Virus record (IMG/VR): IMGVR_UViG_3300044759_000050
Span: 1-45,871 of that record
Direction: 5' to 3' (one strand)
Source: a virus
Lineage: Duplodnaviria > Caudoviricetes
DNA length: 45,871 nucleotides
Shown here one piece after another: positions 1 to 45,871 of the stretch. The translations under genes were made by a program, and so were the position numbers. The notes under the pieces were generated by a model. That model was given only the letters and a program-made list of their open reading frames with translations. It made no database searches and was not told the origin of the DNA. How positions within the stretch are numbered: the first letter of the stretch is position 1; the number at the start of each line of letters is the position of its first letter.

Positions 1-43
1 TTTATGACAACGTAGTCCATGGTGATGGCTTCGCTTGTGGTGC
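1..43. repeat. Terminal direct repeat (circular overlap), copy 1
   Basis: 1-43 matches 45829-45871 except at positions 11 and 18 (C here, A at the end). Confidence 0.9.
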
Positions 44-341
44 CACCGGTCGTCGCAAAGGACACCCTGAAGCTGCCATTCGCCACCGCAGTGATGTTGA
101 AGTGATACAGATCAGTACCACCTCGCTGCACCGGTACAATCACGTCGCCGATTTCAACGAGACTGTTAGTCACGGTGAATGAGGCGAATGTTGCTGAGCC
201 TACCGCTGTAAACAGCGTGATGGCGCCAGACATCTTGTGCAGCGTTACACCAGTTGTTCGACTAGTAAGCTGCGTGATAGCTCCCCAAGCGGCACTGCGA
301 TAGCCGATCGGAGCGCCCTTGGATAGAAAGCGACCTGTCAT
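1..341 (-). CDS. Probable small virion structural protein spanning the contig junction (stop at 45813-45815 after circularisation)
   Basis: Hand translation from ATG 341: MTGRFLSKGAPIGY...TQLTSRTTGVTLHKMSGAITLF...SEAITMDYVVIK, continued by GQAK* at the other end. Beta-rich; lies between portal and scaffold; not in the ORF track. Confidence 0.7.
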   Translation of the reverse strand, partial: MTGRFLSKGAPIGYRSAAWGAITQLTSRTTGVTLHKMSGAITLFTAVGSATFASFTVTNSLVEIGDVIVPVQRGGTDLYHFNITAVANGSFRVSFATTGGTTSEAITMDYVVI

Positions 342-342
342 C

Positions 343-537
343 TTATTGGTTCCTGCTAGCAGCCTTTGCGTTGGGGCTTTCGGCCTTGGTCATTGAGCCC
401 ACGCCGCTAGCATTTGTCGCGTGGGGGCCAAGATCCTTGCCCATGTTCGTAGCCTTCGGTTCCCCGGAACCGAGTGGCTTACATGCATAGTTGACGGTGG
501 CGTTTTGGCTCTTGCCCTTATAACCCTTGTCGTGCAT
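343..537 (-). CDS. Hypothetical protein (head module)
   Basis: 64-aa ORF tightly packed between its neighbours. Confidence 0.6.
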   Translation of the reverse strand: MHDKGYKGKSQNATVNYACKPLGSGEPKATNMGKDLGPHATNASGVGSMTKAESPNAKAASRNQ

Positions 538-538
538 A

Positions 539-697
539 TCAGTAGCCCTTCACAGCTGGTTTCGGCTTGCGCTTTTTCGTCACACCCTTGACAGTGCCCT
601 TTGCCTCGCTGGCATAGAACGTCGAAACGCCCTTCTTCTTGCCATATGTGTCGATCATAGCGGTCTTGATCTTACGACCCTTTTTGTTTAATGGCAT
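539..697 (-). CDS. Small Lys-rich protein (52 aa)
   Basis: Hand translation MPLNKKGRKIKTAMIDTYGKKKGVSTFYASEAKGTVKGVTKKRKPKPAVKGY; start coupled to the portal stop (TGATG). Confidence 0.7.
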   Translation of the reverse strand: MPLNKKGRKIKTAMIDTYGKKKGVSTFYASEAKGTVKGVTKKRKPKPAVKGY

Positions 698-2667
698 CAC
701 TGGGCTCCTGCATTAGGTGGCATACCTGTCGCGGGGTTGGCCATTTGCTGAACTTGGGCCGTTTGAGGATCGCCACCTGTTCCAGCACCGCCCGCCACAC
801 CAGCCGCCTGACCCTCGCTGTTCTTTGGACCGCCAAGCAGCAGTTGGCTCGCCCCCTGCGTGCGTTGCAGCTCAGCATTTTGGGCATCCTGGCTCTGCTC
901 TTCGAGCGACTTGGTGATGTGCTCAGGATTGAGGTTCAGCGTTCTCATAAGCTGACGAAGCGTTTTCTTGGGACTGAACTCAGCCATGAACGCCTGGAAC
1001 AGCATCGGGTTAGTTCCGACTGCTTGCAGCAGCGCCATGATTTTCTGGAAGTCCAGCGCCCGCGTCATGGTGGCACTAAGCCCATTCACCATAAACTGTG
1101 CCTTACCAGCAAACAGCGCGAATCGCTCTTCGGGCTTTGCTCGCATGATCATCAGTGCGATCTTGCGATCAATTGAGCTGGCAAAGGCTGTCTCAGGGAT
1201 GTCCTCAGCGTTCTGCAAGATGCACAGCCACGCTTTACGGAGTGCCACACTCATGCACATGTTCTCCAGATCGGCCACAATGCCGTCAAGCATCAGGTTC
1301 TGGCTCTGGCTCGACTCAAGCACCTCCGTCGCGAGCACTTGCTTGGGGGGCAAGGCCCCCAGCTTCAGCTCGTTGGTCATAGCCGCCTGGGCGAATTCCC
1401 TGTTGAGCAGTTCGAAGATCGCCATTGCGTCATTCGGAACGTCGCCTTCGCTGACCGTTTCAAGCACCTTCGCATTGTGCGGCAGCGTTTGCTTGACAGC
1501 CAGCGTCTGGCCCTGACGGATGCCGCCCTCGACCTGGCTGGGGTCGTCAAGGTCTTCGATGCGCAGCTGCTTGATGCCCCACACAGCGGCCAAGCCGCCA
1601 TCCAACATGAGGTTGAACATCTCATTGATAGCCAGGTTAAGATCGCTGGCATGGTCATAGATGGCTTTGTGCCAGACGCTATGAGGCACACGGATCAATG
1701 GTGCGACAACGAAGGGGCTCTCTTGATGCCAGAACGGATTTGGCTCGGGAGGTCTGATGAGGAATCGCTCATTGGCAACAGTCGCTACCACATTGCGGTG
1801 AACGATCTGGCCATTATTGTCCAAGATGGTTCCCCAGAACTCATCAAGCAGGACACGCTTGCGAAAGCTCGGCTTAGTCGTCTCGTCCTGGTTACGGTCG
1901 CTCTCGCTGAGCTTTTCATCCTCCGGCCGTTCATGATCCATGCCTTTCAGCTGTGCGACGGCCGCCTTGTCGTAGATCCCTTCCTCCGCCATGGATTCGA
2001 CTTCGTGCAAATCGCGCTCGACGCGGTGGATCTCATACAGGCCGGCGCCAGTGGGGTCAGGGTAGTAGTCCTCAACGCGCACAAGGTCAATTCGTAGCTT
2101 CCATTCCTTGATCTCCTCAGTCTTGAGCGTCGGCTCGCCATCTTCATCCAGTTCAAAGTTGAACTTGCGCTTCGTCATGAAGCCGCCATGAACCTTCAGG
2201 ATGATGAGCGTTTTAAGCAGCGCCTGCTTCACGCTGTCGCTCACAACAGTGTGAAACTTCTCAGGGTTGTTGTTAGGTCCCCACAGATCATCCAGGAACG
2301 GCTTAAGCATCGCCCTGATCTGTGCGCCGTCGATGAACTGGCTCAGCGTCGGATCGATGTTAACACTGAAGTAGTCACCAAACTGGATCATGCCGCGCTT
2401 GATCAGCGCAGCCAACTGCTCCACGCTGACAGGCACCTTGGGCAGGAACTCAGTCGACTGACCATCCTGCTTATGGCTGAAGTCTTGTCGGCCTAAATAG
2501 GTGTCCCAATTGCGATTGTTCTGGCTCATGCGCGTACGCCGCGCATCCTCAGATTCCTGCCGAAACCTGTTGATGATGCCAATAACGCCTATCCCGCCAG
2601 GGATCTGCTCATCAAACTCAGGTCTCGGGCCCACTCCGCTCGCGATTGGATTTTCTGTTAAAGCCAT
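697..2667 (-). CDS. Portal (head-tail connector) protein
   Basis: ~656 aa just downstream of TerL; podovirus portal-like segments (DYYPDP, EFWG, NPFWHQESPFV) and a Q/G-rich C-terminus; start placed at MALTEN. Confidence 0.85.
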   Translation of the reverse strand: MALTENPIASGVGPRPEFDEQIPGGIGVIGIINRFRQESEDARRTRMSQNNRNWDTYLGRQDFSHKQDGQSTEFLPKVPVSVEQLAALIKRGMIQFGDYFSVNIDPTLSQFIDGAQIRAMLKPFLDDLWGPNNNPEKFHTVVSDSVKQALLKTLIILKVHGGFMTKRKFNFELDEDGEPTLKTEEIKEWKLRIDLVRVEDYYPDPTGAGLYEIHRVERDLHEVESMAEEGIYDKAAVAQLKGMDHERPEDEKLSESDRNQDETTKPSFRKRVLLDEFWGTILDNNGQIVHRNVVATVANERFLIRPPEPNPFWHQESPFVVAPLIRVPHSVWHKAIYDHASDLNLAINEMFNLMLDGGLAAVWGIKQLRIEDLDDPSQVEGGIRQGQTLAVKQTLPHNAKVLETVSEGDVPNDAMAIFELLNREFAQAAMTNELKLGALPPKQVLATEVLESSQSQNLMLDGIVADLENMCMSVALRKAWLCILQNAEDIPETAFASSIDRKIALMIMRAKPEERFALFAGKAQFMVNGLSATMTRALDFQKIMALLQAVGTNPMLFQAFMAEFSPKKTLRQLMRTLNLNPEHITKSLEEQSQDAQNAELQRTQGASQLLLGGPKNSEGQAAGVAGGAGTGGDPQTAQVQQMANPATGMPPNAGAQ

Positions 2668-2869
2668 ATGAGGGTCCCCGGATGGGCTTCCTGGCAAATT
2701 TTCGTTCCGCTACGCATCCGATATGTACCCCTATGAGGGACTCTGCTTTGGTTAGCAGCCCCGTTCCGCACACTCGGCACAGGCGAGGCGGCGGACCGCC
2801 GCTGGCGGCGGGTTTTTGACCATTGCGCCTGTCTCTATTCTTTGTCAATGGATCGGTTGGCATGGACAT
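2618..2869 (-). CDS. Small putative Zn-binding protein
   Basis: CRVC...HIGC pattern; lies between terL and portal. Confidence 0.5.
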   Translation of the reverse strand: MSMPTDPLTKNRDRRNGQKPAASGGPPPRLCRVCGTGLLTKAESLIGVHIGCVAERKFARKPIRGPSYGFNRKSNRERSGPET

Positions 2870-2885
2870 CCCAATGGGTTAAAAT
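2857..2885 (+). promoter_or_regulatory. Sigma70-like promoter antisense to the structural operon
   Basis: TTGGCA-17 nt-TAAAAT. Confidence 0.65.
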
Positions 2886-2891
2886 TCATGG

Positions 2892-2954
2892 ATCAGGCAT
2901 CCTCCCACCGGCCTGGTAAGCGTCACTTATGGAGCCTAGCGGCTCCATTTTTTT
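2892..2954 (+). ncRNA. Candidate ~63-nt small RNA with a CCUCCC loop hairpin followed by a terminator
   Basis: Upstream promoter; stem ATCAGGC/GCCTGGT (one G-U pair) with loop ATCCTCCCACCG; intrinsic terminator; no plausible ORF. Confidence 0.55.
2929..2954 (+). terminator. Rho-independent terminator
   Basis: ATGGAGCC-TAGC-GGCTCCAT followed by a T run. Confidence 0.8.
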
Positions 2955-2978
2955 GCGTAGCGCTCCCTCGCGGTACAC

Positions 2979-4490
2979 CTATCGCGAGTAGCGCGGTCCG
3001 AGGAGCGCTTGGGGGATGTGGCGGCTCGCGCCACGGGCTGTCAGGTGACGAACTGGCTCCTCAAATGCCAGCCAGTAACCTCCCGCGTCAGAGGTGTGAG
3101 TGCGATGGAAGTACGGATCTTTACGATTGCGGATCTTCAGAATGCCGCCCCGCTGGTCACGGAGGACGCCTTCGAAGTCGGCTATCAGTTCATGGCAAGA
3201 GGGATCAATCTGAATGCGCACCGTACCTTCCTCGTCCCTCAAGAGCCTATTCACCGCATTGACTCGATCGGGCACTCTAGGATTCTCAGGGGGGATGCGC
3301 AAGCGGATCGGAGATCCGTATTGCTTCATCTCATTCATAATAGTCCAATAGTCGCTCTTGCCAGTTTGGCCCGTGCGGCCTTCACCGGTGGCGTCCCCGT
3401 AGAGCCACACCTCACCCCCATGAGCGGGGAATGCATCATAAAACAGATTGCACATGTCAGGGATGTTGCCTTCCTCAAGCACGAACTCCCTGTAGAAGCG
3501 ATAAACCGCTCCATCCACCTGACCCACTAGGCTAACCATCGGCTCAACGTTGAAATCCCACATCCACACCAGCGGCCGGCGATGGCTGATCTCGGGCATA
3601 TCCCTTGCAACATGGATCATCCGATCAAAGCCATGGTACGCCCTGGCCCCCGACATTCCAGGTAGCCACTCGCCCTCAAGGCGGATGCGACGGCTGGCCG
3701 TGCCCTCTGGATAGATGGCTTCAAGGCGCTTTATCTCGTCGCGCGGAATGCCAGGGTTGTCATAGATGCTGGCCCCAAACAAGCCCACGCCGGGTAGCTG
3801 ACCGCTTTGCCAGGGCTGGATGATCTTGGGAAAGACCCAGCTTGTCGTTACGAGCTTGCCCTCGGGCGGAAGGATCGTTGCCGTGCAGAAAAAGATTAGG
3901 GGCATATTGCCCACCCGGATGACGGCCTCCTCGTAGATCTCCCAAGGATGCTCCTCGTCCATGTGGAACCAATCCTTGTCAGCGCCCTGATATTTCTTCC
4001 TCCCTGATTCCGCCGACTTGAAGCCGATTATGCTGCCATTTTTCAGCTTTAAGATCTGGTTCTCAGTGCTCCAGCTCTCAATCTCATGCTTTGGGATGAA
4101 GGGGGGGTACTTTCCAGTAATTCGGTATCCGTTGTCGAAGTACTTAGGCTGAATAACATCTCGTGACGTTGGAAAGTCAAGAGCAGATACCCATCCGGAT
4201 GTAGATCGATCGATAACTTGGACGCTCGCCCCGGCGTGAGGGGCAGGTTTGGCATCCTGTCGGCCAAAGCGTGCAAGAGTTGAGCCAATGTATGCACCTG
4301 CGTCACTTTTTCCACTCCTGTTAGCTGCAATAAACCAGTTTTCTTTCTTCTTCCGCTGTAAAACGCTGTCAACGAACACTTGTTGCTTAGCGTGCAGCGG
4401 AAAGTTCTTGAGCGGATCGCCCTCCCGGCGCGTCTTGAGTTCATCAGCCATCAAGAGGAAACGTTCTTGTTGTTCTCGCATCGTTGGCAT
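2979..4490 (-). CDS. terL: Terminase large subunit
   Basis: Walker A AANRSGKS, Walker B WFHMDEE, RNase H-like nuclease motifs WDFN, YGDATG and HTSDA; upstream of portal; exact start uncertain (4481-4538). Confidence 0.93.
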   Translation of the reverse strand: MPTMREQQERFLLMADELKTRREGDPLKNFPLHAKQQVFVDSVLQRKKKENWFIAANRSGKSDAGAYIGSTLARFGRQDAKPAPHAGASVQVIDRSTSGWVSALDFPTSRDVIQPKYFDNGYRITGKYPPFIPKHEIESWSTENQILKLKNGSIIGFKSAESGRKKYQGADKDWFHMDEEHPWEIYEEAVIRVGNMPLIFFCTATILPPEGKLVTTSWVFPKIIQPWQSGQLPGVGLFGASIYDNPGIPRDEIKRLEAIYPEGTASRRIRLEGEWLPGMSGARAYHGFDRMIHVARDMPEISHRRPLVWMWDFNVEPMVSLVGQVDGAVYRFYREFVLEEGNIPDMCNLFYDAFPAHGGEVWLYGDATGEGRTGQTGKSDYWTIMNEMKQYGSPIRLRIPPENPRVPDRVNAVNRLLRDEEGTVRIQIDPSCHELIADFEGVLRDQRGGILKIRNRKDPYFHRTHTSDAGGYWLAFEEPVRHLTARGASRHIPQALLGPRYSR

Positions 4491-4520
4491 GTGACAAATC
4501 CATCCATTTTGTGCCATAAT
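4491..4520 (+). promoter_or_regulatory. Sigma70-like promoter divergent from terL
   Basis: GTGACA-18 nt-CATAAT; -10 overlapped by the inverted repeat TGTGCC/GGCACA. Confidence 0.5.
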
Positions 4521-4526
4521 GGGCAC

Positions 4527-4883
4527 ATGAGAGCGCATCAGTCAACCAAAACATGCACAGATTGCGATCGGCGACTGCCAATCGAAGAGTTTCCATGGCA
4601 CAGAACCTACGGCGTGCGCATAAGCTACTGCCGAGAGTGCAGAAACACGCGCAATCGCGTTTACATGACGGCATTCAGACGCAGGCACGGTACACCACTA
4701 GCGATTCGCTGGAGTGCCAATGAGAAACAAGTGCTCTGGCTCGTGCATTTCATGGGCCTAACACCCCGCTATGCGGCTGAGCTAATCAACAAGGACGTTC
4801 GAGCAATCAAAACCTACGCAAGTCAGATGATGGGCCTCGGCCCCTGGAGGTGTTATGAGCGAATTTATGCAAGAGCCAAGTGA
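4527..4883 (+). CDS. Zn-finger plus Myb/SANT-like HTH DNA-binding protein
   Basis: CTDC...CREC followed by RWSANEKQVLW...AAELINKDVRAIK. Confidence 0.6.
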   Translation: MRAHQSTKTCTDCDRRLPIEEFPWHRTYGVRISYCRECRNTRNRVYMTAFRRRHGTPLAIRWSANEKQVLWLVHFMGLTPRYAAELINKDVRAIKTYASQMMGLGPWRCYERIYARAK

Positions 4884-5100
4884 GGCCGAGATCCGCTCGA
4901 CCGGCGATCCACGCAACTTCATTGCACACCGGATGCGGCTAGCCGCATCCATTGACGAGTTCGAAGCCAGAATGGATATGCTTGAGTTCGGATTTACCAT
5001 CGCCTCCGGCGATGGTCCACACATCGGCTATGCCGACGCATCCCAGCGGGCTTCGCCCGGTGAGGTAATTCCGCCTGGCGGAACGGGGCAGGAGCCCTGA
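4855..5100 (+). CDS. Hypothetical protein
   Basis: 81 aa; GGAGG upstream. Confidence 0.6.
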   Translation: MSEFMQEPSEAEIRSTGDPRNFIAHRMRLAASIDEFEARMDMLEFGFTIASGDGPHIGYADASQRASPGEVIPPGGTGQEP

Positions 5101-5126
5101 CCAATCCCGGGCTCCGCCCGGATCGG

Positions 5127-5155
5127 TTGACGTCGCCCCGGCCACGCGCCATAAT
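5127..5155 (+). promoter_or_regulatory. Sigma70-like promoter
   Basis: TTGACG-17 nt-CATAAT upstream of ORF 5199. Confidence 0.7.
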
Positions 5156-5198
5156 GCACCCGCATCCTAAACAGATGACATTAAATGGAGACTAACTC

Positions 5199-5537
5199 AT
5201 GAAAAGAGTACTCGTAGCTGTGGCGCTTATGGCGGTGTCACTCACGGCCGTAGCCACTGATGCCGAGGCTCGGCGCCGCGGTGGAAGCCGCACACGTACA
5301 GAAGTCATCACTACGGCTCCGGCGATCGATCCGCTGACGCTGATGCTTCTCCTCGGTGGAGGCGGCGCACAGTCGTTTGGTGTTGCTAATGCCGGCTTTG
5401 GCGCTAACCCGCTAGCACTGTTGCTGGGCGCACAGTCGTTCGGTGGTCAGACCACGATCATCGAAACTGAGCGCCGCGGCCGTCGCGGTGGATGGCGTCG
5501 TGGCCCTGGTCCTCGGCCGGTGCCTAGCAGCCGCTAA
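5199..5537 (+). CDS. Secreted Arg/Gly-rich protein
   Basis: Sec-type signal ending AEA; GGAG RBS; internal repeat PLxLxLLG..AQSFG. Confidence 0.75.
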   Translation: MKRVLVAVALMAVSLTAVATDAEARRRGGSRTRTEVITTAPAIDPLTLMLLLGGGGAQSFGVANAGFGANPLALLLGAQSFGGQTTIIETERRGRRGGWRRGPGPRPVPSSR

Positions 5538-5586
5538 CAGTCAACCCACGCTGGCCCCCCGGGGCCAGCGCAAGGAGACAAAACGC

Positions 5587-5856
5587 ATGAAACATCTTGT
5601 TACCCTCGGTTTAAGCGCTGCGCTTCTGGCCGGCAGCTTTGCCGCCGCAGATGCTCGTGAGGGACGTCGCCACTGGCGTGGGGATCGAGGCCGCACTACG
5701 ATCATCCAACAGCCCGCAGTTGGCATTGGCGTTGGTTTGGCAGGCTTGCTGCTCTTGCAGCAGATGTCACAGCCACAGCAGCAGCCTGTCTATGAGCAGG
5801 AGCCCCTCCCCAGGGAGCCGAAGCTGCGGCGTGACAGCCCCATTCCGCTAAAATGA
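5587..5856 (+). CDS. Secreted/membrane Arg-rich protein
   Basis: Signal peptide ending ADA; AAGGAG RBS; hydrophobic GIGVGLAGLLLL segment. Confidence 0.75.
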   Translation: MKHLVTLGLSAALLAGSFAAADAREGRRHWRGDRGRTTIIQQPAVGIGVGLAGLLLLQQMSQPQQQPVYEQEPLPREPKLRRDSPIPLK

Positions 5857-5942
5857 ACCTGCGGTTCATCACACAAATCCTGAGGGGGGTCGCTGCCGCA
5901 ACGCGGCCCCCAGTTCCACGCAACCCGGCGAAGAGGCCTAGC

Positions 5943-6296
5943 ATGAGCACACCTGCGCCTACCCCCGTTATCGAGACGCCTACGCCGTGGTACAAAAGCA
6001 GGACGCAGCTTCTTAGCGTCGCGCAGACCGCGATTGGCATTGCCCTAGCGCTGGGCTTGATCAGCCCTGATGCGGGAACCATCCTGAAGGGGAACCTGGA
6101 GCCAATCATCGGGGGCGTTGTGGCGCTAGTCGGCCTCGTGGCTCTGTGGACGCACCCAACCGAGGTGCAAAACACGGCCAAGACAGCGGCTGCTGAAGCG
6201 ACCGTCGCCACGGCTGAGGTTATTGTGGATAAGGATCGCTCAGGGGGCCCTGGAGCGGCTGCGGCCGCTGCCAAGGAGATTATCAGGGACGCATAG
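5943..6296 (+). CDS. Putative holin
   Basis: PWYKSRT motif followed by two hydrophobic helices; in the same cassette as the endolysin. Confidence 0.6.
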   Translation: MSTPAPTPVIETPTPWYKSRTQLLSVAQTAIGIALALGLISPDAGTILKGNLEPIIGGVVALVGLVALWTHPTEVQNTAKTAAAEATVATAEVIVDKDRSGGPGAAAAAAKEIIRDA

Positions 6297-6314
6297 AGTT
6301 TATAGGGGGGCTGA

Positions 6315-6533
6315 ATGACGCCGGAGTTTATGCACGCTCTTTTGCTGCTGGGGATAGCAGCGTTCAATGCATTTACAGCTTTTATGGCTTGGCGGACGCT
6401 AGGGGTGACTAAGCGCACCGAGGCGAATGTTGCAATCGTGGAGAAGGCTACGAACAGCATGAAAGACGCATTGGTGCTAGCGGCCGGCAAAGCGGGATTT
6501 CAGCAAGGTGTTGATTCGACGAGGCAATTATGA
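6315..6533 (+). CDS. Small membrane protein (possible lysis accessory)
   Basis: Single N-terminal TM segment then a helical tail. Confidence 0.6.
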   Translation: MTPEFMHALLLLGIAAFNAFTAFMAWRTLGVTKRTEANVAIVEKATNSMKDALVLAAGKAGFQQGVDSTRQL

Positions 6534-6817
6534 AACTAGGCGGCACACAAACCCCCCCAGCGCCGGGCGGCGCAGATCCATTTGGGGCACTAGCCCGGGC
6601 CAATGCGCCTGTTGGGCCAGGCATCGGAACCAGCTCGGTGGTTGGAGCGACGAACCGTCGCAGGCGCTTTGCAGCGCAGGTGCTTGGCGATACGCCCCCG
6701 CGAGATGGTCCGTTTGCCCAGTCCGCCCAGCCGATCGCTGTGGCTATGCCCCCTCGCGCTAGGCGCGAGGTGCGCCGTTCGAAGGGCGACCCTGGCGGCC
6801 CTAACCCGTTCAGATGA
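6530..6817 (+). CDS. Hypothetical P/G/R-rich protein
   Basis: ATGA coupling to the upstream ORF. Confidence 0.5.
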   Translation: MKLGGTQTPPAPGGADPFGALARANAPVGPGIGTSSVVGATNRRRRFAAQVLGDTPPRDGPFAQSAQPIAVAMPPRARREVRRSKGDPGGPNPFR

Positions 6818-6879
6818 GCGCTACGCGCTCAGTTATTCCACCCTCCGGGCTTCGCCCGGCGCAACCAAACGAGGACGCT

Positions 6880-7059
6880 ATGAAAGTTCGTGAATTGATC
6901 GAGCTGCTTTCCCATCATGATGGTGACCTGGAGGCCACGGCTATGGACGGTGAGGAGATGGAACAGATGCCCATAACCGGGATCATCCACGTCGGCGATC
7001 GCATTGAGATGCAGACGGAGGATGCGGATGAGGTTGACGCCGAGGTGGAGCAGGCATGA
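6880..7059 (+). CDS. Small acidic hypothetical protein
   Basis: GAGGA RBS; begins MKVRELIELL. Confidence 0.65.
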   Translation: MKVRELIELLSHHDGDLEATAMDGEEMEQMPITGIIHVGDRIEMQTEDADEVDAEVEQA

Positions 7060-7382
7060 GCATGATCAGGCCGACAGTTGGGCGCATCGTCTGGTATTGG
7101 CCAACACGTCCGACCTCGCTGACGAGCCAGCCCTTCGCCGCGATCATCACGCGGGTTCATAGTGATACAGCTATTGACCTGATGGTGATGCATCCCATTG
7201 AGGGGCCAATCCCCACGCAGTGGGTTGGGCTGTTCCAAGAGGGCGAGGAGGTGCCCGACACGGCAGCTTACGCCGAGTGGATGCCTTATCAACAGGGGCA
7301 GGCAGCTAAGGCGGAGGCTGCCGAGGCAGCCCTCGCCCAGGGTTTCACCCGCCTCCCAGATCCAGGACCCAAGCACTCATGA
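7056..7382 (+). CDS. Conserved-looking phage hypothetical protein
   Basis: PTVGRIVWY...AAIITRVH...WMPYQ pattern recalled from phage proteins; ATGA coupling. Confidence 0.7.
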   Translation: MSMIRPTVGRIVWYWPTRPTSLTSQPFAAIITRVHSDTAIDLMVMHPIEGPIPTQWVGLFQEGEEVPDTAAYAEWMPYQQGQAAKAEAAEAALAQGFTRLPDPGPKHS

Positions 7383-7663
7383 TCGATTTAGCACATTTTA
7401 GCTATAGCCATCTCCCGGATGACCTCCGGGAGGTGAGCAAGCTGTTTTACGACCAGGCGCACACGTTGTGCAACTTCTTGCCTCCCAGCTACACACGGGG
7501 TTTGGCCCTGTTGAAGCTGTGGGAGGCCAAGAACCTGGCCGTCATTGCACGCCTCGAAGCCGATCGTCAGAGGCCGCAGGCCTCAGCCGGATCAGGTCTT
7601 GCTCAGGGTATGTCGGGAGCACCGCCTTCGGCGGACGCAGGTGCAACGAGGCTGCGCCCATGA
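7379..7663 (+). CDS. Helical-hairpin protein, possible Acb2/Tad1-like nucleotide sponge
   Basis: FSYSHLP..L.EVSK.F...A......LP...R.LAL.KL.EAK..AV; the function is an inference. Confidence 0.45.
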   Translation: MIDLAHFSYSHLPDDLREVSKLFYDQAHTLCNFLPPSYTRGLALLKLWEAKNLAVIARLEADRQRPQASAGSGLAQGMSGAPPSADAGATRLRP

Positions 7664-7872
7664 AGCCCGCACACATCTTACTCGCTACGCTCGTAGCGCT
7701 GTTCTTGGTGCTGGGGCTTTTGATCATGCCTCGCACGCCGGCGCCTCCGCAGGCACAGCTGTATGTGCCTGAGCAGGCCATTCAGCACCCATGCGGGGAC
7801 GCAAGGCGTCCAATGCCGGGCGAGTTGCCATACTGGGGCGCAGCTCCCACGCCGGGGGCGCCAGGGCGATGA
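7660..7872 (+). CDS. Small membrane protein
   Basis: N-terminal TM segment, Pro-rich tail; ATGA coupling. Confidence 0.6.
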   Translation: MKPAHILLATLVALFLVLGLLIMPRTPAPPQAQLYVPEQAIQHPCGDARRPMPGELPYWGAAPTPGAPGR

Positions 7873-8429
7873 GCGCGGTACGTTCGCCCTCTCCGGCTTC
7901 GCCTGCGCAGAGCAGCGCAGCTGCTCAGTGGCCTCGCCAGACGGTGGGCGAGATGAACAAGTTCTATGGAAACCCAGACCCTGAAGGGGACGGACGCCCC
8001 AACAGAACGTGGGAGGCTGAGAATCTGATCCGCGTTATGCCTCCGTACCCCATGGTGCTGGCGTGGGCGCCTAGCGCCCCGCTGCGCAGCTTCATGTTTC
8101 ACAGGCTGGCTGCGCCAGCCCTGCGGCGAGTGCTAGCAGCCATCTTGGTGGAATACCCGGAGCCCTGGCAGCGCGAGGTTGCTGGACTGCATTTGTGGGG
8201 CGGTGCGTATAACTTTAGGCTTATGCGGGGCGGCTCGGCGCTGTCAATGCACAGCTGGGGCTGTGCAGTTGACTTAAACCCGGCTGTGAACTGGTTTGGA
8301 CGGCGCTATGTGGAGCACTTGGGCATGATGCCACGCACTGTCGTGCGCTTGTTCGAAGCCGAAGGCTTCGTCTGGGGCGGTCTGTGGCGCAAGCCGGACG
8401 CGATGCATTTTCAGGCTGCACGCACATGA
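7869..8429 (+). CDS. Endolysin, M15-family Zn peptidase
   Basis: GAYNFR, SMHSWGCAVD (SxHxxGxAxD) and WGG.W..PDAMHFQ. Confidence 0.9.
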   Translation: MSAVRSPSPASPAQSSAAAQWPRQTVGEMNKFYGNPDPEGDGRPNRTWEAENLIRVMPPYPMVLAWAPSAPLRSFMFHRLAAPALRRVLAAILVEYPEPWQREVAGLHLWGGAYNFRLMRGGSALSMHSWGCAVDLNPAVNWFGRRYVEHLGMMPRTVVRLFEAEGFVWGGLWRKPDAMHFQAART

Positions 8430-8569
8430 AGCGGCGCCCTGTGCCGATGACGATCACCCTGAGGCGCAAGCCGCGCCTCGTGCGGTTTGTGAATGCGTAT
8501 ATGCATTGGCGCCAGCTCGGCCTGGGACGGCGAGCGGCCCTGGCCGCGGCATGGAGGATCAGTCGATGA
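8426..8569 (+). CDS. Small basic hypothetical protein
   Basis: ATGA coupling on both sides. Confidence 0.5.
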   Translation: MKRRPVPMTITLRRKPRLVRFVNAYMHWRQLGLGRRAALAAAWRISR

Positions 8570-8784
8570 GCCACGAGGCGCAGCGCAGCTGCGAGGAGCT
8601 TAACAAGATTACTGGTCTGTCGGAGCAGATATATGCCGCCGCTTCGACGCTTGACAAGCCTGAACGGCACATGATTAGTGACTTGGCAAAGCTGATCCAG
8701 TGGGTTGCCTATGATGCGGCGAACCCCGGCAGCGTCGAGGCCGCGCACGCGATTGCGAATCTGAAGGGAGCTGTGAGCCGATGA
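8566..8784 (+). CDS. Hypothetical protein
   Basis: GGAGG RBS; ATGA coupling. Confidence 0.6.
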   Translation: MSHEAQRSCEELNKITGLSEQIYAAASTLDKPERHMISDLAKLIQWVAYDAANPGSVEAAHAIANLKGAVSR

Positions 8785-8919
8785 ACACACGCGAGTGTAA
8801 TTCGCCTAACCGCCCTTGGCGGTTTAGCCCTGAGCCCAGCAAGCACCCCGCGGGCGCGGAGCCCCCAAAGGATCGTTACTGTACGCTGTGTAAGCGCTGG
8901 TGCGCGGGGGTGCCGTGTA

Positions 8920-9117
8920 GTGACATCCTGCGCTGATCGGCCCCTGGCCGATCCGCCTAATGCCGATGAGCTGATCCGGCATGTGCTGAATGAGCTTGCG
9001 CTCCCTCAGGATGAGGCGCATAGCGACATGGCTCGGACGGCGCTTCGACGCAGTCAGTGGTCGACAGGGCGTGCGTACTGGCGACTGGTCGAAGATCTGA
9101 AACTCAACATTCGCTAA
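8920..9117 (+). CDS. Hypothetical protein
   Basis: 65-aa ORF ending the plus-strand cassette. Confidence 0.45.
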   Translation: MTSCADRPLADPPNADELIRHVLNELALPQDEAHSDMARTALRRSQWSTGRAYWRLVEDLKLNIR

Positions 9118-9137
9118 TGGGGCGCAGCCGAGTGGGG

Positions 9138-9154
9138 TGATCAAATTTTGATCA
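9138..9154. repeat. 17-bp palindrome, copy 1
   Basis: TGATCAAATTTTGATCA; intergenic between convergent genes. Confidence 0.95.
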
Positions 9155-9409
9155 GCTCAGCTGGATCATCCGTGCCACAAGTCGCAAGCTTAGTAGGCTT
9201 CTAAACGCCCACCCGCTCCCATGGCTCTACTTCTACGTGTAGAGGGGGTGCCACCCCCCTCCAAGCGTGTGTGACCAACGGGCTACGCCCGTAGCCTGTG
9301 CGCAACACTGCAGCTGCGCTGCATCAGTGTGGTGACATAATAGCTACGTGACATTGTGGTTTAGTGCAACACCGTAGCCACTTGGCCACATAAGTGATTG
9401 ATTTAACAC

Positions 9410-9441
9410 AAAAAAAATACCCTGGCGTTGCCGCCAGGGTA
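9410..9441 (-). terminator. Rho-independent terminator
   Basis: 10-bp stem TACCCTGGCG/CGCCAGGGTA, GCAA loop and T8 on the minus strand, just after ORF 9459-10022. Confidence 0.85.
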
Positions 9442-9458
9442 CATGTGATGTATTCACA

Positions 9459-10022
9459 TCACTTCTTCGCCTTGCCTTCCTGTGCAATGATGCCTTCCAG
9501 CAACACACGTGCCCGCTCCTCGGACACACCAGCCGCGCGTGCAAGTGCGCGGATATCACGTACACCCTGGTCTACTGGTGAACGTTGCCCTTCGGCCAGC
9601 TCGCGTTGCACATCTACAACAGCGAACACTGTTGCATCAAGGGCACTGTTGCCCATTTTCCTCAGCCGGCCCTGAAGAATGATGCGGACACTCGAAGCGG
9701 CCCAAAAGAGTATGTCTTCTTCGCTACAGTTGCTGAAATCCAACTCGGAAACGACCGGATATTCTTCGTTGGCGTCCTTATGCAGCTTGAACGTATAAGC
9801 TGCCTTTACAACTTTGGGGCGAATCGTCTCAAAAGAGCGCTTTCTTGTGTCATCTTTGCCCAGCGGCTGACGCTGTCCAACTACGTTGGCGGCGCCCTTT
9901 GGCTTAGGGGGTGACATTTTTGCCGCACTTGTGTCCTTAGGGACACGCGGCGCCTTAGCAACCTGCGGTTGCTCATTGGTTGTGTTGCTGATCGGCTGCA
10001 CAGTGGTGATAGCGTCACTCAT
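9459..10022 (-). CDS. Hypothetical protein (probable early gene)
   Basis: GGAG RBS before MSDAITT; followed by a terminator. Confidence 0.75.
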   Translation of the reverse strand: MSDAITTVQPISNTTNEQPQVAKAPRVPKDTSAAKMSPPKPKGAANVVGQRQPLGKDDTRKRSFETIRPKVVKAAYTFKLHKDANEEYPVVSELDFSNCSEEDILFWAASSVRIILQGRLRKMGNSALDATVFAVVDVQRELAEGQRSPVDQGVRDIRALARAAGVSEERARVLLEGIIAQEGKAKK

Positions 10023-10092
10023 AGAAGTTCTCCATAATTTATTGGCCCAACAGCTGCAAAGCCACATGTGCGACGCATGTGCGACACTGTGA

Positions 10093-10368
10093 TTATTCAG
10101 CTACATTCATCATTTGCACCAGCTGTTGCCATTCGGCAACAGTGGCCTCGCAGCACAGATGCGGATAAGTTCGCGTTTTGGTTGTAAAGTTGACCAACTC
10201 ACGCAGAATAGCGAATTGACGGTCAGTAGTACACGCTTCACGTGTAGCGGCAAAATTAACATGGTGCTTGCCATGTGCATTTCTATCCGTGAGGGTTTCA
10301 CGTGTTTCGCGTGTCATACACGCTTCACGTGTATCACGGATAGCACGTATCAGCATAGACTTTCTCAT
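10093..10368 (-). CDS. Hypothetical protein (probable first early gene)
   Basis: GGGAG RBS before MRKSMLIRA; TREAC occurs twice. Confidence 0.6.
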   Translation of the reverse strand: MRKSMLIRAIRDTREACMTRETRETLTDRNAHGKHHVNFAATREACTTDRQFAILRELVNFTTKTRTYPHLCCEATVAEWQQLVQMMNVAE

Positions 10369-10429
10369 ATTGCAACTCCCAATTGTGGGCGGCGCAACAT
10401 GTGGCCATGTAGCTGTTGGGCGGTTCACA

Positions 10430-10471
10430 TTGTCAAAGAGCCCGGACTACGTCCGGTCATTCAACATACCA
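10430..10471 (-). promoter_or_regulatory. Extended -10 promoter, hairpin and boxA-like antitermination site
   Basis: Minus strand reads TGGTATGTT, then CCGGAC-GTA-GTCCGG, then GCTCTTTGACAA (10441-10430). Confidence 0.6.
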
Positions 10472-10825
10472 TGAATGCGCCATTTGGTGTGTAAAATCGT
10501 AGTGCGAGCTCTTCAACAAATTGTGATAATTATGAACATTTTGCAATCTGCGATTGCAAAATTGGGCACATTTGAGTGAGCACACGCTATGCACGTAGTG
10601 CGCAAATCGCAAGCACCTTTACGTCGCCGGCGCTGTGCGCGGCGATCTTACACGCTAGGCGTGCGTGTGGTGCGCGAACGCGCAACCTCAGGCTGTGATC
10701 GCTGGGGACGATCGCAACTCTGATCCAAATCTCTTAAAAATTTAAATAAATAAATAGGGCTCCGTCCAAAACGCTATTGGCTGCGCCAATTCATTGCTGA
10801 CGCGAAACGCTGGCGCGTTTGCAGC

Positions 10826-11293
10826 TTACGCGGGAGTTTCATCTGTCGGGGAGCGCACCTCGACAAACTCAGCATCAATGGCTGCGCCATTGGAGTTATG
10901 CGTCCCGCCTGCGGCGCTTTGGTCCATGGGCACAGGCAACGATAGCTGCTCAGCCATGGCCCTGAGCTGATCCTCAAGCATACTATCAGACATACGTCCA
11001 ACGTTCAGATTCACATTGATGCTGCTTTCAGTTTTGTCAGTATAGCCGCCAGTGCGACTGAGCTGAACAAGTGCATTCACATAACGGTCAGGAAAAGCCT
11101 TGCCAAGCTTCCTGATGTCATCATACGTCGGACTGGCTTCGAGAAATACAGCTAGCAGATCAAGAAAGGGTGTGCGGTCATACGCCCTGAGGCGTGTGCG
11201 TAGCTCATCGCCCGTAAAACCTACATGAGACTTGGGTTCGCCAGGGTCCTGCGGACCCGTACGCTCTTGCGCTACGCTTCCAGATCTGGTCAT
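10826..11293 (-). CDS. Putative terminase small subunit (oligomerisation part)
   Basis: Helical core then YTDKTE..NVN...MSD..LE..L and IDAEFVEV, resembling TerS C-termini; same strand as terL. Confidence 0.5.
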   Translation of the reverse strand: MTRSGSVAQERTGPQDPGEPKSHVGFTGDELRTRLRAYDRTPFLDLLAVFLEASPTYDDIRKLGKAFPDRYVNALVQLSRTGGYTDKTESSINVNLNVGRMSDSMLEDQLRAMAEQLSLPVPMDQSAAGGTHNSNGAAIDAEFVEVRSPTDETPA

Positions 11294-11754
11294 ACGCCAT
11301 CCTTTCGAATGTATGGGCTCTTGCGCTCCTTGCGCCCAGGCATTAGGCCGACACCACGTGCAGCCCGCAGCGCGGCATTCTGCCGCTTCTGCGCAAACAC
11401 CTCAGGGTTAGCCACCTGGTGTTCGATGCGCTTGAGCGCAATGTCAGCAGTGGTGTTCAAGCCACGCGAGCGCTGTGTCTTCTCATTCACAAGCTCAGCC
11501 GCTAGAAAGATCCACTGATCGACAGCAGTCATGCTTGTAATCCACACACCATCAGGGCGCTTAATGGCTGGGAATGCATACAGCTCAACCCAACGCCACA
11601 TCGTTACGATCGACGAGATGCCCATGTAACGACAGATGTTCTCAGCCCCAACGATGATGTTATCAGATGGATCGACGTACAAGCGTGCAGCGAAGCTATC
11701 CACATGCGAGCCGCCATAAGGCTTGTCACGGGTGGTGCCCCTAGTCATCGACAC
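11290..11754 (-). CDS. Winged-HTH DNA-binding protein (excisionase/Nu1-like fold)
   Basis: GAENICRYMGISSIVTMWRWVELYAFPAIKRPDGVW. Confidence 0.65.
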   Translation of the reverse strand: MSMTRGTTRDKPYGGSHVDSFAARLYVDPSDNIIVGAENICRYMGISSIVTMWRWVELYAFPAIKRPDGVWITSMTAVDQWIFLAAELVNEKTQRSRGLNTTADIALKRIEHQVANPEVFAQKRQNAALRAARGVGLMPGRKERKSPYIRKDGV

Positions 11755-11796
11755 ACCTGCGATGTGTATGCGATCTTACGGCTTCGCCGACGCATA

Positions 11797-12138
11797 TCAG
11801 CGCACCTTCTCATCACTCACACATTGCACAATCTTGACGTCCTTGCGAATATAGGGATCTTTACAAACTGTGCGGCCCTTAGTGTCAAGCACAATCCAGT
11901 CCTCAGCGTAGTACTCCATCGGCTCCGGCGCTTCGCGCTGGGTGCGAGGAGTATTGTGCGGCTGCTCAGCAGGCTGCGCCTGCCTGTAGCGCTCGGGGGG
12001 CAGATAGCCTTGAGCGCTTGCAGCGCTCATAATCATCTTGATCCCCTGCAGCAGCACAAATACGATCAGGGCGAGAGCAGCGAGTGCCACAATGGCGCCC
12101 AGAACGGGGCGCTTTGGCTCATAACCATAGCCCTTCAC
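11797..12138 (-). CDS. Membrane-anchored hypothetical protein
   Basis: N-terminal TM segment; two C-terminal Cys. Confidence 0.65.
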   Translation of the reverse strand: MKGYGYEPKRPVLGAIVALAALALIVFVLLQGIKMIMSAASAQGYLPPERYRQAQPAEQPHNTPRTQREAPEPMEYYAEDWIVLDTKGRTVCKDPYIRKDVKIVQCVSDEKVR

Positions 12139-12245
12139 TGGCCACCTCGACGTGACTTGATGTTCGCCTCAAGAGCGATCCAGATGCGGCGCACCGCATC
12201 CGACATTGTGCGCACAGCGCTTATGGTTGGCAGGTTTGTGGGCAT
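12135..12245 (-). CDS. Small hypothetical protein (36 aa)
   Basis: GGAGG RBS; begins MPTNLPTISAV; GTGA coupling to the next gene. Confidence 0.45.
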   Translation of the reverse strand: MPTNLPTISAVRTMSDAVRRIWIALEANIKSRRGGQ

Positions 12246-12362
12246 GATGGGCCTCCATGGCCATGTCTCGCACGCAGCGCTTGCCGCGTCAACCCATGCG
12301 GCTGTGCCGCGGGCACAAAAAATGACACATCAACGCAGCTACGCTTGTGCGGCTAAGTATGG

Positions 12363-12379
12363 TGATCAAATTTTGATCG
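12363..12379. repeat. 17-bp palindrome, copy 2 (1 mismatch)
   Basis: TGATCAAATTTTGATCG; in the divergent intergenic region. Confidence 0.9.
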
Positions 12380-12419
12380 GTCAGCTATGATGCATATCCA
12401 AGCGATTTGAGTGCAGGAC

Positions 12420-12610
12420 GTTTCCAAAACCCCAATAAAAACAAGGGCTTATCAATGGTGATTTTGTGACAAATTGCCTTATATATCCCGTTTAAAATTC
12501 CATATAACCACATATACAATTCCCTGTACCCCCAATATAATGGGGTTTGCACTTTTTCACGCGTCAAAATTTCCCAATAAAAACAACGCCTTACGCCAAC
12601 CAAAGGAAAT
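12420..12610. promoter_or_regulatory. AT-rich divergent control region; helicase promoter; possible replication origin
   Basis: Markedly AT-rich; TATACA-17 nt-TATAAT at 12513-12541; origin role is an inference. Confidence 0.5.
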
Positions 12611-12615
12611 CCTCC

Positions 12616-14088
12616 ATGCCAGAAACGCCGATTCCTTCCTGTGATGAGCCCCACAACAACGCAGAATCAGTCCGAAATACAAGCGACGACGCCCTTGCTC
12701 TCACATTTACGGATCTAAATCACAAGGATATGCGCTTTTCAGGTCAGTTGACTAAATGGCATATATGGACTGGCATAAAATGGGAGTCTGATCACAAACT
12801 CACCGTCTACAAGAAGGCTCGTCTGTTTATCAGACAAACGGCTGTCGGCATTCAAGATGCAATCGTCAAGCGGCTCAAAGACGAGATCCCGTTTCGCGCT
12901 GACGATGCCACTAAACAGAAGCTGACGCTTGAAGCCCAGTCGAAGGCCCGTCGCAGTACGTCAGCCATACAAAGCAGCGGCACCATACACAGCATTGTGA
13001 AGCTGGCCCGCTATGATAAGCGCATTGCCATTGGCATTGAGGAGTGGGACGCCGATCCCTGGGCATTGAACACCCCAGCCGGCACGATCGACCTCAAAAC
13101 AGGCGAGGTTCGCAAGCATAATCCACTGAATTACATTACACAAGCAACCGCTGTTGGTCCGCGAAACGCGCAGCCGGTCAAGTGGCTTGAGTTCCTCAAA
13201 ATGATTATGCGCAACGATGAGGAGATGATTCGCTATCTGCAAAAGGTGTTCGGGTACTGCTTGGTCGGTGAGACCAAAGAGCACCAGATGTATTTCGCTT
13301 ATGGAACGGGGGCTAATGGCAAGGGCGTTACGCTCAGCACAATTCGCGGCGTTTTAGGCAGTTACGGCATTGAAGCTGCAATCGAAACATTTATCATCAA
13401 CGACTCGTCACGGCATCCAACTGAGTTAGCAGACCTAAAAGGCTCTCGGCTTGTGACATGTGGCGAAACCGATGACGGCCAGCGATGGGCCGAAGCTCGC
13501 ATAAAGATGTTGACTGGCGGCGATCCCGTAAAAGCTCGCTTTATGCGCCAGGATCCATTCGAGTACACCCCTCAATTCAAATTGTTTTTGGCTGGCAATC
13601 ATAAGCCCCGATTGAATAATGTCGATGAAGCTATCGAACGCCGTTTCCGGCTCATACCGTTTACGTTTACCGTTCCAAAGCCTCAGCGTGATGTAGACCT
13701 CGGCCAGAAGCTACGTGAGGAGTGGCCTGCTATTCTGGCCTGGGCTATTGACGGCTGTTTAGCCTGGCAAGCCGAGGGCTTGGAGCCGCCCGCTGCAGTT
13801 GCCACCGCAACAAAAAGCTACCTTAATCAGGAGGATTCCATAACGGCGTGGTTCAATGAGTGTTGCGCAGCAAGTGATAGTAAGTCATTTGTATACATCA
13901 AGGACCTGTTTGAGTCTTGGCGTGGGTGGGCCCTTGACAATGGGGAACAGGTCGGCACTAAGCGCATCCTGACCAGGCATCTTGAAGATCGTGAACCCGT
14001 CTTGAAGATTTCAAAGGCTAAGCGCAACGAGGGGTTTGGATTTATGGGATTGGAGCTGACTGTAAAGGCCAAGAGCCTCAATGCGTGA
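12616..14088 (+). CDS. D5/P4-family SF3 helicase lacking a primase domain
   Basis: D5_N-like N-terminus; Walker A GTGANGKG; IKMLTGGD..ARF; GNHKP and RRF motifs. Confidence 0.9.
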   Translation: MPETPIPSCDEPHNNAESVRNTSDDALALTFTDLNHKDMRFSGQLTKWHIWTGIKWESDHKLTVYKKARLFIRQTAVGIQDAIVKRLKDEIPFRADDATKQKLTLEAQSKARRSTSAIQSSGTIHSIVKLARYDKRIAIGIEEWDADPWALNTPAGTIDLKTGEVRKHNPLNYITQATAVGPRNAQPVKWLEFLKMIMRNDEEMIRYLQKVFGYCLVGETKEHQMYFAYGTGANGKGVTLSTIRGVLGSYGIEAAIETFIINDSSRHPTELADLKGSRLVTCGETDDGQRWAEARIKMLTGGDPVKARFMRQDPFEYTPQFKLFLAGNHKPRLNNVDEAIERRFRLIPFTFTVPKPQRDVDLGQKLREEWPAILAWAIDGCLAWQAEGLEPPAAVATATKSYLNQEDSITAWFNECCAASDSKSFVYIKDLFESWRGWALDNGEQVGTKRILTRHLEDREPVLKISKAKRNEGFGFMGLELTVKAKSLNA

Positions 14089-14137
14089 GTTTGTCGTCAT
14101 GGTCGAATGTCCCGACGATTGGTAGTGCAATCAATGG

Positions 14138-14166
14138 TTGCATCTGATGGCATTTCATGCCATTAT
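14138..14166 (+). promoter_or_regulatory. Sigma70-like promoter
   Basis: TTGCAT-17 nt-CATTAT, overlapped by inverted repeat ATGGCAT/ATGCCAT. Confidence 0.6.
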
Positions 14167-14240
14167 GTGTATGGTCATGGCGTACCGCCATCCATCTGGA
14201 AGCGCTAGCGCTTCCAGTGACCATAACACGGAGATGCGAA

Positions 14241-14423
14241 ATGATACTCAAGATCATCATGGCCACCGCCCTGGCGGCCGCATTCGCGGCGTGCGATGTC
14301 GTCGCAAACCATGCAGCTAAGAGCAGCCGCTCGCTGAACGCCACTCGCTCTGACGCGGGCGTCACGTTTGGCCGTGGCGTCTGTGACGACCCTACCTGGA
14401 AGTGCGGCCGACACGGCAACTGA
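14241..14423 (+). CDS. Small exported protein, possible lipoprotein
   Basis: MILKIIMATALAAAFAAC lipobox-like N-terminus; GGAG RBS. Confidence 0.5.
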   Translation: MILKIIMATALAAAFAACDVVANHAAKSSRSLNATRSDAGVTFGRGVCDDPTWKCGRHGN

Positions 14424-14478
14424 CAGCTGCGCTGTCAACCGTCGCATCTCCCATCAACCCAACAAGGACCTCAAAACT

Positions 14479-14946
14479 ATGACAAATTACGCTGCAGACC
14501 ATGTGCCGAACTGGAGCCGTCAGCCAGACGCTTCGCGTCTGAACACGCTTATTAGCTTTGTGCTTGAGGCGCATGAGCCGATCAACAAGACGAACTTCCG
14601 GCGCTGGCTCGTCGAGCTGGCATATGCCAAGGACGACACAGCATCCTGCTCGAACGGCCATGACCATGGCTGTAACCGCGGCCTCGGTGAATGGTTAGGC
14701 ATCGAGCCCTACGGGCAAGGGACCGATGGCTCGGTGCCATGGAACAAGCAGATCGGCTTCTCGTCTGAGCGGCTGAATCGCTACGTTGATCCGCTGTGGC
14801 GTGAAGCGATCATCGTGGCGGACTTCGCCACGCAAAAAGCCATGTATGTGCAGCTGTTGCGCGACTTGCGCGACCACAAGCAGTTCTGGTATACCCTTCC
14901 AGCCAACGCCGTGTCTGAGTACGACGCTGTGATGGCTGCGGGCTGA
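14479..14946 (+). CDS. Hypothetical protein
   Basis: AAGGA RBS; followed by a terminator. Confidence 0.75.
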   Translation: MTNYAADHVPNWSRQPDASRLNTLISFVLEAHEPINKTNFRRWLVELAYAKDDTASCSNGHDHGCNRGLGEWLGIEPYGQGTDGSVPWNKQIGFSSERLNRYVDPLWREAIIVADFATQKAMYVQLLRDLRDHKQFWYTLPANAVSEYDAVMAAG

Positions 14947-14970
14947 GCGACTGGGTTCGTTCTCCATCCT

Positions 14971-14997
14971 GGGGGGCCGCGTTGGCCCCCCTTTTTT
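14971..14997 (+). terminator. Rho-independent terminator
   Basis: GGGGGGCC-GCGTT-GGCCCCCC followed by TTTTTT. Confidence 0.85.
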
Positions 14998-15021
14998 GCA
15001 ACCCTTGAAAGGACTAAAGCC

Positions 15022-15183
15022 ATGTCTGACCGCACGCATCCTGAGGACGAGGTTGACGAAGACGCTGTTCGCCAGGATCATGAGGAGCTGGGTAATGAGG
15101 CCTTCGATGACAAGTATGGCGTTGATCCGAATGTGCCCTACGAGCCTGTCCCTGGGAACCCCGACGATGAGACCAAGCAATAG
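15022..15183 (+). CDS. Very acidic 53-aa protein
   Basis: AAAGGA RBS; hand translation begins MSDRTHPEDEVDEDAVRQDHEELGNEAFDD; not in the ORF track. Confidence 0.7.
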   Translation: MSDRTHPEDEVDEDAVRQDHEELGNEAFDDKYGVDPNVPYEPVPGNPDDETKQ

Positions 15184-15254
15184 CCGTTAGTCTCTGGAAG
15201 CGCCCACCAAGGGCGGGTGGGCGCTTCGACGGACTAACATGAGGATGCGATCCC

Positions 15255-15443
15255 ATGAACAAGATGAAAGCCCTCAGCTTGGCCAACGAGCTCAACCGTG
15301 GTCAGGTTGAGAGCGTCGAGAGCTGCTGGATGTTCGTCGCCACGGGCAATCGCGGCGGCTACGACGTTCGAAAGTACATCCGCATTGAGACAGCAGTCGG
15401 TGCGGGCTGGCGTTTCCACTCCATCTATGAGGCAAAATCATGA
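15255..15443 (+). CDS. Hypothetical protein
   Basis: GAGGA RBS; coupled to the next ORF. Confidence 0.6.
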   Translation: MNKMKALSLANELNRGQVESVESCWMFVATGNRGGYDVRKYIRIETAVGAGWRFHSIYEAKS

Positions 15444-15760
15444 ACATCGACAAGATCAAGCGCTTGCAGAAGTACTATGCGTCGCAGGCGGAGCACATAG
15501 AGTGGAACCAGCGCTGCTGCGTCGGGGGCGTGTTGGAGAATTGGGGCAATCGCTCATCGACCAATGCCAGCCCGCACAGCATCAGCACAGAGCTGAGCAT
15601 TACTTATGCTGAGGCGGAAAAGCTGTTTTGGTTACGCGCCCCAGACGGCATTGGCCGTCTCAGCGAATTCAACCACATGTCGCTGGCTCAGCAAAAGGCT
15701 TTCCTGCACGAAGCGCTTGAAACGCTCATGCGTACAGGTGAGGTTGTCATCACACTTTGA
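15440..15760 (+). CDS. Hypothetical protein
   Basis: 106 aa; ATGA coupling. Confidence 0.65.
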   Translation: MNIDKIKRLQKYYASQAEHIEWNQRCCVGGVLENWGNRSSTNASPHSISTELSITYAEAEKLFWLRAPDGIGRLSEFNHMSLAQQKAFLHEALETLMRTGEVVITL

Positions 15761-15777
15761 TGATCAAATTTTGATCA
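15761..15777. repeat. 17-bp palindrome, copy 3
   Basis: TGATCAAATTTTGATCA directly upstream of the XRE gene's RBS. Confidence 0.95.
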
Positions 15778-15793
15778 CAACAGGACGATCCCA

Positions 15794-16039
15794 ATGAGAA
15801 CTAAGAAAGAGCGCCAGCCCTTCGTCAGGCGCGGCGCGGAGACCAACGACATCTTCGTGGAAGACCTCAGGGGCCACGTGCGGAACGCCCACGTTACGTG
15901 GGCCAACTTGGCTGCTGATGCAAATGTGTGCGTTAGCACCGTCAGCAAGTTTGCTTATGGTGAAACCAAGCGGCCCACCTTCCGCACTGTGTTTCGCATT
16001 GCGGACGCCCTGGGTATCACGCTAAGGATGGATCGATAA
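15794..16039 (+). CDS. XRE/Cro-family HTH regulator
   Basis: TWANLAADANVCVSTVSKFAYGETKRPTFRTVFRIADALG. Confidence 0.85.
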   Translation: MRTKKERQPFVRRGAETNDIFVEDLRGHVRNAHVTWANLAADANVCVSTVSKFAYGETKRPTFRTVFRIADALGITLRMDR

Positions 16040-16149
16040 TGGGCGTTTGGCATGGGTAATACCCCGTTTCGCGTGACATCCATGCAGATGCGTGTATTAT
16101 GTGCCAAATGCATTCCGTGCCGTTTCGTTTCACGCTTTCTGGAGCCCCC

Positions 16150-16404
16150 ATGGCGACCCCCGAAGAGATGCGTCAACTTATGCAACTTGGCGCTGGTGAT
16201 GAGCCCGGCGATAAGGCCTTGAGAGCGTACATGATCGAGCAACTTGCTGATCGTGAAGCTGACGTTGGTGCCACCGTTAGGTGTCAGTGGTGCGGCAAGG
16301 GCTATCGCAAAGACCGCCGCTCACAGAAGTTTTGTCAGCCTGAATGTCGTGCAGAGTTCCACGTATTTGCCAAGCGTTACATACGTACAAGGAGAGCCCT
16401 CTAA
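16150..16404 (+). CDS. Zn-finger protein
   Basis: CQWC...FCQPECR; promoter-like GTGACA-16 nt-TATTAT upstream. Confidence 0.65.
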   Translation: MATPEEMRQLMQLGAGDEPGDKALRAYMIEQLADREADVGATVRCQWCGKGYRKDRRSQKFCQPECRAEFHVFAKRYIRTRRAL

Positions 16405-16406
16405 CC

Positions 16407-16721
16407 ATGCCCCAAGATCCTAATCGCTACAAAGACGTCTTGCAGCCTGATGATCCCCAGTTCATGCAAGCCGGTGCTGAGCTAATGAACACCCTGTCAC
16501 CCGTGTTCACCAACTGGCTCGCCGAGATGGCCATCAAGGACATTGCGCCTAAGGAGGCCTACAAGGCGTCTGTCATGGTCTTCGCTGCGATGGTTGGCAC
16601 ACTTGCAGAAACATGCGCCAAGCCTGATATGCACGCTCTGTTCGCTGACGACTTCTGCGATGAGTTGAAGATCTTTCTGCAAGGCATCCATGGAGGCGCT
16701 GGTGTTGACCGTCATAATTGA
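16407..16721 (+). CDS. Hypothetical protein
   Basis: AAGGAG RBS. Confidence 0.65.
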   Translation: MPQDPNRYKDVLQPDDPQFMQAGAELMNTLSPVFTNWLAEMAIKDIAPKEAYKASVMVFAAMVGTLAETCAKPDMHALFADDFCDELKIFLQGIHGGAGVDRHN

Positions 16722-17130
16722 AGCCAAACGCCCCGCTTACAGCGGGTGGCGCATACGTCAGCGTTTGGGCGATGACAACTTCGCCTATCGCGAAAACAAA
16801 ATCACCCTCGCCGAGCTGGTTGAACGCGCTGAGCGCGTACGCAGCCGCTGGACTTACGCCGAACCCTCAACCGAATTTCGTCTAAAGGTACTTGATCATG
16901 CCTCAACTAGAGAACCACGATCCGAACGTACGCCTGCAGGGTGCCTCGGAGGACCAATTGATCCTCAGCGCTTACCGGCTCATGTTGGCCGTGCGAGCAA
17001 CGCTCGCAATTCTGAGCGATCCAGAACATCCGGCCCACGCCGAGAAATTGCTGCTGTCCCTAGCAGTCGACGGCCTCCTCGCCCGAGTGGAACAGATGGT
17101 CACGCGCATGGAGATGGCGCGATATCCTGA
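16690..17130 (+). CDS. Hypothetical protein (3' part overlaps the next ORF)
   Basis: Fills the gap 16721-16898; the long overlap makes its extent doubtful. Confidence 0.4.
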   Translation: MEALVLTVIIEAKRPAYSGWRIRQRLGDDNFAYRENKITLAELVERAERVRSRWTYAEPSTEFRLKVLDHASTREPRSERTPAGCLGGPIDPQRLPAHVGRASNARNSERSRTSGPRREIAAVPSSRRPPRPSGTDGHAHGDGAIS

Positions 17131-17188
17131 AACCGGCGTGATTTTGGGTTTCGATCCGCCGTTGCCCGGCGATGATGACGCGGACTAA
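16898..17188 (+). CDS. Hypothetical protein
   Basis: Helical 96-aa ORF with AAGG upstream. Confidence 0.6.
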   Translation: MPQLENHDPNVRLQGASEDQLILSAYRLMLAVRATLAILSDPEHPAHAEKLLLSLAVDGLLARVEQMVTRMEMARYPETGVILGFDPPLPGDDDAD

Positions 17189-17308
17189 ACATTTATGTTG
17201 CGGCGAAGCCGCACGTGTGTCATAAACATGTAAATCGCCATTGGGCGATTTACAACCCGCTGGAAGCGCAGCGCAATCACGTGGGCGCAGCCCACAGGAG
17301 TTTGACTA

Positions 17309-17665
17309 ATGACTGAAGTTTCTGCCCAGGTAACCGACGGCGGTTCCATCAATTTCAACTACGATTTTGGCACTGACCTGAAGAGCGCCATCGCGATCTT
17401 CGGCGAAGAGATCGTTTGGAGTTTCGCTCTGCGCGGCTTGACAATTGCTGCGCAATCGTATGCCAGGGGCCTGATCAAGTCTGGCAAGTCCAAGGACGAG
17501 TGTCTTGCCGCAATCGCGGCGTGGAAGCCCGGCGCTCCCAAGGCTACCAAGTCCAAGGAAGATCGTGTCCGCGAGCTTCTGAGCAAGATGACCCCCGAAG
17601 ATCGGGCCAAGCTGCAGGCCGAGTTGCTTGCGGACCAGCCCGCTAAGAAGAGCAAAGTCGCATAA
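17309..17665 (+). CDS. Hypothetical protein, probably highly expressed
   Basis: AGGAG RBS; structured leader; hairpin downstream at about 17698-17737. Confidence 0.8.
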   Translation: MTEVSAQVTDGGSINFNYDFGTDLKSAIAIFGEEIVWSFALRGLTIAAQSYARGLIKSGKSKDECLAAIAAWKPGAPKATKSKEDRVRELLSKMTPEDRAKLQAELLADQPAKKSKVA

Positions 17666-17771
17666 GCTGGACGTGTACGCATCCGCGTTCAGTCTGCAAG
17701 GGGGTCCTTAGCGCCATGAACGCTCTGGACCCCTTTCCATTCCAACGGTGCGCCAACTATGGAGACCAACT

Positions 17772-18326
17772 ATGACCAACGAAGGACCCGTACCGAGTGA
17801 AGCTGATTGGGACGCCACAATTGCCAGGGCGGCCCCTGGTGTGCAGCGCCATATGGCTCGCGTGCTGAAAGCCGTTTCAGGCCCGCTGCGTAAGCTGAGC
17901 GAAGAGCTTGAAACTGAGGGTGCCACCATCCCGGAGGTTTGCGAAGCCCAAACCCAAGCCTTTGCCATCGCAATGAGCTACTTCGTGGCTCTGTATCCAT
18001 CGGATCTGCGACGTGCTGTGATAGAAAACATTGCAGACGGCTTTTACCAAGCGCTGGTAAATGCGAGCGTACACGCTGACAGCGCTCTTGAGCACGCTTT
18101 AGCAGCGATGAGCCGCTCTGGCGGCTCGCCCTTGCATGATGCGTTTGTCGCTAGCGGCTTCCAGCACATCGGAGGCGTGGCTGGCATCGACGTCTATATA
18201 GGCGACGAGCCGATGATAGTGCATCACCAGCCTGATCACACGGGCGTGTGCCAGGTGTGCGGACATACCAACCGCACCCACCCCGATCCGCAGTGCCCTG
18301 GCCCGGCTGCGCCGGAGGCCGCATGA
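17772..18326 (+). CDS. Hypothetical protein with C-terminal Cys/His cluster
   Basis: GGAG RBS; CQVCGH...C. Confidence 0.65.
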   Translation: MTNEGPVPSEADWDATIARAAPGVQRHMARVLKAVSGPLRKLSEELETEGATIPEVCEAQTQAFAIAMSYFVALYPSDLRRAVIENIADGFYQALVNASVHADSALEHALAAMSRSGGSPLHDAFVASGFQHIGGVAGIDVYIGDEPMIVHHQPDHTGVCQVCGHTNRTHPDPQCPGPAAPEAA

Positions 18327-18511
18327 GCGGCTCTGGCGACGAGGCGGACATTCGTGAGGTTCGTCACACCATGCAGATGACGGCCCTGGAGGCCGTCATT
18401 TACATGTGCTTGCGAGACATGGATTCTGTGCGTCACGGCAGTGACATCTGTATGGCTCGCGACATCGCGGACTACATCATTCAACATTTACCTAAGGATG
18501 CGGACACATGA
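18323..18511 (+). CDS. Hypothetical protein
   Basis: GGAGG RBS; ATGA coupling. Confidence 0.6.
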   Translation: MSGSGDEADIREVRHTMQMTALEAVIYMCLRDMDSVRHGSDICMARDIADYIIQHLPKDADT

Positions 18512-18738
18512 AAACGACCTTGCCTAGCGGCCAAGTCCTTGGCTCGGCGTCAGCCGAGCTGAGCGAGCGCACCCAGATCGAGATGCTACGAGCCACCATG
18601 CAGCTCTTGCTCGATCAAGTCGATTACACCAAGGGTGCCTGCAACATCGTGGAGCCAGTGGGCGGATGCCTGCCGCACGATGTCATTGAGACCTGCCATC
18701 GAACGCTCTTGCTAACCAAGCCGGAGGCGCGGCCATGA
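18508..18738 (+). CDS. Hypothetical protein
   Basis: Part of an ATGA-coupled chain. Confidence 0.6.
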   Translation: MKTTLPSGQVLGSASAELSERTQIEMLRATMQLLLDQVDYTKGACNIVEPVGGCLPHDVIETCHRTLLLTKPEARP

Positions 18739-18983
18739 TCGGTTGGCTCAGGGGGTGGTGGAGCCGCCCACCAGCGCGGGAGCGCATCTTAGCAGCAATG
18801 GACCGCCGTGAGTGGCGCTCATCCATGTGGATCGTCAGCCGCGCACAAGTGAGCATTGGCAAGTTCTACACCGAGGTGATCGATCTGGAGCAGAAACGTC
18901 TTGTAGAAAGCAGGTGGGACGAAGGCCCTTCTTCACCAGCTCGCCAAGACCTTCGCCGTCGCCTGTACAGGAGGTTAGTATAA
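18735..18983 (+). CDS. Possible winged-helix DNA-binding protein
   Basis: VSIGKFY..V..LE...LVESRW...RRRLYR resembles PadR-like wHTH. Confidence 0.5.
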   Translation: MIGWLRGWWSRPPARERILAAMDRREWRSSMWIVSRAQVSIGKFYTEVIDLEQKRLVESRWDEGPSSPARQDLRRRLYRRLV

Positions 18984-19186
18984 TGCTGGAGCGACTTAGC
19001 CGACAAGTCGAGCGCATTGCTGGAATGCGATCTGAGGTGATCATGAGCGCCGGGGTGGAGAGGCCTAGCCTGGCCTTGTGGATCATAACGGTCAACGATG
19101 CGTTGGAGCGAGCGCATAAAGCCGCTGGCTCGGGCGACGTCGCTGCGGCCATCCGCTGCATTAGGGAATTGGAGGCCCTCAAATGA
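18983..19186 (+). CDS. Hypothetical protein
   Basis: AGGAGG RBS; TAATG coupling. Confidence 0.6.
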   Translation: MLERLSRQVERIAGMRSEVIMSAGVERPSLALWIITVNDALERAHKAAGSGDVAAAIRCIRELEALK

Positions 19187-19389
19187 AGTTTCATGTCGCC
19201 GGGATCACTTATGGTCCAGCCGAGACAGCGCAACTGCGCCGAGAGCTCATCAAGTTGCGTGACCGTGCACTGATGCCCAGCACCAATGATGCGGAGTTAG
19301 CCATCAAGCTGAGCCACGCAATCGGCCTGTTGACGTCCATGAGCCTGAGCCTGTGGATGACCGAGTTTAGGGCGGAGATGGACAAATGA
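19183..19389 (+). CDS. Hypothetical protein
   Basis: GGAGG RBS; coupled. Confidence 0.6.
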   Translation: MKFHVAGITYGPAETAQLRRELIKLRDRALMPSTNDAELAIKLSHAIGLLTSMSLSLWMTEFRAEMDK

Positions 19390-19883
19390 AACGCTTCGCG
19401 TTTGCAGCCGCCTTGCTGACGGCGTCCGCCGCAGGCGGATGGGCGGCATGTGGCAACGTGGCTCACAACATCGTGCGCTCGACGGAGTGCCTCGCCTACA
19501 CAACCGACTGGGCCATACAGAAGCAGCTCAAAGATGTGCGGCAAAACGCCTTGGATGAGTGGCTCAGCGAGCAGCCCCTCGCCGCCGCGAGCCTTGAGCT
19601 GATCCTCAAGGAGGCGAACTTGCGTGGCACGCATGCATTGCAGCGAGACCTTAGGGTGTGGCCCGACAGGGACATGTACATCAGCCGAGGCTGTGATACG
19701 CTGCCACTGTGTTCGGCTCCGCCGCGCGTTGCACCTATGCCTGAGGCCCGCAAACCGCAGCAGGCGGATAGGCGACAAACCGTGCGCAAGCGTACGCCTG
19801 CTCGCCGCGTCGGTCGTAACCGACGCACGGGCGGCGACTACTGCGGACCGCGCGACACAGCAAGGGGGTATTGTGACAGATGA
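19386..19883 (+). CDS. Secreted Cys-containing protein
   Basis: Signal-like N-terminus MKRFAFAAALLTASAAGGWAAC; basic tail. Confidence 0.65.
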   Translation: MKRFAFAAALLTASAAGGWAACGNVAHNIVRSTECLAYTTDWAIQKQLKDVRQNALDEWLSEQPLAAASLELILKEANLRGTHALQRDLRVWPDRDMYISRGCDTLPLCSAPPRVAPMPEARKPQQADRRQTVRKRTPARRVGRNRRTGGDYCGPRDTARGYCDR

Positions 19884-20113
19884 AGCGCATATATAAGTGG
19901 ACCTTTTTGGATTTTGATGAGAGCTTACATAAGATCCATGTCGATCTCGGCGCGATCGAGCGCATTCATAATCAGCCTGATGGAACAACAGCAGTGACAT
20001 TCAGGGGCGGCTTAACATTTCATGCGGAGGGTGTGGATTATACTAACCTGCTGAATGCGTGGACCGAGTTCATGGAGACACATAATGGACCTAACGAAAC
20101 TCCGCCTGTATGA
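19880..20113 (+). CDS. Hypothetical protein
   Basis: ATGA coupling. Confidence 0.6.
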   Translation: MKRIYKWTFLDFDESLHKIHVDLGAIERIHNQPDGTTAVTFRGGLTFHAEGVDYTNLLNAWTEFMETHNGPNETPPV

Positions 20114-21083
20114 TAATACGCGCTTGAGCGACTACAAGCGCTGTCCGCGGCTCTTCATGTTCAGGCATGTGATGCACTGGGTGGGCGCCGAGCGTCGCTT
20201 ACCACTGATCTTTGGTGGCGCTTGGCACAACGCGATGGATCGTCTGTGGGAGGAGGCCGCCGCGCGGAGCCCTCGCTCCGTAGTGATCGAGTCAGCCTTT
20301 GGCGCCTTCATCACGCACTGGATCAAGGAAGGTCTCCCTCCGCCCCATGAGATCGACCTAAGCACCAGCGAAGATCTCTTGCCTCGAACACCTGCTGTAG
20401 CGCTGGAAATGCTCGAAGAGTATTATGACAGACGTCATCGCTCCATCATGGAATGGGAGATCCTGGAGATTGAGCGGCCCTTCGCCGTGCCCCTCGACCC
20501 AGACGACGACACATTGTTCTATGTGGGGCGGATCGACAAGGTCGTTAGACCAATGCCTTCGTCGGTTCGTGGCATCGAACACAAAACCACCACCTCCATG
20601 CGTCTGAACAATAAACGTCAAACTATAAGTCCGATGTTCCGTGAAAGCTTTTCACCTAATGCCCAGGTGGATGGCTATCTGTATACGTTGCATATGCTCT
20701 ATCCAGAGGAGAGCCTTCGAAACAGGGTCGATGTCTACGTCGACGGAGCGCTGGTGCATAAGATCGGCCAAGATGTCCAGTTTATCCCGGTCGATCGCCA
20801 AGTTGGCCATCTAGACAACTGGCTCTGGGAGACGCACCACTGGATCAAGCAGATCGAAGAGCAGCGGGCGGCCCTGGCTGAGGCTAGTGGGTTTGACAAG
20901 TACCTCAGCGCGTTTCCCAAGAACACCAACTCGTGCTTCGACTTTAACTCGGCGTGTCAGTTCCTGCCACTGTGTAAGGCTCGTCCAAATCCGCTGACAT
21001 GGGATGAAGCGCCCGCAGGCTACAAGGAGGAGCGATGGGACCCCCTCGACCACATCGGAACACCAAAGGAGCTAATCGACTAG
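20085..21083 (+). CDS. PD-(D/E)XK RecB/Cas4-like exonuclease
   Basis: CPR; FGGAWH; E.PF; GRIDKV; EHKT; Q...Y; C-terminal C..C...C. Confidence 0.85.
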   Translation: MDLTKLRLYDNTRLSDYKRCPRLFMFRHVMHWVGAERRLPLIFGGAWHNAMDRLWEEAAARSPRSVVIESAFGAFITHWIKEGLPPPHEIDLSTSEDLLPRTPAVALEMLEEYYDRRHRSIMEWEILEIERPFAVPLDPDDDTLFYVGRIDKVVRPMPSSVRGIEHKTTTSMRLNNKRQTISPMFRESFSPNAQVDGYLYTLHMLYPEESLRNRVDVYVDGALVHKIGQDVQFIPVDRQVGHLDNWLWETHHWIKQIEEQRAALAEASGFDKYLSAFPKNTNSCFDFNSACQFLPLCKARPNPLTWDEAPAGYKEERWDPLDHIGTPKELID

Positions 21084-21276
21084 CGCTCCCCGGCGACTTG
21101 GCAGCCCTGGCTGCCAGCGCTAAGCCCACAAGCATTAAGCGCTATGAGGAGACTCTAGCCATGATGGGCTATCAAGCCACGCGACTGCAGATCAAGCAAG
21201 AGAGTTGGTTCCGCTCTCGCTGGCACCGCCGCAACAAGATGACTGGTGATCTGCGCAAAGCAATGGATGCACTGAA

Positions 21277-21465
21277 ATGAATCGCTACACACTTAAAGGT
21301 CTGCGTTCTGGCGAAGAGCCGCAGGTCGTTGACGCAGCGTCTGAGGATGACGCCCGTCACGAAGTCATGTGTCTGAGGTGGGGACCGCCGACAGGCATAT
21401 ACGCTCCTCGCTACAAGGGCGAGGGGCTGATCCTGATTGGCATGGAGGAGCTGGATGAAGTATGA
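21277..21465 (+). CDS. Hypothetical protein
   Basis: In the coupled operon. Confidence 0.55.
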   Translation: MNRYTLKGLRSGEEPQVVDAASEDDARHEVMCLRWGPPTGIYAPRYKGEGLILIGMEELDEV

Positions 21466-21682
21466 ATTCACAGTGATAGTTGATCTTGAGAGCGATCTGC
21501 ATCAACCACATCCTGAGATTGATGAGTATGTGAAGCAGCTCCGCTCTGGCATAAAGCAGGCCTTGCGCGATCACATTGAAGAGGCCGTTGGTGCGTGGGG
21601 TGGTCAGCTGTGGCCTGGCCACATTATGTTCTCGCAGAACTTCAAGCGCGTAACCGCACGCTCACGGCGGAGAGTAGCCTAA
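21455..21682 (+). CDS. Hypothetical protein
   Basis: GGAGG RBS. Confidence 0.6.
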   Translation: MKYEFTVIVDLESDLHQPHPEIDEYVKQLRSGIKQALRDHIEEAVGAWGGQLWPGHIMFSQNFKRVTARSRRRVA

Positions 21683-21984
21683 TGGACACACGTACAGTGC
21701 CATTCACTCAGTTCATTCGCCCACACGGGGCGAGGCGCCCCGTAGTGATCTCAATGCCTAAAAGCGTGGCTGAGAAGGCTGATAAGATCATCGCGGCGGG
21801 CTACAAGATGACCTGCGAGATTTTGTCGAATGGCCTCGTCAGCCTGGCCATCGAAGGCAAGAACTGTGACGTAGCCATACAGGTGGTGCCTAACGGCGAC
21901 CAAGTGCCTGTGGCCGTCGAGGTGATGATCGACATGTTCGATTTTGACGACGCTAAGCGTCGAGATGATGGAGCTGGTTTGTGA
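21682..21984 (+). CDS. Hypothetical protein
   Basis: TAATG coupling; begins VPFTQFIRPHG. Confidence 0.65.
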   Translation: MDTRTVPFTQFIRPHGARRPVVISMPKSVAEKADKIIAAGYKMTCEILSNGLVSLAIEGKNCDVAIQVVPNGDQVPVAVEVMIDMFDFDDAKRRDDGAGL

Positions 21985-22123
21985 TGGTTGAGTTAGTGAT
22001 GGCTGTGGATACCGCTGCGCGGCAGTTCATGTATGATCTGTTGCTAGGTGCAGCTATTGGCTTGGCGATTGGACTAATCTTTATGGGCCTCCTCATGTGG
22101 TGGCTATGGGAGAGGAACCACCG

Positions 22124-22408
22124 ATGAAGCTGGTTATGATCAAGTGGGTTGACTCATTCAACCGAGCAACAGGGTGGATCAATACGCCGAACTGGAAGGT
22201 TGGCGAGCCCTGCACCGTGACTACAGTGGGCTGGATCGTTGCCGAGGGCAATGATGCTATGGACGTCGCTCAAAGCATGAGCCCTGAGACTGAGCTGCGC
22301 CATGAGCAGGTGCATAATGTCATCTCAATTCCAATGGGGGCCATACTTAACATCCGGCCAATCGCAGCGAGCGAAGCTCGCACGAAGAGCAAAAAGCCCC
22401 CCACCTGA
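22124..22408 (+). CDS. Conserved-looking phage hypothetical protein
   Basis: I.WVDS...GW...TVGW...VAQS...IP.GAI pattern. Confidence 0.7.
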   Translation: MKLVMIKWVDSFNRATGWINTPNWKVGEPCTVTTVGWIVAEGNDAMDVAQSMSPETELRHEQVHNVISIPMGAILNIRPIAASEARTKSKKPPT

Positions 22409-22420
22409 ACATGGTTTGTG

Positions 22421-22449
22421 TTGACATCTGAGGTGCCTTGTGTCACAAT
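22421..22449 (+). promoter_or_regulatory. Sigma70-like promoter of the replication/recombination operon
   Basis: TTGACA-17 nt-CACAAT; inverted repeat GTCACA/TGTGAC over the -10. Confidence 0.7.
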
Positions 22450-22482
22450 GTGCATCATGTGACGCTAAGGAACCTCATCGAA

Positions 22483-23352
22483 ATGGCCAAGCCACCTCTC
22501 GCTATAGCGGAACCTCAGAACGCCTTAAACGCTGAGGTTTCGCCGTTCTCCCGCATCATGCTAGTCGGACCAACCGGCTCTGGCAAGAGTACTCAGATCT
22601 GGTCACTCCCTGGTCGTAAATTTGTGTATGTGTTCGACCCGAACACTATGGCCACGATCAGCGGCTGTGATGCTGACTACGTCCCATTCCTCCCCGAATT
22701 CACCGAGATGGACGCGACGCTCAAAGGCTTCAACAAGGGCGCTGTGAGCGATATGCCCCGGGGCGGCAAGCGCGAACCATCCCTGTACATGCGCTGGGTC
22801 GATCACATCAATGACTTTGAGGGTCGCAAGCTGTTCGAGCGATACGACTGGTTGGTCTTTGATTCAATGACATTCATCGCTAAGGCGCTGATGGATCGAC
22901 AGCTGTACATCAACAATCGCTATGGCGACATTGAAGAATTGGGCGACTACCGTGTTGTTGGATCGAAGCTTGCAGATGTTTTTGGCACGATTAGCAGCCT
23001 ACCTATTAACATATACAGCACGGGGCACATCCAAACGTACGAAGATGATAAGACGAAGAAGGTTGTCACGCAAATTATGCTCCCTGGTAAGGGAAGGACA
23101 ATGCTGCCTTTATCTCACACCGATACGTGGGAAGCTCGTGCTGGGGAGAAAGCCGGAACGTATGAGGTTAAAACCGTTCCAGAGTCTCGTGGTCTACAGG
23201 AGATCAGGTCGGCGATGAAGGGCTTGAAGCCCGTCGAAGATGTGACGATCCGCAACTTTAAACGCGCCAGCGAGTTTGGCATCGGGGCGCTAATTGCAAG
23301 GAGCCAGCTAAATGGCAAGAGCAACCAAGGTGGCGCAGCCACCAGAACCTGA
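22483..23352 (+). CDS. AAA_24/Sak4-like RecA-fold ATPase
   Basis: Walker A GPTGSGKS; Walker B LVFDS; TGH; lies between the exonuclease and an SSB-like gene. Confidence 0.8.
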   Translation: MAKPPLAIAEPQNALNAEVSPFSRIMLVGPTGSGKSTQIWSLPGRKFVYVFDPNTMATISGCDADYVPFLPEFTEMDATLKGFNKGAVSDMPRGGKREPSLYMRWVDHINDFEGRKLFERYDWLVFDSMTFIAKALMDRQLYINNRYGDIEELGDYRVVGSKLADVFGTISSLPINIYSTGHIQTYEDDKTKKVVTQIMLPGKGRTMLPLSHTDTWEARAGEKAGTYEVKTVPESRGLQEIRSAMKGLKPVEDVTIRNFKRASEFGIGALIARSQLNGKSNQGGAATRT

Positions 23353-23749
23353 GGAACGTAAACGGATGCCCTTCATAACCGAATCACTTGATGACGTCTC
23401 AGAAGCCAAGCCGGCTCCTGAATTCGAATACGATCTGCGCATCGTCAAGGCCACGCGGGGGCCAAGCAAGAAGGGCAATGACATGATCACGGTCATGTTG
23501 GCCTTCGCTGACGGCACCGACGCACCGCCGTTTTATCACTACCTGATCAGCTGGGACGCTGACACGCCTGACGAGCAGATCTTAAACCGTAAGCGCGAGC
23601 TTAAGCGGTTTATCGCGTGCTTCGATCTGCGTGAAGATTTTGAGGTCGAGGACCTTCCCGGCGAAACTGGAACCAGCTTCGTGGTGCAGGAGGAGGGCGA
23701 TGACGGCATCGTCCGCAATCGGCTAAAGCTGCCACGCATTAAGGACTGA
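23312..23749 (+). CDS. SSB-like protein (DUF669-like)
   Basis: Acidic; P..EY.L.I.KA...SKKGNDMI pattern; follows the ATPase. Confidence 0.6.
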   Translation: MARATKVAQPPEPEERKRMPFITESLDDVSEAKPAPEFEYDLRIVKATRGPSKKGNDMITVMLAFADGTDAPPFYHYLISWDADTPDEQILNRKRELKRFIACFDLREDFEVEDLPGETGTSFVVQEEGDDGIVRNRLKLPRIKD

Positions 23750-23838
23750 ACGCGAACATGACGCTGTGGTCGGCGCAGCGTTGTGAGGCCCAGGGGGTTT
23801 TTACGAGGTCCTTCCCCCTGGGCCGTTTAGGAGGTGAA

Positions 23839-24051
23839 ATGGCTCGTATCGGAAGACGTATAAGTGTGCAGCTGAACGATCAGCTGTATGATCGTGTGCA
23901 AGGCTTGAAGCACGGCTTTCGAAGCCCTGTGATGGAAAGCTTGATAAAGCTGGCTCTTGACGCTATCGATGAGGATGGCGACATAATGATTGGGGCACTG
24001 ATAGCGGGCGAGTACAAGCTGGTCAGGCATGAAAGGGTGCGTGGTGAATAA
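23839..24051 (+). CDS. Ribbon-helix-helix-like regulator
   Basis: RISVQLNDQLYDRV beta-alpha-alpha pattern; AGGAGG RBS. Confidence 0.55.
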   Translation: MARIGRRISVQLNDQLYDRVQGLKHGFRSPVMESLIKLALDAIDEDGDIMIGALIAGEYKLVRHERVRGE

Positions 24052-24316
24052 GGATGATGATCAAATTTTGATCACCCCGCTTAATGATCGCATCCAGCGG
24101 CTTTGGGGTCACATAACTGACATGACCGAGGATCAGCTGCGCGATCATATTCGCAAGATCCGCTCTGATCGCCGCGTCTTGAAGGCTAAGCCCGGCGTAA
24201 AGAAGCAGATCAAGGTGAGCAGTGACAAGGCGCGAGATCGCGCTCGATCGCTGTTGGCTGACGCCGACACTGATATGATTGCACGTATCTTGAAGGGGAT
24301 GGCAGATGGAAATTAA
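24029..24316 (+). CDS. Hypothetical basic helical protein
   Basis: Begins ITDMTEDQLRDHIRKIR near its N-terminus; start uncertain. Confidence 0.6.
   Translation: MKGCVVNKDDDQILITPLNDRIQRLWGHITDMTEDQLRDHIRKIRSDRRVLKAKPGVKKQIKVSSDKARDRARSLLADADTDMIARILKGMADGN
24058..24074. repeat. 17-bp palindrome, copy 4
   Basis: TGATCAAATTTTGATCA just after the RHH gene, ~230 bp before the ParB-MTase. Confidence 0.95.
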
Positions 24317-25610
24317 GACTGAGCATCTAGGCCAGGTTCCCATAGCGCTGATCAAGATCATCGACCGCTACCGATATGATAAGGGCGAGATCGAGCTGAT
24401 GGCTGCAAGCCTCGCTGAGCATGGTCAGGTCCAGCCAGTTGTGGTCAACTCCAAAATGCGCTTGTTGGCGGGCGAGCGTCGCATACTGGGCGCTCTGTCG
24501 CTTGGCTGGGAAAACATCCGCGCTGAGATGCGCACTGGCGACACCAGTATAAGCGAGCTTGAGGTTGAGCTTGTCGAGAACGAGATCCGTAAAAACTTTA
24601 TATGGCCTGAGGTGGCTCGACTGGAGAAGACCATCTTCGACATGAGATGTGCTAAGGACCCGAAGTGGAGCCAGCGTAAGCAAGCCGAGATGCGAGACAG
24701 CGCACAAAGCGCTGTGAATATGCGTCTTCAGCTAGCTGAAGCCATTGAGTTGTTGCCTGAGCTTGCTGAGTGCGAAACTCAAGACGAGGCGTGGAAGCAG
24801 TACAAGCGGCTTGAGGAGGTCATAACTATCGGCCAGCTGAAGACTGAAATCTCAGATGATGTTCGTAACGCGCCTCAGTGGGCTCACCAACACTACATCG
24901 TGGGTGACGCCTTGGCGGAGATGCCCCTTATTTCAGACAATCTGGCTCATTTTGCCGAAGTCGATCCGCCGTACGGAATTGAGATCGATCGTCGCAAGGG
25001 TCGCAATGAGGGCGAGGGCTTCATGGGCGACTACAACGAGATCGATGCCAAGCGCTTCCCACCGTTCATGAAAGCTGTCATAGGCGAAACCTTCCGTATC
25101 CTGAAGCCAAACAGCTTCGCCGTGTTCTGGTACGGGATGCAATGGCACTGTGAAATGCTGAAGTGGCTCGATGCTGCCGGCTTCGCTGTTAACCCAATGC
25201 CTGCCATGTGGTACAAAGGCAACAGCGGCCAAACCGCCCAGCCAGACGTCGCCCTGGCCTCGTGCTACGAACCGTTCTTGCTGGCTCGCAAGGGCCAACC
25301 CAAGATGCTCCGTCAGGGGCGCGGAAACGTCTTTCATTACGCACCCATCCCGCCTAGTCGCAAGATCCACCCCACAGAGAAGCCGATCGAGCTGCTTAGC
25401 GACATCTTGAACACCATTCTGTTTCCAGGCTCGACCGTATTGATACCGTTCCTCGGTAGTGGCGTAACCCTGCGAGCCGCATACAAGGCTGGCCACACAG
25501 GCTTTGGGTTCGATCTGAGCGAGGCTAACAAAACCCGTTTTGTTGAGGCCGTAGGACGCGAATTCGCATCAACCGAGGACGATGGTAATGGAGCTGACAG
25601 CGACGCATAA
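24306..25610 (+). CDS. ParB-like N-terminal domain fused to a beta-class N6A/N4C DNA methyltransferase
   Basis: GQVQPVVV...LLAGERR...ELVENEIRK (ParB); DPPY, HPTEKP and PFLGSG (MTase). Confidence 0.88.
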   Translation: MEIKTEHLGQVPIALIKIIDRYRYDKGEIELMAASLAEHGQVQPVVVNSKMRLLAGERRILGALSLGWENIRAEMRTGDTSISELEVELVENEIRKNFIWPEVARLEKTIFDMRCAKDPKWSQRKQAEMRDSAQSAVNMRLQLAEAIELLPELAECETQDEAWKQYKRLEEVITIGQLKTEISDDVRNAPQWAHQHYIVGDALAEMPLISDNLAHFAEVDPPYGIEIDRRKGRNEGEGFMGDYNEIDAKRFPPFMKAVIGETFRILKPNSFAVFWYGMQWHCEMLKWLDAAGFAVNPMPAMWYKGNSGQTAQPDVALASCYEPFLLARKGQPKMLRQGRGNVFHYAPIPPSRKIHPTEKPIELLSDILNTILFPGSTVLIPFLGSGVTLRAAYKAGHTGFGFDLSEANKTRFVEAVGREFASTEDDGNGADSDA

Positions 25611-25782
25611 GAGTCCATATACCAAAGCAGTTCAGGTAAAACCGGATACTCACAGAAAGTTGAAGATCATGGCTTCTGTAGGTGGTGTTACAATTTCATC
25701 ACTTGCAGACCAGATACTAAGTGACTGGCTTGAGGCTAATCCAGTTGTACAAGGCATCAACTATGGAAAACCGGACGAATAA
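25582..25782 (+). CDS. Ribbon-helix-helix protein (ParG/Arc-like)
   Basis: AVQVKPDTHRKLKIMASVGGVTISSLADQILSDWL. Confidence 0.7.
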   Translation: MVMELTATHKSPYTKAVQVKPDTHRKLKIMASVGGVTISSLADQILSDWLEANPVVQGINYGKPDE

Positions 25783-26053
25783 AACTCGCAGGTGGAGCGA
25801 TGGCGAAAACGCCATCTTGTGGGACTGCGAGTTCATGGATGACGCCCTCCGTCGCCTTCCACACCGCTCCAAGGGCTCGATCCGCCAGCACTGCTGGAAC
25901 CACAACATACCCTACCCACTGACGAGGGGAAGCCGCTACTATGAGCACTATGTACGAAGACGGAAATCCCAGCTCGAAGCTCGTGGTCTTAGGCCAGGCA
26001 CCCGGCCGGGAGGAGGCGAAGCGGAACCTGCCACTGGTGGGACCGTCGGGTGA
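25763..26053 (+). CDS. Myb/SANT-like HTH protein
   Basis: RWSDGENAILW...LPHRSKGSIR; overlaps the polymerase start. Confidence 0.55.
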   Translation: MENRTNKTRRWSDGENAILWDCEFMDDALRRLPHRSKGSIRQHCWNHNIPYPLTRGSRYYEHYVRRRKSQLEARGLRPGTRPGGGEAEPATGGTVG

Positions 26054-27569
26054 GGTGTTCCACGATTGCTTGGGGCTAGCCGGCATCAGCCGACGTGACG
26101 TCTATATCTTAAACATCTGGGAATGCGTCGTTTATACCGATGCAAAGACCGGCACCATCTTCAGCACAAACGGAGGACCTCCACTGTGGACAAAGAAAGG
26201 CTTCACCGAGTACGGCTTGGAATTAGCTCAAGGCACGCTAGAGCGCTTGAGGCGATCTGGAGCCAATTGCATTCTGGCGCTTGGACAGCAAGCCCTGGAA
26301 TTATGCACCGGAAAGTCCGATCGCATTATGAAGTGGCGGGGTTCACCCATGGTCAGCTTAGATCGTACCGGTGGGAAGAAGTTGATCCCAACTGTACACC
26401 CGGCAGCGACTATCCATGGCGTTTACCTGTGGAGATACTTGATCATCAGCGACATGATCAAGGCGAAAGCGGAGTCGACGCACCCCGAGCTGGTCCTCCC
26501 ACGCCGAGACATATTGATCCGGCCGACGCTGAACGAGGCTCTGTACTTCATACGAATGTGCCAGCGAGCGGACCGGGTAGCCACCGACCTGGAGGTCGTC
26601 AACCATCAGATTAGCTGCTTCAGCCTATGCACCCAGGTCGACGAGGGGATCACGATTCCCTTGACCCACGAACACGGTGCTTATTGGGACGAGGGTGACG
26701 AAGCCCTCATCTGGCTTGAATATGCTAAGCTGATGGGTGATCCCAAGATCATGAAAATCAACCAGAACATGGTTGGCTTCGATGCAGTGTTTATGCTGCT
26801 GCAGAACAAGATACGCGTGCGCGGAGCGATCGGCGATCCGATGATTGCCCAAAGCCTTCTGTATCCTGAGTTCCTGAAGGGCATTGACTTCCAGGCCTCA
26901 ATGCACACACGCGAGCCCTATTGGAAAGACGAGGGCAAGATGTGGAAGAACGAAGGGGGTGACTTTCCGACATTCTGGAGGTATTGTGGCAAGGACGCAT
27001 GTGTTGCCATGGAGCTGTGGGACGTACACGCTGCCGAGCTAACGCGCCGGGGCATGTGGGACACCTACAACGAAACCGTCGAGATGATGGACCCCCTGAT
27101 CTACATGACGCTCAAAGGCCTAAAGGTGGACAAGAATAAGCTGGAAACCACCAAGGCTGACATCGAGCAGCAGATCGATGTGCTGGAAGCAGAGCTGATC
27201 GAGGTCGCTGACTATCCGTTCAACGCATTGAGCAGCGCCCAGTGCGCGAAGTACTTCTATGCGCACAAGGGCTTGCCTGCATATAAGAATGCCAACGGCG
27301 GCGTCACAACTGATGACAAGGCCATGAGCCGCATCTTCCGTAAGACCGGCTGGCGTGAGGCCAAGATCGTGCAAGAGATCCGTAACTTGCGTAAGCTGAA
27401 GGGCACCTACTTGGAGATTGAGTTCGATGCGGATTATCGCTTGAGGTGTACATGGAACCCACGCGGGACTTGGACAGGCCGACTGAGCAGCAGCAAGACC
27501 ATTCTTGGTACAGGTACGAATCTTCAGAACCTCGACCCAAGGTTCAAAGGCTTCATAGTGGCCGACTAG
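25941..27569 (+). CDS. DNA polymerase A, N-terminal part: UDG-like domain, 3'-5' exonuclease and thumb
   Basis: UDG motifs GQAPG..E..P.VG.SG and HPAA; Exo I DLE, Exo II N..GFD, Exo III YCGKD; TGRLSS...NLQN then a stop after FIVAD. Confidence 0.9.
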   Translation: MSTMYEDGNPSSKLVVLGQAPGREEAKRNLPLVGPSGEVFHDCLGLAGISRRDVYILNIWECVVYTDAKTGTIFSTNGGPPLWTKKGFTEYGLELAQGTLERLRRSGANCILALGQQALELCTGKSDRIMKWRGSPMVSLDRTGGKKLIPTVHPAATIHGVYLWRYLIISDMIKAKAESTHPELVLPRRDILIRPTLNEALYFIRMCQRADRVATDLEVVNHQISCFSLCTQVDEGITIPLTHEHGAYWDEGDEALIWLEYAKLMGDPKIMKINQNMVGFDAVFMLLQNKIRVRGAIGDPMIAQSLLYPEFLKGIDFQASMHTREPYWKDEGKMWKNEGGDFPTFWRYCGKDACVAMELWDVHAAELTRRGMWDTYNETVEMMDPLIYMTLKGLKVDKNKLETTKADIEQQIDVLEAELIEVADYPFNALSSAQCAKYFYAHKGLPAYKNANGGVTTDDKAMSRIFRKTGWREAKIVQEIRNLRKLKGTYLEIEFDADYRLRCTWNPRGTWTGRLSSSKTILGTGTNLQNLDPRFKGFIVAD

Positions 27570-27570
27570 G

Positions 27571-27780
27571 ATGCGTGTCAAAAGGCTTGATCAAAACGGA
27601 ATACGCTACTACAATCGGCGGTGGTGCAGTCAGGTGGTGGTGTCTAGCTACTTTCCTAAGGCTAAGCCCTGGCGATGTAAGACGTCGGCCAATTGGCTAA
27701 TCGACGATGTGCCGTACTGCAATCGGCACGCTGGGCTGATGGCCCTAATTCACATGGAGGACGAGCATGAGAGACATTGA
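27571..27780 (+). CDS. Small putative Zn-binding protein inside the split polymerase locus
   Basis: C...C...YCNRH; coupled to its neighbours. Confidence 0.55.
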   Translation: MRVKRLDQNGIRYYNRRWCSQVVVSSYFPKAKPWRCKTSANWLIDDVPYCNRHAGLMALIHMEDEHERH

Positions 27781-28030
27781 TTCAGTGTTGCGAGACGTGG
27801 GCGAGGAGTTCTCGCGTGCAGTCAAGAAGTTCCCACGCTCCTTCGTGAATGCACACGAAGGTTTCTCCGTGCTGTATGAGGAAGTCGACGAGCTGTGGGA
27901 CGAGGTCAAGGCGGACAATCGCGAACGTCAGCTCGCCGAGGCTATCCAAGTGGCTGCCATGGCTGTGCGGTTCGTGGTCGAGCTGAGCGGCCGTGACCGC
28001 AATGAGGAGGAGGGGCGCAATGCTAGTTGA
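27767..28030 (+). CDS. MazG-like NTP pyrophosphohydrolase
   Basis: EGFSVLYEEVDELWDEV...EAIQVAAMAVRF; GGAGG RBS. Confidence 0.75.
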   Translation: MRDIDSVLRDVGEEFSRAVKKFPRSFVNAHEGFSVLYEEVDELWDEVKADNRERQLAEAIQVAAMAVRFVVELSGRDRNEEEGRNAS

Positions 28031-28907
28031 GTTTGATCTCGCGGGGGCCGAGTGGGTCATCGTCGCATACCTCGCCGACGATGCCAACATGCTGAGCGTC
28101 GTCAAATCCGGCCGCTCGCCCCATGTGGCCACCGGCGCCCTAATCAGCCGCTGCCCTGAGGCGCTGGTCATCAAGGAGCATGAGTTGCTTGGCTCCATGA
28201 CTGACCCAGATGGCCTGCTCACGATGCGAAAACGGGTCTTGCCAGAGCTGTTTGAGGGCGACTACTTCATCCCGCGGTCGATGACCATCAGACAGGCTGG
28301 CAAGAAATCTAATCATGGCTTGAACTACAACATGAAGTACCGGCGCTTTGCACTTGAGAATGAGATGCCTGAAACCGACGCTAAGCCCATCGTGGAGCTG
28401 TACAATGATGAGGCGTATCCAGGCATACCTCGCACGTTCCATGCTGACGTACGCAGCGAGCTGAAGACCAATGACCGTACAATCGTGAACCTGCTAGGCC
28501 GCAAAGCCCGCCTGTTGGATCAAGCCGGCTCGGACCTGTGGGACAAGGCGTACGCATTCAAGCCGCAGTCGACCGTCTGGGACATCTGCCGACAGGCCAT
28601 CGTGCGGGCATTCAACAGCACAGACCCGCTGTTCGAACCCATGCAGTTGAATGCCCAGGTACACGACTCTATCCTGTTCAACTATCCCAGCGAGCCGCGT
28701 GAGCGGCTCATGGCCTTTGCCAGCCGGATGGTCGAGTTGATGAGCGTGAAACTCGTGGCTAAGGGCCACGAGTTTGTGCTGGGGGTGGATGTGAAAGCTG
28801 GCCCCAACTGGGGCCAGATGGAGAAGCTTGTACTACCCAAAGATATCTCTGAGGAGTGGCGCCCTAGGGACACCGCTGGTGTCCCCCTGATCGGGGCGAC
28901 TATATAG
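28020..28907 (+). CDS. DNA polymerase A, C-terminal catalytic part
   Basis: Motif A DLAGAE; motif B RQAGKKSNHGLNY; motif C VHDS; G.NWG; own AGGAGG RBS. Confidence 0.9.
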   Translation: MLVEFDLAGAEWVIVAYLADDANMLSVVKSGRSPHVATGALISRCPEALVIKEHELLGSMTDPDGLLTMRKRVLPELFEGDYFIPRSMTIRQAGKKSNHGLNYNMKYRRFALENEMPETDAKPIVELYNDEAYPGIPRTFHADVRSELKTNDRTIVNLLGRKARLLDQAGSDLWDKAYAFKPQSTVWDICRQAIVRAFNSTDPLFEPMQLNAQVHDSILFNYPSEPRERLMAFASRMVELMSVKLVAKGHEFVLGVDVKAGPNWGQMEKLVLPKDISEEWRPRDTAGVPLIGATI

Positions 28908-30197
28908 TTCGCCAAACGGCGAACCAAACGCTTGTTCAGCCAGCTCGGGGGAGAAGCCTCCGCGTGACTCCTCCCCCTGACGCACCAAGCGTCCAGCCCG
29001 GCGTGGACGATCCGCCGAGATGGCAACTGGCCCCGGCTCCTCTGGCGAGTCCTCGGGACTCGCTGGAAGCCGGTACGAGGCTTGCGCTGGCGATCCAACG
29101 TCGCCTGCCGGATTGGCTTCGGCAGACGGTGTAGCCGCTGCAGCAGCAAGCCTGTTCTGCTCATACTGCTTTGTGTCAAGCTGCATGTAAGTGTGCAGCT
29201 GATCGTAGCGCTTCTCTGCCTCGGCAAGCGTCGCATAAGCGGGGAACTTGTCCCAGCCCACCTGCCTCACACGGTCAACCGCTTCGCGAACTGGAAGCAC
29301 TTTGCCATCCCACACAGTGGGGATGAGATATGTCTTGTTGCCCAGCTGAACCGTGGTCTGATACAGGGTGGAGCGCGTTCCGTCCTCGTTGTCAACGCCT
29401 CCCTTTCCATGCAGGTTGGTCAGATGACGCCTGTAGAGCGCTCGCTCAGCGGGATTGAGCTTCAGCTCGTCCTCGGCCTGCTGCATGTATGCGGTGCGGA
29501 CGGGTAGCTTGTCCGATCGCCCGGGCGTGGGAGGCACACGAGCAGCATTCGGATCGAATGCAGTCATGGTACTCCCTGCCCGGGGATCGCCCTCACGCGC
29601 ATAACGAGCGTTCCACATATTCACAAACTGACCGCTCGTTACACGTTCGACGGAGCCGAACTGACGCTTTTGCTGCGCCGGAACGTTGCCCCAAATAGCT
29701 TTCTTGGCCCACCGCGCACCCTTCCGACGTCCCTCGGAGGTTGCCAGCATATTCTGCCACGCAGGCCGCTCTGGGTTGGCAAGGTGCTTCGCCCCACCTG
29801 CCGTGCCCTGTTGGTGCAGCAGATACAGGACTGGACCTGTAGCCGGCTGACCTGTCTTTGCCTCATATTCCATAGCGTTCCGTTTGAGGAGCTTCGCAAA
29901 AGCACGCGCGTTGTCCTCAGGATCAAAGATATTTCCACCTCCGTGCCGTCGAAACTCCTCGGTCGACAGCTGATATAAGCCCTTGTATGATCCCGTTCGA
30001 GCGTTCGGCTTAAAGCTGCTCTCAATGCCAGCGAACCTAAGCATCACGTCGACGGGAAGCCCATGCTCGCTCGCGACCCTGGCCAGCGTATTTGCGATAC
30101 TCTGGGTTGGTTTTGATCTAGCCATTCTAGCCTCCGAGGAGCTTGTCGACAGAGTGAGCCCGATGCCCAATGCTGTCCCCAATACCTGCCTCAACAT
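28833..30197 (-). CDS. Virion-associated lytic transglycosylase (SLT-like) protein
   Basis: IESSF.PNA..GS.KGLYQ and YL.HQQG; last gene of the internal-protein cluster. Confidence 0.8.
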   Translation of the reverse strand: MLRQVLGTALGIGLTLSTSSSEARMARSKPTQSIANTLARVASEHGLPVDVMLRFAGIESSFKPNARTGSYKGLYQLSTEEFRRHGGGNIFDPEDNARAFAKLLKRNAMEYEAKTGQPATGPVLYLLHQQGTAGGAKHLANPERPAWQNMLATSEGRRKGARWAKKAIWGNVPAQQKRQFGSVERVTSGQFVNMWNARYAREGDPRAGSTMTAFDPNAARVPPTPGRSDKLPVRTAYMQQAEDELKLNPAERALYRRHLTNLHGKGGVDNEDGTRSTLYQTTVQLGNKTYLIPTVWDGKVLPVREAVDRVRQVGWDKFPAYATLAEAEKRYDQLHTYMQLDTKQYEQNRLAAAAATPSAEANPAGDVGSPAQASYRLPASPEDSPEEPGPVAISADRPRRAGRLVRQGEESRGGFSPELAEQAFGSPFGELYSRPDQGDTSGVPRAPLLRDIFG

Positions 30198-30209
30198 GGT
30201 TCATGGACG

Positions 30210-32531
30210 TTATTCCATGGACATTGCTTTGTCAAGCTCACTGATAAAGGTGTTGAAATTGTAAGATAGGTTCTCGGCCTGCTCTTGCGTGATCGTGCCG
30301 TCGCCTAGCATGTTGTGAATAGCGTACGCACCGCCACGCAGCACAGCAGCCGCCTTAACGGCACGGCGAGCCTCAGGCGCCAGCACCGTACGGAGTGCCC
30401 GCGCTGAGCGCGGATCACTGATCATGTTGGCCAACATGCGGCTGCCGCCAATCGTGATGATCGCCCCAACGTAGCCAGGCGTCGCCGCTCCAGCGGTTCC
30501 CACAATCGCCCAAGGGCGCACTGTGTTAATCAAGCTCTTAATGCCGCCCATAGTCGCTCTACGAGCGACAAAGGTCGATACGTCAGGGATCTCAGCGGTG
30601 CTCGCCCTCCGTGCCACCTCCACCAAGTTGCCAACCTGATCCATCGTAAGGCCACCCGCACGCTGCAGGAGCGCTTGCGTCTGCAGGTACTTTCCGCTGC
30701 GCGGATCGTTTAGGCCGATTTGCTTCGCAAACTCGTCAACGTCGAAGCGACGGACGTTGTTCGCCTCAGTGATTGTGGAGCGCTGGACGGCTTCATTCAT
30801 CACAGCGCCAGCCAGCGATCGCATCGTCTCAGGGCGAACAAGCCGGCCCAGTTCGTTGACCATCGCCGGGCTGTCGCCGCGCAGGATTACCTTGGCCAAG
30901 CCATCCATGCCTCGGGTGCCAAGGTCAGTTAGCTGAGCCGATCTGAGCGTTGGAGACGCCGTCATACCCATGCGCCGAGCGCTGGTCGATTGCAGCACCT
31001 GCATCACGGTATCACGGAGCGTGTCATCCAAGTTGCGGAACTCAGCAATGATGGCTCGGCTCTGAGGCGTAGACGTCCCACCACGCTCAGTTGCATTAGT
31101 CAGCATATCCATCTGCACAGCTTGGCGCAAGCGGTCCAAGCGGCCGAGGGTACGTGCATCACCGCTCCCAGCATATTGAACCATCTTCTCGTCAATGGTC
31201 TGCAACAGCGTGTCCATGCGCCGCAGCGACTGATCAGCGATCTGCGTACCAGACAGGCCTGTCTGTGGGTTGATGTCGGTCAGCTGGCGCGTGGTGCTTC
31301 TGATGAACTTGCGCAGATCCTCAGATGCCTTGGTCGTGGCAAGGCGGCCGCCACCAAGAGCCTGTGGCGTCTCCTGAATCAGCTGCTTAGCAAGTGTGTC
31401 TGTCGCTGTGCGTGTATGCACAGGCCTAACAGTCACACCCATGAAGTCAGCGCGACGCAGCAGATCTGTGAATTCCGCCTGGAAGTGATTGCCAATATTC
31501 GCTGAGGTTTCGCCGGCCTCACGCAGGATGTTACCACTGACCTCGTCGAAGCTGGCTAGCGGCCCCAGCCGCTGCGGGATGCCATCAAACGCTCGGCTGA
31601 TCTGACCCATAGCTCGCTCAGAGCGTGCCTTGAGAGCCCCGGCAACCCAGGGAAAGCGGCCCATCACTGACACAAAGCTACGCGCGTACGTGCCGTTGCC
31701 CACCTGAACCGGGAGGATAGCAATGCCCTCGCGCGTAGCCGCCTCAGCAAGCTCCCTCGAACCGACGTTAGAGCCGGTCAAGACGCCCGTCACGCCACGG
31801 CCCAGCGCGCGTGCGGTTGAGACGCCTCCTAGCGTGGCGATGTCGAGCAGCACCTCGCCCTCAAGGACTGTTGCTAGCTTCTCATTGCTCAAGCCAAGCT
31901 TATCGCGCGAGCCGGGCTCCATCATGCCCGTCGCTTCCAGCAGCTCCATTGTAGTTTCGGGGGCAATCGCCCCCAAGCCGGTGCCTACAATGCTGCCCAT
32001 GACGCCAGCAGCGCCCTTGACAATAGGGGGTCCAGGCACCCCCGTTGCCGCTAGGCCCAAGCCCACTCCGCCACCGATCGTGGTGCCCATGCGGGTCCAA
32101 GGTAGCGGATCGTCAACATCTGTACCGAACAGCCGCCCCATCAGCTTGCCGAAGATGCCAGGATTCTCATCGATAGCAACGTTGGGCTCATCAAGCCGTT
32201 GAACAGGGTCTTCAGGCTGGGTCAGCGATTCAACTGGGCTGGGGCCAAGGGGGCCAGCGGCCCCTTGACCAAGGCGTCTTTGCAGCAATGCGATCGAGTC
32301 ATCCAAGCCGCTCGGCGCTGGTTCGGCTGGGGCCACAGGCTCAGCTGGCGAGGGCTGAGGTTGAACAACGGGACTAGGCCCCGTGGGCATCCCGGGAGCA
32401 CGCTCAGGCATAGGCACTTGCGGCGGAGCCTGCGGGTCGCCTGGCAAAGGCTCCGCTGTTGGCCGCTCTGGCTGTGGCGGTTGAGGTCCCCCAGGAGCGC
32501 CGATTTGCTCCTCAAGTAGCTGATCTACCAT
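30210..32531 (-). CDS. Internal virion/DNA ejection protein
   Basis: 773 aa; Gly/Ala-rich helical; podovirus synteny. Confidence 0.65.
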   Translation of the reverse strand: MVDQLLEEQIGAPGGPQPPQPERPTAEPLPGDPQAPPQVPMPERAPGMPTGPSPVVQPQPSPAEPVAPAEPAPSGLDDSIALLQRRLGQGAAGPLGPSPVESLTQPEDPVQRLDEPNVAIDENPGIFGKLMGRLFGTDVDDPLPWTRMGTTIGGGVGLGLAATGVPGPPIVKGAAGVMGSIVGTGLGAIAPETTMELLEATGMMEPGSRDKLGLSNEKLATVLEGEVLLDIATLGGVSTARALGRGVTGVLTGSNVGSRELAEAATREGIAILPVQVGNGTYARSFVSVMGRFPWVAGALKARSERAMGQISRAFDGIPQRLGPLASFDEVSGNILREAGETSANIGNHFQAEFTDLLRRADFMGVTVRPVHTRTATDTLAKQLIQETPQALGGGRLATTKASEDLRKFIRSTTRQLTDINPQTGLSGTQIADQSLRRMDTLLQTIDEKMVQYAGSGDARTLGRLDRLRQAVQMDMLTNATERGGTSTPQSRAIIAEFRNLDDTLRDTVMQVLQSTSARRMGMTASPTLRSAQLTDLGTRGMDGLAKVILRGDSPAMVNELGRLVRPETMRSLAGAVMNEAVQRSTITEANNVRRFDVDEFAKQIGLNDPRSGKYLQTQALLQRAGGLTMDQVGNLVEVARRASTAEIPDVSTFVARRATMGGIKSLINTVRPWAIVGTAGAATPGYVGAIITIGGSRMLANMISDPRSARALRTVLAPEARRAVKAAAVLRGGAYAIHNMLGDGTITQEQAENLSYNFNTFISELDKAMSME

Positions 32532-32534
32532 AGC

Positions 32535-33986
32535 TTAACCCTTTCCACGAGGCGGTTTGCCCGGCTGCGCCGGAGGCCTCGGTGTAATGTAGTCAGGCAG
32601 CTTCTTTTTGCGAGGCTTGGCCGGAGCTTTAGGCTTCGCATCGCCAGCGGGCTTCGGAGCCTTCGGCTCAGCTTTGGGCTTGGGTGCGGCTGGTGCCTTT
32701 GGCTCGCTGGTTGCAGATGTGGCAGCTTTGGCAGCGGTTTCAGCCGGCTTCGACGCAGCGGCGTCGGGGACTGAAAGTCCCCGCTTCTGGAACTCCCTCG
32801 TAACGCGGTCGACCTCAAAGCCCTCCTTGAATAGCCGCTCAGCCGCCTCGTTGTCCAGGTTCAGCTTCTTGCCAGCTATCCGATCAACGATCACGCGGGG
32901 CGGCAGGTTGAGTGAGCGGGCCAAACCCTCCATGCCAATGCCCTTCTCAGCCGCCTCATAGAACGTGCCGACTGGATCTTGTGCGAACACCTTGCGATTG
33001 TCTTGCCAGAACTTGGATGGCGCCTTAGGCATTGAGGTGTAGCGCTGGAAGTCAGTCGCAAGCGTTTTGTTCTCCACATCCATCGCCGCCTGAAATTCCT
33101 TGTCGCGCTGCTTATTGAGGCGGGTCGTGGCAGCTTTGTCCGTTGCAGCGGTCTTTTTGCCTCGTGCAGCCGCATCAGCCGTAGCAGCGTCGTCAGCCAG
33201 CTTCTTGCTAGCGGCCTCCTGTGTCTTGCGAGCCGTTCGTTCGGCGACCATGCTAGTCGCTTTGCCAATCAGGCTTGGCACAGCTGCACCAGCACTGCCT
33301 ATGGCAGCCGTCACTGCCCCACGGCCAACAGCGCGACCTACGCGCTCGCCAGATACGCTTGGCTCCTCAGTGGGGCCACTGGAATAACCCTGCGCAGCTC
33401 CCTGTGGCGCAGCCACAGCCGCACCTTTACCCATCGAACCAGCGATGGTTTTGCCGGGCTTCATGAACCCAGCCATCATGCCAGTCACGAAGGGCATTGC
33501 GTTTTCAGCTGCTGCGACAAAGTCGGGATGCTGCTCGGTCAGCTCGTCCAAGCGCCGCTCATGCTCTTGGCGCACCTTGTCGAAGTCATCTGACTTCACA
33601 CGGCCAGACGCCACGTCAGCTGTGGCTTGTATCCAAGGCAACATGCCCCCAGTGAGGACGTTGGCCACGAGCAAGTTCTGACTGTCCTTGTAGCGCGTGT
33701 CATCAGGGCTGACGAGGCCTGCCAAGTTCTGGCCCGGAGCCTTCTCAGGTAAATCGGGTCCAGCTGGGGTGATCAAATTTTGATCAGTTAAGGTGGATGG
33801 GTCCGCCGCAGCTTGTGCCGTCCGCACCTTGACAGGCGGAGGCGTAGGCAGGGGCTCCGGCCTCGGATTGAAGACGTCCTCCATGGTCTCCGGATCGTGC
33901 GGATCAGGGAAGATCGGCTCGCCCCTGGCCATAGGCAGAGCTGGCTCAATCGGGACCTGACGAACCTCGTCGCGTAAAGCCATCAT
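32535..33986 (-). CDS. Internal virion/DNA ejection protein
   Basis: Ala/Gly-rich with a K/P/A tail; synteny. Confidence 0.6.
   Translation of the reverse strand: MMALRDEVRQVPIEPALPMARGEPIFPDPHDPETMEDVFNPRPEPLPTPPPVKVRTAQAAADPSTLTDQNLITPAGPDLPEKAPGQNLAGLVSPDDTRYKDSQNLLVANVLTGGMLPWIQATADVASGRVKSDDFDKVRQEHERRLDELTEQHPDFVAAAENAMPFVTGMMAGFMKPGKTIAGSMGKGAAVAAPQGAAQGYSSGPTEEPSVSGERVGRAVGRGAVTAAIGSAGAAVPSLIGKATSMVAERTARKTQEAASKKLADDAATADAAARGKKTAATDKAATTRLNKQRDKEFQAAMDVENKTLATDFQRYTSMPKAPSKFWQDNRKVFAQDPVGTFYEAAEKGIGMEGLARSLNLPPRVIVDRIAGKKLNLDNEAAERLFKEGFEVDRVTREFQKRGLSVPDAAASKPAETAAKAATSATSEPKAPAAPKPKAEPKAPKPAGDAKPKAPAKPRKKKLPDYITPRPPAQPGKPPRGKG
33770..33786. repeat. 17-bp palindrome, copy 5 (intragenic)
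   Basis: TGATCAAATTTTGATCA inside ORF 32535-33986 (encodes DQNLI). Confidence 0.95.
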
Positions 33987-35932
33987 CGACCTCCTGGACG
34001 TGGGGGCATCCGCTGCGGTGCAGGCGTCAAGCGGAATGCACTCACATCCTGCCCGCCGCCCACGGAGGCTCCGCCTCCGCCACTCACTGAGCCGCCTCCA
34101 CGCGAAGCGATGGCTTGTCCAAAGCTCTGAAATGCCCGGGCAATCGCCGCAGCGTTCTTGGCATCCTCATCCTTGCGATCCTGCGCCTTACGGTACTCAA
34201 AGGTCTCGCGTTGAAACGCCTCGTCGCGCTGACGATTAGCTTCGGTCGCCTGGAACTGCTGCTGCTGCAGGCGCTGCGACTCGATTTGCGCAGTCGCAAG
34301 CCTGTCTTCGCGATCGAGCGACCGTTCCTCGCCGCGGGTCGCCCGCTGCTCACGCTGCAATTCAAGCGACTGCGTCTGGTCAGAGCGTTGGATCTCCCTA
34401 GCCTTCTTCTCGGTCTCCAGGGCGCCGAGGGTCTGTTCTTCCTCAGCCAGCGTCGGGCTGGCAGGCGTCACAGTCGCACCCTTGTCGCCACTCTTACGCC
34501 GCTGAGCCTCTTCAAGCAGCGACCGTGCCAGATCGTCTGGCAAGATGTCTGCACTCTCAGCCATCAGCTTGATGTCTTGATCGGCTAGCTGCTTGGTGAT
34601 GATGTTCATTCCGCTGATGCCAACCTGCCGCTTCATGGCTTCATCGAACTCGCGTGTGACCCCAGCGATTGTTCCAGTCAGCACCTTTTTGAACTGCTCC
34701 GGCGAGGCGCTCTGACCAATCATTGTGAGGTTCTGCGTAATGATGGCATTGGTCAAGCGGTTACCTGGGATGTCCTGAGCGATAGCCATCCGGTAGGCGA
34801 GACTCAGCACACTTGATTGGATCTGAGCACTGGTTTCAGCCGTCGCATCCAGGCCATGGCCCTTCGCCAGCTTGTCTCCAATGCGCTTTGCAAGGTAGCT
34901 AATACGCGGGTCTGTGGGATCGCTCTCATTCTTGGTGCCTGGATTGATCAGATTGATCACGCCCTCGACCTGGCGAATGGTCGACTGGAGGGTGCGTACC
35001 GCACCCCCGACTGGTCCCAGCACCTCCGGCCGGCCCTCGAACAGCTTGGTCATCTTGGCTGCTTCGCTGATGGTGCCACTGATCCCAACCGCCCGTGTGT
35101 TGATCGACTCGGCTACCTTGTCCTGCTCCTTGGGATCGAACGGCACCCGGTAGCCGGCCTGGATCAGGTCATTGTTGCGGTAGCGTTCGCGCGAGTCCAA
35201 ACCCAGCGCACCCACAAGTGTGGGTGACGCTTGCTGTGCAGCACTCGGCACAGTTCGCTGACCCTCGAAGCTTTGAATGGCTCCAGGCCCCTGCTGGTAC
35301 GGCCTCGGCCCAGTCGCCGCAGGCGTTGCCCCAGGCTGATCCTGTGTCAGCTGATCTTGGCGCTTTGCAGGAGGCTCCTCGGCGAGCGTGTCTCCAGCTG
35401 CGCCGCCAGCCAACTCGTCTTGGCCAGCTCCACCACTGATGGCTTCGCCGCCCGGCTGTTGCGGAGCAACCCCCTCAATCCCACCAACCTGATCGATGAA
35501 CTCATTCATAGGCACCTGACCCGTCATGATGCCACGGATCGTGTCAGTAATCTGGCCGGGCTGCGCTCCCTCGAGCTGTTGGCTGAAGCCAGTTCGGAGA
35601 GTCTGGAGCGTATCGGGGTCCAAGCTCGTGATCATGTTGTCAAGCTCGCGGAACTGCTCGCTCTTCGGATCCACGCCTACATGCTTGGCAAGCTCCTTGT
35701 TCAGAAACTTACGTGCTGGCTTGGCCAGACGGCTATCAAGGATTTTGTACAAGCGACCAGCAAGGTCGAGGTCGGCGCTGCGCATCTGAGATTGTTGCGC
35801 TTTGCTCTGCAGCTCAGCGCCTTTCTTCTGCTGCGCCTGCATGAACTGGCCTCGCTTCTCCTTGAACGCCGCATATTCGTCAAGGGTGGGCACACGTGCC
35901 TGACCAGGGCTGCCAAACTGACCAATAGCCAT
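33983..35932 (-). CDS. Internal virion/DNA ejection protein
   Basis: 649 aa; Q/E-rich coiled coil; synteny. Confidence 0.6.
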   Translation of the reverse strand: MAIGQFGSPGQARVPTLDEYAAFKEKRGQFMQAQQKKGAELQSKAQQSQMRSADLDLAGRLYKILDSRLAKPARKFLNKELAKHVGVDPKSEQFRELDNMITSLDPDTLQTLRTGFSQQLEGAQPGQITDTIRGIMTGQVPMNEFIDQVGGIEGVAPQQPGGEAISGGAGQDELAGGAAGDTLAEEPPAKRQDQLTQDQPGATPAATGPRPYQQGPGAIQSFEGQRTVPSAAQQASPTLVGALGLDSRERYRNNDLIQAGYRVPFDPKEQDKVAESINTRAVGISGTISEAAKMTKLFEGRPEVLGPVGGAVRTLQSTIRQVEGVINLINPGTKNESDPTDPRISYLAKRIGDKLAKGHGLDATAETSAQIQSSVLSLAYRMAIAQDIPGNRLTNAIITQNLTMIGQSASPEQFKKVLTGTIAGVTREFDEAMKRQVGISGMNIITKQLADQDIKLMAESADILPDDLARSLLEEAQRRKSGDKGATVTPASPTLAEEEQTLGALETEKKAREIQRSDQTQSLELQREQRATRGEERSLDREDRLATAQIESQRLQQQQFQATEANRQRDEAFQRETFEYRKAQDRKDEDAKNAAAIARAFQSFGQAIASRGGGSVSGGGGASVGGGQDVSAFRLTPAPQRMPPRPGGR

Positions 35933-36870
35933 TACAGTGCTCCATAGTCAACTGTCTTGTAACCCATCCGCTTGCCCACAGCTGTGGGCAAGACGGCCTC
36001 GACGTCGCTCGCAAACACGCCAATCCTTCGCTCACCATCGATCGTGAACTCATAGATGGGGATCCCAAGCCTGTGATGCATCGAGATCGGGATGGCATCA
36101 CTCTTCAGACGCTCATCGCTGAACAGGAAGGCCGCCCCAGCGGGCGAGCCAAATATGGAGCCAGCCGCCCCGACGCCTGCTCCGATGATGCTAGCCAGAT
36201 TATTACCCCTTGATGCGCTGGCTTGGAACTGCATCTGACGCTGCTGAATGTAGGGCGCCTGCGCCTGACCATAGCCCTGGGCATTCTGACCGAACGCTCC
36301 AGCCAGCGTAAGCGGATCGCCCATCGAGCTTTGACGCAGAATGTCTTGCGCTGAGCGCTGCGAATAGTCGTTCTGCTGCTGGCGAGTGATGCCAAGTTGC
36401 TCGGACAGCGTAAGCTGTGCGGTCCTAGCCCCCTCGCGTGCGACGTTGGCGCTTTCCTCGAACTTGCCCAACGCCTCAATGCCAGCGCTGCTGGTCTCGT
36501 AGCCTGGCCCCAGCTGTCGACCCAGCCGCTCCCTGAGCGTCTCACCCTGCTCGCCGATGTCACGCTCCAGGCCTGGGGAAACCGGAAGGTTTCCAGCCAA
36601 CGCATCAAGCGAGCGCTGCGTCAGCTGCTTCTCCAGGTCCTTCCGCATGTTGTCCAGCTCAGAAGGCGTCTTCTTGATGCTGGTAATGTTGCCATTTTCA
36701 TCCGTCTCGACCTCAAAACCCTCTTGTTCGGCGAGGAATGGAATCAAGATGGCTTGCTGCTGTCGCTGCTGCTGCAAGATCTCGGTTTGCAGGCGCAGCT
36801 GCTCGGCTTGCTGCCGCTGAAGGTCGCGCTCCTCAGCAGTCGGCTTAGGTACCTTAGGTCCACCGCCCAT
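35932..36870 (-). CDS. Internal virion protein with C-terminal peptidase S74-like (self-cleaving chaperone) domain
   Basis: Begins MGGGPKVP; Q-rich; ends FSDERLK...IYEF...IGVFASDVE...P.AV...VDYGAL. Confidence 0.75.
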   Translation of the reverse strand: MGGGPKVPKPTAEERDLQRQQAEQLRLQTEILQQQRQQQAILIPFLAEQEGFEVETDENGNITSIKKTPSELDNMRKDLEKQLTQRSLDALAGNLPVSPGLERDIGEQGETLRERLGRQLGPGYETSSAGIEALGKFEESANVAREGARTAQLTLSEQLGITRQQQNDYSQRSAQDILRQSSMGDPLTLAGAFGQNAQGYGQAQAPYIQQRQMQFQASASRGNNLASIIGAGVGAAGSIFGSPAGAAFLFSDERLKSDAIPISMHHRLGIPIYEFTIDGERRIGVFASDVEAVLPTAVGKRMGYKTVDYGAL

Positions 36871-36872
36871 CG

Positions 36873-37283
36873 TTAGGCACTCCTTACAAGCTTGCCAAGC
36901 TTCCACGTGTAGTACAGCCACTGGCCATTCTTAGCGTAAGGCTGCATCTGTGGAAACCACTTCTTAATGCCCTGCGCAATGAAGCTATCAGTCTCGTGTG
37001 CACTGAAGATGATCGACTTCATGCCTAGCGTACCCATGACCTGCTCGTACAGCTCGATCAGCCGGAGCGCCGTAAAGACACGTCGCTTGCCACTACGCAT
37101 AACCATGGGGCCAGCAACAACCATATCAGGGTTTGGCGTGGTGGCAATAAAGCCGACGACTTCGTCACCATCCCAGGCCATTACAGTGGGGAACACCATC
37201 TCCTGATTGGCAAAGCCTTCACGGATCAGCAGCACGCCGATTTCAGCCATGTCCTTGGATGTCTCAGCGATCTTGTAGCGCAT
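36873..37283 (-). CDS. GNAT-fold acetyltransferase-like protein
   Basis: AWDGDEVVGFI...ALRLIE; typical position before podovirus ejection genes. Confidence 0.65.
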   Translation of the reverse strand: MRYKIAETSKDMAEIGVLLIREGFANQEMVFPTVMAWDGDEVVGFIATTPNPDMVVAGPMVMRSGKRRVFTALRLIELYEQVMGTLGMKSIIFSAHETDSFIAQGIKKWFPQMQPYAKNGQWLYYTWKLGKLVRSA

Positions 37284-37292
37284 GGTTCGTCC

Positions 37293-38594
37293 TCATGGGT
37301 TGATGGGCAGAACGAGGGTCGCATACTGACCGGCTACGCCGGACGCTGTCACATTCTGCGCACCTGCTGCGGTATAGTTCAAATTTGCCGATGAGAATCT
37401 GTACGCACCACCAATGTCATTGTCATAAACCTCATGCGCTCCCGTCCATCCAACGACCTGTGTATTGTCTGCGCGGCAGTGGATGCCCACAAGCATTCCG
37501 TTGGCATTAGGGTTGACCGACACGGCCGCTCCAGCCGCGTTGCCCTGCGCGGAGCCTGCGGTTCCAAAGCTCCCGACATCATACAAGATCCATTGCGACA
37601 CCGTCAAGATCGTGCCGTCTGCCCCTGCACCTGACATTACGATGCCAATAAGCTCATTGACATCTACGCTGTCATCGAAGGGGAATGACCAGAATGACAG
37701 CTGGATGTCGGGTGTCGCCCCAGTGTTGACAACCGAGCCCCTGTTTGTGAACGCCACACCATCAGCGTTTACGCTGCTGACTGTTGCGCCACCTTCAACG
37801 ACCAACCCCAAAAGCAACGTTCCCGCGCCTGGCAGCTGAATGTTAAAGTTCACCTGAGCTGATGCGATGGTGAACGGCGTGTCGTTGTAGATGCCGCCCT
37901 TTACTCCAACTCGATCGATCGGGGGAACGATGATTTCAGCTGTGGCCAGAATGTCAGCACCACTAGGCGTAACAGTTGCTGCAAGGAATGAGTTGCCAAC
38001 GAGCACACCTGTATCGGCTGAGCCGATGCGAAATGTGCCCGCATCAGCGTCAACCCGCTCAGTGAACGGTGCCGTCCACGTGAAGGTGGTTGTGTCAAGT
38101 AGAGCTCCCACAACCCCTACGCCAAAGTCACCTTGCAGCTGACCCATTACGGTCGTAAATGCGCCTGCACCGGCCGCCGCCAGCTTATTCCTGAACGCCT
38201 TACGTAGCGGAACCGCATCGTAAAACTCATATACCTCGACCCAACCCTGGGCAGACGTCGCTACAGTGGTGACCATGATAAAGTTCAGCGGGCCTGGCCC
38301 CGGCTGATCGAACCCAACAAGGCACCTGCCAAACCCCAGATTGTCATTCTGAAAGTTAGTTACCAGCCTTCCAATTAGATCGATCTGAAACGGAACAACC
38401 GTTTCATGATAGCACATGAACAACAGCTGCTTGTTTGATGTGGCTGGTCCCAAGTCAGCCGCTGGAATGGTTCCGGTCCCAGTCGTTCCGCCTGAAAACG
38501 TAACAGGATAGCCGCCCACGCGCTTGCTCGTCGCGAACAGCGGCAGCGGAATTTTGCTATTGCCAAATCCTGTCAGCTGATTGATCTTAAGCAT
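37293..38594 (-). CDS. Tail fibre/receptor-binding protein
   Basis: Beta-rich G/A/T/V composition; begins MLKINQLTGFG; in the tail module. Confidence 0.65.
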   Translation of the reverse strand: MLKINQLTGFGNSKIPLPLFATSKRVGGYPVTFSGGTTGTGTIPAADLGPATSNKQLLFMCYHETVVPFQIDLIGRLVTNFQNDNLGFGRCLVGFDQPGPGPLNFIMVTTVATSAQGWVEVYEFYDAVPLRKAFRNKLAAAGAGAFTTVMGQLQGDFGVGVVGALLDTTTFTWTAPFTERVDADAGTFRIGSADTGVLVGNSFLAATVTPSGADILATAEIIVPPIDRVGVKGGIYNDTPFTIASAQVNFNIQLPGAGTLLLGLVVEGGATVSSVNADGVAFTNRGSVVNTGATPDIQLSFWSFPFDDSVDVNELIGIVMSGAGADGTILTVSQWILYDVGSFGTAGSAQGNAAGAAVSVNPNANGMLVGIHCRADNTQVVGWTGAHEVYDNDIGGAYRFSSANLNYTAAGAQNVTASGVAGQYATLVLPINP

Positions 38595-39333
38595 CTGTGT
38601 TAGCGTTGGTTATGTAGTGCATTCTGAGGCCAATCAGGAACGCATCAACCGCCATGGTGTCGCCGCCATCCGTCGTGAGACGCCGAATGATGAAGTTAAC
38701 CAGATCATTCTCTGCTGGCGTATCAGACTCCACGGTTGTTGACTCATTGGATATGTAGAGGTCGTTTGTGGTCCCCCCCGTGTCAACCACTATGTCGCCG
38801 CCGCCATAAGTTGCGCCATCAATTATATCATCATTGCTGTATGACTTGGCAAACATCTGCCAAGCCACGCCAAAGTTTGTGACTGTTGCTGGATGCATCC
38901 AGTATGCCTGGAAGGTAAATGTACCTTCGTCCCAGCTTTTAGGCATTGCAATGGTGAAAGTTGCGTCCTCCGCATTCGTTGGATCAAATGCCAAGTAGTC
39001 AAACTGCGTCGAGCTGGCCGAGAACGATCCAATTGCCGGACCAACCGTACGGATCTTCATCGCCGTCGCAGGGACCCAGAAGGTCTGCTTGCCTGAGCCG
39101 ACAACAGTGTTGGATGAGCTAATAGGCGCAGCACCAAATGTCCTGATAGCGGTGCCACTCGTGCCGTCAAATACGACAGCGTGCCCGTCCACCACTGGCG
39201 GCGTTGCCCCCTCGACCTTGTCGGTGTTCAGGTTCTGTGCATTGCTCACATGGTTGACGTGGTCAAAGTTATAGATCGCCGCCGTCAGAATGGTGCCGTT
39301 CGCCCGCGTGGTGTGGCCATTAATAGTGCTCAT
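38587..39333 (-). CDS. Tail fibre/baseplate-proximal protein
   Basis: Beta-rich; AVVFDGTSG and MPKSWDEGT; in the tail module. Confidence 0.65.
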   Translation of the reverse strand: MSTINGHTTRANGTILTAAIYNFDHVNHVSNAQNLNTDKVEGATPPVVDGHAVVFDGTSGTAIRTFGAAPISSSNTVVGSGKQTFWVPATAMKIRTVGPAIGSFSASSTQFDYLAFDPTNAEDATFTIAMPKSWDEGTFTFQAYWMHPATVTNFGVAWQMFAKSYSNDDIIDGATYGGGDIVVDTGGTTNDLYISNESTTVESDTPAENDLVNFIIRRLTTDGGDTMAVDAFLIGLRMHYITNANTDA

Positions 39334-39680
39334 GGAATGCCCTTCCGCTTCGTATCGACAGCCACAACCTTCGGATGATCACGCAGTTTCCAGTTGAATG
39401 CCTCTAGGAGGTCCAGCATCATGTCATCAATATCAGCGTCATGTAGCGCCAGAAGCGCCGTTTCGTCATTTCTGACCAGCGGTAGACACCTGATGCACAG
39501 CTGCGTCACATGCCAGCTCGGCCCCGGAAAGCGCATTTTCATCTCGGCATAGTTCTTATGATAAACGAACCCCCGAGCGGCCTGGCTAGCAATCATGTCA
39601 CCGCACACCTTGCAGTGAACGGCTATAATTCGTCCTGTCAGGTCACGCCCAATGTAGCGAGGCATTCTCAACTCAGTCAC
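39330..39680 (-). CDS. Hypothetical protein with two CxxC motifs
   Basis: CKVC and CIRC; coupled within the operon. Confidence 0.6.
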   Translation of the reverse strand: MTELRMPRYIGRDLTGRIIAVHCKVCGDMIASQAARGFVYHKNYAEMKMRFPGPSWHVTQLCIRCLPLVRNDETALLALHDADIDDMMLDLLEAFNWKLRDHPKVVAVDTKRKGIP

Positions 39681-41273
39681 TTAGACCTCCCTCAGTCGCT
39701 CGTCCGCGACCTGGAATGCAACACGGATCTCCGCAAGTCGCACCTCCTCGTCAAGGTTCTCATTGCTGATGGACAGCTTCAGCTTGCGGCCCTGGCCCTC
39801 AAGGCGCTTGTTCGTTGTCACGGTGCCAATGGCACTCAGCACATCCGTATCCAGAATGAAGCTGCCCAGCACTGCTCCCGGCGAGCCAATCGTAAAGACG
39901 ATCGGGTCCTGCGTGAAGTTGTCCCAGCTGGGAATGACGGTCAGGCTATAGTTGCTTACGATGTCAGAAACGATCTCGATGTACTGGCCGTTCTTGGTGC
40001 GTGGCGCGAGCTGCGGATCTAAGAAACCAAAGTCGTTCTCGCTCGTGTCCATGGTCATGGAATAGGCTGCGCCGTCCTTATTGCGTGCGTCCTCGTCCAT
40101 CAACCATACAAAGCCCAGATCGTCGCCCAGCGTTGGGCGTTCCACGCCCTGCGAGTCAGGCCGCATCCACAGCGAGCAGCCAGTGTCCCTGCGGCTCAGG
40201 TAATAGCGTGCGCCAACCTGCGGCTCGTTGAAGTCCACCAGGATGCGCAAGTCGTTGTCTGTTCCGCCGCTTAGCGGCACCATGAACCATGCCTTCGACT
40301 TGGCTGGATACCAGGCGCCACGTGCCTGACGCATTGCAGTGAGGTTCAGCGTCGACCTGACAAACGGCCCCAGATCTTGCGGCCGCCCGATGTCGCTTGT
40401 GCTGATGTCACTGAAATCATTGACCGAAGACATCAAGTGGAAGTTGGCTGTGCTGTCGCAGATCAAGATGTCATTGCTGATCTGAACAATGCAGTCATGA
40501 TTGGCAGCGCCAATTGCCCCCGTCAGCCGATCGACGCGCCAGTTAGCGATGGCAGCATCTCTCGTATCGACCAGATAAATACCCTTCGGGTATTTGAACA
40601 GAATAAGCAATCCGCGGAAACTGATCCCGCCGACGAGCTGTTCACCCTCGCCTGGATAGATGTTAAGCGTTCCACTTCCGGAGCCGGTGAAGTCCTGGTG
40701 ATTTAAGGGGTTACTGTAATATATGCGGTGAGGTTGGCTAGCGTTTCCACCAGCCCACACTCTGTTTACATGCTGCACGCCAAAGATGGGGAAGCTCACA
40801 GTCCAGTCAGCGGCAGGTGTGCTGATGTCAGCAGCCGTTCCGGCTGTGCCTAGCACAACCTGCACCTGGTCTGACTCTTGGAACATGAACAGCTTGCGGA
40901 CGCTGCCAGCATCCTCGCCGCCCGCCCGGCAAAAGCTGGCTGGGTACACCACAGGTGGAACGATCGTAGTCAGCAGCGTTGGAAACGTGCCAGCGCCTGT
41001 GTCCTTCCGCATCTGGCCATTGCTCAACAGCACGATGTCGTCATTGCTCGCAGGCGCAGGGCTCCAGTTGATGCCAGCAATGATCTTGCTGGGCGCCCCC
41101 AGCGCTATAGCGTTGAGCTTTTCTGCACCGCCATCCTTGATCAACACGCCGCCGTCGATGTCCACGCCCTCGACAGCACTGAAGTGCCCCGGGCCGAGCC
41201 TCGACGCGTTCTTCGAGCCGTTGAAGCCTTGAAGACCGATCGGCAGTGTGGCGATGTTGCCTCTATAGGCCAT
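39681..41273 (-). CDS. Tail nozzle/tubular protein (P22 gp10/T7 gp12-like)
   Basis: 530 aa; beta-propeller-like segments (NRVWAG, RIYYS); follows the adaptor. Confidence 0.7.
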   Translation of the reverse strand: MAYRGNIATLPIGLQGFNGSKNASRLGPGHFSAVEGVDIDGGVLIKDGGAEKLNAIALGAPSKIIAGINWSPAPASNDDIVLLSNGQMRKDTGAGTFPTLLTTIVPPVVYPASFCRAGGEDAGSVRKLFMFQESDQVQVVLGTAGTAADISTPAADWTVSFPIFGVQHVNRVWAGGNASQPHRIYYSNPLNHQDFTGSGSGTLNIYPGEGEQLVGGISFRGLLILFKYPKGIYLVDTRDAAIANWRVDRLTGAIGAANHDCIVQISNDILICDSTANFHLMSSVNDFSDISTSDIGRPQDLGPFVRSTLNLTAMRQARGAWYPAKSKAWFMVPLSGGTDNDLRILVDFNEPQVGARYYLSRRDTGCSLWMRPDSQGVERPTLGDDLGFVWLMDEDARNKDGAAYSMTMDTSENDFGFLDPQLAPRTKNGQYIEIVSDIVSNYSLTVIPSWDNFTQDPIVFTIGSPGAVLGSFILDTDVLSAIGTVTTNKRLEGQGRKLKLSISNENLDEEVRLAEIRVAFQVADERLREV

Positions 41274-41290
41274 ACGCGTTCATCCTATGA

Positions 41291-41307
41291 TGATCAAAAT
41301 TTGATCA
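41291..41307. repeat. 17-bp palindrome, copy 6
   Basis: TGATCAAAATTTGATCA in the 40-bp gap between adaptor and nozzle genes. Confidence 0.95.
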
Positions 41308-41313
41308 CATCCC

Positions 41314-42261
41314 TTAACCAATAATCAAGCCACTTTCGGTCCGCAGCGGCCCACGCCGTGAGTGACCAATGTCCCCCCTCGGAAATATGTGTCCAGCGTC
41401 GCTGTCCATTTTGGGGATCCTGCGACGATTCTCCTTCAACATGCCGGCCAAGCCTGTGCGAGCCGCCAGAGCAACTGCGTTGCTGCGATCATCGTTCTTG
41501 TCCAGCAGCAGGTACGTCAGAGCCATGTCTGCCAGCAGGTGCCGCCACTGCAGCGGCACTAGCGGAATGCTCAGCACATCATCGGTCAGGTCAGCCACAG
41601 TCGGCCTAAAGCGGTAGTCAATCCTCATGGAGACGCCATCAGTTCGCCCGCCATGACTGAAGCGCACAAGCTGCTCATTCTCCAGAGCAAACGCTCGTGG
41701 GATGCCCGTTGTCAGTTCGGGCAGCGGAAACAGCACATCCATGCGCTCCGGGCTCAGACCGATGATCTTGGGGTTTTGCCTGTAGCCGATCATCGGGCTG
41801 ATGATGCTTGCAACATTCGCAGCCAGCGGATACTCGACCTTCATAAGGCGGTACGCACTGGCTGCGCCAGTGGGGCCTGTGTACGGAGCATCCAGCGTGG
41901 CTGCCATCGCTCCAGCGATGTGCGTATCAACCTTGAAGATCTCTGGATGATTTTCGACACGTAGGCGATAGCCCACGACGCTCGGCACCGGAGGCACGCT
42001 GAACGTCACATTCACATCGTCTTGCGTGACAGCCACGGCCCCAGCCGTGGTGACCGGCAGCAGCGTCAGCACATCATCACTGCGCAGCCACCACCAATCT
42101 TCGACGTACTCAGGCAAGAATTCGCTGGCACCCGCACAGAGCGTGCGGTAAACACGGTTGATGTAGTCAATGACCTTTGCATCCCAGCCCGAGGCCGTCT
42201 GGCCCTCGCTGCCACGAAACAATACGTCGTTCTTGATCTCAGCGGTGTTTTCGTAGGGCAT
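41314..42261 (-). CDS. Head-tail adaptor protein
   Basis: IDYINRVY...WWWL and P.VPLQWRHLLADMA segments; synteny. Confidence 0.7.
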   Translation of the reverse strand: MPYENTAEIKNDVLFRGSEGQTASGWDAKVIDYINRVYRTLCAGASEFLPEYVEDWWWLRSDDVLTLLPVTTAGAVAVTQDDVNVTFSVPPVPSVVGYRLRVENHPEIFKVDTHIAGAMAATLDAPYTGPTGAASAYRLMKVEYPLAANVASIISPMIGYRQNPKIIGLSPERMDVLFPLPELTTGIPRAFALENEQLVRFSHGGRTDGVSMRIDYRFRPTVADLTDDVLSIPLVPLQWRHLLADMALTYLLLDKNDDRSNAVALAARTGLAGMLKENRRRIPKMDSDAGHIFPRGDIGHSRRGPLRTESGLIIG

Positions 42262-42290
42262 AGGGCGCTCCTTGAGAGCGCCTCAGGCGG

Positions 42291-42500
42291 CTAGTCGCCG
42301 CCGCCCGAGACGCGAATGGATTTACGAACTGGCGCGGTGTCCCTGCGGGCCAGATGGCCCACTGGCAGCTGCGTCTGTGAGCCGCCCCAGCCATTTGAGT
42401 TGCGCTGCTGAACTTTCGCCTCGCGCGTGTAGCCGCTGGCCGGGGTCACATCGTTTTGCAGATCAGGTTCGCTGTTATCAGGCATATCCAAGACCCTCAA
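42291..42500 (-). CDS. Hypothetical protein
   Basis: Fills the gap in the operon. Confidence 0.5.
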   Translation of the reverse strand: MRVLDMPDNSEPDLQNDVTPASGYTREAKVQQRNSNGWGGSQTQLPVGHLARRDTAPVRKSIRVSGGGD

Positions 42501-42822
42501 TAATGACCTTGATGGTTACACCCGCTCCAGCACTGACAACCGGCCTGATAAACCTGACGCTCTCAAACACCATCACGATGTCATCAGTCGTCACAGCCAC
42601 CGGCGTGGTGCCCTCAGTTGTAAGCGCGAACCACGTTGTGCCATCCATACTGCCTTCAAGCGACACCGTTTCAGTGTTAAATGTGCCAGTAGCCTGCATC
42701 ACAATGTTGTTGCGGCTCGCACCCAGTTCAAGCGCCACGCCCGTTTCACCAGCGGCAAGTGCTGCCCACGTACCGCGAACAGCCTTGCCAGAAAGTGCTT
42801 GAGCAACTACAGCTGTAGACAC
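42478..42822 (-). CDS. Small beta-rich virion protein
   Basis: QATGTF...VSLEGSMDGTTWF...RFIRP. Confidence 0.65.
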   Translation of the reverse strand: MSTAVVAQALSGKAVRGTWAALAAGETGVALELGASRNNIVMQATGTFNTETVSLEGSMDGTTWFALTTEGTTPVAVTTDDIVMVFESVRFIRPVVSAGAGVTIKVIIEGLGYA

Positions 42823-42826
42823 AGCA

Positions 42827-43171
42827 TCAGCCCTTCAGTGACGGATCGACCTTGCTAGCCCGTGGCTGCACTTGAGCCCTCGACTCAGCTCTGGACTCAG
42901 ACTTAGCTGGCTCAGCGGCCTCTGGCTCAGATTTGGACCGCTTGATGAAGCCAACCGCTGCCAGCGCCTTGTCGCTCAGCAGCTCCATCTCGGACCAGAC
43001 CCACTCCGGCACTGGATCAACGACGATTCCGTCGTCAGTCCACACAGTGCCACTTCGCAGCAGCACCCTGCCATTGGCTCCACCGATTGCCATGTAGTGA
43101 TTGGTCTGGAACCCCTCACCATCGCCGGTCTCGCCCTTGACAGTTCGATGCGTTTGAAAGTCAAAGCCCAT
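42827..43171 (-). CDS. Hypothetical protein (head module)
   Basis: TAATG coupling. Confidence 0.6.
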   Translation of the reverse strand: MGFDFQTHRTVKGETGDGEGFQTNHYMAIGGANGRVLLRSGTVWTDDGIVVDPVPEWVWSEMELLSDKALAAVGFIKRSKSEPEAAEPAKSESRAESRAQVQPRASKVDPSLKG

Positions 43172-43608
43172 TACACACTCGCAATCAGTTTAGCGTTGTT
43201 GCCAACCGCCTCCCAAGACGGCGTCATGTCGAGGCGGATGATGGCTGTGCCAGCTGTGGTCCCGCCATCAGTCGACACGACAAGCTCCTCACCCGCCGAC
43301 AGCTTCGCGCCATCGAACTTCTTGTAGTAAGTGTTCGGAGCGACTGCGCCGTTAGGAATGGTCAGCGTGCCCAGGATAGTTGACCCCGTGTCTGAGCCGG
43401 GCGTAATACGCTTCCGAATGGTCAGAACTGTGTCCGCCGTATCGAACGTCGTGACGACCTGCGCTGTGATGGCTTTGCACACAACCGGCTGAATGCCAGC
43501 GTAGAACAAACCAACTACAGCGGCTGTGCCGAGAGCAATGTCGGCATCGGTAGCAGCAGCACCCGCGATAGGAGCAACGCTACCATCCTGCTGATGATCG
43601 TAAGACAT
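43171..43608 (-). CDS. Putative capsid decoration protein
   Basis: 145 aa; T/A/G-rich; immediately after the major capsid gene. Confidence 0.55.
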   Translation of the reverse strand: MSYDHQQDGSVAPIAGAAATDADIALGTAAVVGLFYAGIQPVVCKAITAQVVTTFDTADTVLTIRKRITPGSDTGSTILGTLTIPNGAVAPNTYYKKFDGAKLSAGEELVVSTDGGTTAGTAIIRLDMTPSWEAVGNNAKLIASV

Positions 43609-43617
43609 GTTGACCCC

Positions 43618-44562
43618 TTATGTGCTGGAGACGTGCACGACCTTCGCCTCACCAGCGTTGGCGGTGTCCCAGATCAGTGCAAATTCAAGAATGCCGTACC
43701 ACGCAACCGCGCGGCTACGACCAAAATCGCCCGGGATGGCAGCCCTCAGCTCAGGCGTCATCGCCTCAGCGATGGCTACGCCCTCGTCGCCGAACACGAC
43801 GCCTTCGCCCAGCACCGAGCCAGTTCCAATATTGCGAAGGGCGTTGGCATGGTTCGTCTCGATGAACCGCACACCCTCAATCCGGCCAACCTCGCCGTTG
43901 AACTTGGCCTGCGGGTCAGTGTACTTGTGCCATTCCTCCCAGTCGGGATCGCGCTTGATGCCGCGGATACCCCTCGTGCGGAAAATCCCCAGATAGTCAC
44001 CACCTTCCAGCGGGGGCACCTGCAGCGTGTCGAACATATAGTCACGAATTTCCTCCACGTGGAAGATATTCATGTTGCTGGCAGCTGCGCCGCCTGGAGT
44101 GCCATTCGTCGTGATGACGTTGGTCGTAGCCGTCAAGGGCACATATTTGATCAGAGCGGCCCTAAAAGCCACCGCCGCCTTGGTGTCCATAACCAAGCGC
44201 ATTTGCTCCCTGAGCTTCCGCTGGATCGGATTTTCCAGATCGAACTTGCTCAGGTCCTGGCTGAGACTGGTGAACGGAACCGCGCGACCCAGTTCCTTGA
44301 CGGTGATCGACCTGGTGCTCAGCGCGAACTCATCCTCAGGGATGCGCACCTGCTCATCAAGATCGGCACTGACCGGCTCGGTGATGTTTCGCACCCTGGT
44401 CAGGGTGACGGTTTCACCCATCTTCTTGCCGTAGCCTGGCACTGGCTGGATGTGATCCATGAAGACCGAGTTCTCGACCGCGGCCTCCCAGAGCTTCGAG
44501 CTAAGTGCGAAATTCTTGTAAGTGCCCGTCGGGGCATCGAATGCCCATGTGAACTGTGCCAT
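43618..44562 (-). CDS. Major capsid protein (N4-gp56-like family)
   Basis: 314 aa after the scaffold; G..VT..R, GEVGRIEGVRFIET and DFGR...AWY. Confidence 0.85.
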   Translation of the reverse strand: MAQFTWAFDAPTGTYKNFALSSKLWEAAVENSVFMDHIQPVPGYGKKMGETVTLTRVRNITEPVSADLDEQVRIPEDEFALSTRSITVKELGRAVPFTSLSQDLSKFDLENPIQRKLREQMRLVMDTKAAVAFRAALIKYVPLTATTNVITTNGTPGGAAASNMNIFHVEEIRDYMFDTLQVPPLEGGDYLGIFRTRGIRGIKRDPDWEEWHKYTDPQAKFNGEVGRIEGVRFIETNHANALRNIGTGSVLGEGVVFGDEGVAIAEAMTPELRAAIPGDFGRSRAVAWYGILEFALIWDTANAGEAKVVHVSST

Positions 44563-44571
44563 CGCTTTACC

Positions 44572-45273
44572 TTATGCCGCCGAAGCGCCCTTGCGCCGCT
44601 TCTCCCGACGAGCCCTGAGTAGATCGGTCAGGGTCGTTACATTGCTGGGCGTCTGAGCCGCCTGGCGTGGCGCAGGTTGGCTTGCGCCTTCCGCTACAGC
44701 CCGGCTCTGTTTCCGCCCACTGCCTTTTCGGGTGTAACCCAAAATTCGGGTACGCGTCAAGTCCGCCAGTTCGTCAATGGCCTTTTTTACGTCCATTCCG
44801 CCCAGTCGATCCATATTTTTCGTCAGTTCCAGGTCTACAAGGTCCTTGTCGTCCTTCAAGTCGGCGTGCGCTGCGAAGAAGTCAGTCCAGAACTTGGACG
44901 TTCCCTGCTCACGCGTGTATTCCGCCCTGAGCTCTTGTTTGACCTGTTCGCGCGTAAGGCGGAGCGCTTCCTTGGGATCGCTGAACAGCAGCTCGTCAAT
45001 GTCGACCTCGTCCTCGGCAGCTGCCCGAGGCGGTTCAGGCGGCGGAACTGCCCGCTTGATGGTGTTGTTGTCTGCACGCAGGGCGGCGATCTCATCCCTC
45101 ATGGCTTTGATGTAAGCGGGCTCTTCCTCGCGCGGAGGCGGACCGTCGTCGTCAATGCCCTCATCGAAGCCCTCATCCTGGGCGAAGGCATCAGCTTCAT
45201 CAACCAGCTCGTCGCCGTGCTCGGGGAAGCCGCCCATCAGTGACGGGTGAACTGCTTTAGGCCTGCGTGCCAT
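44572..45273 (-). CDS. Capsid scaffolding protein
   Basis: Acidic N-terminus, coiled coil and basic C-terminus, directly before the major capsid gene. Confidence 0.7.
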   Translation of the reverse strand: MARRPKAVHPSLMGGFPEHGDELVDEADAFAQDEGFDEGIDDDGPPPREEEPAYIKAMRDEIAALRADNNTIKRAVPPPEPPRAAAEDEVDIDELLFSDPKEALRLTREQVKQELRAEYTREQGTSKFWTDFFAAHADLKDDKDLVDLELTKNMDRLGGMDVKKAIDELADLTRTRILGYTRKGSGRKQSRAVAEGASQPAPRQAAQTPSNVTTLTDLLRARREKRRKGASAA

Positions 45274-45529
45274 TGTTATACTCCCGGTTAGCGGCTGCGT
45301 CGCCGCGTCTTGCCTTAGACTCAAGGTTGCTCAATAGGGCCTCCATGGCCGCGATCTCAGCAACCTTACCAATCAACATGTCATGGTCGATGCCGCCCTG
45401 ACGATACATTGCGATCAGGCTCGTCACATGAACACGTATAGTGTCCTCGATCACATCGCTGATGGCTCCAGCGACAGCAACCGCCCTGATGCCTTCCTCA
45501 ATGGCAGATAAGTTCGCTTCTTGGCTCAT
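45257..45529 (-). CDS. Hypothetical protein (head module)
   Basis: 90-aa helical ORF; coupled. Confidence 0.65.
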   Translation of the reverse strand: MSQEANLSAIEEGIRAVAVAGAISDVIEDTIRVHVTSLIAMYRQGGIDHDMLIGKVAEIAAMEALLSNLESKARRGDAAANREYNNGTQA

Positions 45530-45816
45530 CCAAATTTCCCCAAGTCGCCATTCACCTGTATGCCCTTGGGCAGATACAGCGATGTGTTTTTGCCTTGCGC
45601 CTCCCTGAGGCGCTCAAGTAGCAGCGCATTAACCTCAAGCAGACACCAAAAGGCCTTTTCCAGGAACGCCTGACGGCTGGCCAGATTATCTCGCGGAATG
45701 CGGTCCTTGTTAGCATGAAACCACAACGCTGTGTCTGCTAGGCGCTGCTCAAGAGGGTGACCGTGGGCCACCCTCGCGTTGTGTTGCAGACCTTCGATCA
45801 GGTCGCTTGTTTTCAC
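45526..45816 (-). CDS. Hypothetical protein
   Basis: GTGA/ATGA coupling on both sides. Confidence 0.65.
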   Translation of the reverse strand: MKTSDLIEGLQHNARVAHGHPLEQRLADTALWFHANKDRIPRDNLASRQAFLEKAFWCLLEVNALLLERLREAQGKNTSLYLPKGIQVNGDLGKFG

Positions 45817-45828
45817 TTGGCCTGACCC

Positions 45829-45871
45829 TTTATGACAAAGTAGTCAATGGTGATGGCTTCGCTTGTGGTGC
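45829..45871. repeat. Terminal direct repeat, copy 2
   Basis: 41/43 identity to 1-43. Confidence 0.9.

Follow-up and report, generated by a model that had tools for sequence, protein, structure and literature searches.

A Clade-Specific Antisense Promoter–Terminator Unit Predicted Beside a Small Zinc-Finger Gene Between the terL and Portal Genes of an Uncultured Phage

Results and Discussion

Comparison of related phage junctions indicates that a clade-specific antisense promoter–terminator unit, placed next to an overlooked zinc-finger gene between the terminase large subunit gene (terL) and the portal gene, is a real element of the window, the window being the entire record (~46-kb; 45,871 nucleotides) of an uncultured phage. 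The predicted RNA of ~63 nt could act in cis as an antisense gate on zinc-finger/portal translation, a reading put forward tentatively and with rather less than even confidence. The features used below are the following.

697..2667, minus strand: portal protein gene (PF23899 SU10_portal, E 2.6e-10; also phrog_1216)
2618..2863, minus strand: small CxxC...HxxC zinc-finger gene between terL and portal, conserved in 64/64 junctions
2843..2848, minus strand: TTGACA, 8 bp back to back with the plus-strand −35 box, from comparison of junctions
2845..2905, minus strand: GGAGG (2905–2901) and a 14-codon upstream ORF (2889–2845), a candidate cis target read from the sequence
2857..2885, plus strand: sigma-70-type promoter TTGGCA-17-TAAAAT, antisense to the late genes, from pattern and conservation in the clade
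2892..2954, plus strand: predicted RNA of about 63–64 nt (5′ hairpin, linker, terminator), from folding and comparison
2892..2917, plus strand: 7-bp hairpin with one G-U pair, from folding
2899..2910, plus strand: 12-nt C/U-rich loop with CCUCC at 2901–2905, predicted unpaired
2929..2954, plus strand: intrinsic terminator, an 8-bp G/C stem (2929–2948) and then a T/U run to 2954, from pattern
2979..4538, minus strand: terL (phrog_2, E 1.8e-14)

The Phage and Its terL–Portal Junction

An ORF scan of the window placed the replication genes on the plus strand and the packaging, head and tail genes on the minus strand; the true terL start is probably at about 4490. No cultured phage close to the window was found with terL (best matches below 30% identity) or in the polymerase and capsid searches (best matches about 30% identity), and the sole host hint was one Geminicoccaceae MAG contig carrying a terL 59% identical to that of the window. 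No integrase was detected among the scanned ORFs (48 against PHROGs, 30 + 30 against Pfam), and the GC skew of the window was uninformative. Sigma-70-type promoters precede early gene clusters in this phage and in its relatives too. The last 25 bases of the window (45847–45871) are a copy of bases 19–43, which fits a circular assembly opened within the head module. One DNA sequencing run, perhaps that from which the record stems, revealed no variants.

For comparison, 74 terL and 38 portal loci were collected, 70 of the 74 terL loci extending to the portal gene; after addition of the portal loci with both genes and removal of duplicates, 64 distinct junctions including the window were obtained. 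A small CxxC...[CH]xxC ORF, defined by a loose pattern, lies between terL and portal in all of them, and residues C29, C32, C50 and Y66 are invariant in an alignment of 43 zinc-finger proteins. The PxYG codons of the zinc-finger gene overlap the portal ATG in another frame, the YG codon reading TATG in 52/64 junctions, and in 47/64 the frame of the zinc-finger gene either runs open across the terL stop or begins at most 10 nt away. These three counts indicate that an overlapping terL–zinc finger–portal chain is the usual state in the relatives. Nothing convincing was found for the protein family in Pfam, PHROG or PDB, the only likeness being to unnamed Atlas clusters. What emerges from the comparison is an unnamed zinc-finger gene whose place between terL and portal is constant in a large group of uncultured phages. 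A similar PxY motif ends many terL genes, where it overlaps the next ATG.

Inserts at the terL–zinc finger junction were also seen outside the clade described below. Three members of a distant clade (L055, L054 and L052) have their own short non-coding insert, which in L055 carries an antisense terminator-like hairpin and U run, possibly an independent unit of the same kind. Longer inserts, apparently with small same-strand ORFs, occur in L007, L087, L008, L011 and L050, so that the junction tolerates insertions.

The initial annotation had described the unit as free of ORFs in the gap between terL and the portal operon. On the plus strand the predicted transcript contains no ORF start, but the gap is mostly occupied by the minus-strand zinc-finger gene (2618–2863), whose ATG at 2861–2863 overlaps the −35 box of the antisense promoter, so that only about 110–130 nt of the gap are non-coding; in addition, the GGAGG-led 14-codon ORF on the minus strand (2889–2845) crosses the promoter.

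The Antisense Promoter and Its Clade

The promoter consists of TTGGCA (2857–2862), a 17-nt spacer and TAAAAT (2880–2885), and the start site, placed with the usual 6-nt discriminator, is presumably near 2891–2892. The plus-strand transcription unit claimed from the window alone gains comparative support: its promoter lies where it had been described and is kept in 4/4 members of the clade, and its terminator in 3/4. Taken alone, the promoter, terminator and CCTCCC patterns show no excess over chance, with 5 promoter-like sites in positions 1–6000 vs 3.2±1.5 in shuffles, 6 terminator-like sites in the same region vs 5.8±2.7, and 24 occurrences of CCTCCC in the window vs 22.5 expected. The unit rises above chance because the promoter is kept in relatives.

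These relatives form, with the window, a clade of four (window, L005, L001 and L002; terL of the relatives 79–83% identical to that of the window) in which a non-coding insert of 93–251 nt, with the promoter inside, separates the terL stop from TTGACA (130 nt in the window, 251 in L005, 93 in L001 and 148 in L002). They make up one side of one branch in the terL tree (91/94; 92% of bootstrap trees), which was computed from the 29 rows (of 64) with sufficient length and ≥64% identity, the branch support of 91/94 being under the starred threshold. Their sister L014 lacks the insert, and its terL TGA overlaps the zinc-finger TTG.

Six key promoter positions (TTG; T, A and the final T of the −10 box) are identical in 6/6 pairs of the four members, while of the other 28 positions of the promoter region only 7–14 match per pair, and the four-fold synonymous sites of terL are 25–46% identical within the clade. 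The chance that 8 conserved columns out of 34 include all six key positions is 2e-5; the initial annotation, made on the window only, had already fixed the six positions, and protein similarity was the basis on which the relatives were collected. Like all conservation counts in this clade, these refer to n = 4 with shared ancestry. The pattern indicates that the antisense promoter is under selection, the other positions and the synonymous sites being at or near saturation.

A loosely defined antisense promoter pattern occurs in 7/64 junctions vs 44/500 control windows, and only the window, L005, L001 and L002 have the antisense promoter 8 bp behind TTGACA. Searches for further members returned the same phages. 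The promoter pattern gave six matches in viral contigs (the three known relatives and three without terL or portal) and 90 in metagenome contigs, two of them with terL/portal and both identical to L001 and L005; a pattern free of the antisense-promoter assumption gave 16 matches, three with terL/portal, all already known. Searches with portal (38 loci), capsid (80 kept of 130) and the terL C-terminus (14) yielded no further member with the back-to-back pattern.

The promoter-like motifs could instead belong to the minus strand, mirroring the translation-initiation region of the zinc-finger gene (start codon, G-rich Shine–Dalgarno (SD) sequence and A/U-rich enhancer), with no plus-strand transcript being made. 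The overlap of the −35 box with the zinc-finger ATG at 2861–2863, an in-frame ATG 9–21 nt upstream of TTGACA in 4/4 members and the chance frequency of such consensus matches in positions 1–6000 agree with this explanation. It is nevertheless improbable, as TTG and TAAnnT are fixed to one another at 17 nt and not to the in-frame ATG, the conserved bases are spread over codons for different residues, and the U run lies on the plus-strand side of the terminator in 3/4 members.

The Back-to-Back Promoter on the Minus Strand

TTGAC is present in 7/7 of the closest junctions and in 18/64 overall, vs 54/689 control windows, and its TTG is in frame with the zinc-finger gene in the 8/8 junctions shown. 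On this comparison TTGACA at 2843–2848 is likely the −35 box of a portal-operon promoter, with a −10 box that is degenerate in the window genome; in L002 and L021 the promoter scores 10/12 of the consensus.

With the two promoters back to back, the function may lie in interference between them: the plus-strand promoter would bind polymerase 8 bp from the portal-operon −35 box and damp the portal-operon promoter, the RNA would be a by-product, and the terminator would shield terL. No other reading covers all four clade members, L002 included. The spacing of 8 bp does not change, in contrast to the RNA body, which measures about 27–70 nt or lacks a terminator, the synonymous positions of the mRNA-strand element are kept in all four members, and the 10/12 matches in L002 and L021 point the same way. 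However, the minus-strand −10 box is degenerate in both the window and L005, the fixed spacing is perhaps a mere effect of the coding sequence, and the SD–ATG–frame pattern (3/4) and the 5′ hairpins (2/4) described below are left unaccounted for, so that interference is regarded as somewhat unlikely to be the function of the unit. Two −35 boxes so close together could be mutually exclusive, and this explanation is compatible with the antisense reading. The PR/PRM promoters of lambda are a parallel for such interference; the literature search gave no supporting paper.

The Predicted RNA in the Window and in the Related Phages

The 7-bp hairpin at 2892–2917 with an exposed loop, noticed in the initial annotation, was recovered by folding, its 12-nt loop being predicted unpaired, and the 8-bp terminator with its U run was likewise confirmed at 2929–2954. 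The predicted RNA folded with z = −2.86, one of 200 shuffles being as stable. A plus-strand terminator follows the promoter in the window, L005 and L001, with predicted RNAs of about 64, 70 and 27 nt, respectively, while L002 has kept the promoter with no plus-strand terminator and has two mRNA-strand terminators instead. L005 carries a 5′ hairpin with a different C/U-rich loop, CAGCCCUCUU, of which the CCCU part is predicted open. In L001 the promoter and terminator are kept with no loop hairpin, a 5′ loop hairpin like that of the window being absent in both L001 and L002. Among the four clade members CCUCC is thus found in one (the window) and a C/U-rich loop in two.

The RNA bodies of the window and L005 are weakly alike (34/2000 shuffles as good), as are those of L001 and L002 (19/2000); the remaining four of the six pairwise comparisons were no better than shuffles. 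A hand alignment of the window and L005 stems on the shared GGT-(A)AGCGTC suggested two double changes, which were discounted as covariation because MAFFT gives another register in which the stems are not aligned and because a 6-bp stem arises in 290/5000 shuffles. The RNA body was matched in G001–G005 only by the flanking TTGACA region and one 14-nt word; elsewhere it gave one phage match at E = 0.4 and none in plasmids. A hairpin-pattern search of viral contigs gave a single match, apparently within coding sequence and regarded as accidental.

Arrays of 15-bp imperfect palindromes, GGG-N9-CCC, stand directly after the terL stop in L002 and L005. That of L002 (G001:C1:10722-10820) comprises five palindromes with an exact 21-bp period and A/T-run spacers, and that of L005 (G002:C1:7861-8005) eight palindromes at 17–20 bp; they might serve as iterons for protein binding, as stabilisers of 3′ ends or as terminators in tandem. 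Of such arrays the window shows no more than degenerate traces.

From the arrays in these two inserts it follows that part of the C run of the window may be repeat debris, the profile scores being weak. The whole RNA could then be a functionless read-out: the promoter fires, and the RNA is copied from a fast-changing G/C palindrome array where terL and antisense transcription meet, its C run being a decayed repeat half. Besides the arrays themselves, this explanation can point to two 9-mers common to the window and the L005 array, one of them at 2890–2898 in the hairpin arm, and to the four of six body comparisons at shuffle level. Its weakness is that the two best repeat-profile matches of the window rank only 147 and 245 of 45,857 positions and that a promoter kept intact despite saturated divergence calls for a reason; a functionless RNA is accordingly rated improbable.

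A Candidate Cis Target on the Opposite Strand

The complement of the loop reads GGGAGG and lies 11 nt ahead of ATG 2889. Among the five ATGs of the insert this one has the most stable SD pairing (−10.2 kcal/mol), and it opens a 14-codon ORF ending at the TGA within TTGACA, so that its stop and the in-frame zinc-finger TTG overlap. L005 has the same ATG/SD arrangement (15 codons, −6.3 kcal/mol); the corresponding ATG of L001 (−8.4 kcal/mol) shares its frame with the zinc-finger gene, and in L002 no SD-led ATG with a frame leading into the zinc-finger gene was found. The combination of an ATG, an SD of ≤ −6 kcal/mol and a frame into the zinc-finger gene, criteria set post hoc, thus occurs in 3/4 clade members vs about 1% of shuffles, and in these three (window, L005, L001) the antisense-opposed ATG sits 41–45 nt upstream of TTGACA.

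The same three members have their own promoter and terminator opposite the putative initiation region. L002, the sole member without the SD-led ATG, is also without the plus-strand terminator and has terminators on the mRNA strand. No mRNA-strand terminator was found in the window or in L005, so that terL read-through is plausible there.

The cis-antisense gate tentatively preferred here would work as follows. Most relatives have the overlapping chain, this one clade carries the insert with the promoter, and in three of its members a minus-strand ATG with an SD-like run may feed the zinc-finger gene, its frame reaching that gene through a stop overlapping the TTG in two and in frame in one. 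Early in infection host RNA polymerase would make the short RNA, which, as the exact complement of the SD region on the terL read-through mRNA, would block ribosome entry and perhaps invite double-strand cleavage through RNA–mRNA pairing; the perfect 63-nt duplex is computed at −134 kcal/mol. The antisense RNA would in this way mask the entry site that replaced direct coupling to terL, and zinc-finger, portal and head expression would be delayed relative to terL. Under the cis reading the anti-SD look of the loop comes from its mirroring an SD of the opposite strand, and the loop is free to drift because its target drifts along.

Several observations weigh against the gate. The ATG/SD/frame criteria were chosen after the data had been seen, with n = 4 and shared ancestry, and the SD stands far from its ATG (by 11 nt in the window, by about 9 in L005 and by about 13 in L001). 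The zinc-finger gene itself offers an in-frame ATG, weakly SD-led (−4.0 to −5.9 kcal/mol) and beyond the reach of the RNA, and in L001 a weak mRNA-strand terminator-like hairpin covers the proposed ATG. The upstream peptides are without visible conservation, and L002, which keeps the promoter without such a target, is not accounted for by the mechanism. The preference for pyrimidine–purine at start sites may also partly account for the CATG beside the −10 box.

Trans Targets and the Comparison with Cuckoo RNAs

The unit was originally read as an anti-SD small RNA silencing host mRNAs or GGAGG-led phage genes, with action in cis as an alternative. In a trans-acting RNA the loop would seed on host or phage ribosome-binding sites, and the loops of sister phages would follow different targets. 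CCUCC falls in a hairpin loop in just 0.25% of random 37-nt windows of this genome (any 4-nt anti-SD piece does so in 4.4%), the loop region fits the cuckoo motif at 8/9 positions, and a C/U-rich loop on a 5′ hairpin is seen in L005 too, together with the weakly similar body noted above. Moreover, for orthologues of the window and L005, the loop-to-start-region energies are correlated (Spearman 0.34, p 0.011).

This correlation reflects SD strength, since own and swapped loops gave equal means (−8.9/−9.5 vs −9.3/−9.2 kcal/mol). The real loop paired with the 55 orthologous start regions, which were picked automatically with some starts mis-chosen, no better than composition-keeping shuffles, its best energy being reached by 188/200 and its mean by 138/200 of them, so the proposed silencing of GGAGG-led phage genes finds no support; GGAGG itself occurs in 10/55 of these regions. 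In a genome-wide duplex scan, computed without an accessibility term, only the cis complement stood out, no trans target being prominent or shared. At one mismatch, the cuckoo motif occurs 15 times in the window vs 10.9 expected, and the window and L005 stems are not aligned in register by MAFFT. The refutation test set in the initial annotation weakens the trans reading as well: the loop is lost while the terminator is kept in L001, L002 keeps only the promoter, the L005 loop differs, and the presence of CCUCC in one of four members also argues against a conserved trans function. An RNA acting in trans through its loop is hence judged unlikely.

Nor did the proposed likeness to the cuckoo RNAs hold. 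In the accessible text of the source (PMC4615179), cuckoo / alpha-r14 RNAs have two to four adjacent hairpins, each with the loop motif CCUCCUCCC. The RNA predicted here shares with this family (CcsR, NfeR1; RF02344), as that text presents it, a C-rich anti-SD-like loop, a 26-nt hairpin, a stem of at least 6 bp and the 8/9 motif. It has, in contrast, one motif-bearing hairpin and a terminator; the motif is inexact (CAUCCUCCC at 2898–2906, its first C in the stem; the comparison is with the motif of the text, apart from the variants in the figure), and the RNA belongs to a phage and not to an alphaproteobacterial chromosome. Whereas the cuckoo loop is conserved on varying stems, CCUCC is not conserved in the sister phages (1/4). 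Rfam gave no match at the gathering score on the window, and at E ≤ 10 on the four loci only three chance-level matches, none on the unit of the window and none to cuckoo / alpha-r14. By the published definition, as far as it is given in that text, the predicted RNA is thus not a cuckoo RNA.

A further possibility is a moron-like small RNA gene at the terL–portal junction: in a lytic-looking clade, the exposed anti-SD loop would silence host mRNAs in trans and be swapped between sisters in keeping with different hosts or targets, and the RNA would also gate zinc-finger/portal translation in cis. This combination is quite unlikely. Of the two modes of action named in the initial annotation, the one in cis best fits the data by inference from sequence; the unit of the window most likely acts in cis, and the predicted RNA is likely to damp the phage's own head-gene expression rather than host genes.

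Comparison with Known Antisense Systems

Sok/mok-hok of plasmid R1 and CopA/tap-repA, as described in the accessible text of PMC4393325, have a small cis-encoded antisense RNA that blocks a translationally coupled upstream ORF. The proposed gate resembles them in placing an antisense RNA over an upstream ORF coupled to the real gene, a coupling that is putative here, and differs from what that text describes in that its target would be a late-gene chain (zinc finger and portal) and not a toxin or Rep. The predicted RNA has no sequence or Rfam similarity to Sok or CopA.

In Pseudomonas phage PAK_P3, early antisense RNAs in the structural region have been proposed to hold back late genes; in the accessible portions of these reports, 19/20 of them are intragenic, and the mean length of the small ones is 176 nt (PMC4933390; PMC10914365). 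The gate reading fits that proposal, antisense transcription in the structural region being common to both, while the unit of the window, compared with the RNAs described there, is intercistronic, ~63-nt, provided with its own terminator and back to back with a second promoter. Lambda OOP and PaQ, P22 sar and P1 c4 are likewise short phage antisense RNAs, of which PaQ inhibits late gene expression and c4 pairs around a ribosome-binding site via loops (PMC5415839, PMC12197685, as far as accessible). In those sources they are lysis–lysogeny regulators of temperate phages, whereas the putative target here is the packaging module. A literature search that covered few subscription papers found neither this element nor an anti-SD phage RNA at the terL–portal junction described.

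Small RNAs of lytic phages to which a role has been assigned are few, to our knowledge, and the way in which simple podophages that lack an RNA polymerase of their own set the timing of terminase relative to head assembly is poorly charted. If the cis gate is the true reading, this clade would have swapped a direct terL-to-zinc-finger coupling for a switchable entry site under antisense control, and a Sok-like logic would be applied to virion assembly. The analysis also shows that the anti-SD loop of a predicted antisense unit can be the mere mirror of an SD on the opposite strand.

Other Observations in the Window

A second plus-strand terminator-like hairpin is located at 2796–2817, within the zinc-finger gene and upstream of the antisense promoter. 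The DNA polymerase (phrog_17; 25941–28907, plus strand) is encoded by two ORFs split by an 87-aa ORF, all three with counterparts in G002. At the 5′ end of terL (4491–4545), two promoter-like sites face each other with overlapping −10 boxes, GTGACA-18-CATAAT on the plus strand and TTGACT-18-CATTAT on the minus strand. The plus-strand site stops 6 nt short of ATG 4527, the start of a 118-aa ORF with cysteine pairs and without a Pfam match, which may therefore be leaderless.

Follow-up and report, generated by a model that had tools for sequence, protein, structure and literature searches.

The window, i.e., the whole 45,871-nucleotide stretch analyzed here, is a virus record classed as linear and 100% complete, with ~43 near-identical bases common to both termini. 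It contains six dispersed copies of a 17-bp palindrome (Table 1), five of which are exact while one (at 12363) carries one mismatch; no further copies within three mismatches were detected elsewhere in the genome. Shuffled genomes contained 0.08 copies on average and two at most, and none of 100 reached six. The palindrome has a G+C content of 4/17 bases compared to 57% genome-wide. Exact and fuzzy motif searches thus bear out the first-pass annotation, made from the sequence alone, which had described six scattered AT-rich copies in a GC-rich genome. It had also counted four copies as intergenic, one as well inside a virion gene, and one as in or at the 5′ end of another ORF; the placements are given in Table 1. 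Evenness of spacing was not significant for the window's own sites (p = 0.096). The position of site 4 is the best conserved among relatives, and the gene containing site 5 has its own internal site in the related record G001 and a site near the gene start in G003 and G015.

Table 1. Palindromic sites and associated genes and domains in the window.
Feature	Position	Strand	Remarks
Site 1	9138..9154	.	between convergent genes; corresponding interval also occupied in G001 and G002
Site 2 (one mismatch)	12363..12379	.	divergent gap before the primase-helicase gene; corresponding interval occupied in G001 and G015
Site 3	15761..15777	.	16 bp before the XRE gene start
RHH-like small ORF	23839..24051	+	same operon as the fusion; RHH-like fold suggested by the sequence pattern, with no match in the library
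Small basic helical ORF	24044..24316	+	directly upstream of the fusion; in 22/22 site-bearing records
Site 4	24058..24074	.	within the opening codons of ORF 24044-24316; the ParB-methyltransferase gene begins 232 bp later
ParB-HTH-methyltransferase gene (434 aa)	24306..25610	+	PF02195 28 bits, PF01555 53.7 bits, both above cut-off
ParB N-terminal nucleotide-binding fold (aa ~16-100)	24351..24605	+	invariant residues in alignment
Helix-turn-helix (aa ~121-149)	24666..24752	+	R124 = 24675-24677; Q134 = 24705-24707
Beta-class N6A/N4C methyltransferase domain (aa ~197-420)	24894..25565	+	DPPY 220-223; PFxGxG 381-386
Site 5	33770..33786	.	~200 bp inside late-operon ORF 32535-33986
Site 6	41291..41307	.	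between late genes 39681-41273 and 41314-42261; junction also used in G003 and G015

The flanks are partly shared between copies as initially described, and comparison of the 12 half-site flanks extended this likeness: AG occurs at +5/+6 in six, CT at +6/+7 in six, and GA at +10/+11 in seven of them (uncorrected p-values of 2e-6 to 4e-5). No sigma-70-like promoter overlaps any copy, in agreement with the earlier failure to see a −35/−10 pair there, and the promoter-like match closest to any copy starts 112 bp after copy 2. The emphasis that the first-pass annotation had put on GATC was misplaced, as most sites of relatives lack this motif. GATC occurs 351 times in the genome (289 expected). 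Since the dispersed 17-bp palindromes of relatives have different letters, the GATC content is incidental, and a GATC/Dam reading was rejected because the motif is neither special in the genome nor conserved in the relatives' sites.

The gene that follows site 4 (at the 232 bp given in Table 1, previously put at ~230 bp) encodes a fusion of a ParB nucleotide-binding fold, a helix-turn-helix (HTH), and a methyltransferase. Within the ParB fold, the residues R21, R23, G40, G56, R59, E88, E91, N92, and R95 were invariant in 74/74 rows of the alignment; Boxes I–III are present, including G56, R59, E88, E91, N92, and R95, and these three nucleotide-pocket boxes are invariant across 31–68% identity. 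The family profile matched Noc over positions 2–181 (E = 2e-20) and also Spo0J/ParB (Spo0J 4–150). The Noc structure 7nfu was a fold match (E = 5e-7). In the fusion, an HTH (helices 123–130 and 134–149) follows the ParB fold, and Q134 aligns with the recognition-helix Gln of Noc. The fusion scored 32.7 bits against TIGR00180 (cut-off 58.45) and also remained below the cut-off of TIGR04285. A single-sequence structure model of aa 1–180 was too poor (pLDDT 47) and was not used. The fusion has no ParB-type C-terminal dimerization domain; linker helices and the methyltransferase take its place. For the latter, Foldseek returned beta-class methyltransferases (E = 4e-12 to 7e-10), and the catalytic DPPY precedes the SAM-binding FxGxG as in this class. 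DPPY and HPT-x-x-P are invariant. The motif I Asp before PFxGxG, present in the aligned solved enzyme, is replaced by I380 (V/I/S/C across the clade), and judging from this replacement the activity may be altered. Neither the ParA partner nor the ParA-binding motif of a ParABS system was found: there is no PF13614 match anywhere in the genome, and the motif, in the form given in PMC12704722, is absent from the ~15 residues preceding the ParB fold. A tyrosine integrase or resolvase was not found in the genome either.

Each relative with sites bears a dispersed 17-bp palindrome whose letters differ from those in the window, in 4–10 copies; 0/250 shuffles reached three. The sites hold the same gene-junction places across relatives, the surrounding gene order is kept, and spacing over 18 records was more even than random (combined p = 8e-5). 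We applied one fixed rule (at least three copies) to records of 39 kb or more and identified a site family in 8/18 ParB-positive and 0/7 ParB-negative records. The rule missed ten of the 18 near-complete ParB-positive records; three of these were rescued by looser rules, two (G002 and G032) have two copies, and five showed nothing clear, so that ~7/18 have no clear site family. The first-pass annotation had proposed comparing presence of the motif with presence of the ParB-methyltransferase, and had regarded relatives keeping the enzyme without any such motif as evidence against the link. This counts in part against the link here, as several relatives keep the ParB-methyltransferase with no detectable site family. 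One record, G004, keeps both small genes neighboring the fusion and lacks ParB and the A+T-core site family; its G+C-rich hairpins (17 nt, the loops short and made of purines) were rejected as members of this family, as was a clustered 16-bp palindrome in G008. A search for non-palindromic repeats in G002, G005, and G010 gave nothing convincing. No such sites were found in Microcystis phage Mel-JY34, whose fusion is 24% identical, and the fusion of Vibrio phage 1.213.O has neither the HTH nor this site type. An exact motif scan of viral contigs returned 59 loci, with ~57 contigs containing single copies, mostly in A+T-rich DNA, and was informative for the G015 group only. Searching a genome collection gave only three loci and revealed no host. 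In the literature covered, i.e., outside subscription journals, no paper on such sites was found.

Site letters were then compared with residues of the fusion in 35 phage/site pairs. Of 392 columns, column 134 ranked highest for site position 3 and for site position 4. Q134 accompanies A at half-site position 3 in 7/7 pairs (A in 0/28 others), R134 accompanies G (2/2), K134 accompanies C at position 4 (9/10), and V or I accompanies T at position 4 (7/7); R124 accompanies G at position 2 (22/22). At the aligned helix position of Noc/ParB, R is described as reading G and Q as reading A (PMC7383237). With the HTH excluded from tree building, independent contrasts agreed for Q/A (7/7, p = 0.016), and the K/C and V-I/T contrasts were each not significant alone. 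The loci L217 and L219 are near-identical, yet both the residue and the site differ. Among the 20 best-supported pairs, column 134 was second and fourth, behind methyltransferase columns. In a pairwise partial-correlation test, it was fifth of 339 and third of 353; clade-marking methyltransferase columns dominate this test. A residue rule fixed in advance agreed with 9/12 new loci with a site call (misses: L328, L365, and L396), while 21/33 loci of a predicted class gave no site call. Agreement was also seen for three 18-bp variants, for L260 with four sites, and for Desulfofustis phage MD01 (GenBank; 34% identity) with nine sites of the predicted type. Several new loci without R124 nevertheless have G at site position 2. 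Because the site letters track the DNA-reading residues of the ParB-methyltransferase across relatives, the palindromes are likely its docking sites, and the choice of this protein as best candidate in the first-pass annotation is upheld.

The alternatives named there performed worse. The XRE gene next to copy 3 (15794) occurs in 1/22 site-bearing records and was rejected by distribution, as were two further candidates, the RHH-like ORF 25582 (1/22) and the HTH ORF 11290 (8/22). The RHH-like protein next to copy 4 is found in 19/22 site-bearing records and covaries weakly with the site: one beta-strand column reached z = 3.7 for position 4, compared to 5.6–9.2 for ParB columns on the same rows. 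It is missing from the complete G006, which has six sites, and present in G004, which has no site family. Nothing useful on this ORF or on ORF 24044-24316 came from ESM Atlas. Either could be a partner of the fusion, and the RHH-like protein could instead be a rival reader.

Taken as a whole, we favor, at a probability of about 0.5, that the six palindromes are parS-like loading sites from which the fusion closes, slides, and methylates the phage genome in cis. The HTH would read the palindromes, nucleotide binding would close the protein around DNA at the site, and the closed protein would slide outward and probably methylate in cis while sparing DNA without sites. Many beta-class methyltransferases are dimers, and the dimer contact otherwise given by the ParB C-terminal domain may here come from the methyltransferase. 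Judged from sequence, binding of the palindromes by the fusion is very likely, and nucleotide-gated clamping with sliding is reasonably probable; the odds appear even that sliding and methylation in cis go together, and we would put it no higher that cis-methylation is the purpose, e.g., against host restriction or for marking self. Somewhat short of even is the broader proposal that a lytic phage family aims a methyltransferase at its own genome via a nucleotide-gated sliding clamp that loads only at private, evenly spread addresses and modifies DNA in cis, with reading helix and address switching together between close relatives by a simple code (Q-A, R-G, V/I-T, and K-C).

The same protein and sites could instead serve long-range transcription control or genome organization in the manner of KorB or BisD, with methylation secondary or regulatory and the RHH-like or small upstream protein perhaps a clamp-locking partner. 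The conserved gene-junction places, with one site just before the fusion's own gene, the loss of the motif I Asp, and the presence of the RHH-like and small genes in 19/22 and 22/22 site-bearing records are in line with this, and so are the reports that KorB with KorA shuts off promoters at distances of up to 1.5 kb (PMC11790492) and that BisD slides ~50 kb and activates promoters (PMC12409273). We nevertheless consider it rather unlikely, as the invariant DPPY and HPT-x-x-P argue for a working enzyme, promoters overlap no site, and even spacing fits genome coverage. It is clearly improbable that the fusion sits statically at its sites, methylating or shielding no more than the adjacent DNA, and that its ParB fold is a dimerization or allosteric module without sliding. 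The missing C-terminal domain, a described nucleotide-independent phage ParB activator (PMC13229309), and the flank preferences at +5 to +12, which could be a local target, would fit; however, all three pocket boxes are invariant, and few local marks would be insufficient to protect 46 kb.

Operators or stoperator-like transcription roadblocks, read by the RHH-like 23839, XRE 15794, RHH-like 25582, or HTH 11290 proteins, are very improbable. Dispersed repressor sites are known (PMC9283540), and the RHH-like ORF adjoining site 4 occurs widely across the family and has its z = 3.7 column; the distributions given above, and for RHH-like 23839 also the z-values, speak against these proteins, and there is no sign of lysogeny because no integrase was found. 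We give almost no weight to sites of host transcription factors, to GATC signals connected with Dam, or to recombination sites. Recombination or gene conversion could account for flanks common to copies, but no recombinase was found, gene order around the sites is kept, GATC is not conserved, and site letters of close relatives differ in step with the phage protein.

Among known systems, Noc-NBS and ParB-parS (PMC7383237, PMC8429893) share the ParB nucleotide fold with HTH and dispersed palindromic sites, and base reading at the corresponding helix position appears to follow the same pairs (Q-A and R-G; PMC7383237). As described there, their sites have 16 bp, whereas the phage sites have 17 (some 18) and are phage-specific and fast-changing; the fusion further differs by a methyltransferase instead of the C-terminal domain and by lacking ParA and a membrane helix. 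KorB-OB of plasmid RK2 (PMC11790492) and BisD-bisS of ICEclc (PMC12409273) are likewise ParB clamps of mobile elements with their own loading sites, described as working over a distance in roles other than partition; BisD has an extra effector domain. They regulate transcription, whereas the domain fused in the phage is a DNA methyltransferase, and the phage has no integrase or ParA. Mycobacteriophage stoperators (PMC9283540) resemble the sites in being numerous over a phage genome and away from promoters; they are, however, described as asymmetric targets of an immunity repressor that binds as a monomer and belongs to temperate phages, while the sites here are palindromic, no integrase or resolvase was found, and XRE is absent from 21/22 site-bearing records. 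In fold and motif order, the enzyme resembles CcrM, M.RsrI, M.MboIIA, M.BceJIV, and rotifer N4CMT, from which the fusion to ParB-HTH and the replaced motif I Asp set it apart. The same two Pfam domains occur in the phage ParB-N6N4-methyltransferase fusions of PMC12704722, which are described as frequent in phages and prophages and of unknown function. Such fusions were among 50 proteins selected there, and the passages name none among 11 nucleotide binders and state that nucleotide preference is not predictable from sequence. The passages on these fusions give no HTH, site, or mechanism, to which we add candidate sites and a recognition rule. A phage ParB without its nucleotide residues is reported to activate a DNA-modifying enzyme (PMC13229309).

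With these sites, a common yet unexplained phage enzyme would gain a testable DNA address, and together with the residue-to-base rule, they bring binding, nucleotide gating, spreading, and methylation within reach of experiments that need a single protein and short oligonucleotides. Sliding methylation, if true, would be a new way of confining DNA modification to one replicon; clamp targeting would likewise let topology, instead of the target sequence, tell self from non-self, and would amount to a programmable, range-limited DNA writer. The fusion family also forms a natural series of protein–DNA specificity switches in which 4–10 sites changed in concert, and thereby goes beyond the two states of the ParB/Noc case.

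The six-copy site family of the window is real: all six palindromes reported in the first-pass annotation were recovered in place, five exact and one with a single mismatch, compared with 0.08 copies expected from shuffled genomes. Its description of the flanks was likewise borne out, with fainter similarity reaching to about +12. Four sites are intergenic and two lie within ORFs, and none of the six overlaps a sigma-70-like promoter. At 45.9 kb, the window is a complete phage record, and it encodes a portal, a terminase, a D5-type primase, a PD-(D/E)XK nuclease, Sak4, a split family-A polymerase, and a capsid.

Relatives were collected via the capsid and via the ParB fusion, and their palindromes were searched without assuming the window motif. 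Many relatives, among them further genomes beyond the six tabulated here, have a 17-bp palindrome of their own, built around an A+T core. Letter changes between these sites preserve palindromic symmetry, and GATC, which the earlier annotation had stressed, is mostly missing from them. Site positions are partly conserved: the four sites of G001, the closest relative, share their intervals with window sites 1, 2, 4, and 5 and differ from them in sequence. Spacing was not significantly even in the window by itself (p = 0.096) and was more even than random across 18 records (combined p = 8e-5).

Sites and other features in the window and in related records (G, genome; L, locus with a fusion homologue)
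Feature	Record	Position	Sequence or description	Occurrence
Site	G001		TGTCCAAAWTTTGGACA	x4
Site	G003		TGGCCCAWWWTGGGCCA	x5
Site	G006		TGTTCAAAWTTTGAACA	x6
Site	G015		TGATCRAAWTTYGATCA	x5
Site	G038		TGGAACAWWWTGTTCCA	x10
Site	G040		TGTAACAAWTTGTTACA	x7
ParB-methyltransferase fusion	window	24306-25610 (+)	in order: ParB N-terminal fold, HTH, linker helices, beta-class methyltransferase
Small basic helical protein	window	24044-24316		upstream of fusion in 22/22 site-bearing and 11/11 other ParB-positive records checked
Split family-A DNA polymerase	window	25941-28907	ORF 25941-27569 (N-terminal uracil-DNA glycosylase domain) and ORF 27993-28907, two small ORFs in between
Extra ORF	G002 (L150)	32270-32730	homing endonuclease-like (by eye), between small gene and fusion; palindrome 27 bp upstream of fusion start
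Hairpins	G004 (ParB-negative)	1-8300 and elsewhere	17-nt hairpins rich in G+C, and promoter-like modules, both in repeated copies
Palindrome	G008 (ParB-negative)	31344-36870	16 bp, clustered upstream of small terminase

Under a fixed rule (a family of at least three copies; records of at least 39 kb), site families occurred in 8/18 ParB-positive records, in 0/250 shuffles, and in none of seven ParB-negative records, all of which lack ParB by Pfam search, four being rated <60% complete and most being without the entire replication module (one-sided Fisher p ~0.04; ~0.06 without the window). Looser rules bring in G010, G035, and G044, giving 11/18 ParB-positive records (p = 0.007). The proposed tie between motif and ParB held in that families were confined to ParB-positive records in this set, and did not hold for some ParB-positive phages, in which no site family was detected. 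The informative ParB-negative case is G004, since it keeps the replication module and both small neighbour genes and lacks ParB and the site family. In G034–G043 and Desulfofustis phage MD01, the ParB-methyltransferase replication module and sites stand alongside capsids unrelated to that of the window (tblastn), which indicates that the site system travels with the replication module.

Several sites depart from the common form. L141, L322, and L189 have 18-bp versions with one additional central base, approximately 250–270 bp upstream of the fusion. Sites combining two unlike half-sites, TGAACG and TGATTA, occur in L114/G054 and in G044:C5, a 44-kb phage-like contig whose record bears the title of a Woesearchaeota bin and which may have been mis-binned. 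Around the six window sites, flanks are of type A (CTTA-like at +6 to +9) or type B (AG at +5/+6 with GAT at +10 to +12), and CT is favoured at +4/+5 in the pooled flanks of relatives; a wider footprint, a local target, or gene conversion may account for such preferences.

Judged by sequence comparison, the 4–10 sites per phage change along with the helix of the fusion. After exclusion of duplicates and rows lacking a site call, 74 rows yielded 35 protein/site pairs, 20 with at least three copies and 15 with one or two, among which L143, L209, and L261 were selected from lists of candidates with the helix already known. Column 134 (window protein numbering) ranked 1/392 for half-site positions 3 and 4, a rank reached by 2/200 and 0/200 permutations, and column 124 ranked first for position 2 (R124 with G, 22/22). 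At residue 134, Q accompanied A in 7/7 pairs (A in 0/28 others), R accompanied G (2/2), K accompanied C at position 4 (9/10), and V/I accompanied T (7/7). Column 134 drops to ranks 2 and 4 in the 20-row set, and it ranked 5/339 and 3/353 in a pairwise test; the columns outranking it belong to the methyltransferase and mark clades. On a tree built without the HTH, Q and A agreed in 7/7 independent pairs (p = 0.016), while K/C (~4.7/6) and V-I/T (3.8/4) pointed in the same direction without significance. R124 and Q134 match the window half-site T-G-A, and Q134 aligns with a Gln in the Noc recognition helix; the equivalent residue is R173 in ParB, where it recognises guanine, and Q158 in Noc, where it recognises adenine (PMC7383237).

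The residue-to-base rule was fixed before 80 metagenome loci were retrieved, of which 51 remained after near-copies of training rows were set aside (six of them previously seen without a site), 33 fell in predicted classes, and 12 had a site call. Nine of these 12 fit the rule, the misfits being L328, L365, and L396; as three fits share one clade, the count becomes 7/10, giving p ~0.004 at one-in-four odds. Among the 21 predicted-class loci without a site call, nine have <400 bp of upstream sequence and two hold fitting 18-bp variants. In L329, which is 74% identical to L197, K is replaced by Q and the site T by A. L260 (K, four sites) fits as well, as does MD01, a metagenome-assembled, predicted lytic phage (10.1101/2023.02.06.527410), with K at 34% identity and nine TGTCCCAAWTTGGGACA sites that carry a 23-bp extension.

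The choice of the ParB fusion over the alternatives of the annotation was upheld by iterated profiles over 22 site-bearing records. The XRE gene at 15794 and ORF 25582 were each present in a single record and the HTH gene at 11290 in eight, and all three were rejected as readers. RHH-like ORF 23839 occurred in 19/22; its best columns and those of the small ORF 24044 reached z 3.7, versus 5.6–9.2 for ParB columns 124/134 in the same rows. The product of ORF 24044, for which a family search gave no match, is possibly a partner of the fusion.

The fusion itself is already known; DNA sites for it were not found described in the literature searched. Pfam does not detect its HTH, and the profile built from 62 members of the family matches Noc positions 2–181 (E = 2e-20) as well as Spo0J, ParB, and KorB. 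Nucleotide-pocket residues are invariant in 74/74 aligned rows and DPPY in the 73/73 rows covering it, and the Asp preceding PFxGxG is substituted in all rows.

Binding of the sites by the HTH is the best-supported step and very probable on the covariation. What follows is proposed by comparison with ParB, Noc, KorB, and BisD: a dimer would probably load at a site, close upon nucleotide binding, and slide, much as in parS, NBS, OB, or bisS loading. A sliding clamp is favoured by the intact nucleotide pocket and the spread of the sites; it is weakened by the absence of a ParB-type C-terminal domain and by PMC12704722, whose accessible text lists no N6N4 fusion with the nucleotide binders. Without this domain and with no ParA found, the system is not a ParABS member. 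The simplest use, to which we assign a probability of about 0.5 overall, would be methylation of phage DNA in cis by the clamp-borne methyltransferase, and sites 3–14 kb apart would let it cover the genome. The main rival is that the fusion and its sites exert long-range transcription control.

Searches of the window genome for ParA, a tyrosine integrase, and a resolvase each gave no hit. Certain 6-bp palindromes are strongly depleted in the window (GCGCGC, 1 versus 16 expected; CTCGAG, GCATGC, GGTACC, and CCTAGG, one each), which suggests host restriction pressure.
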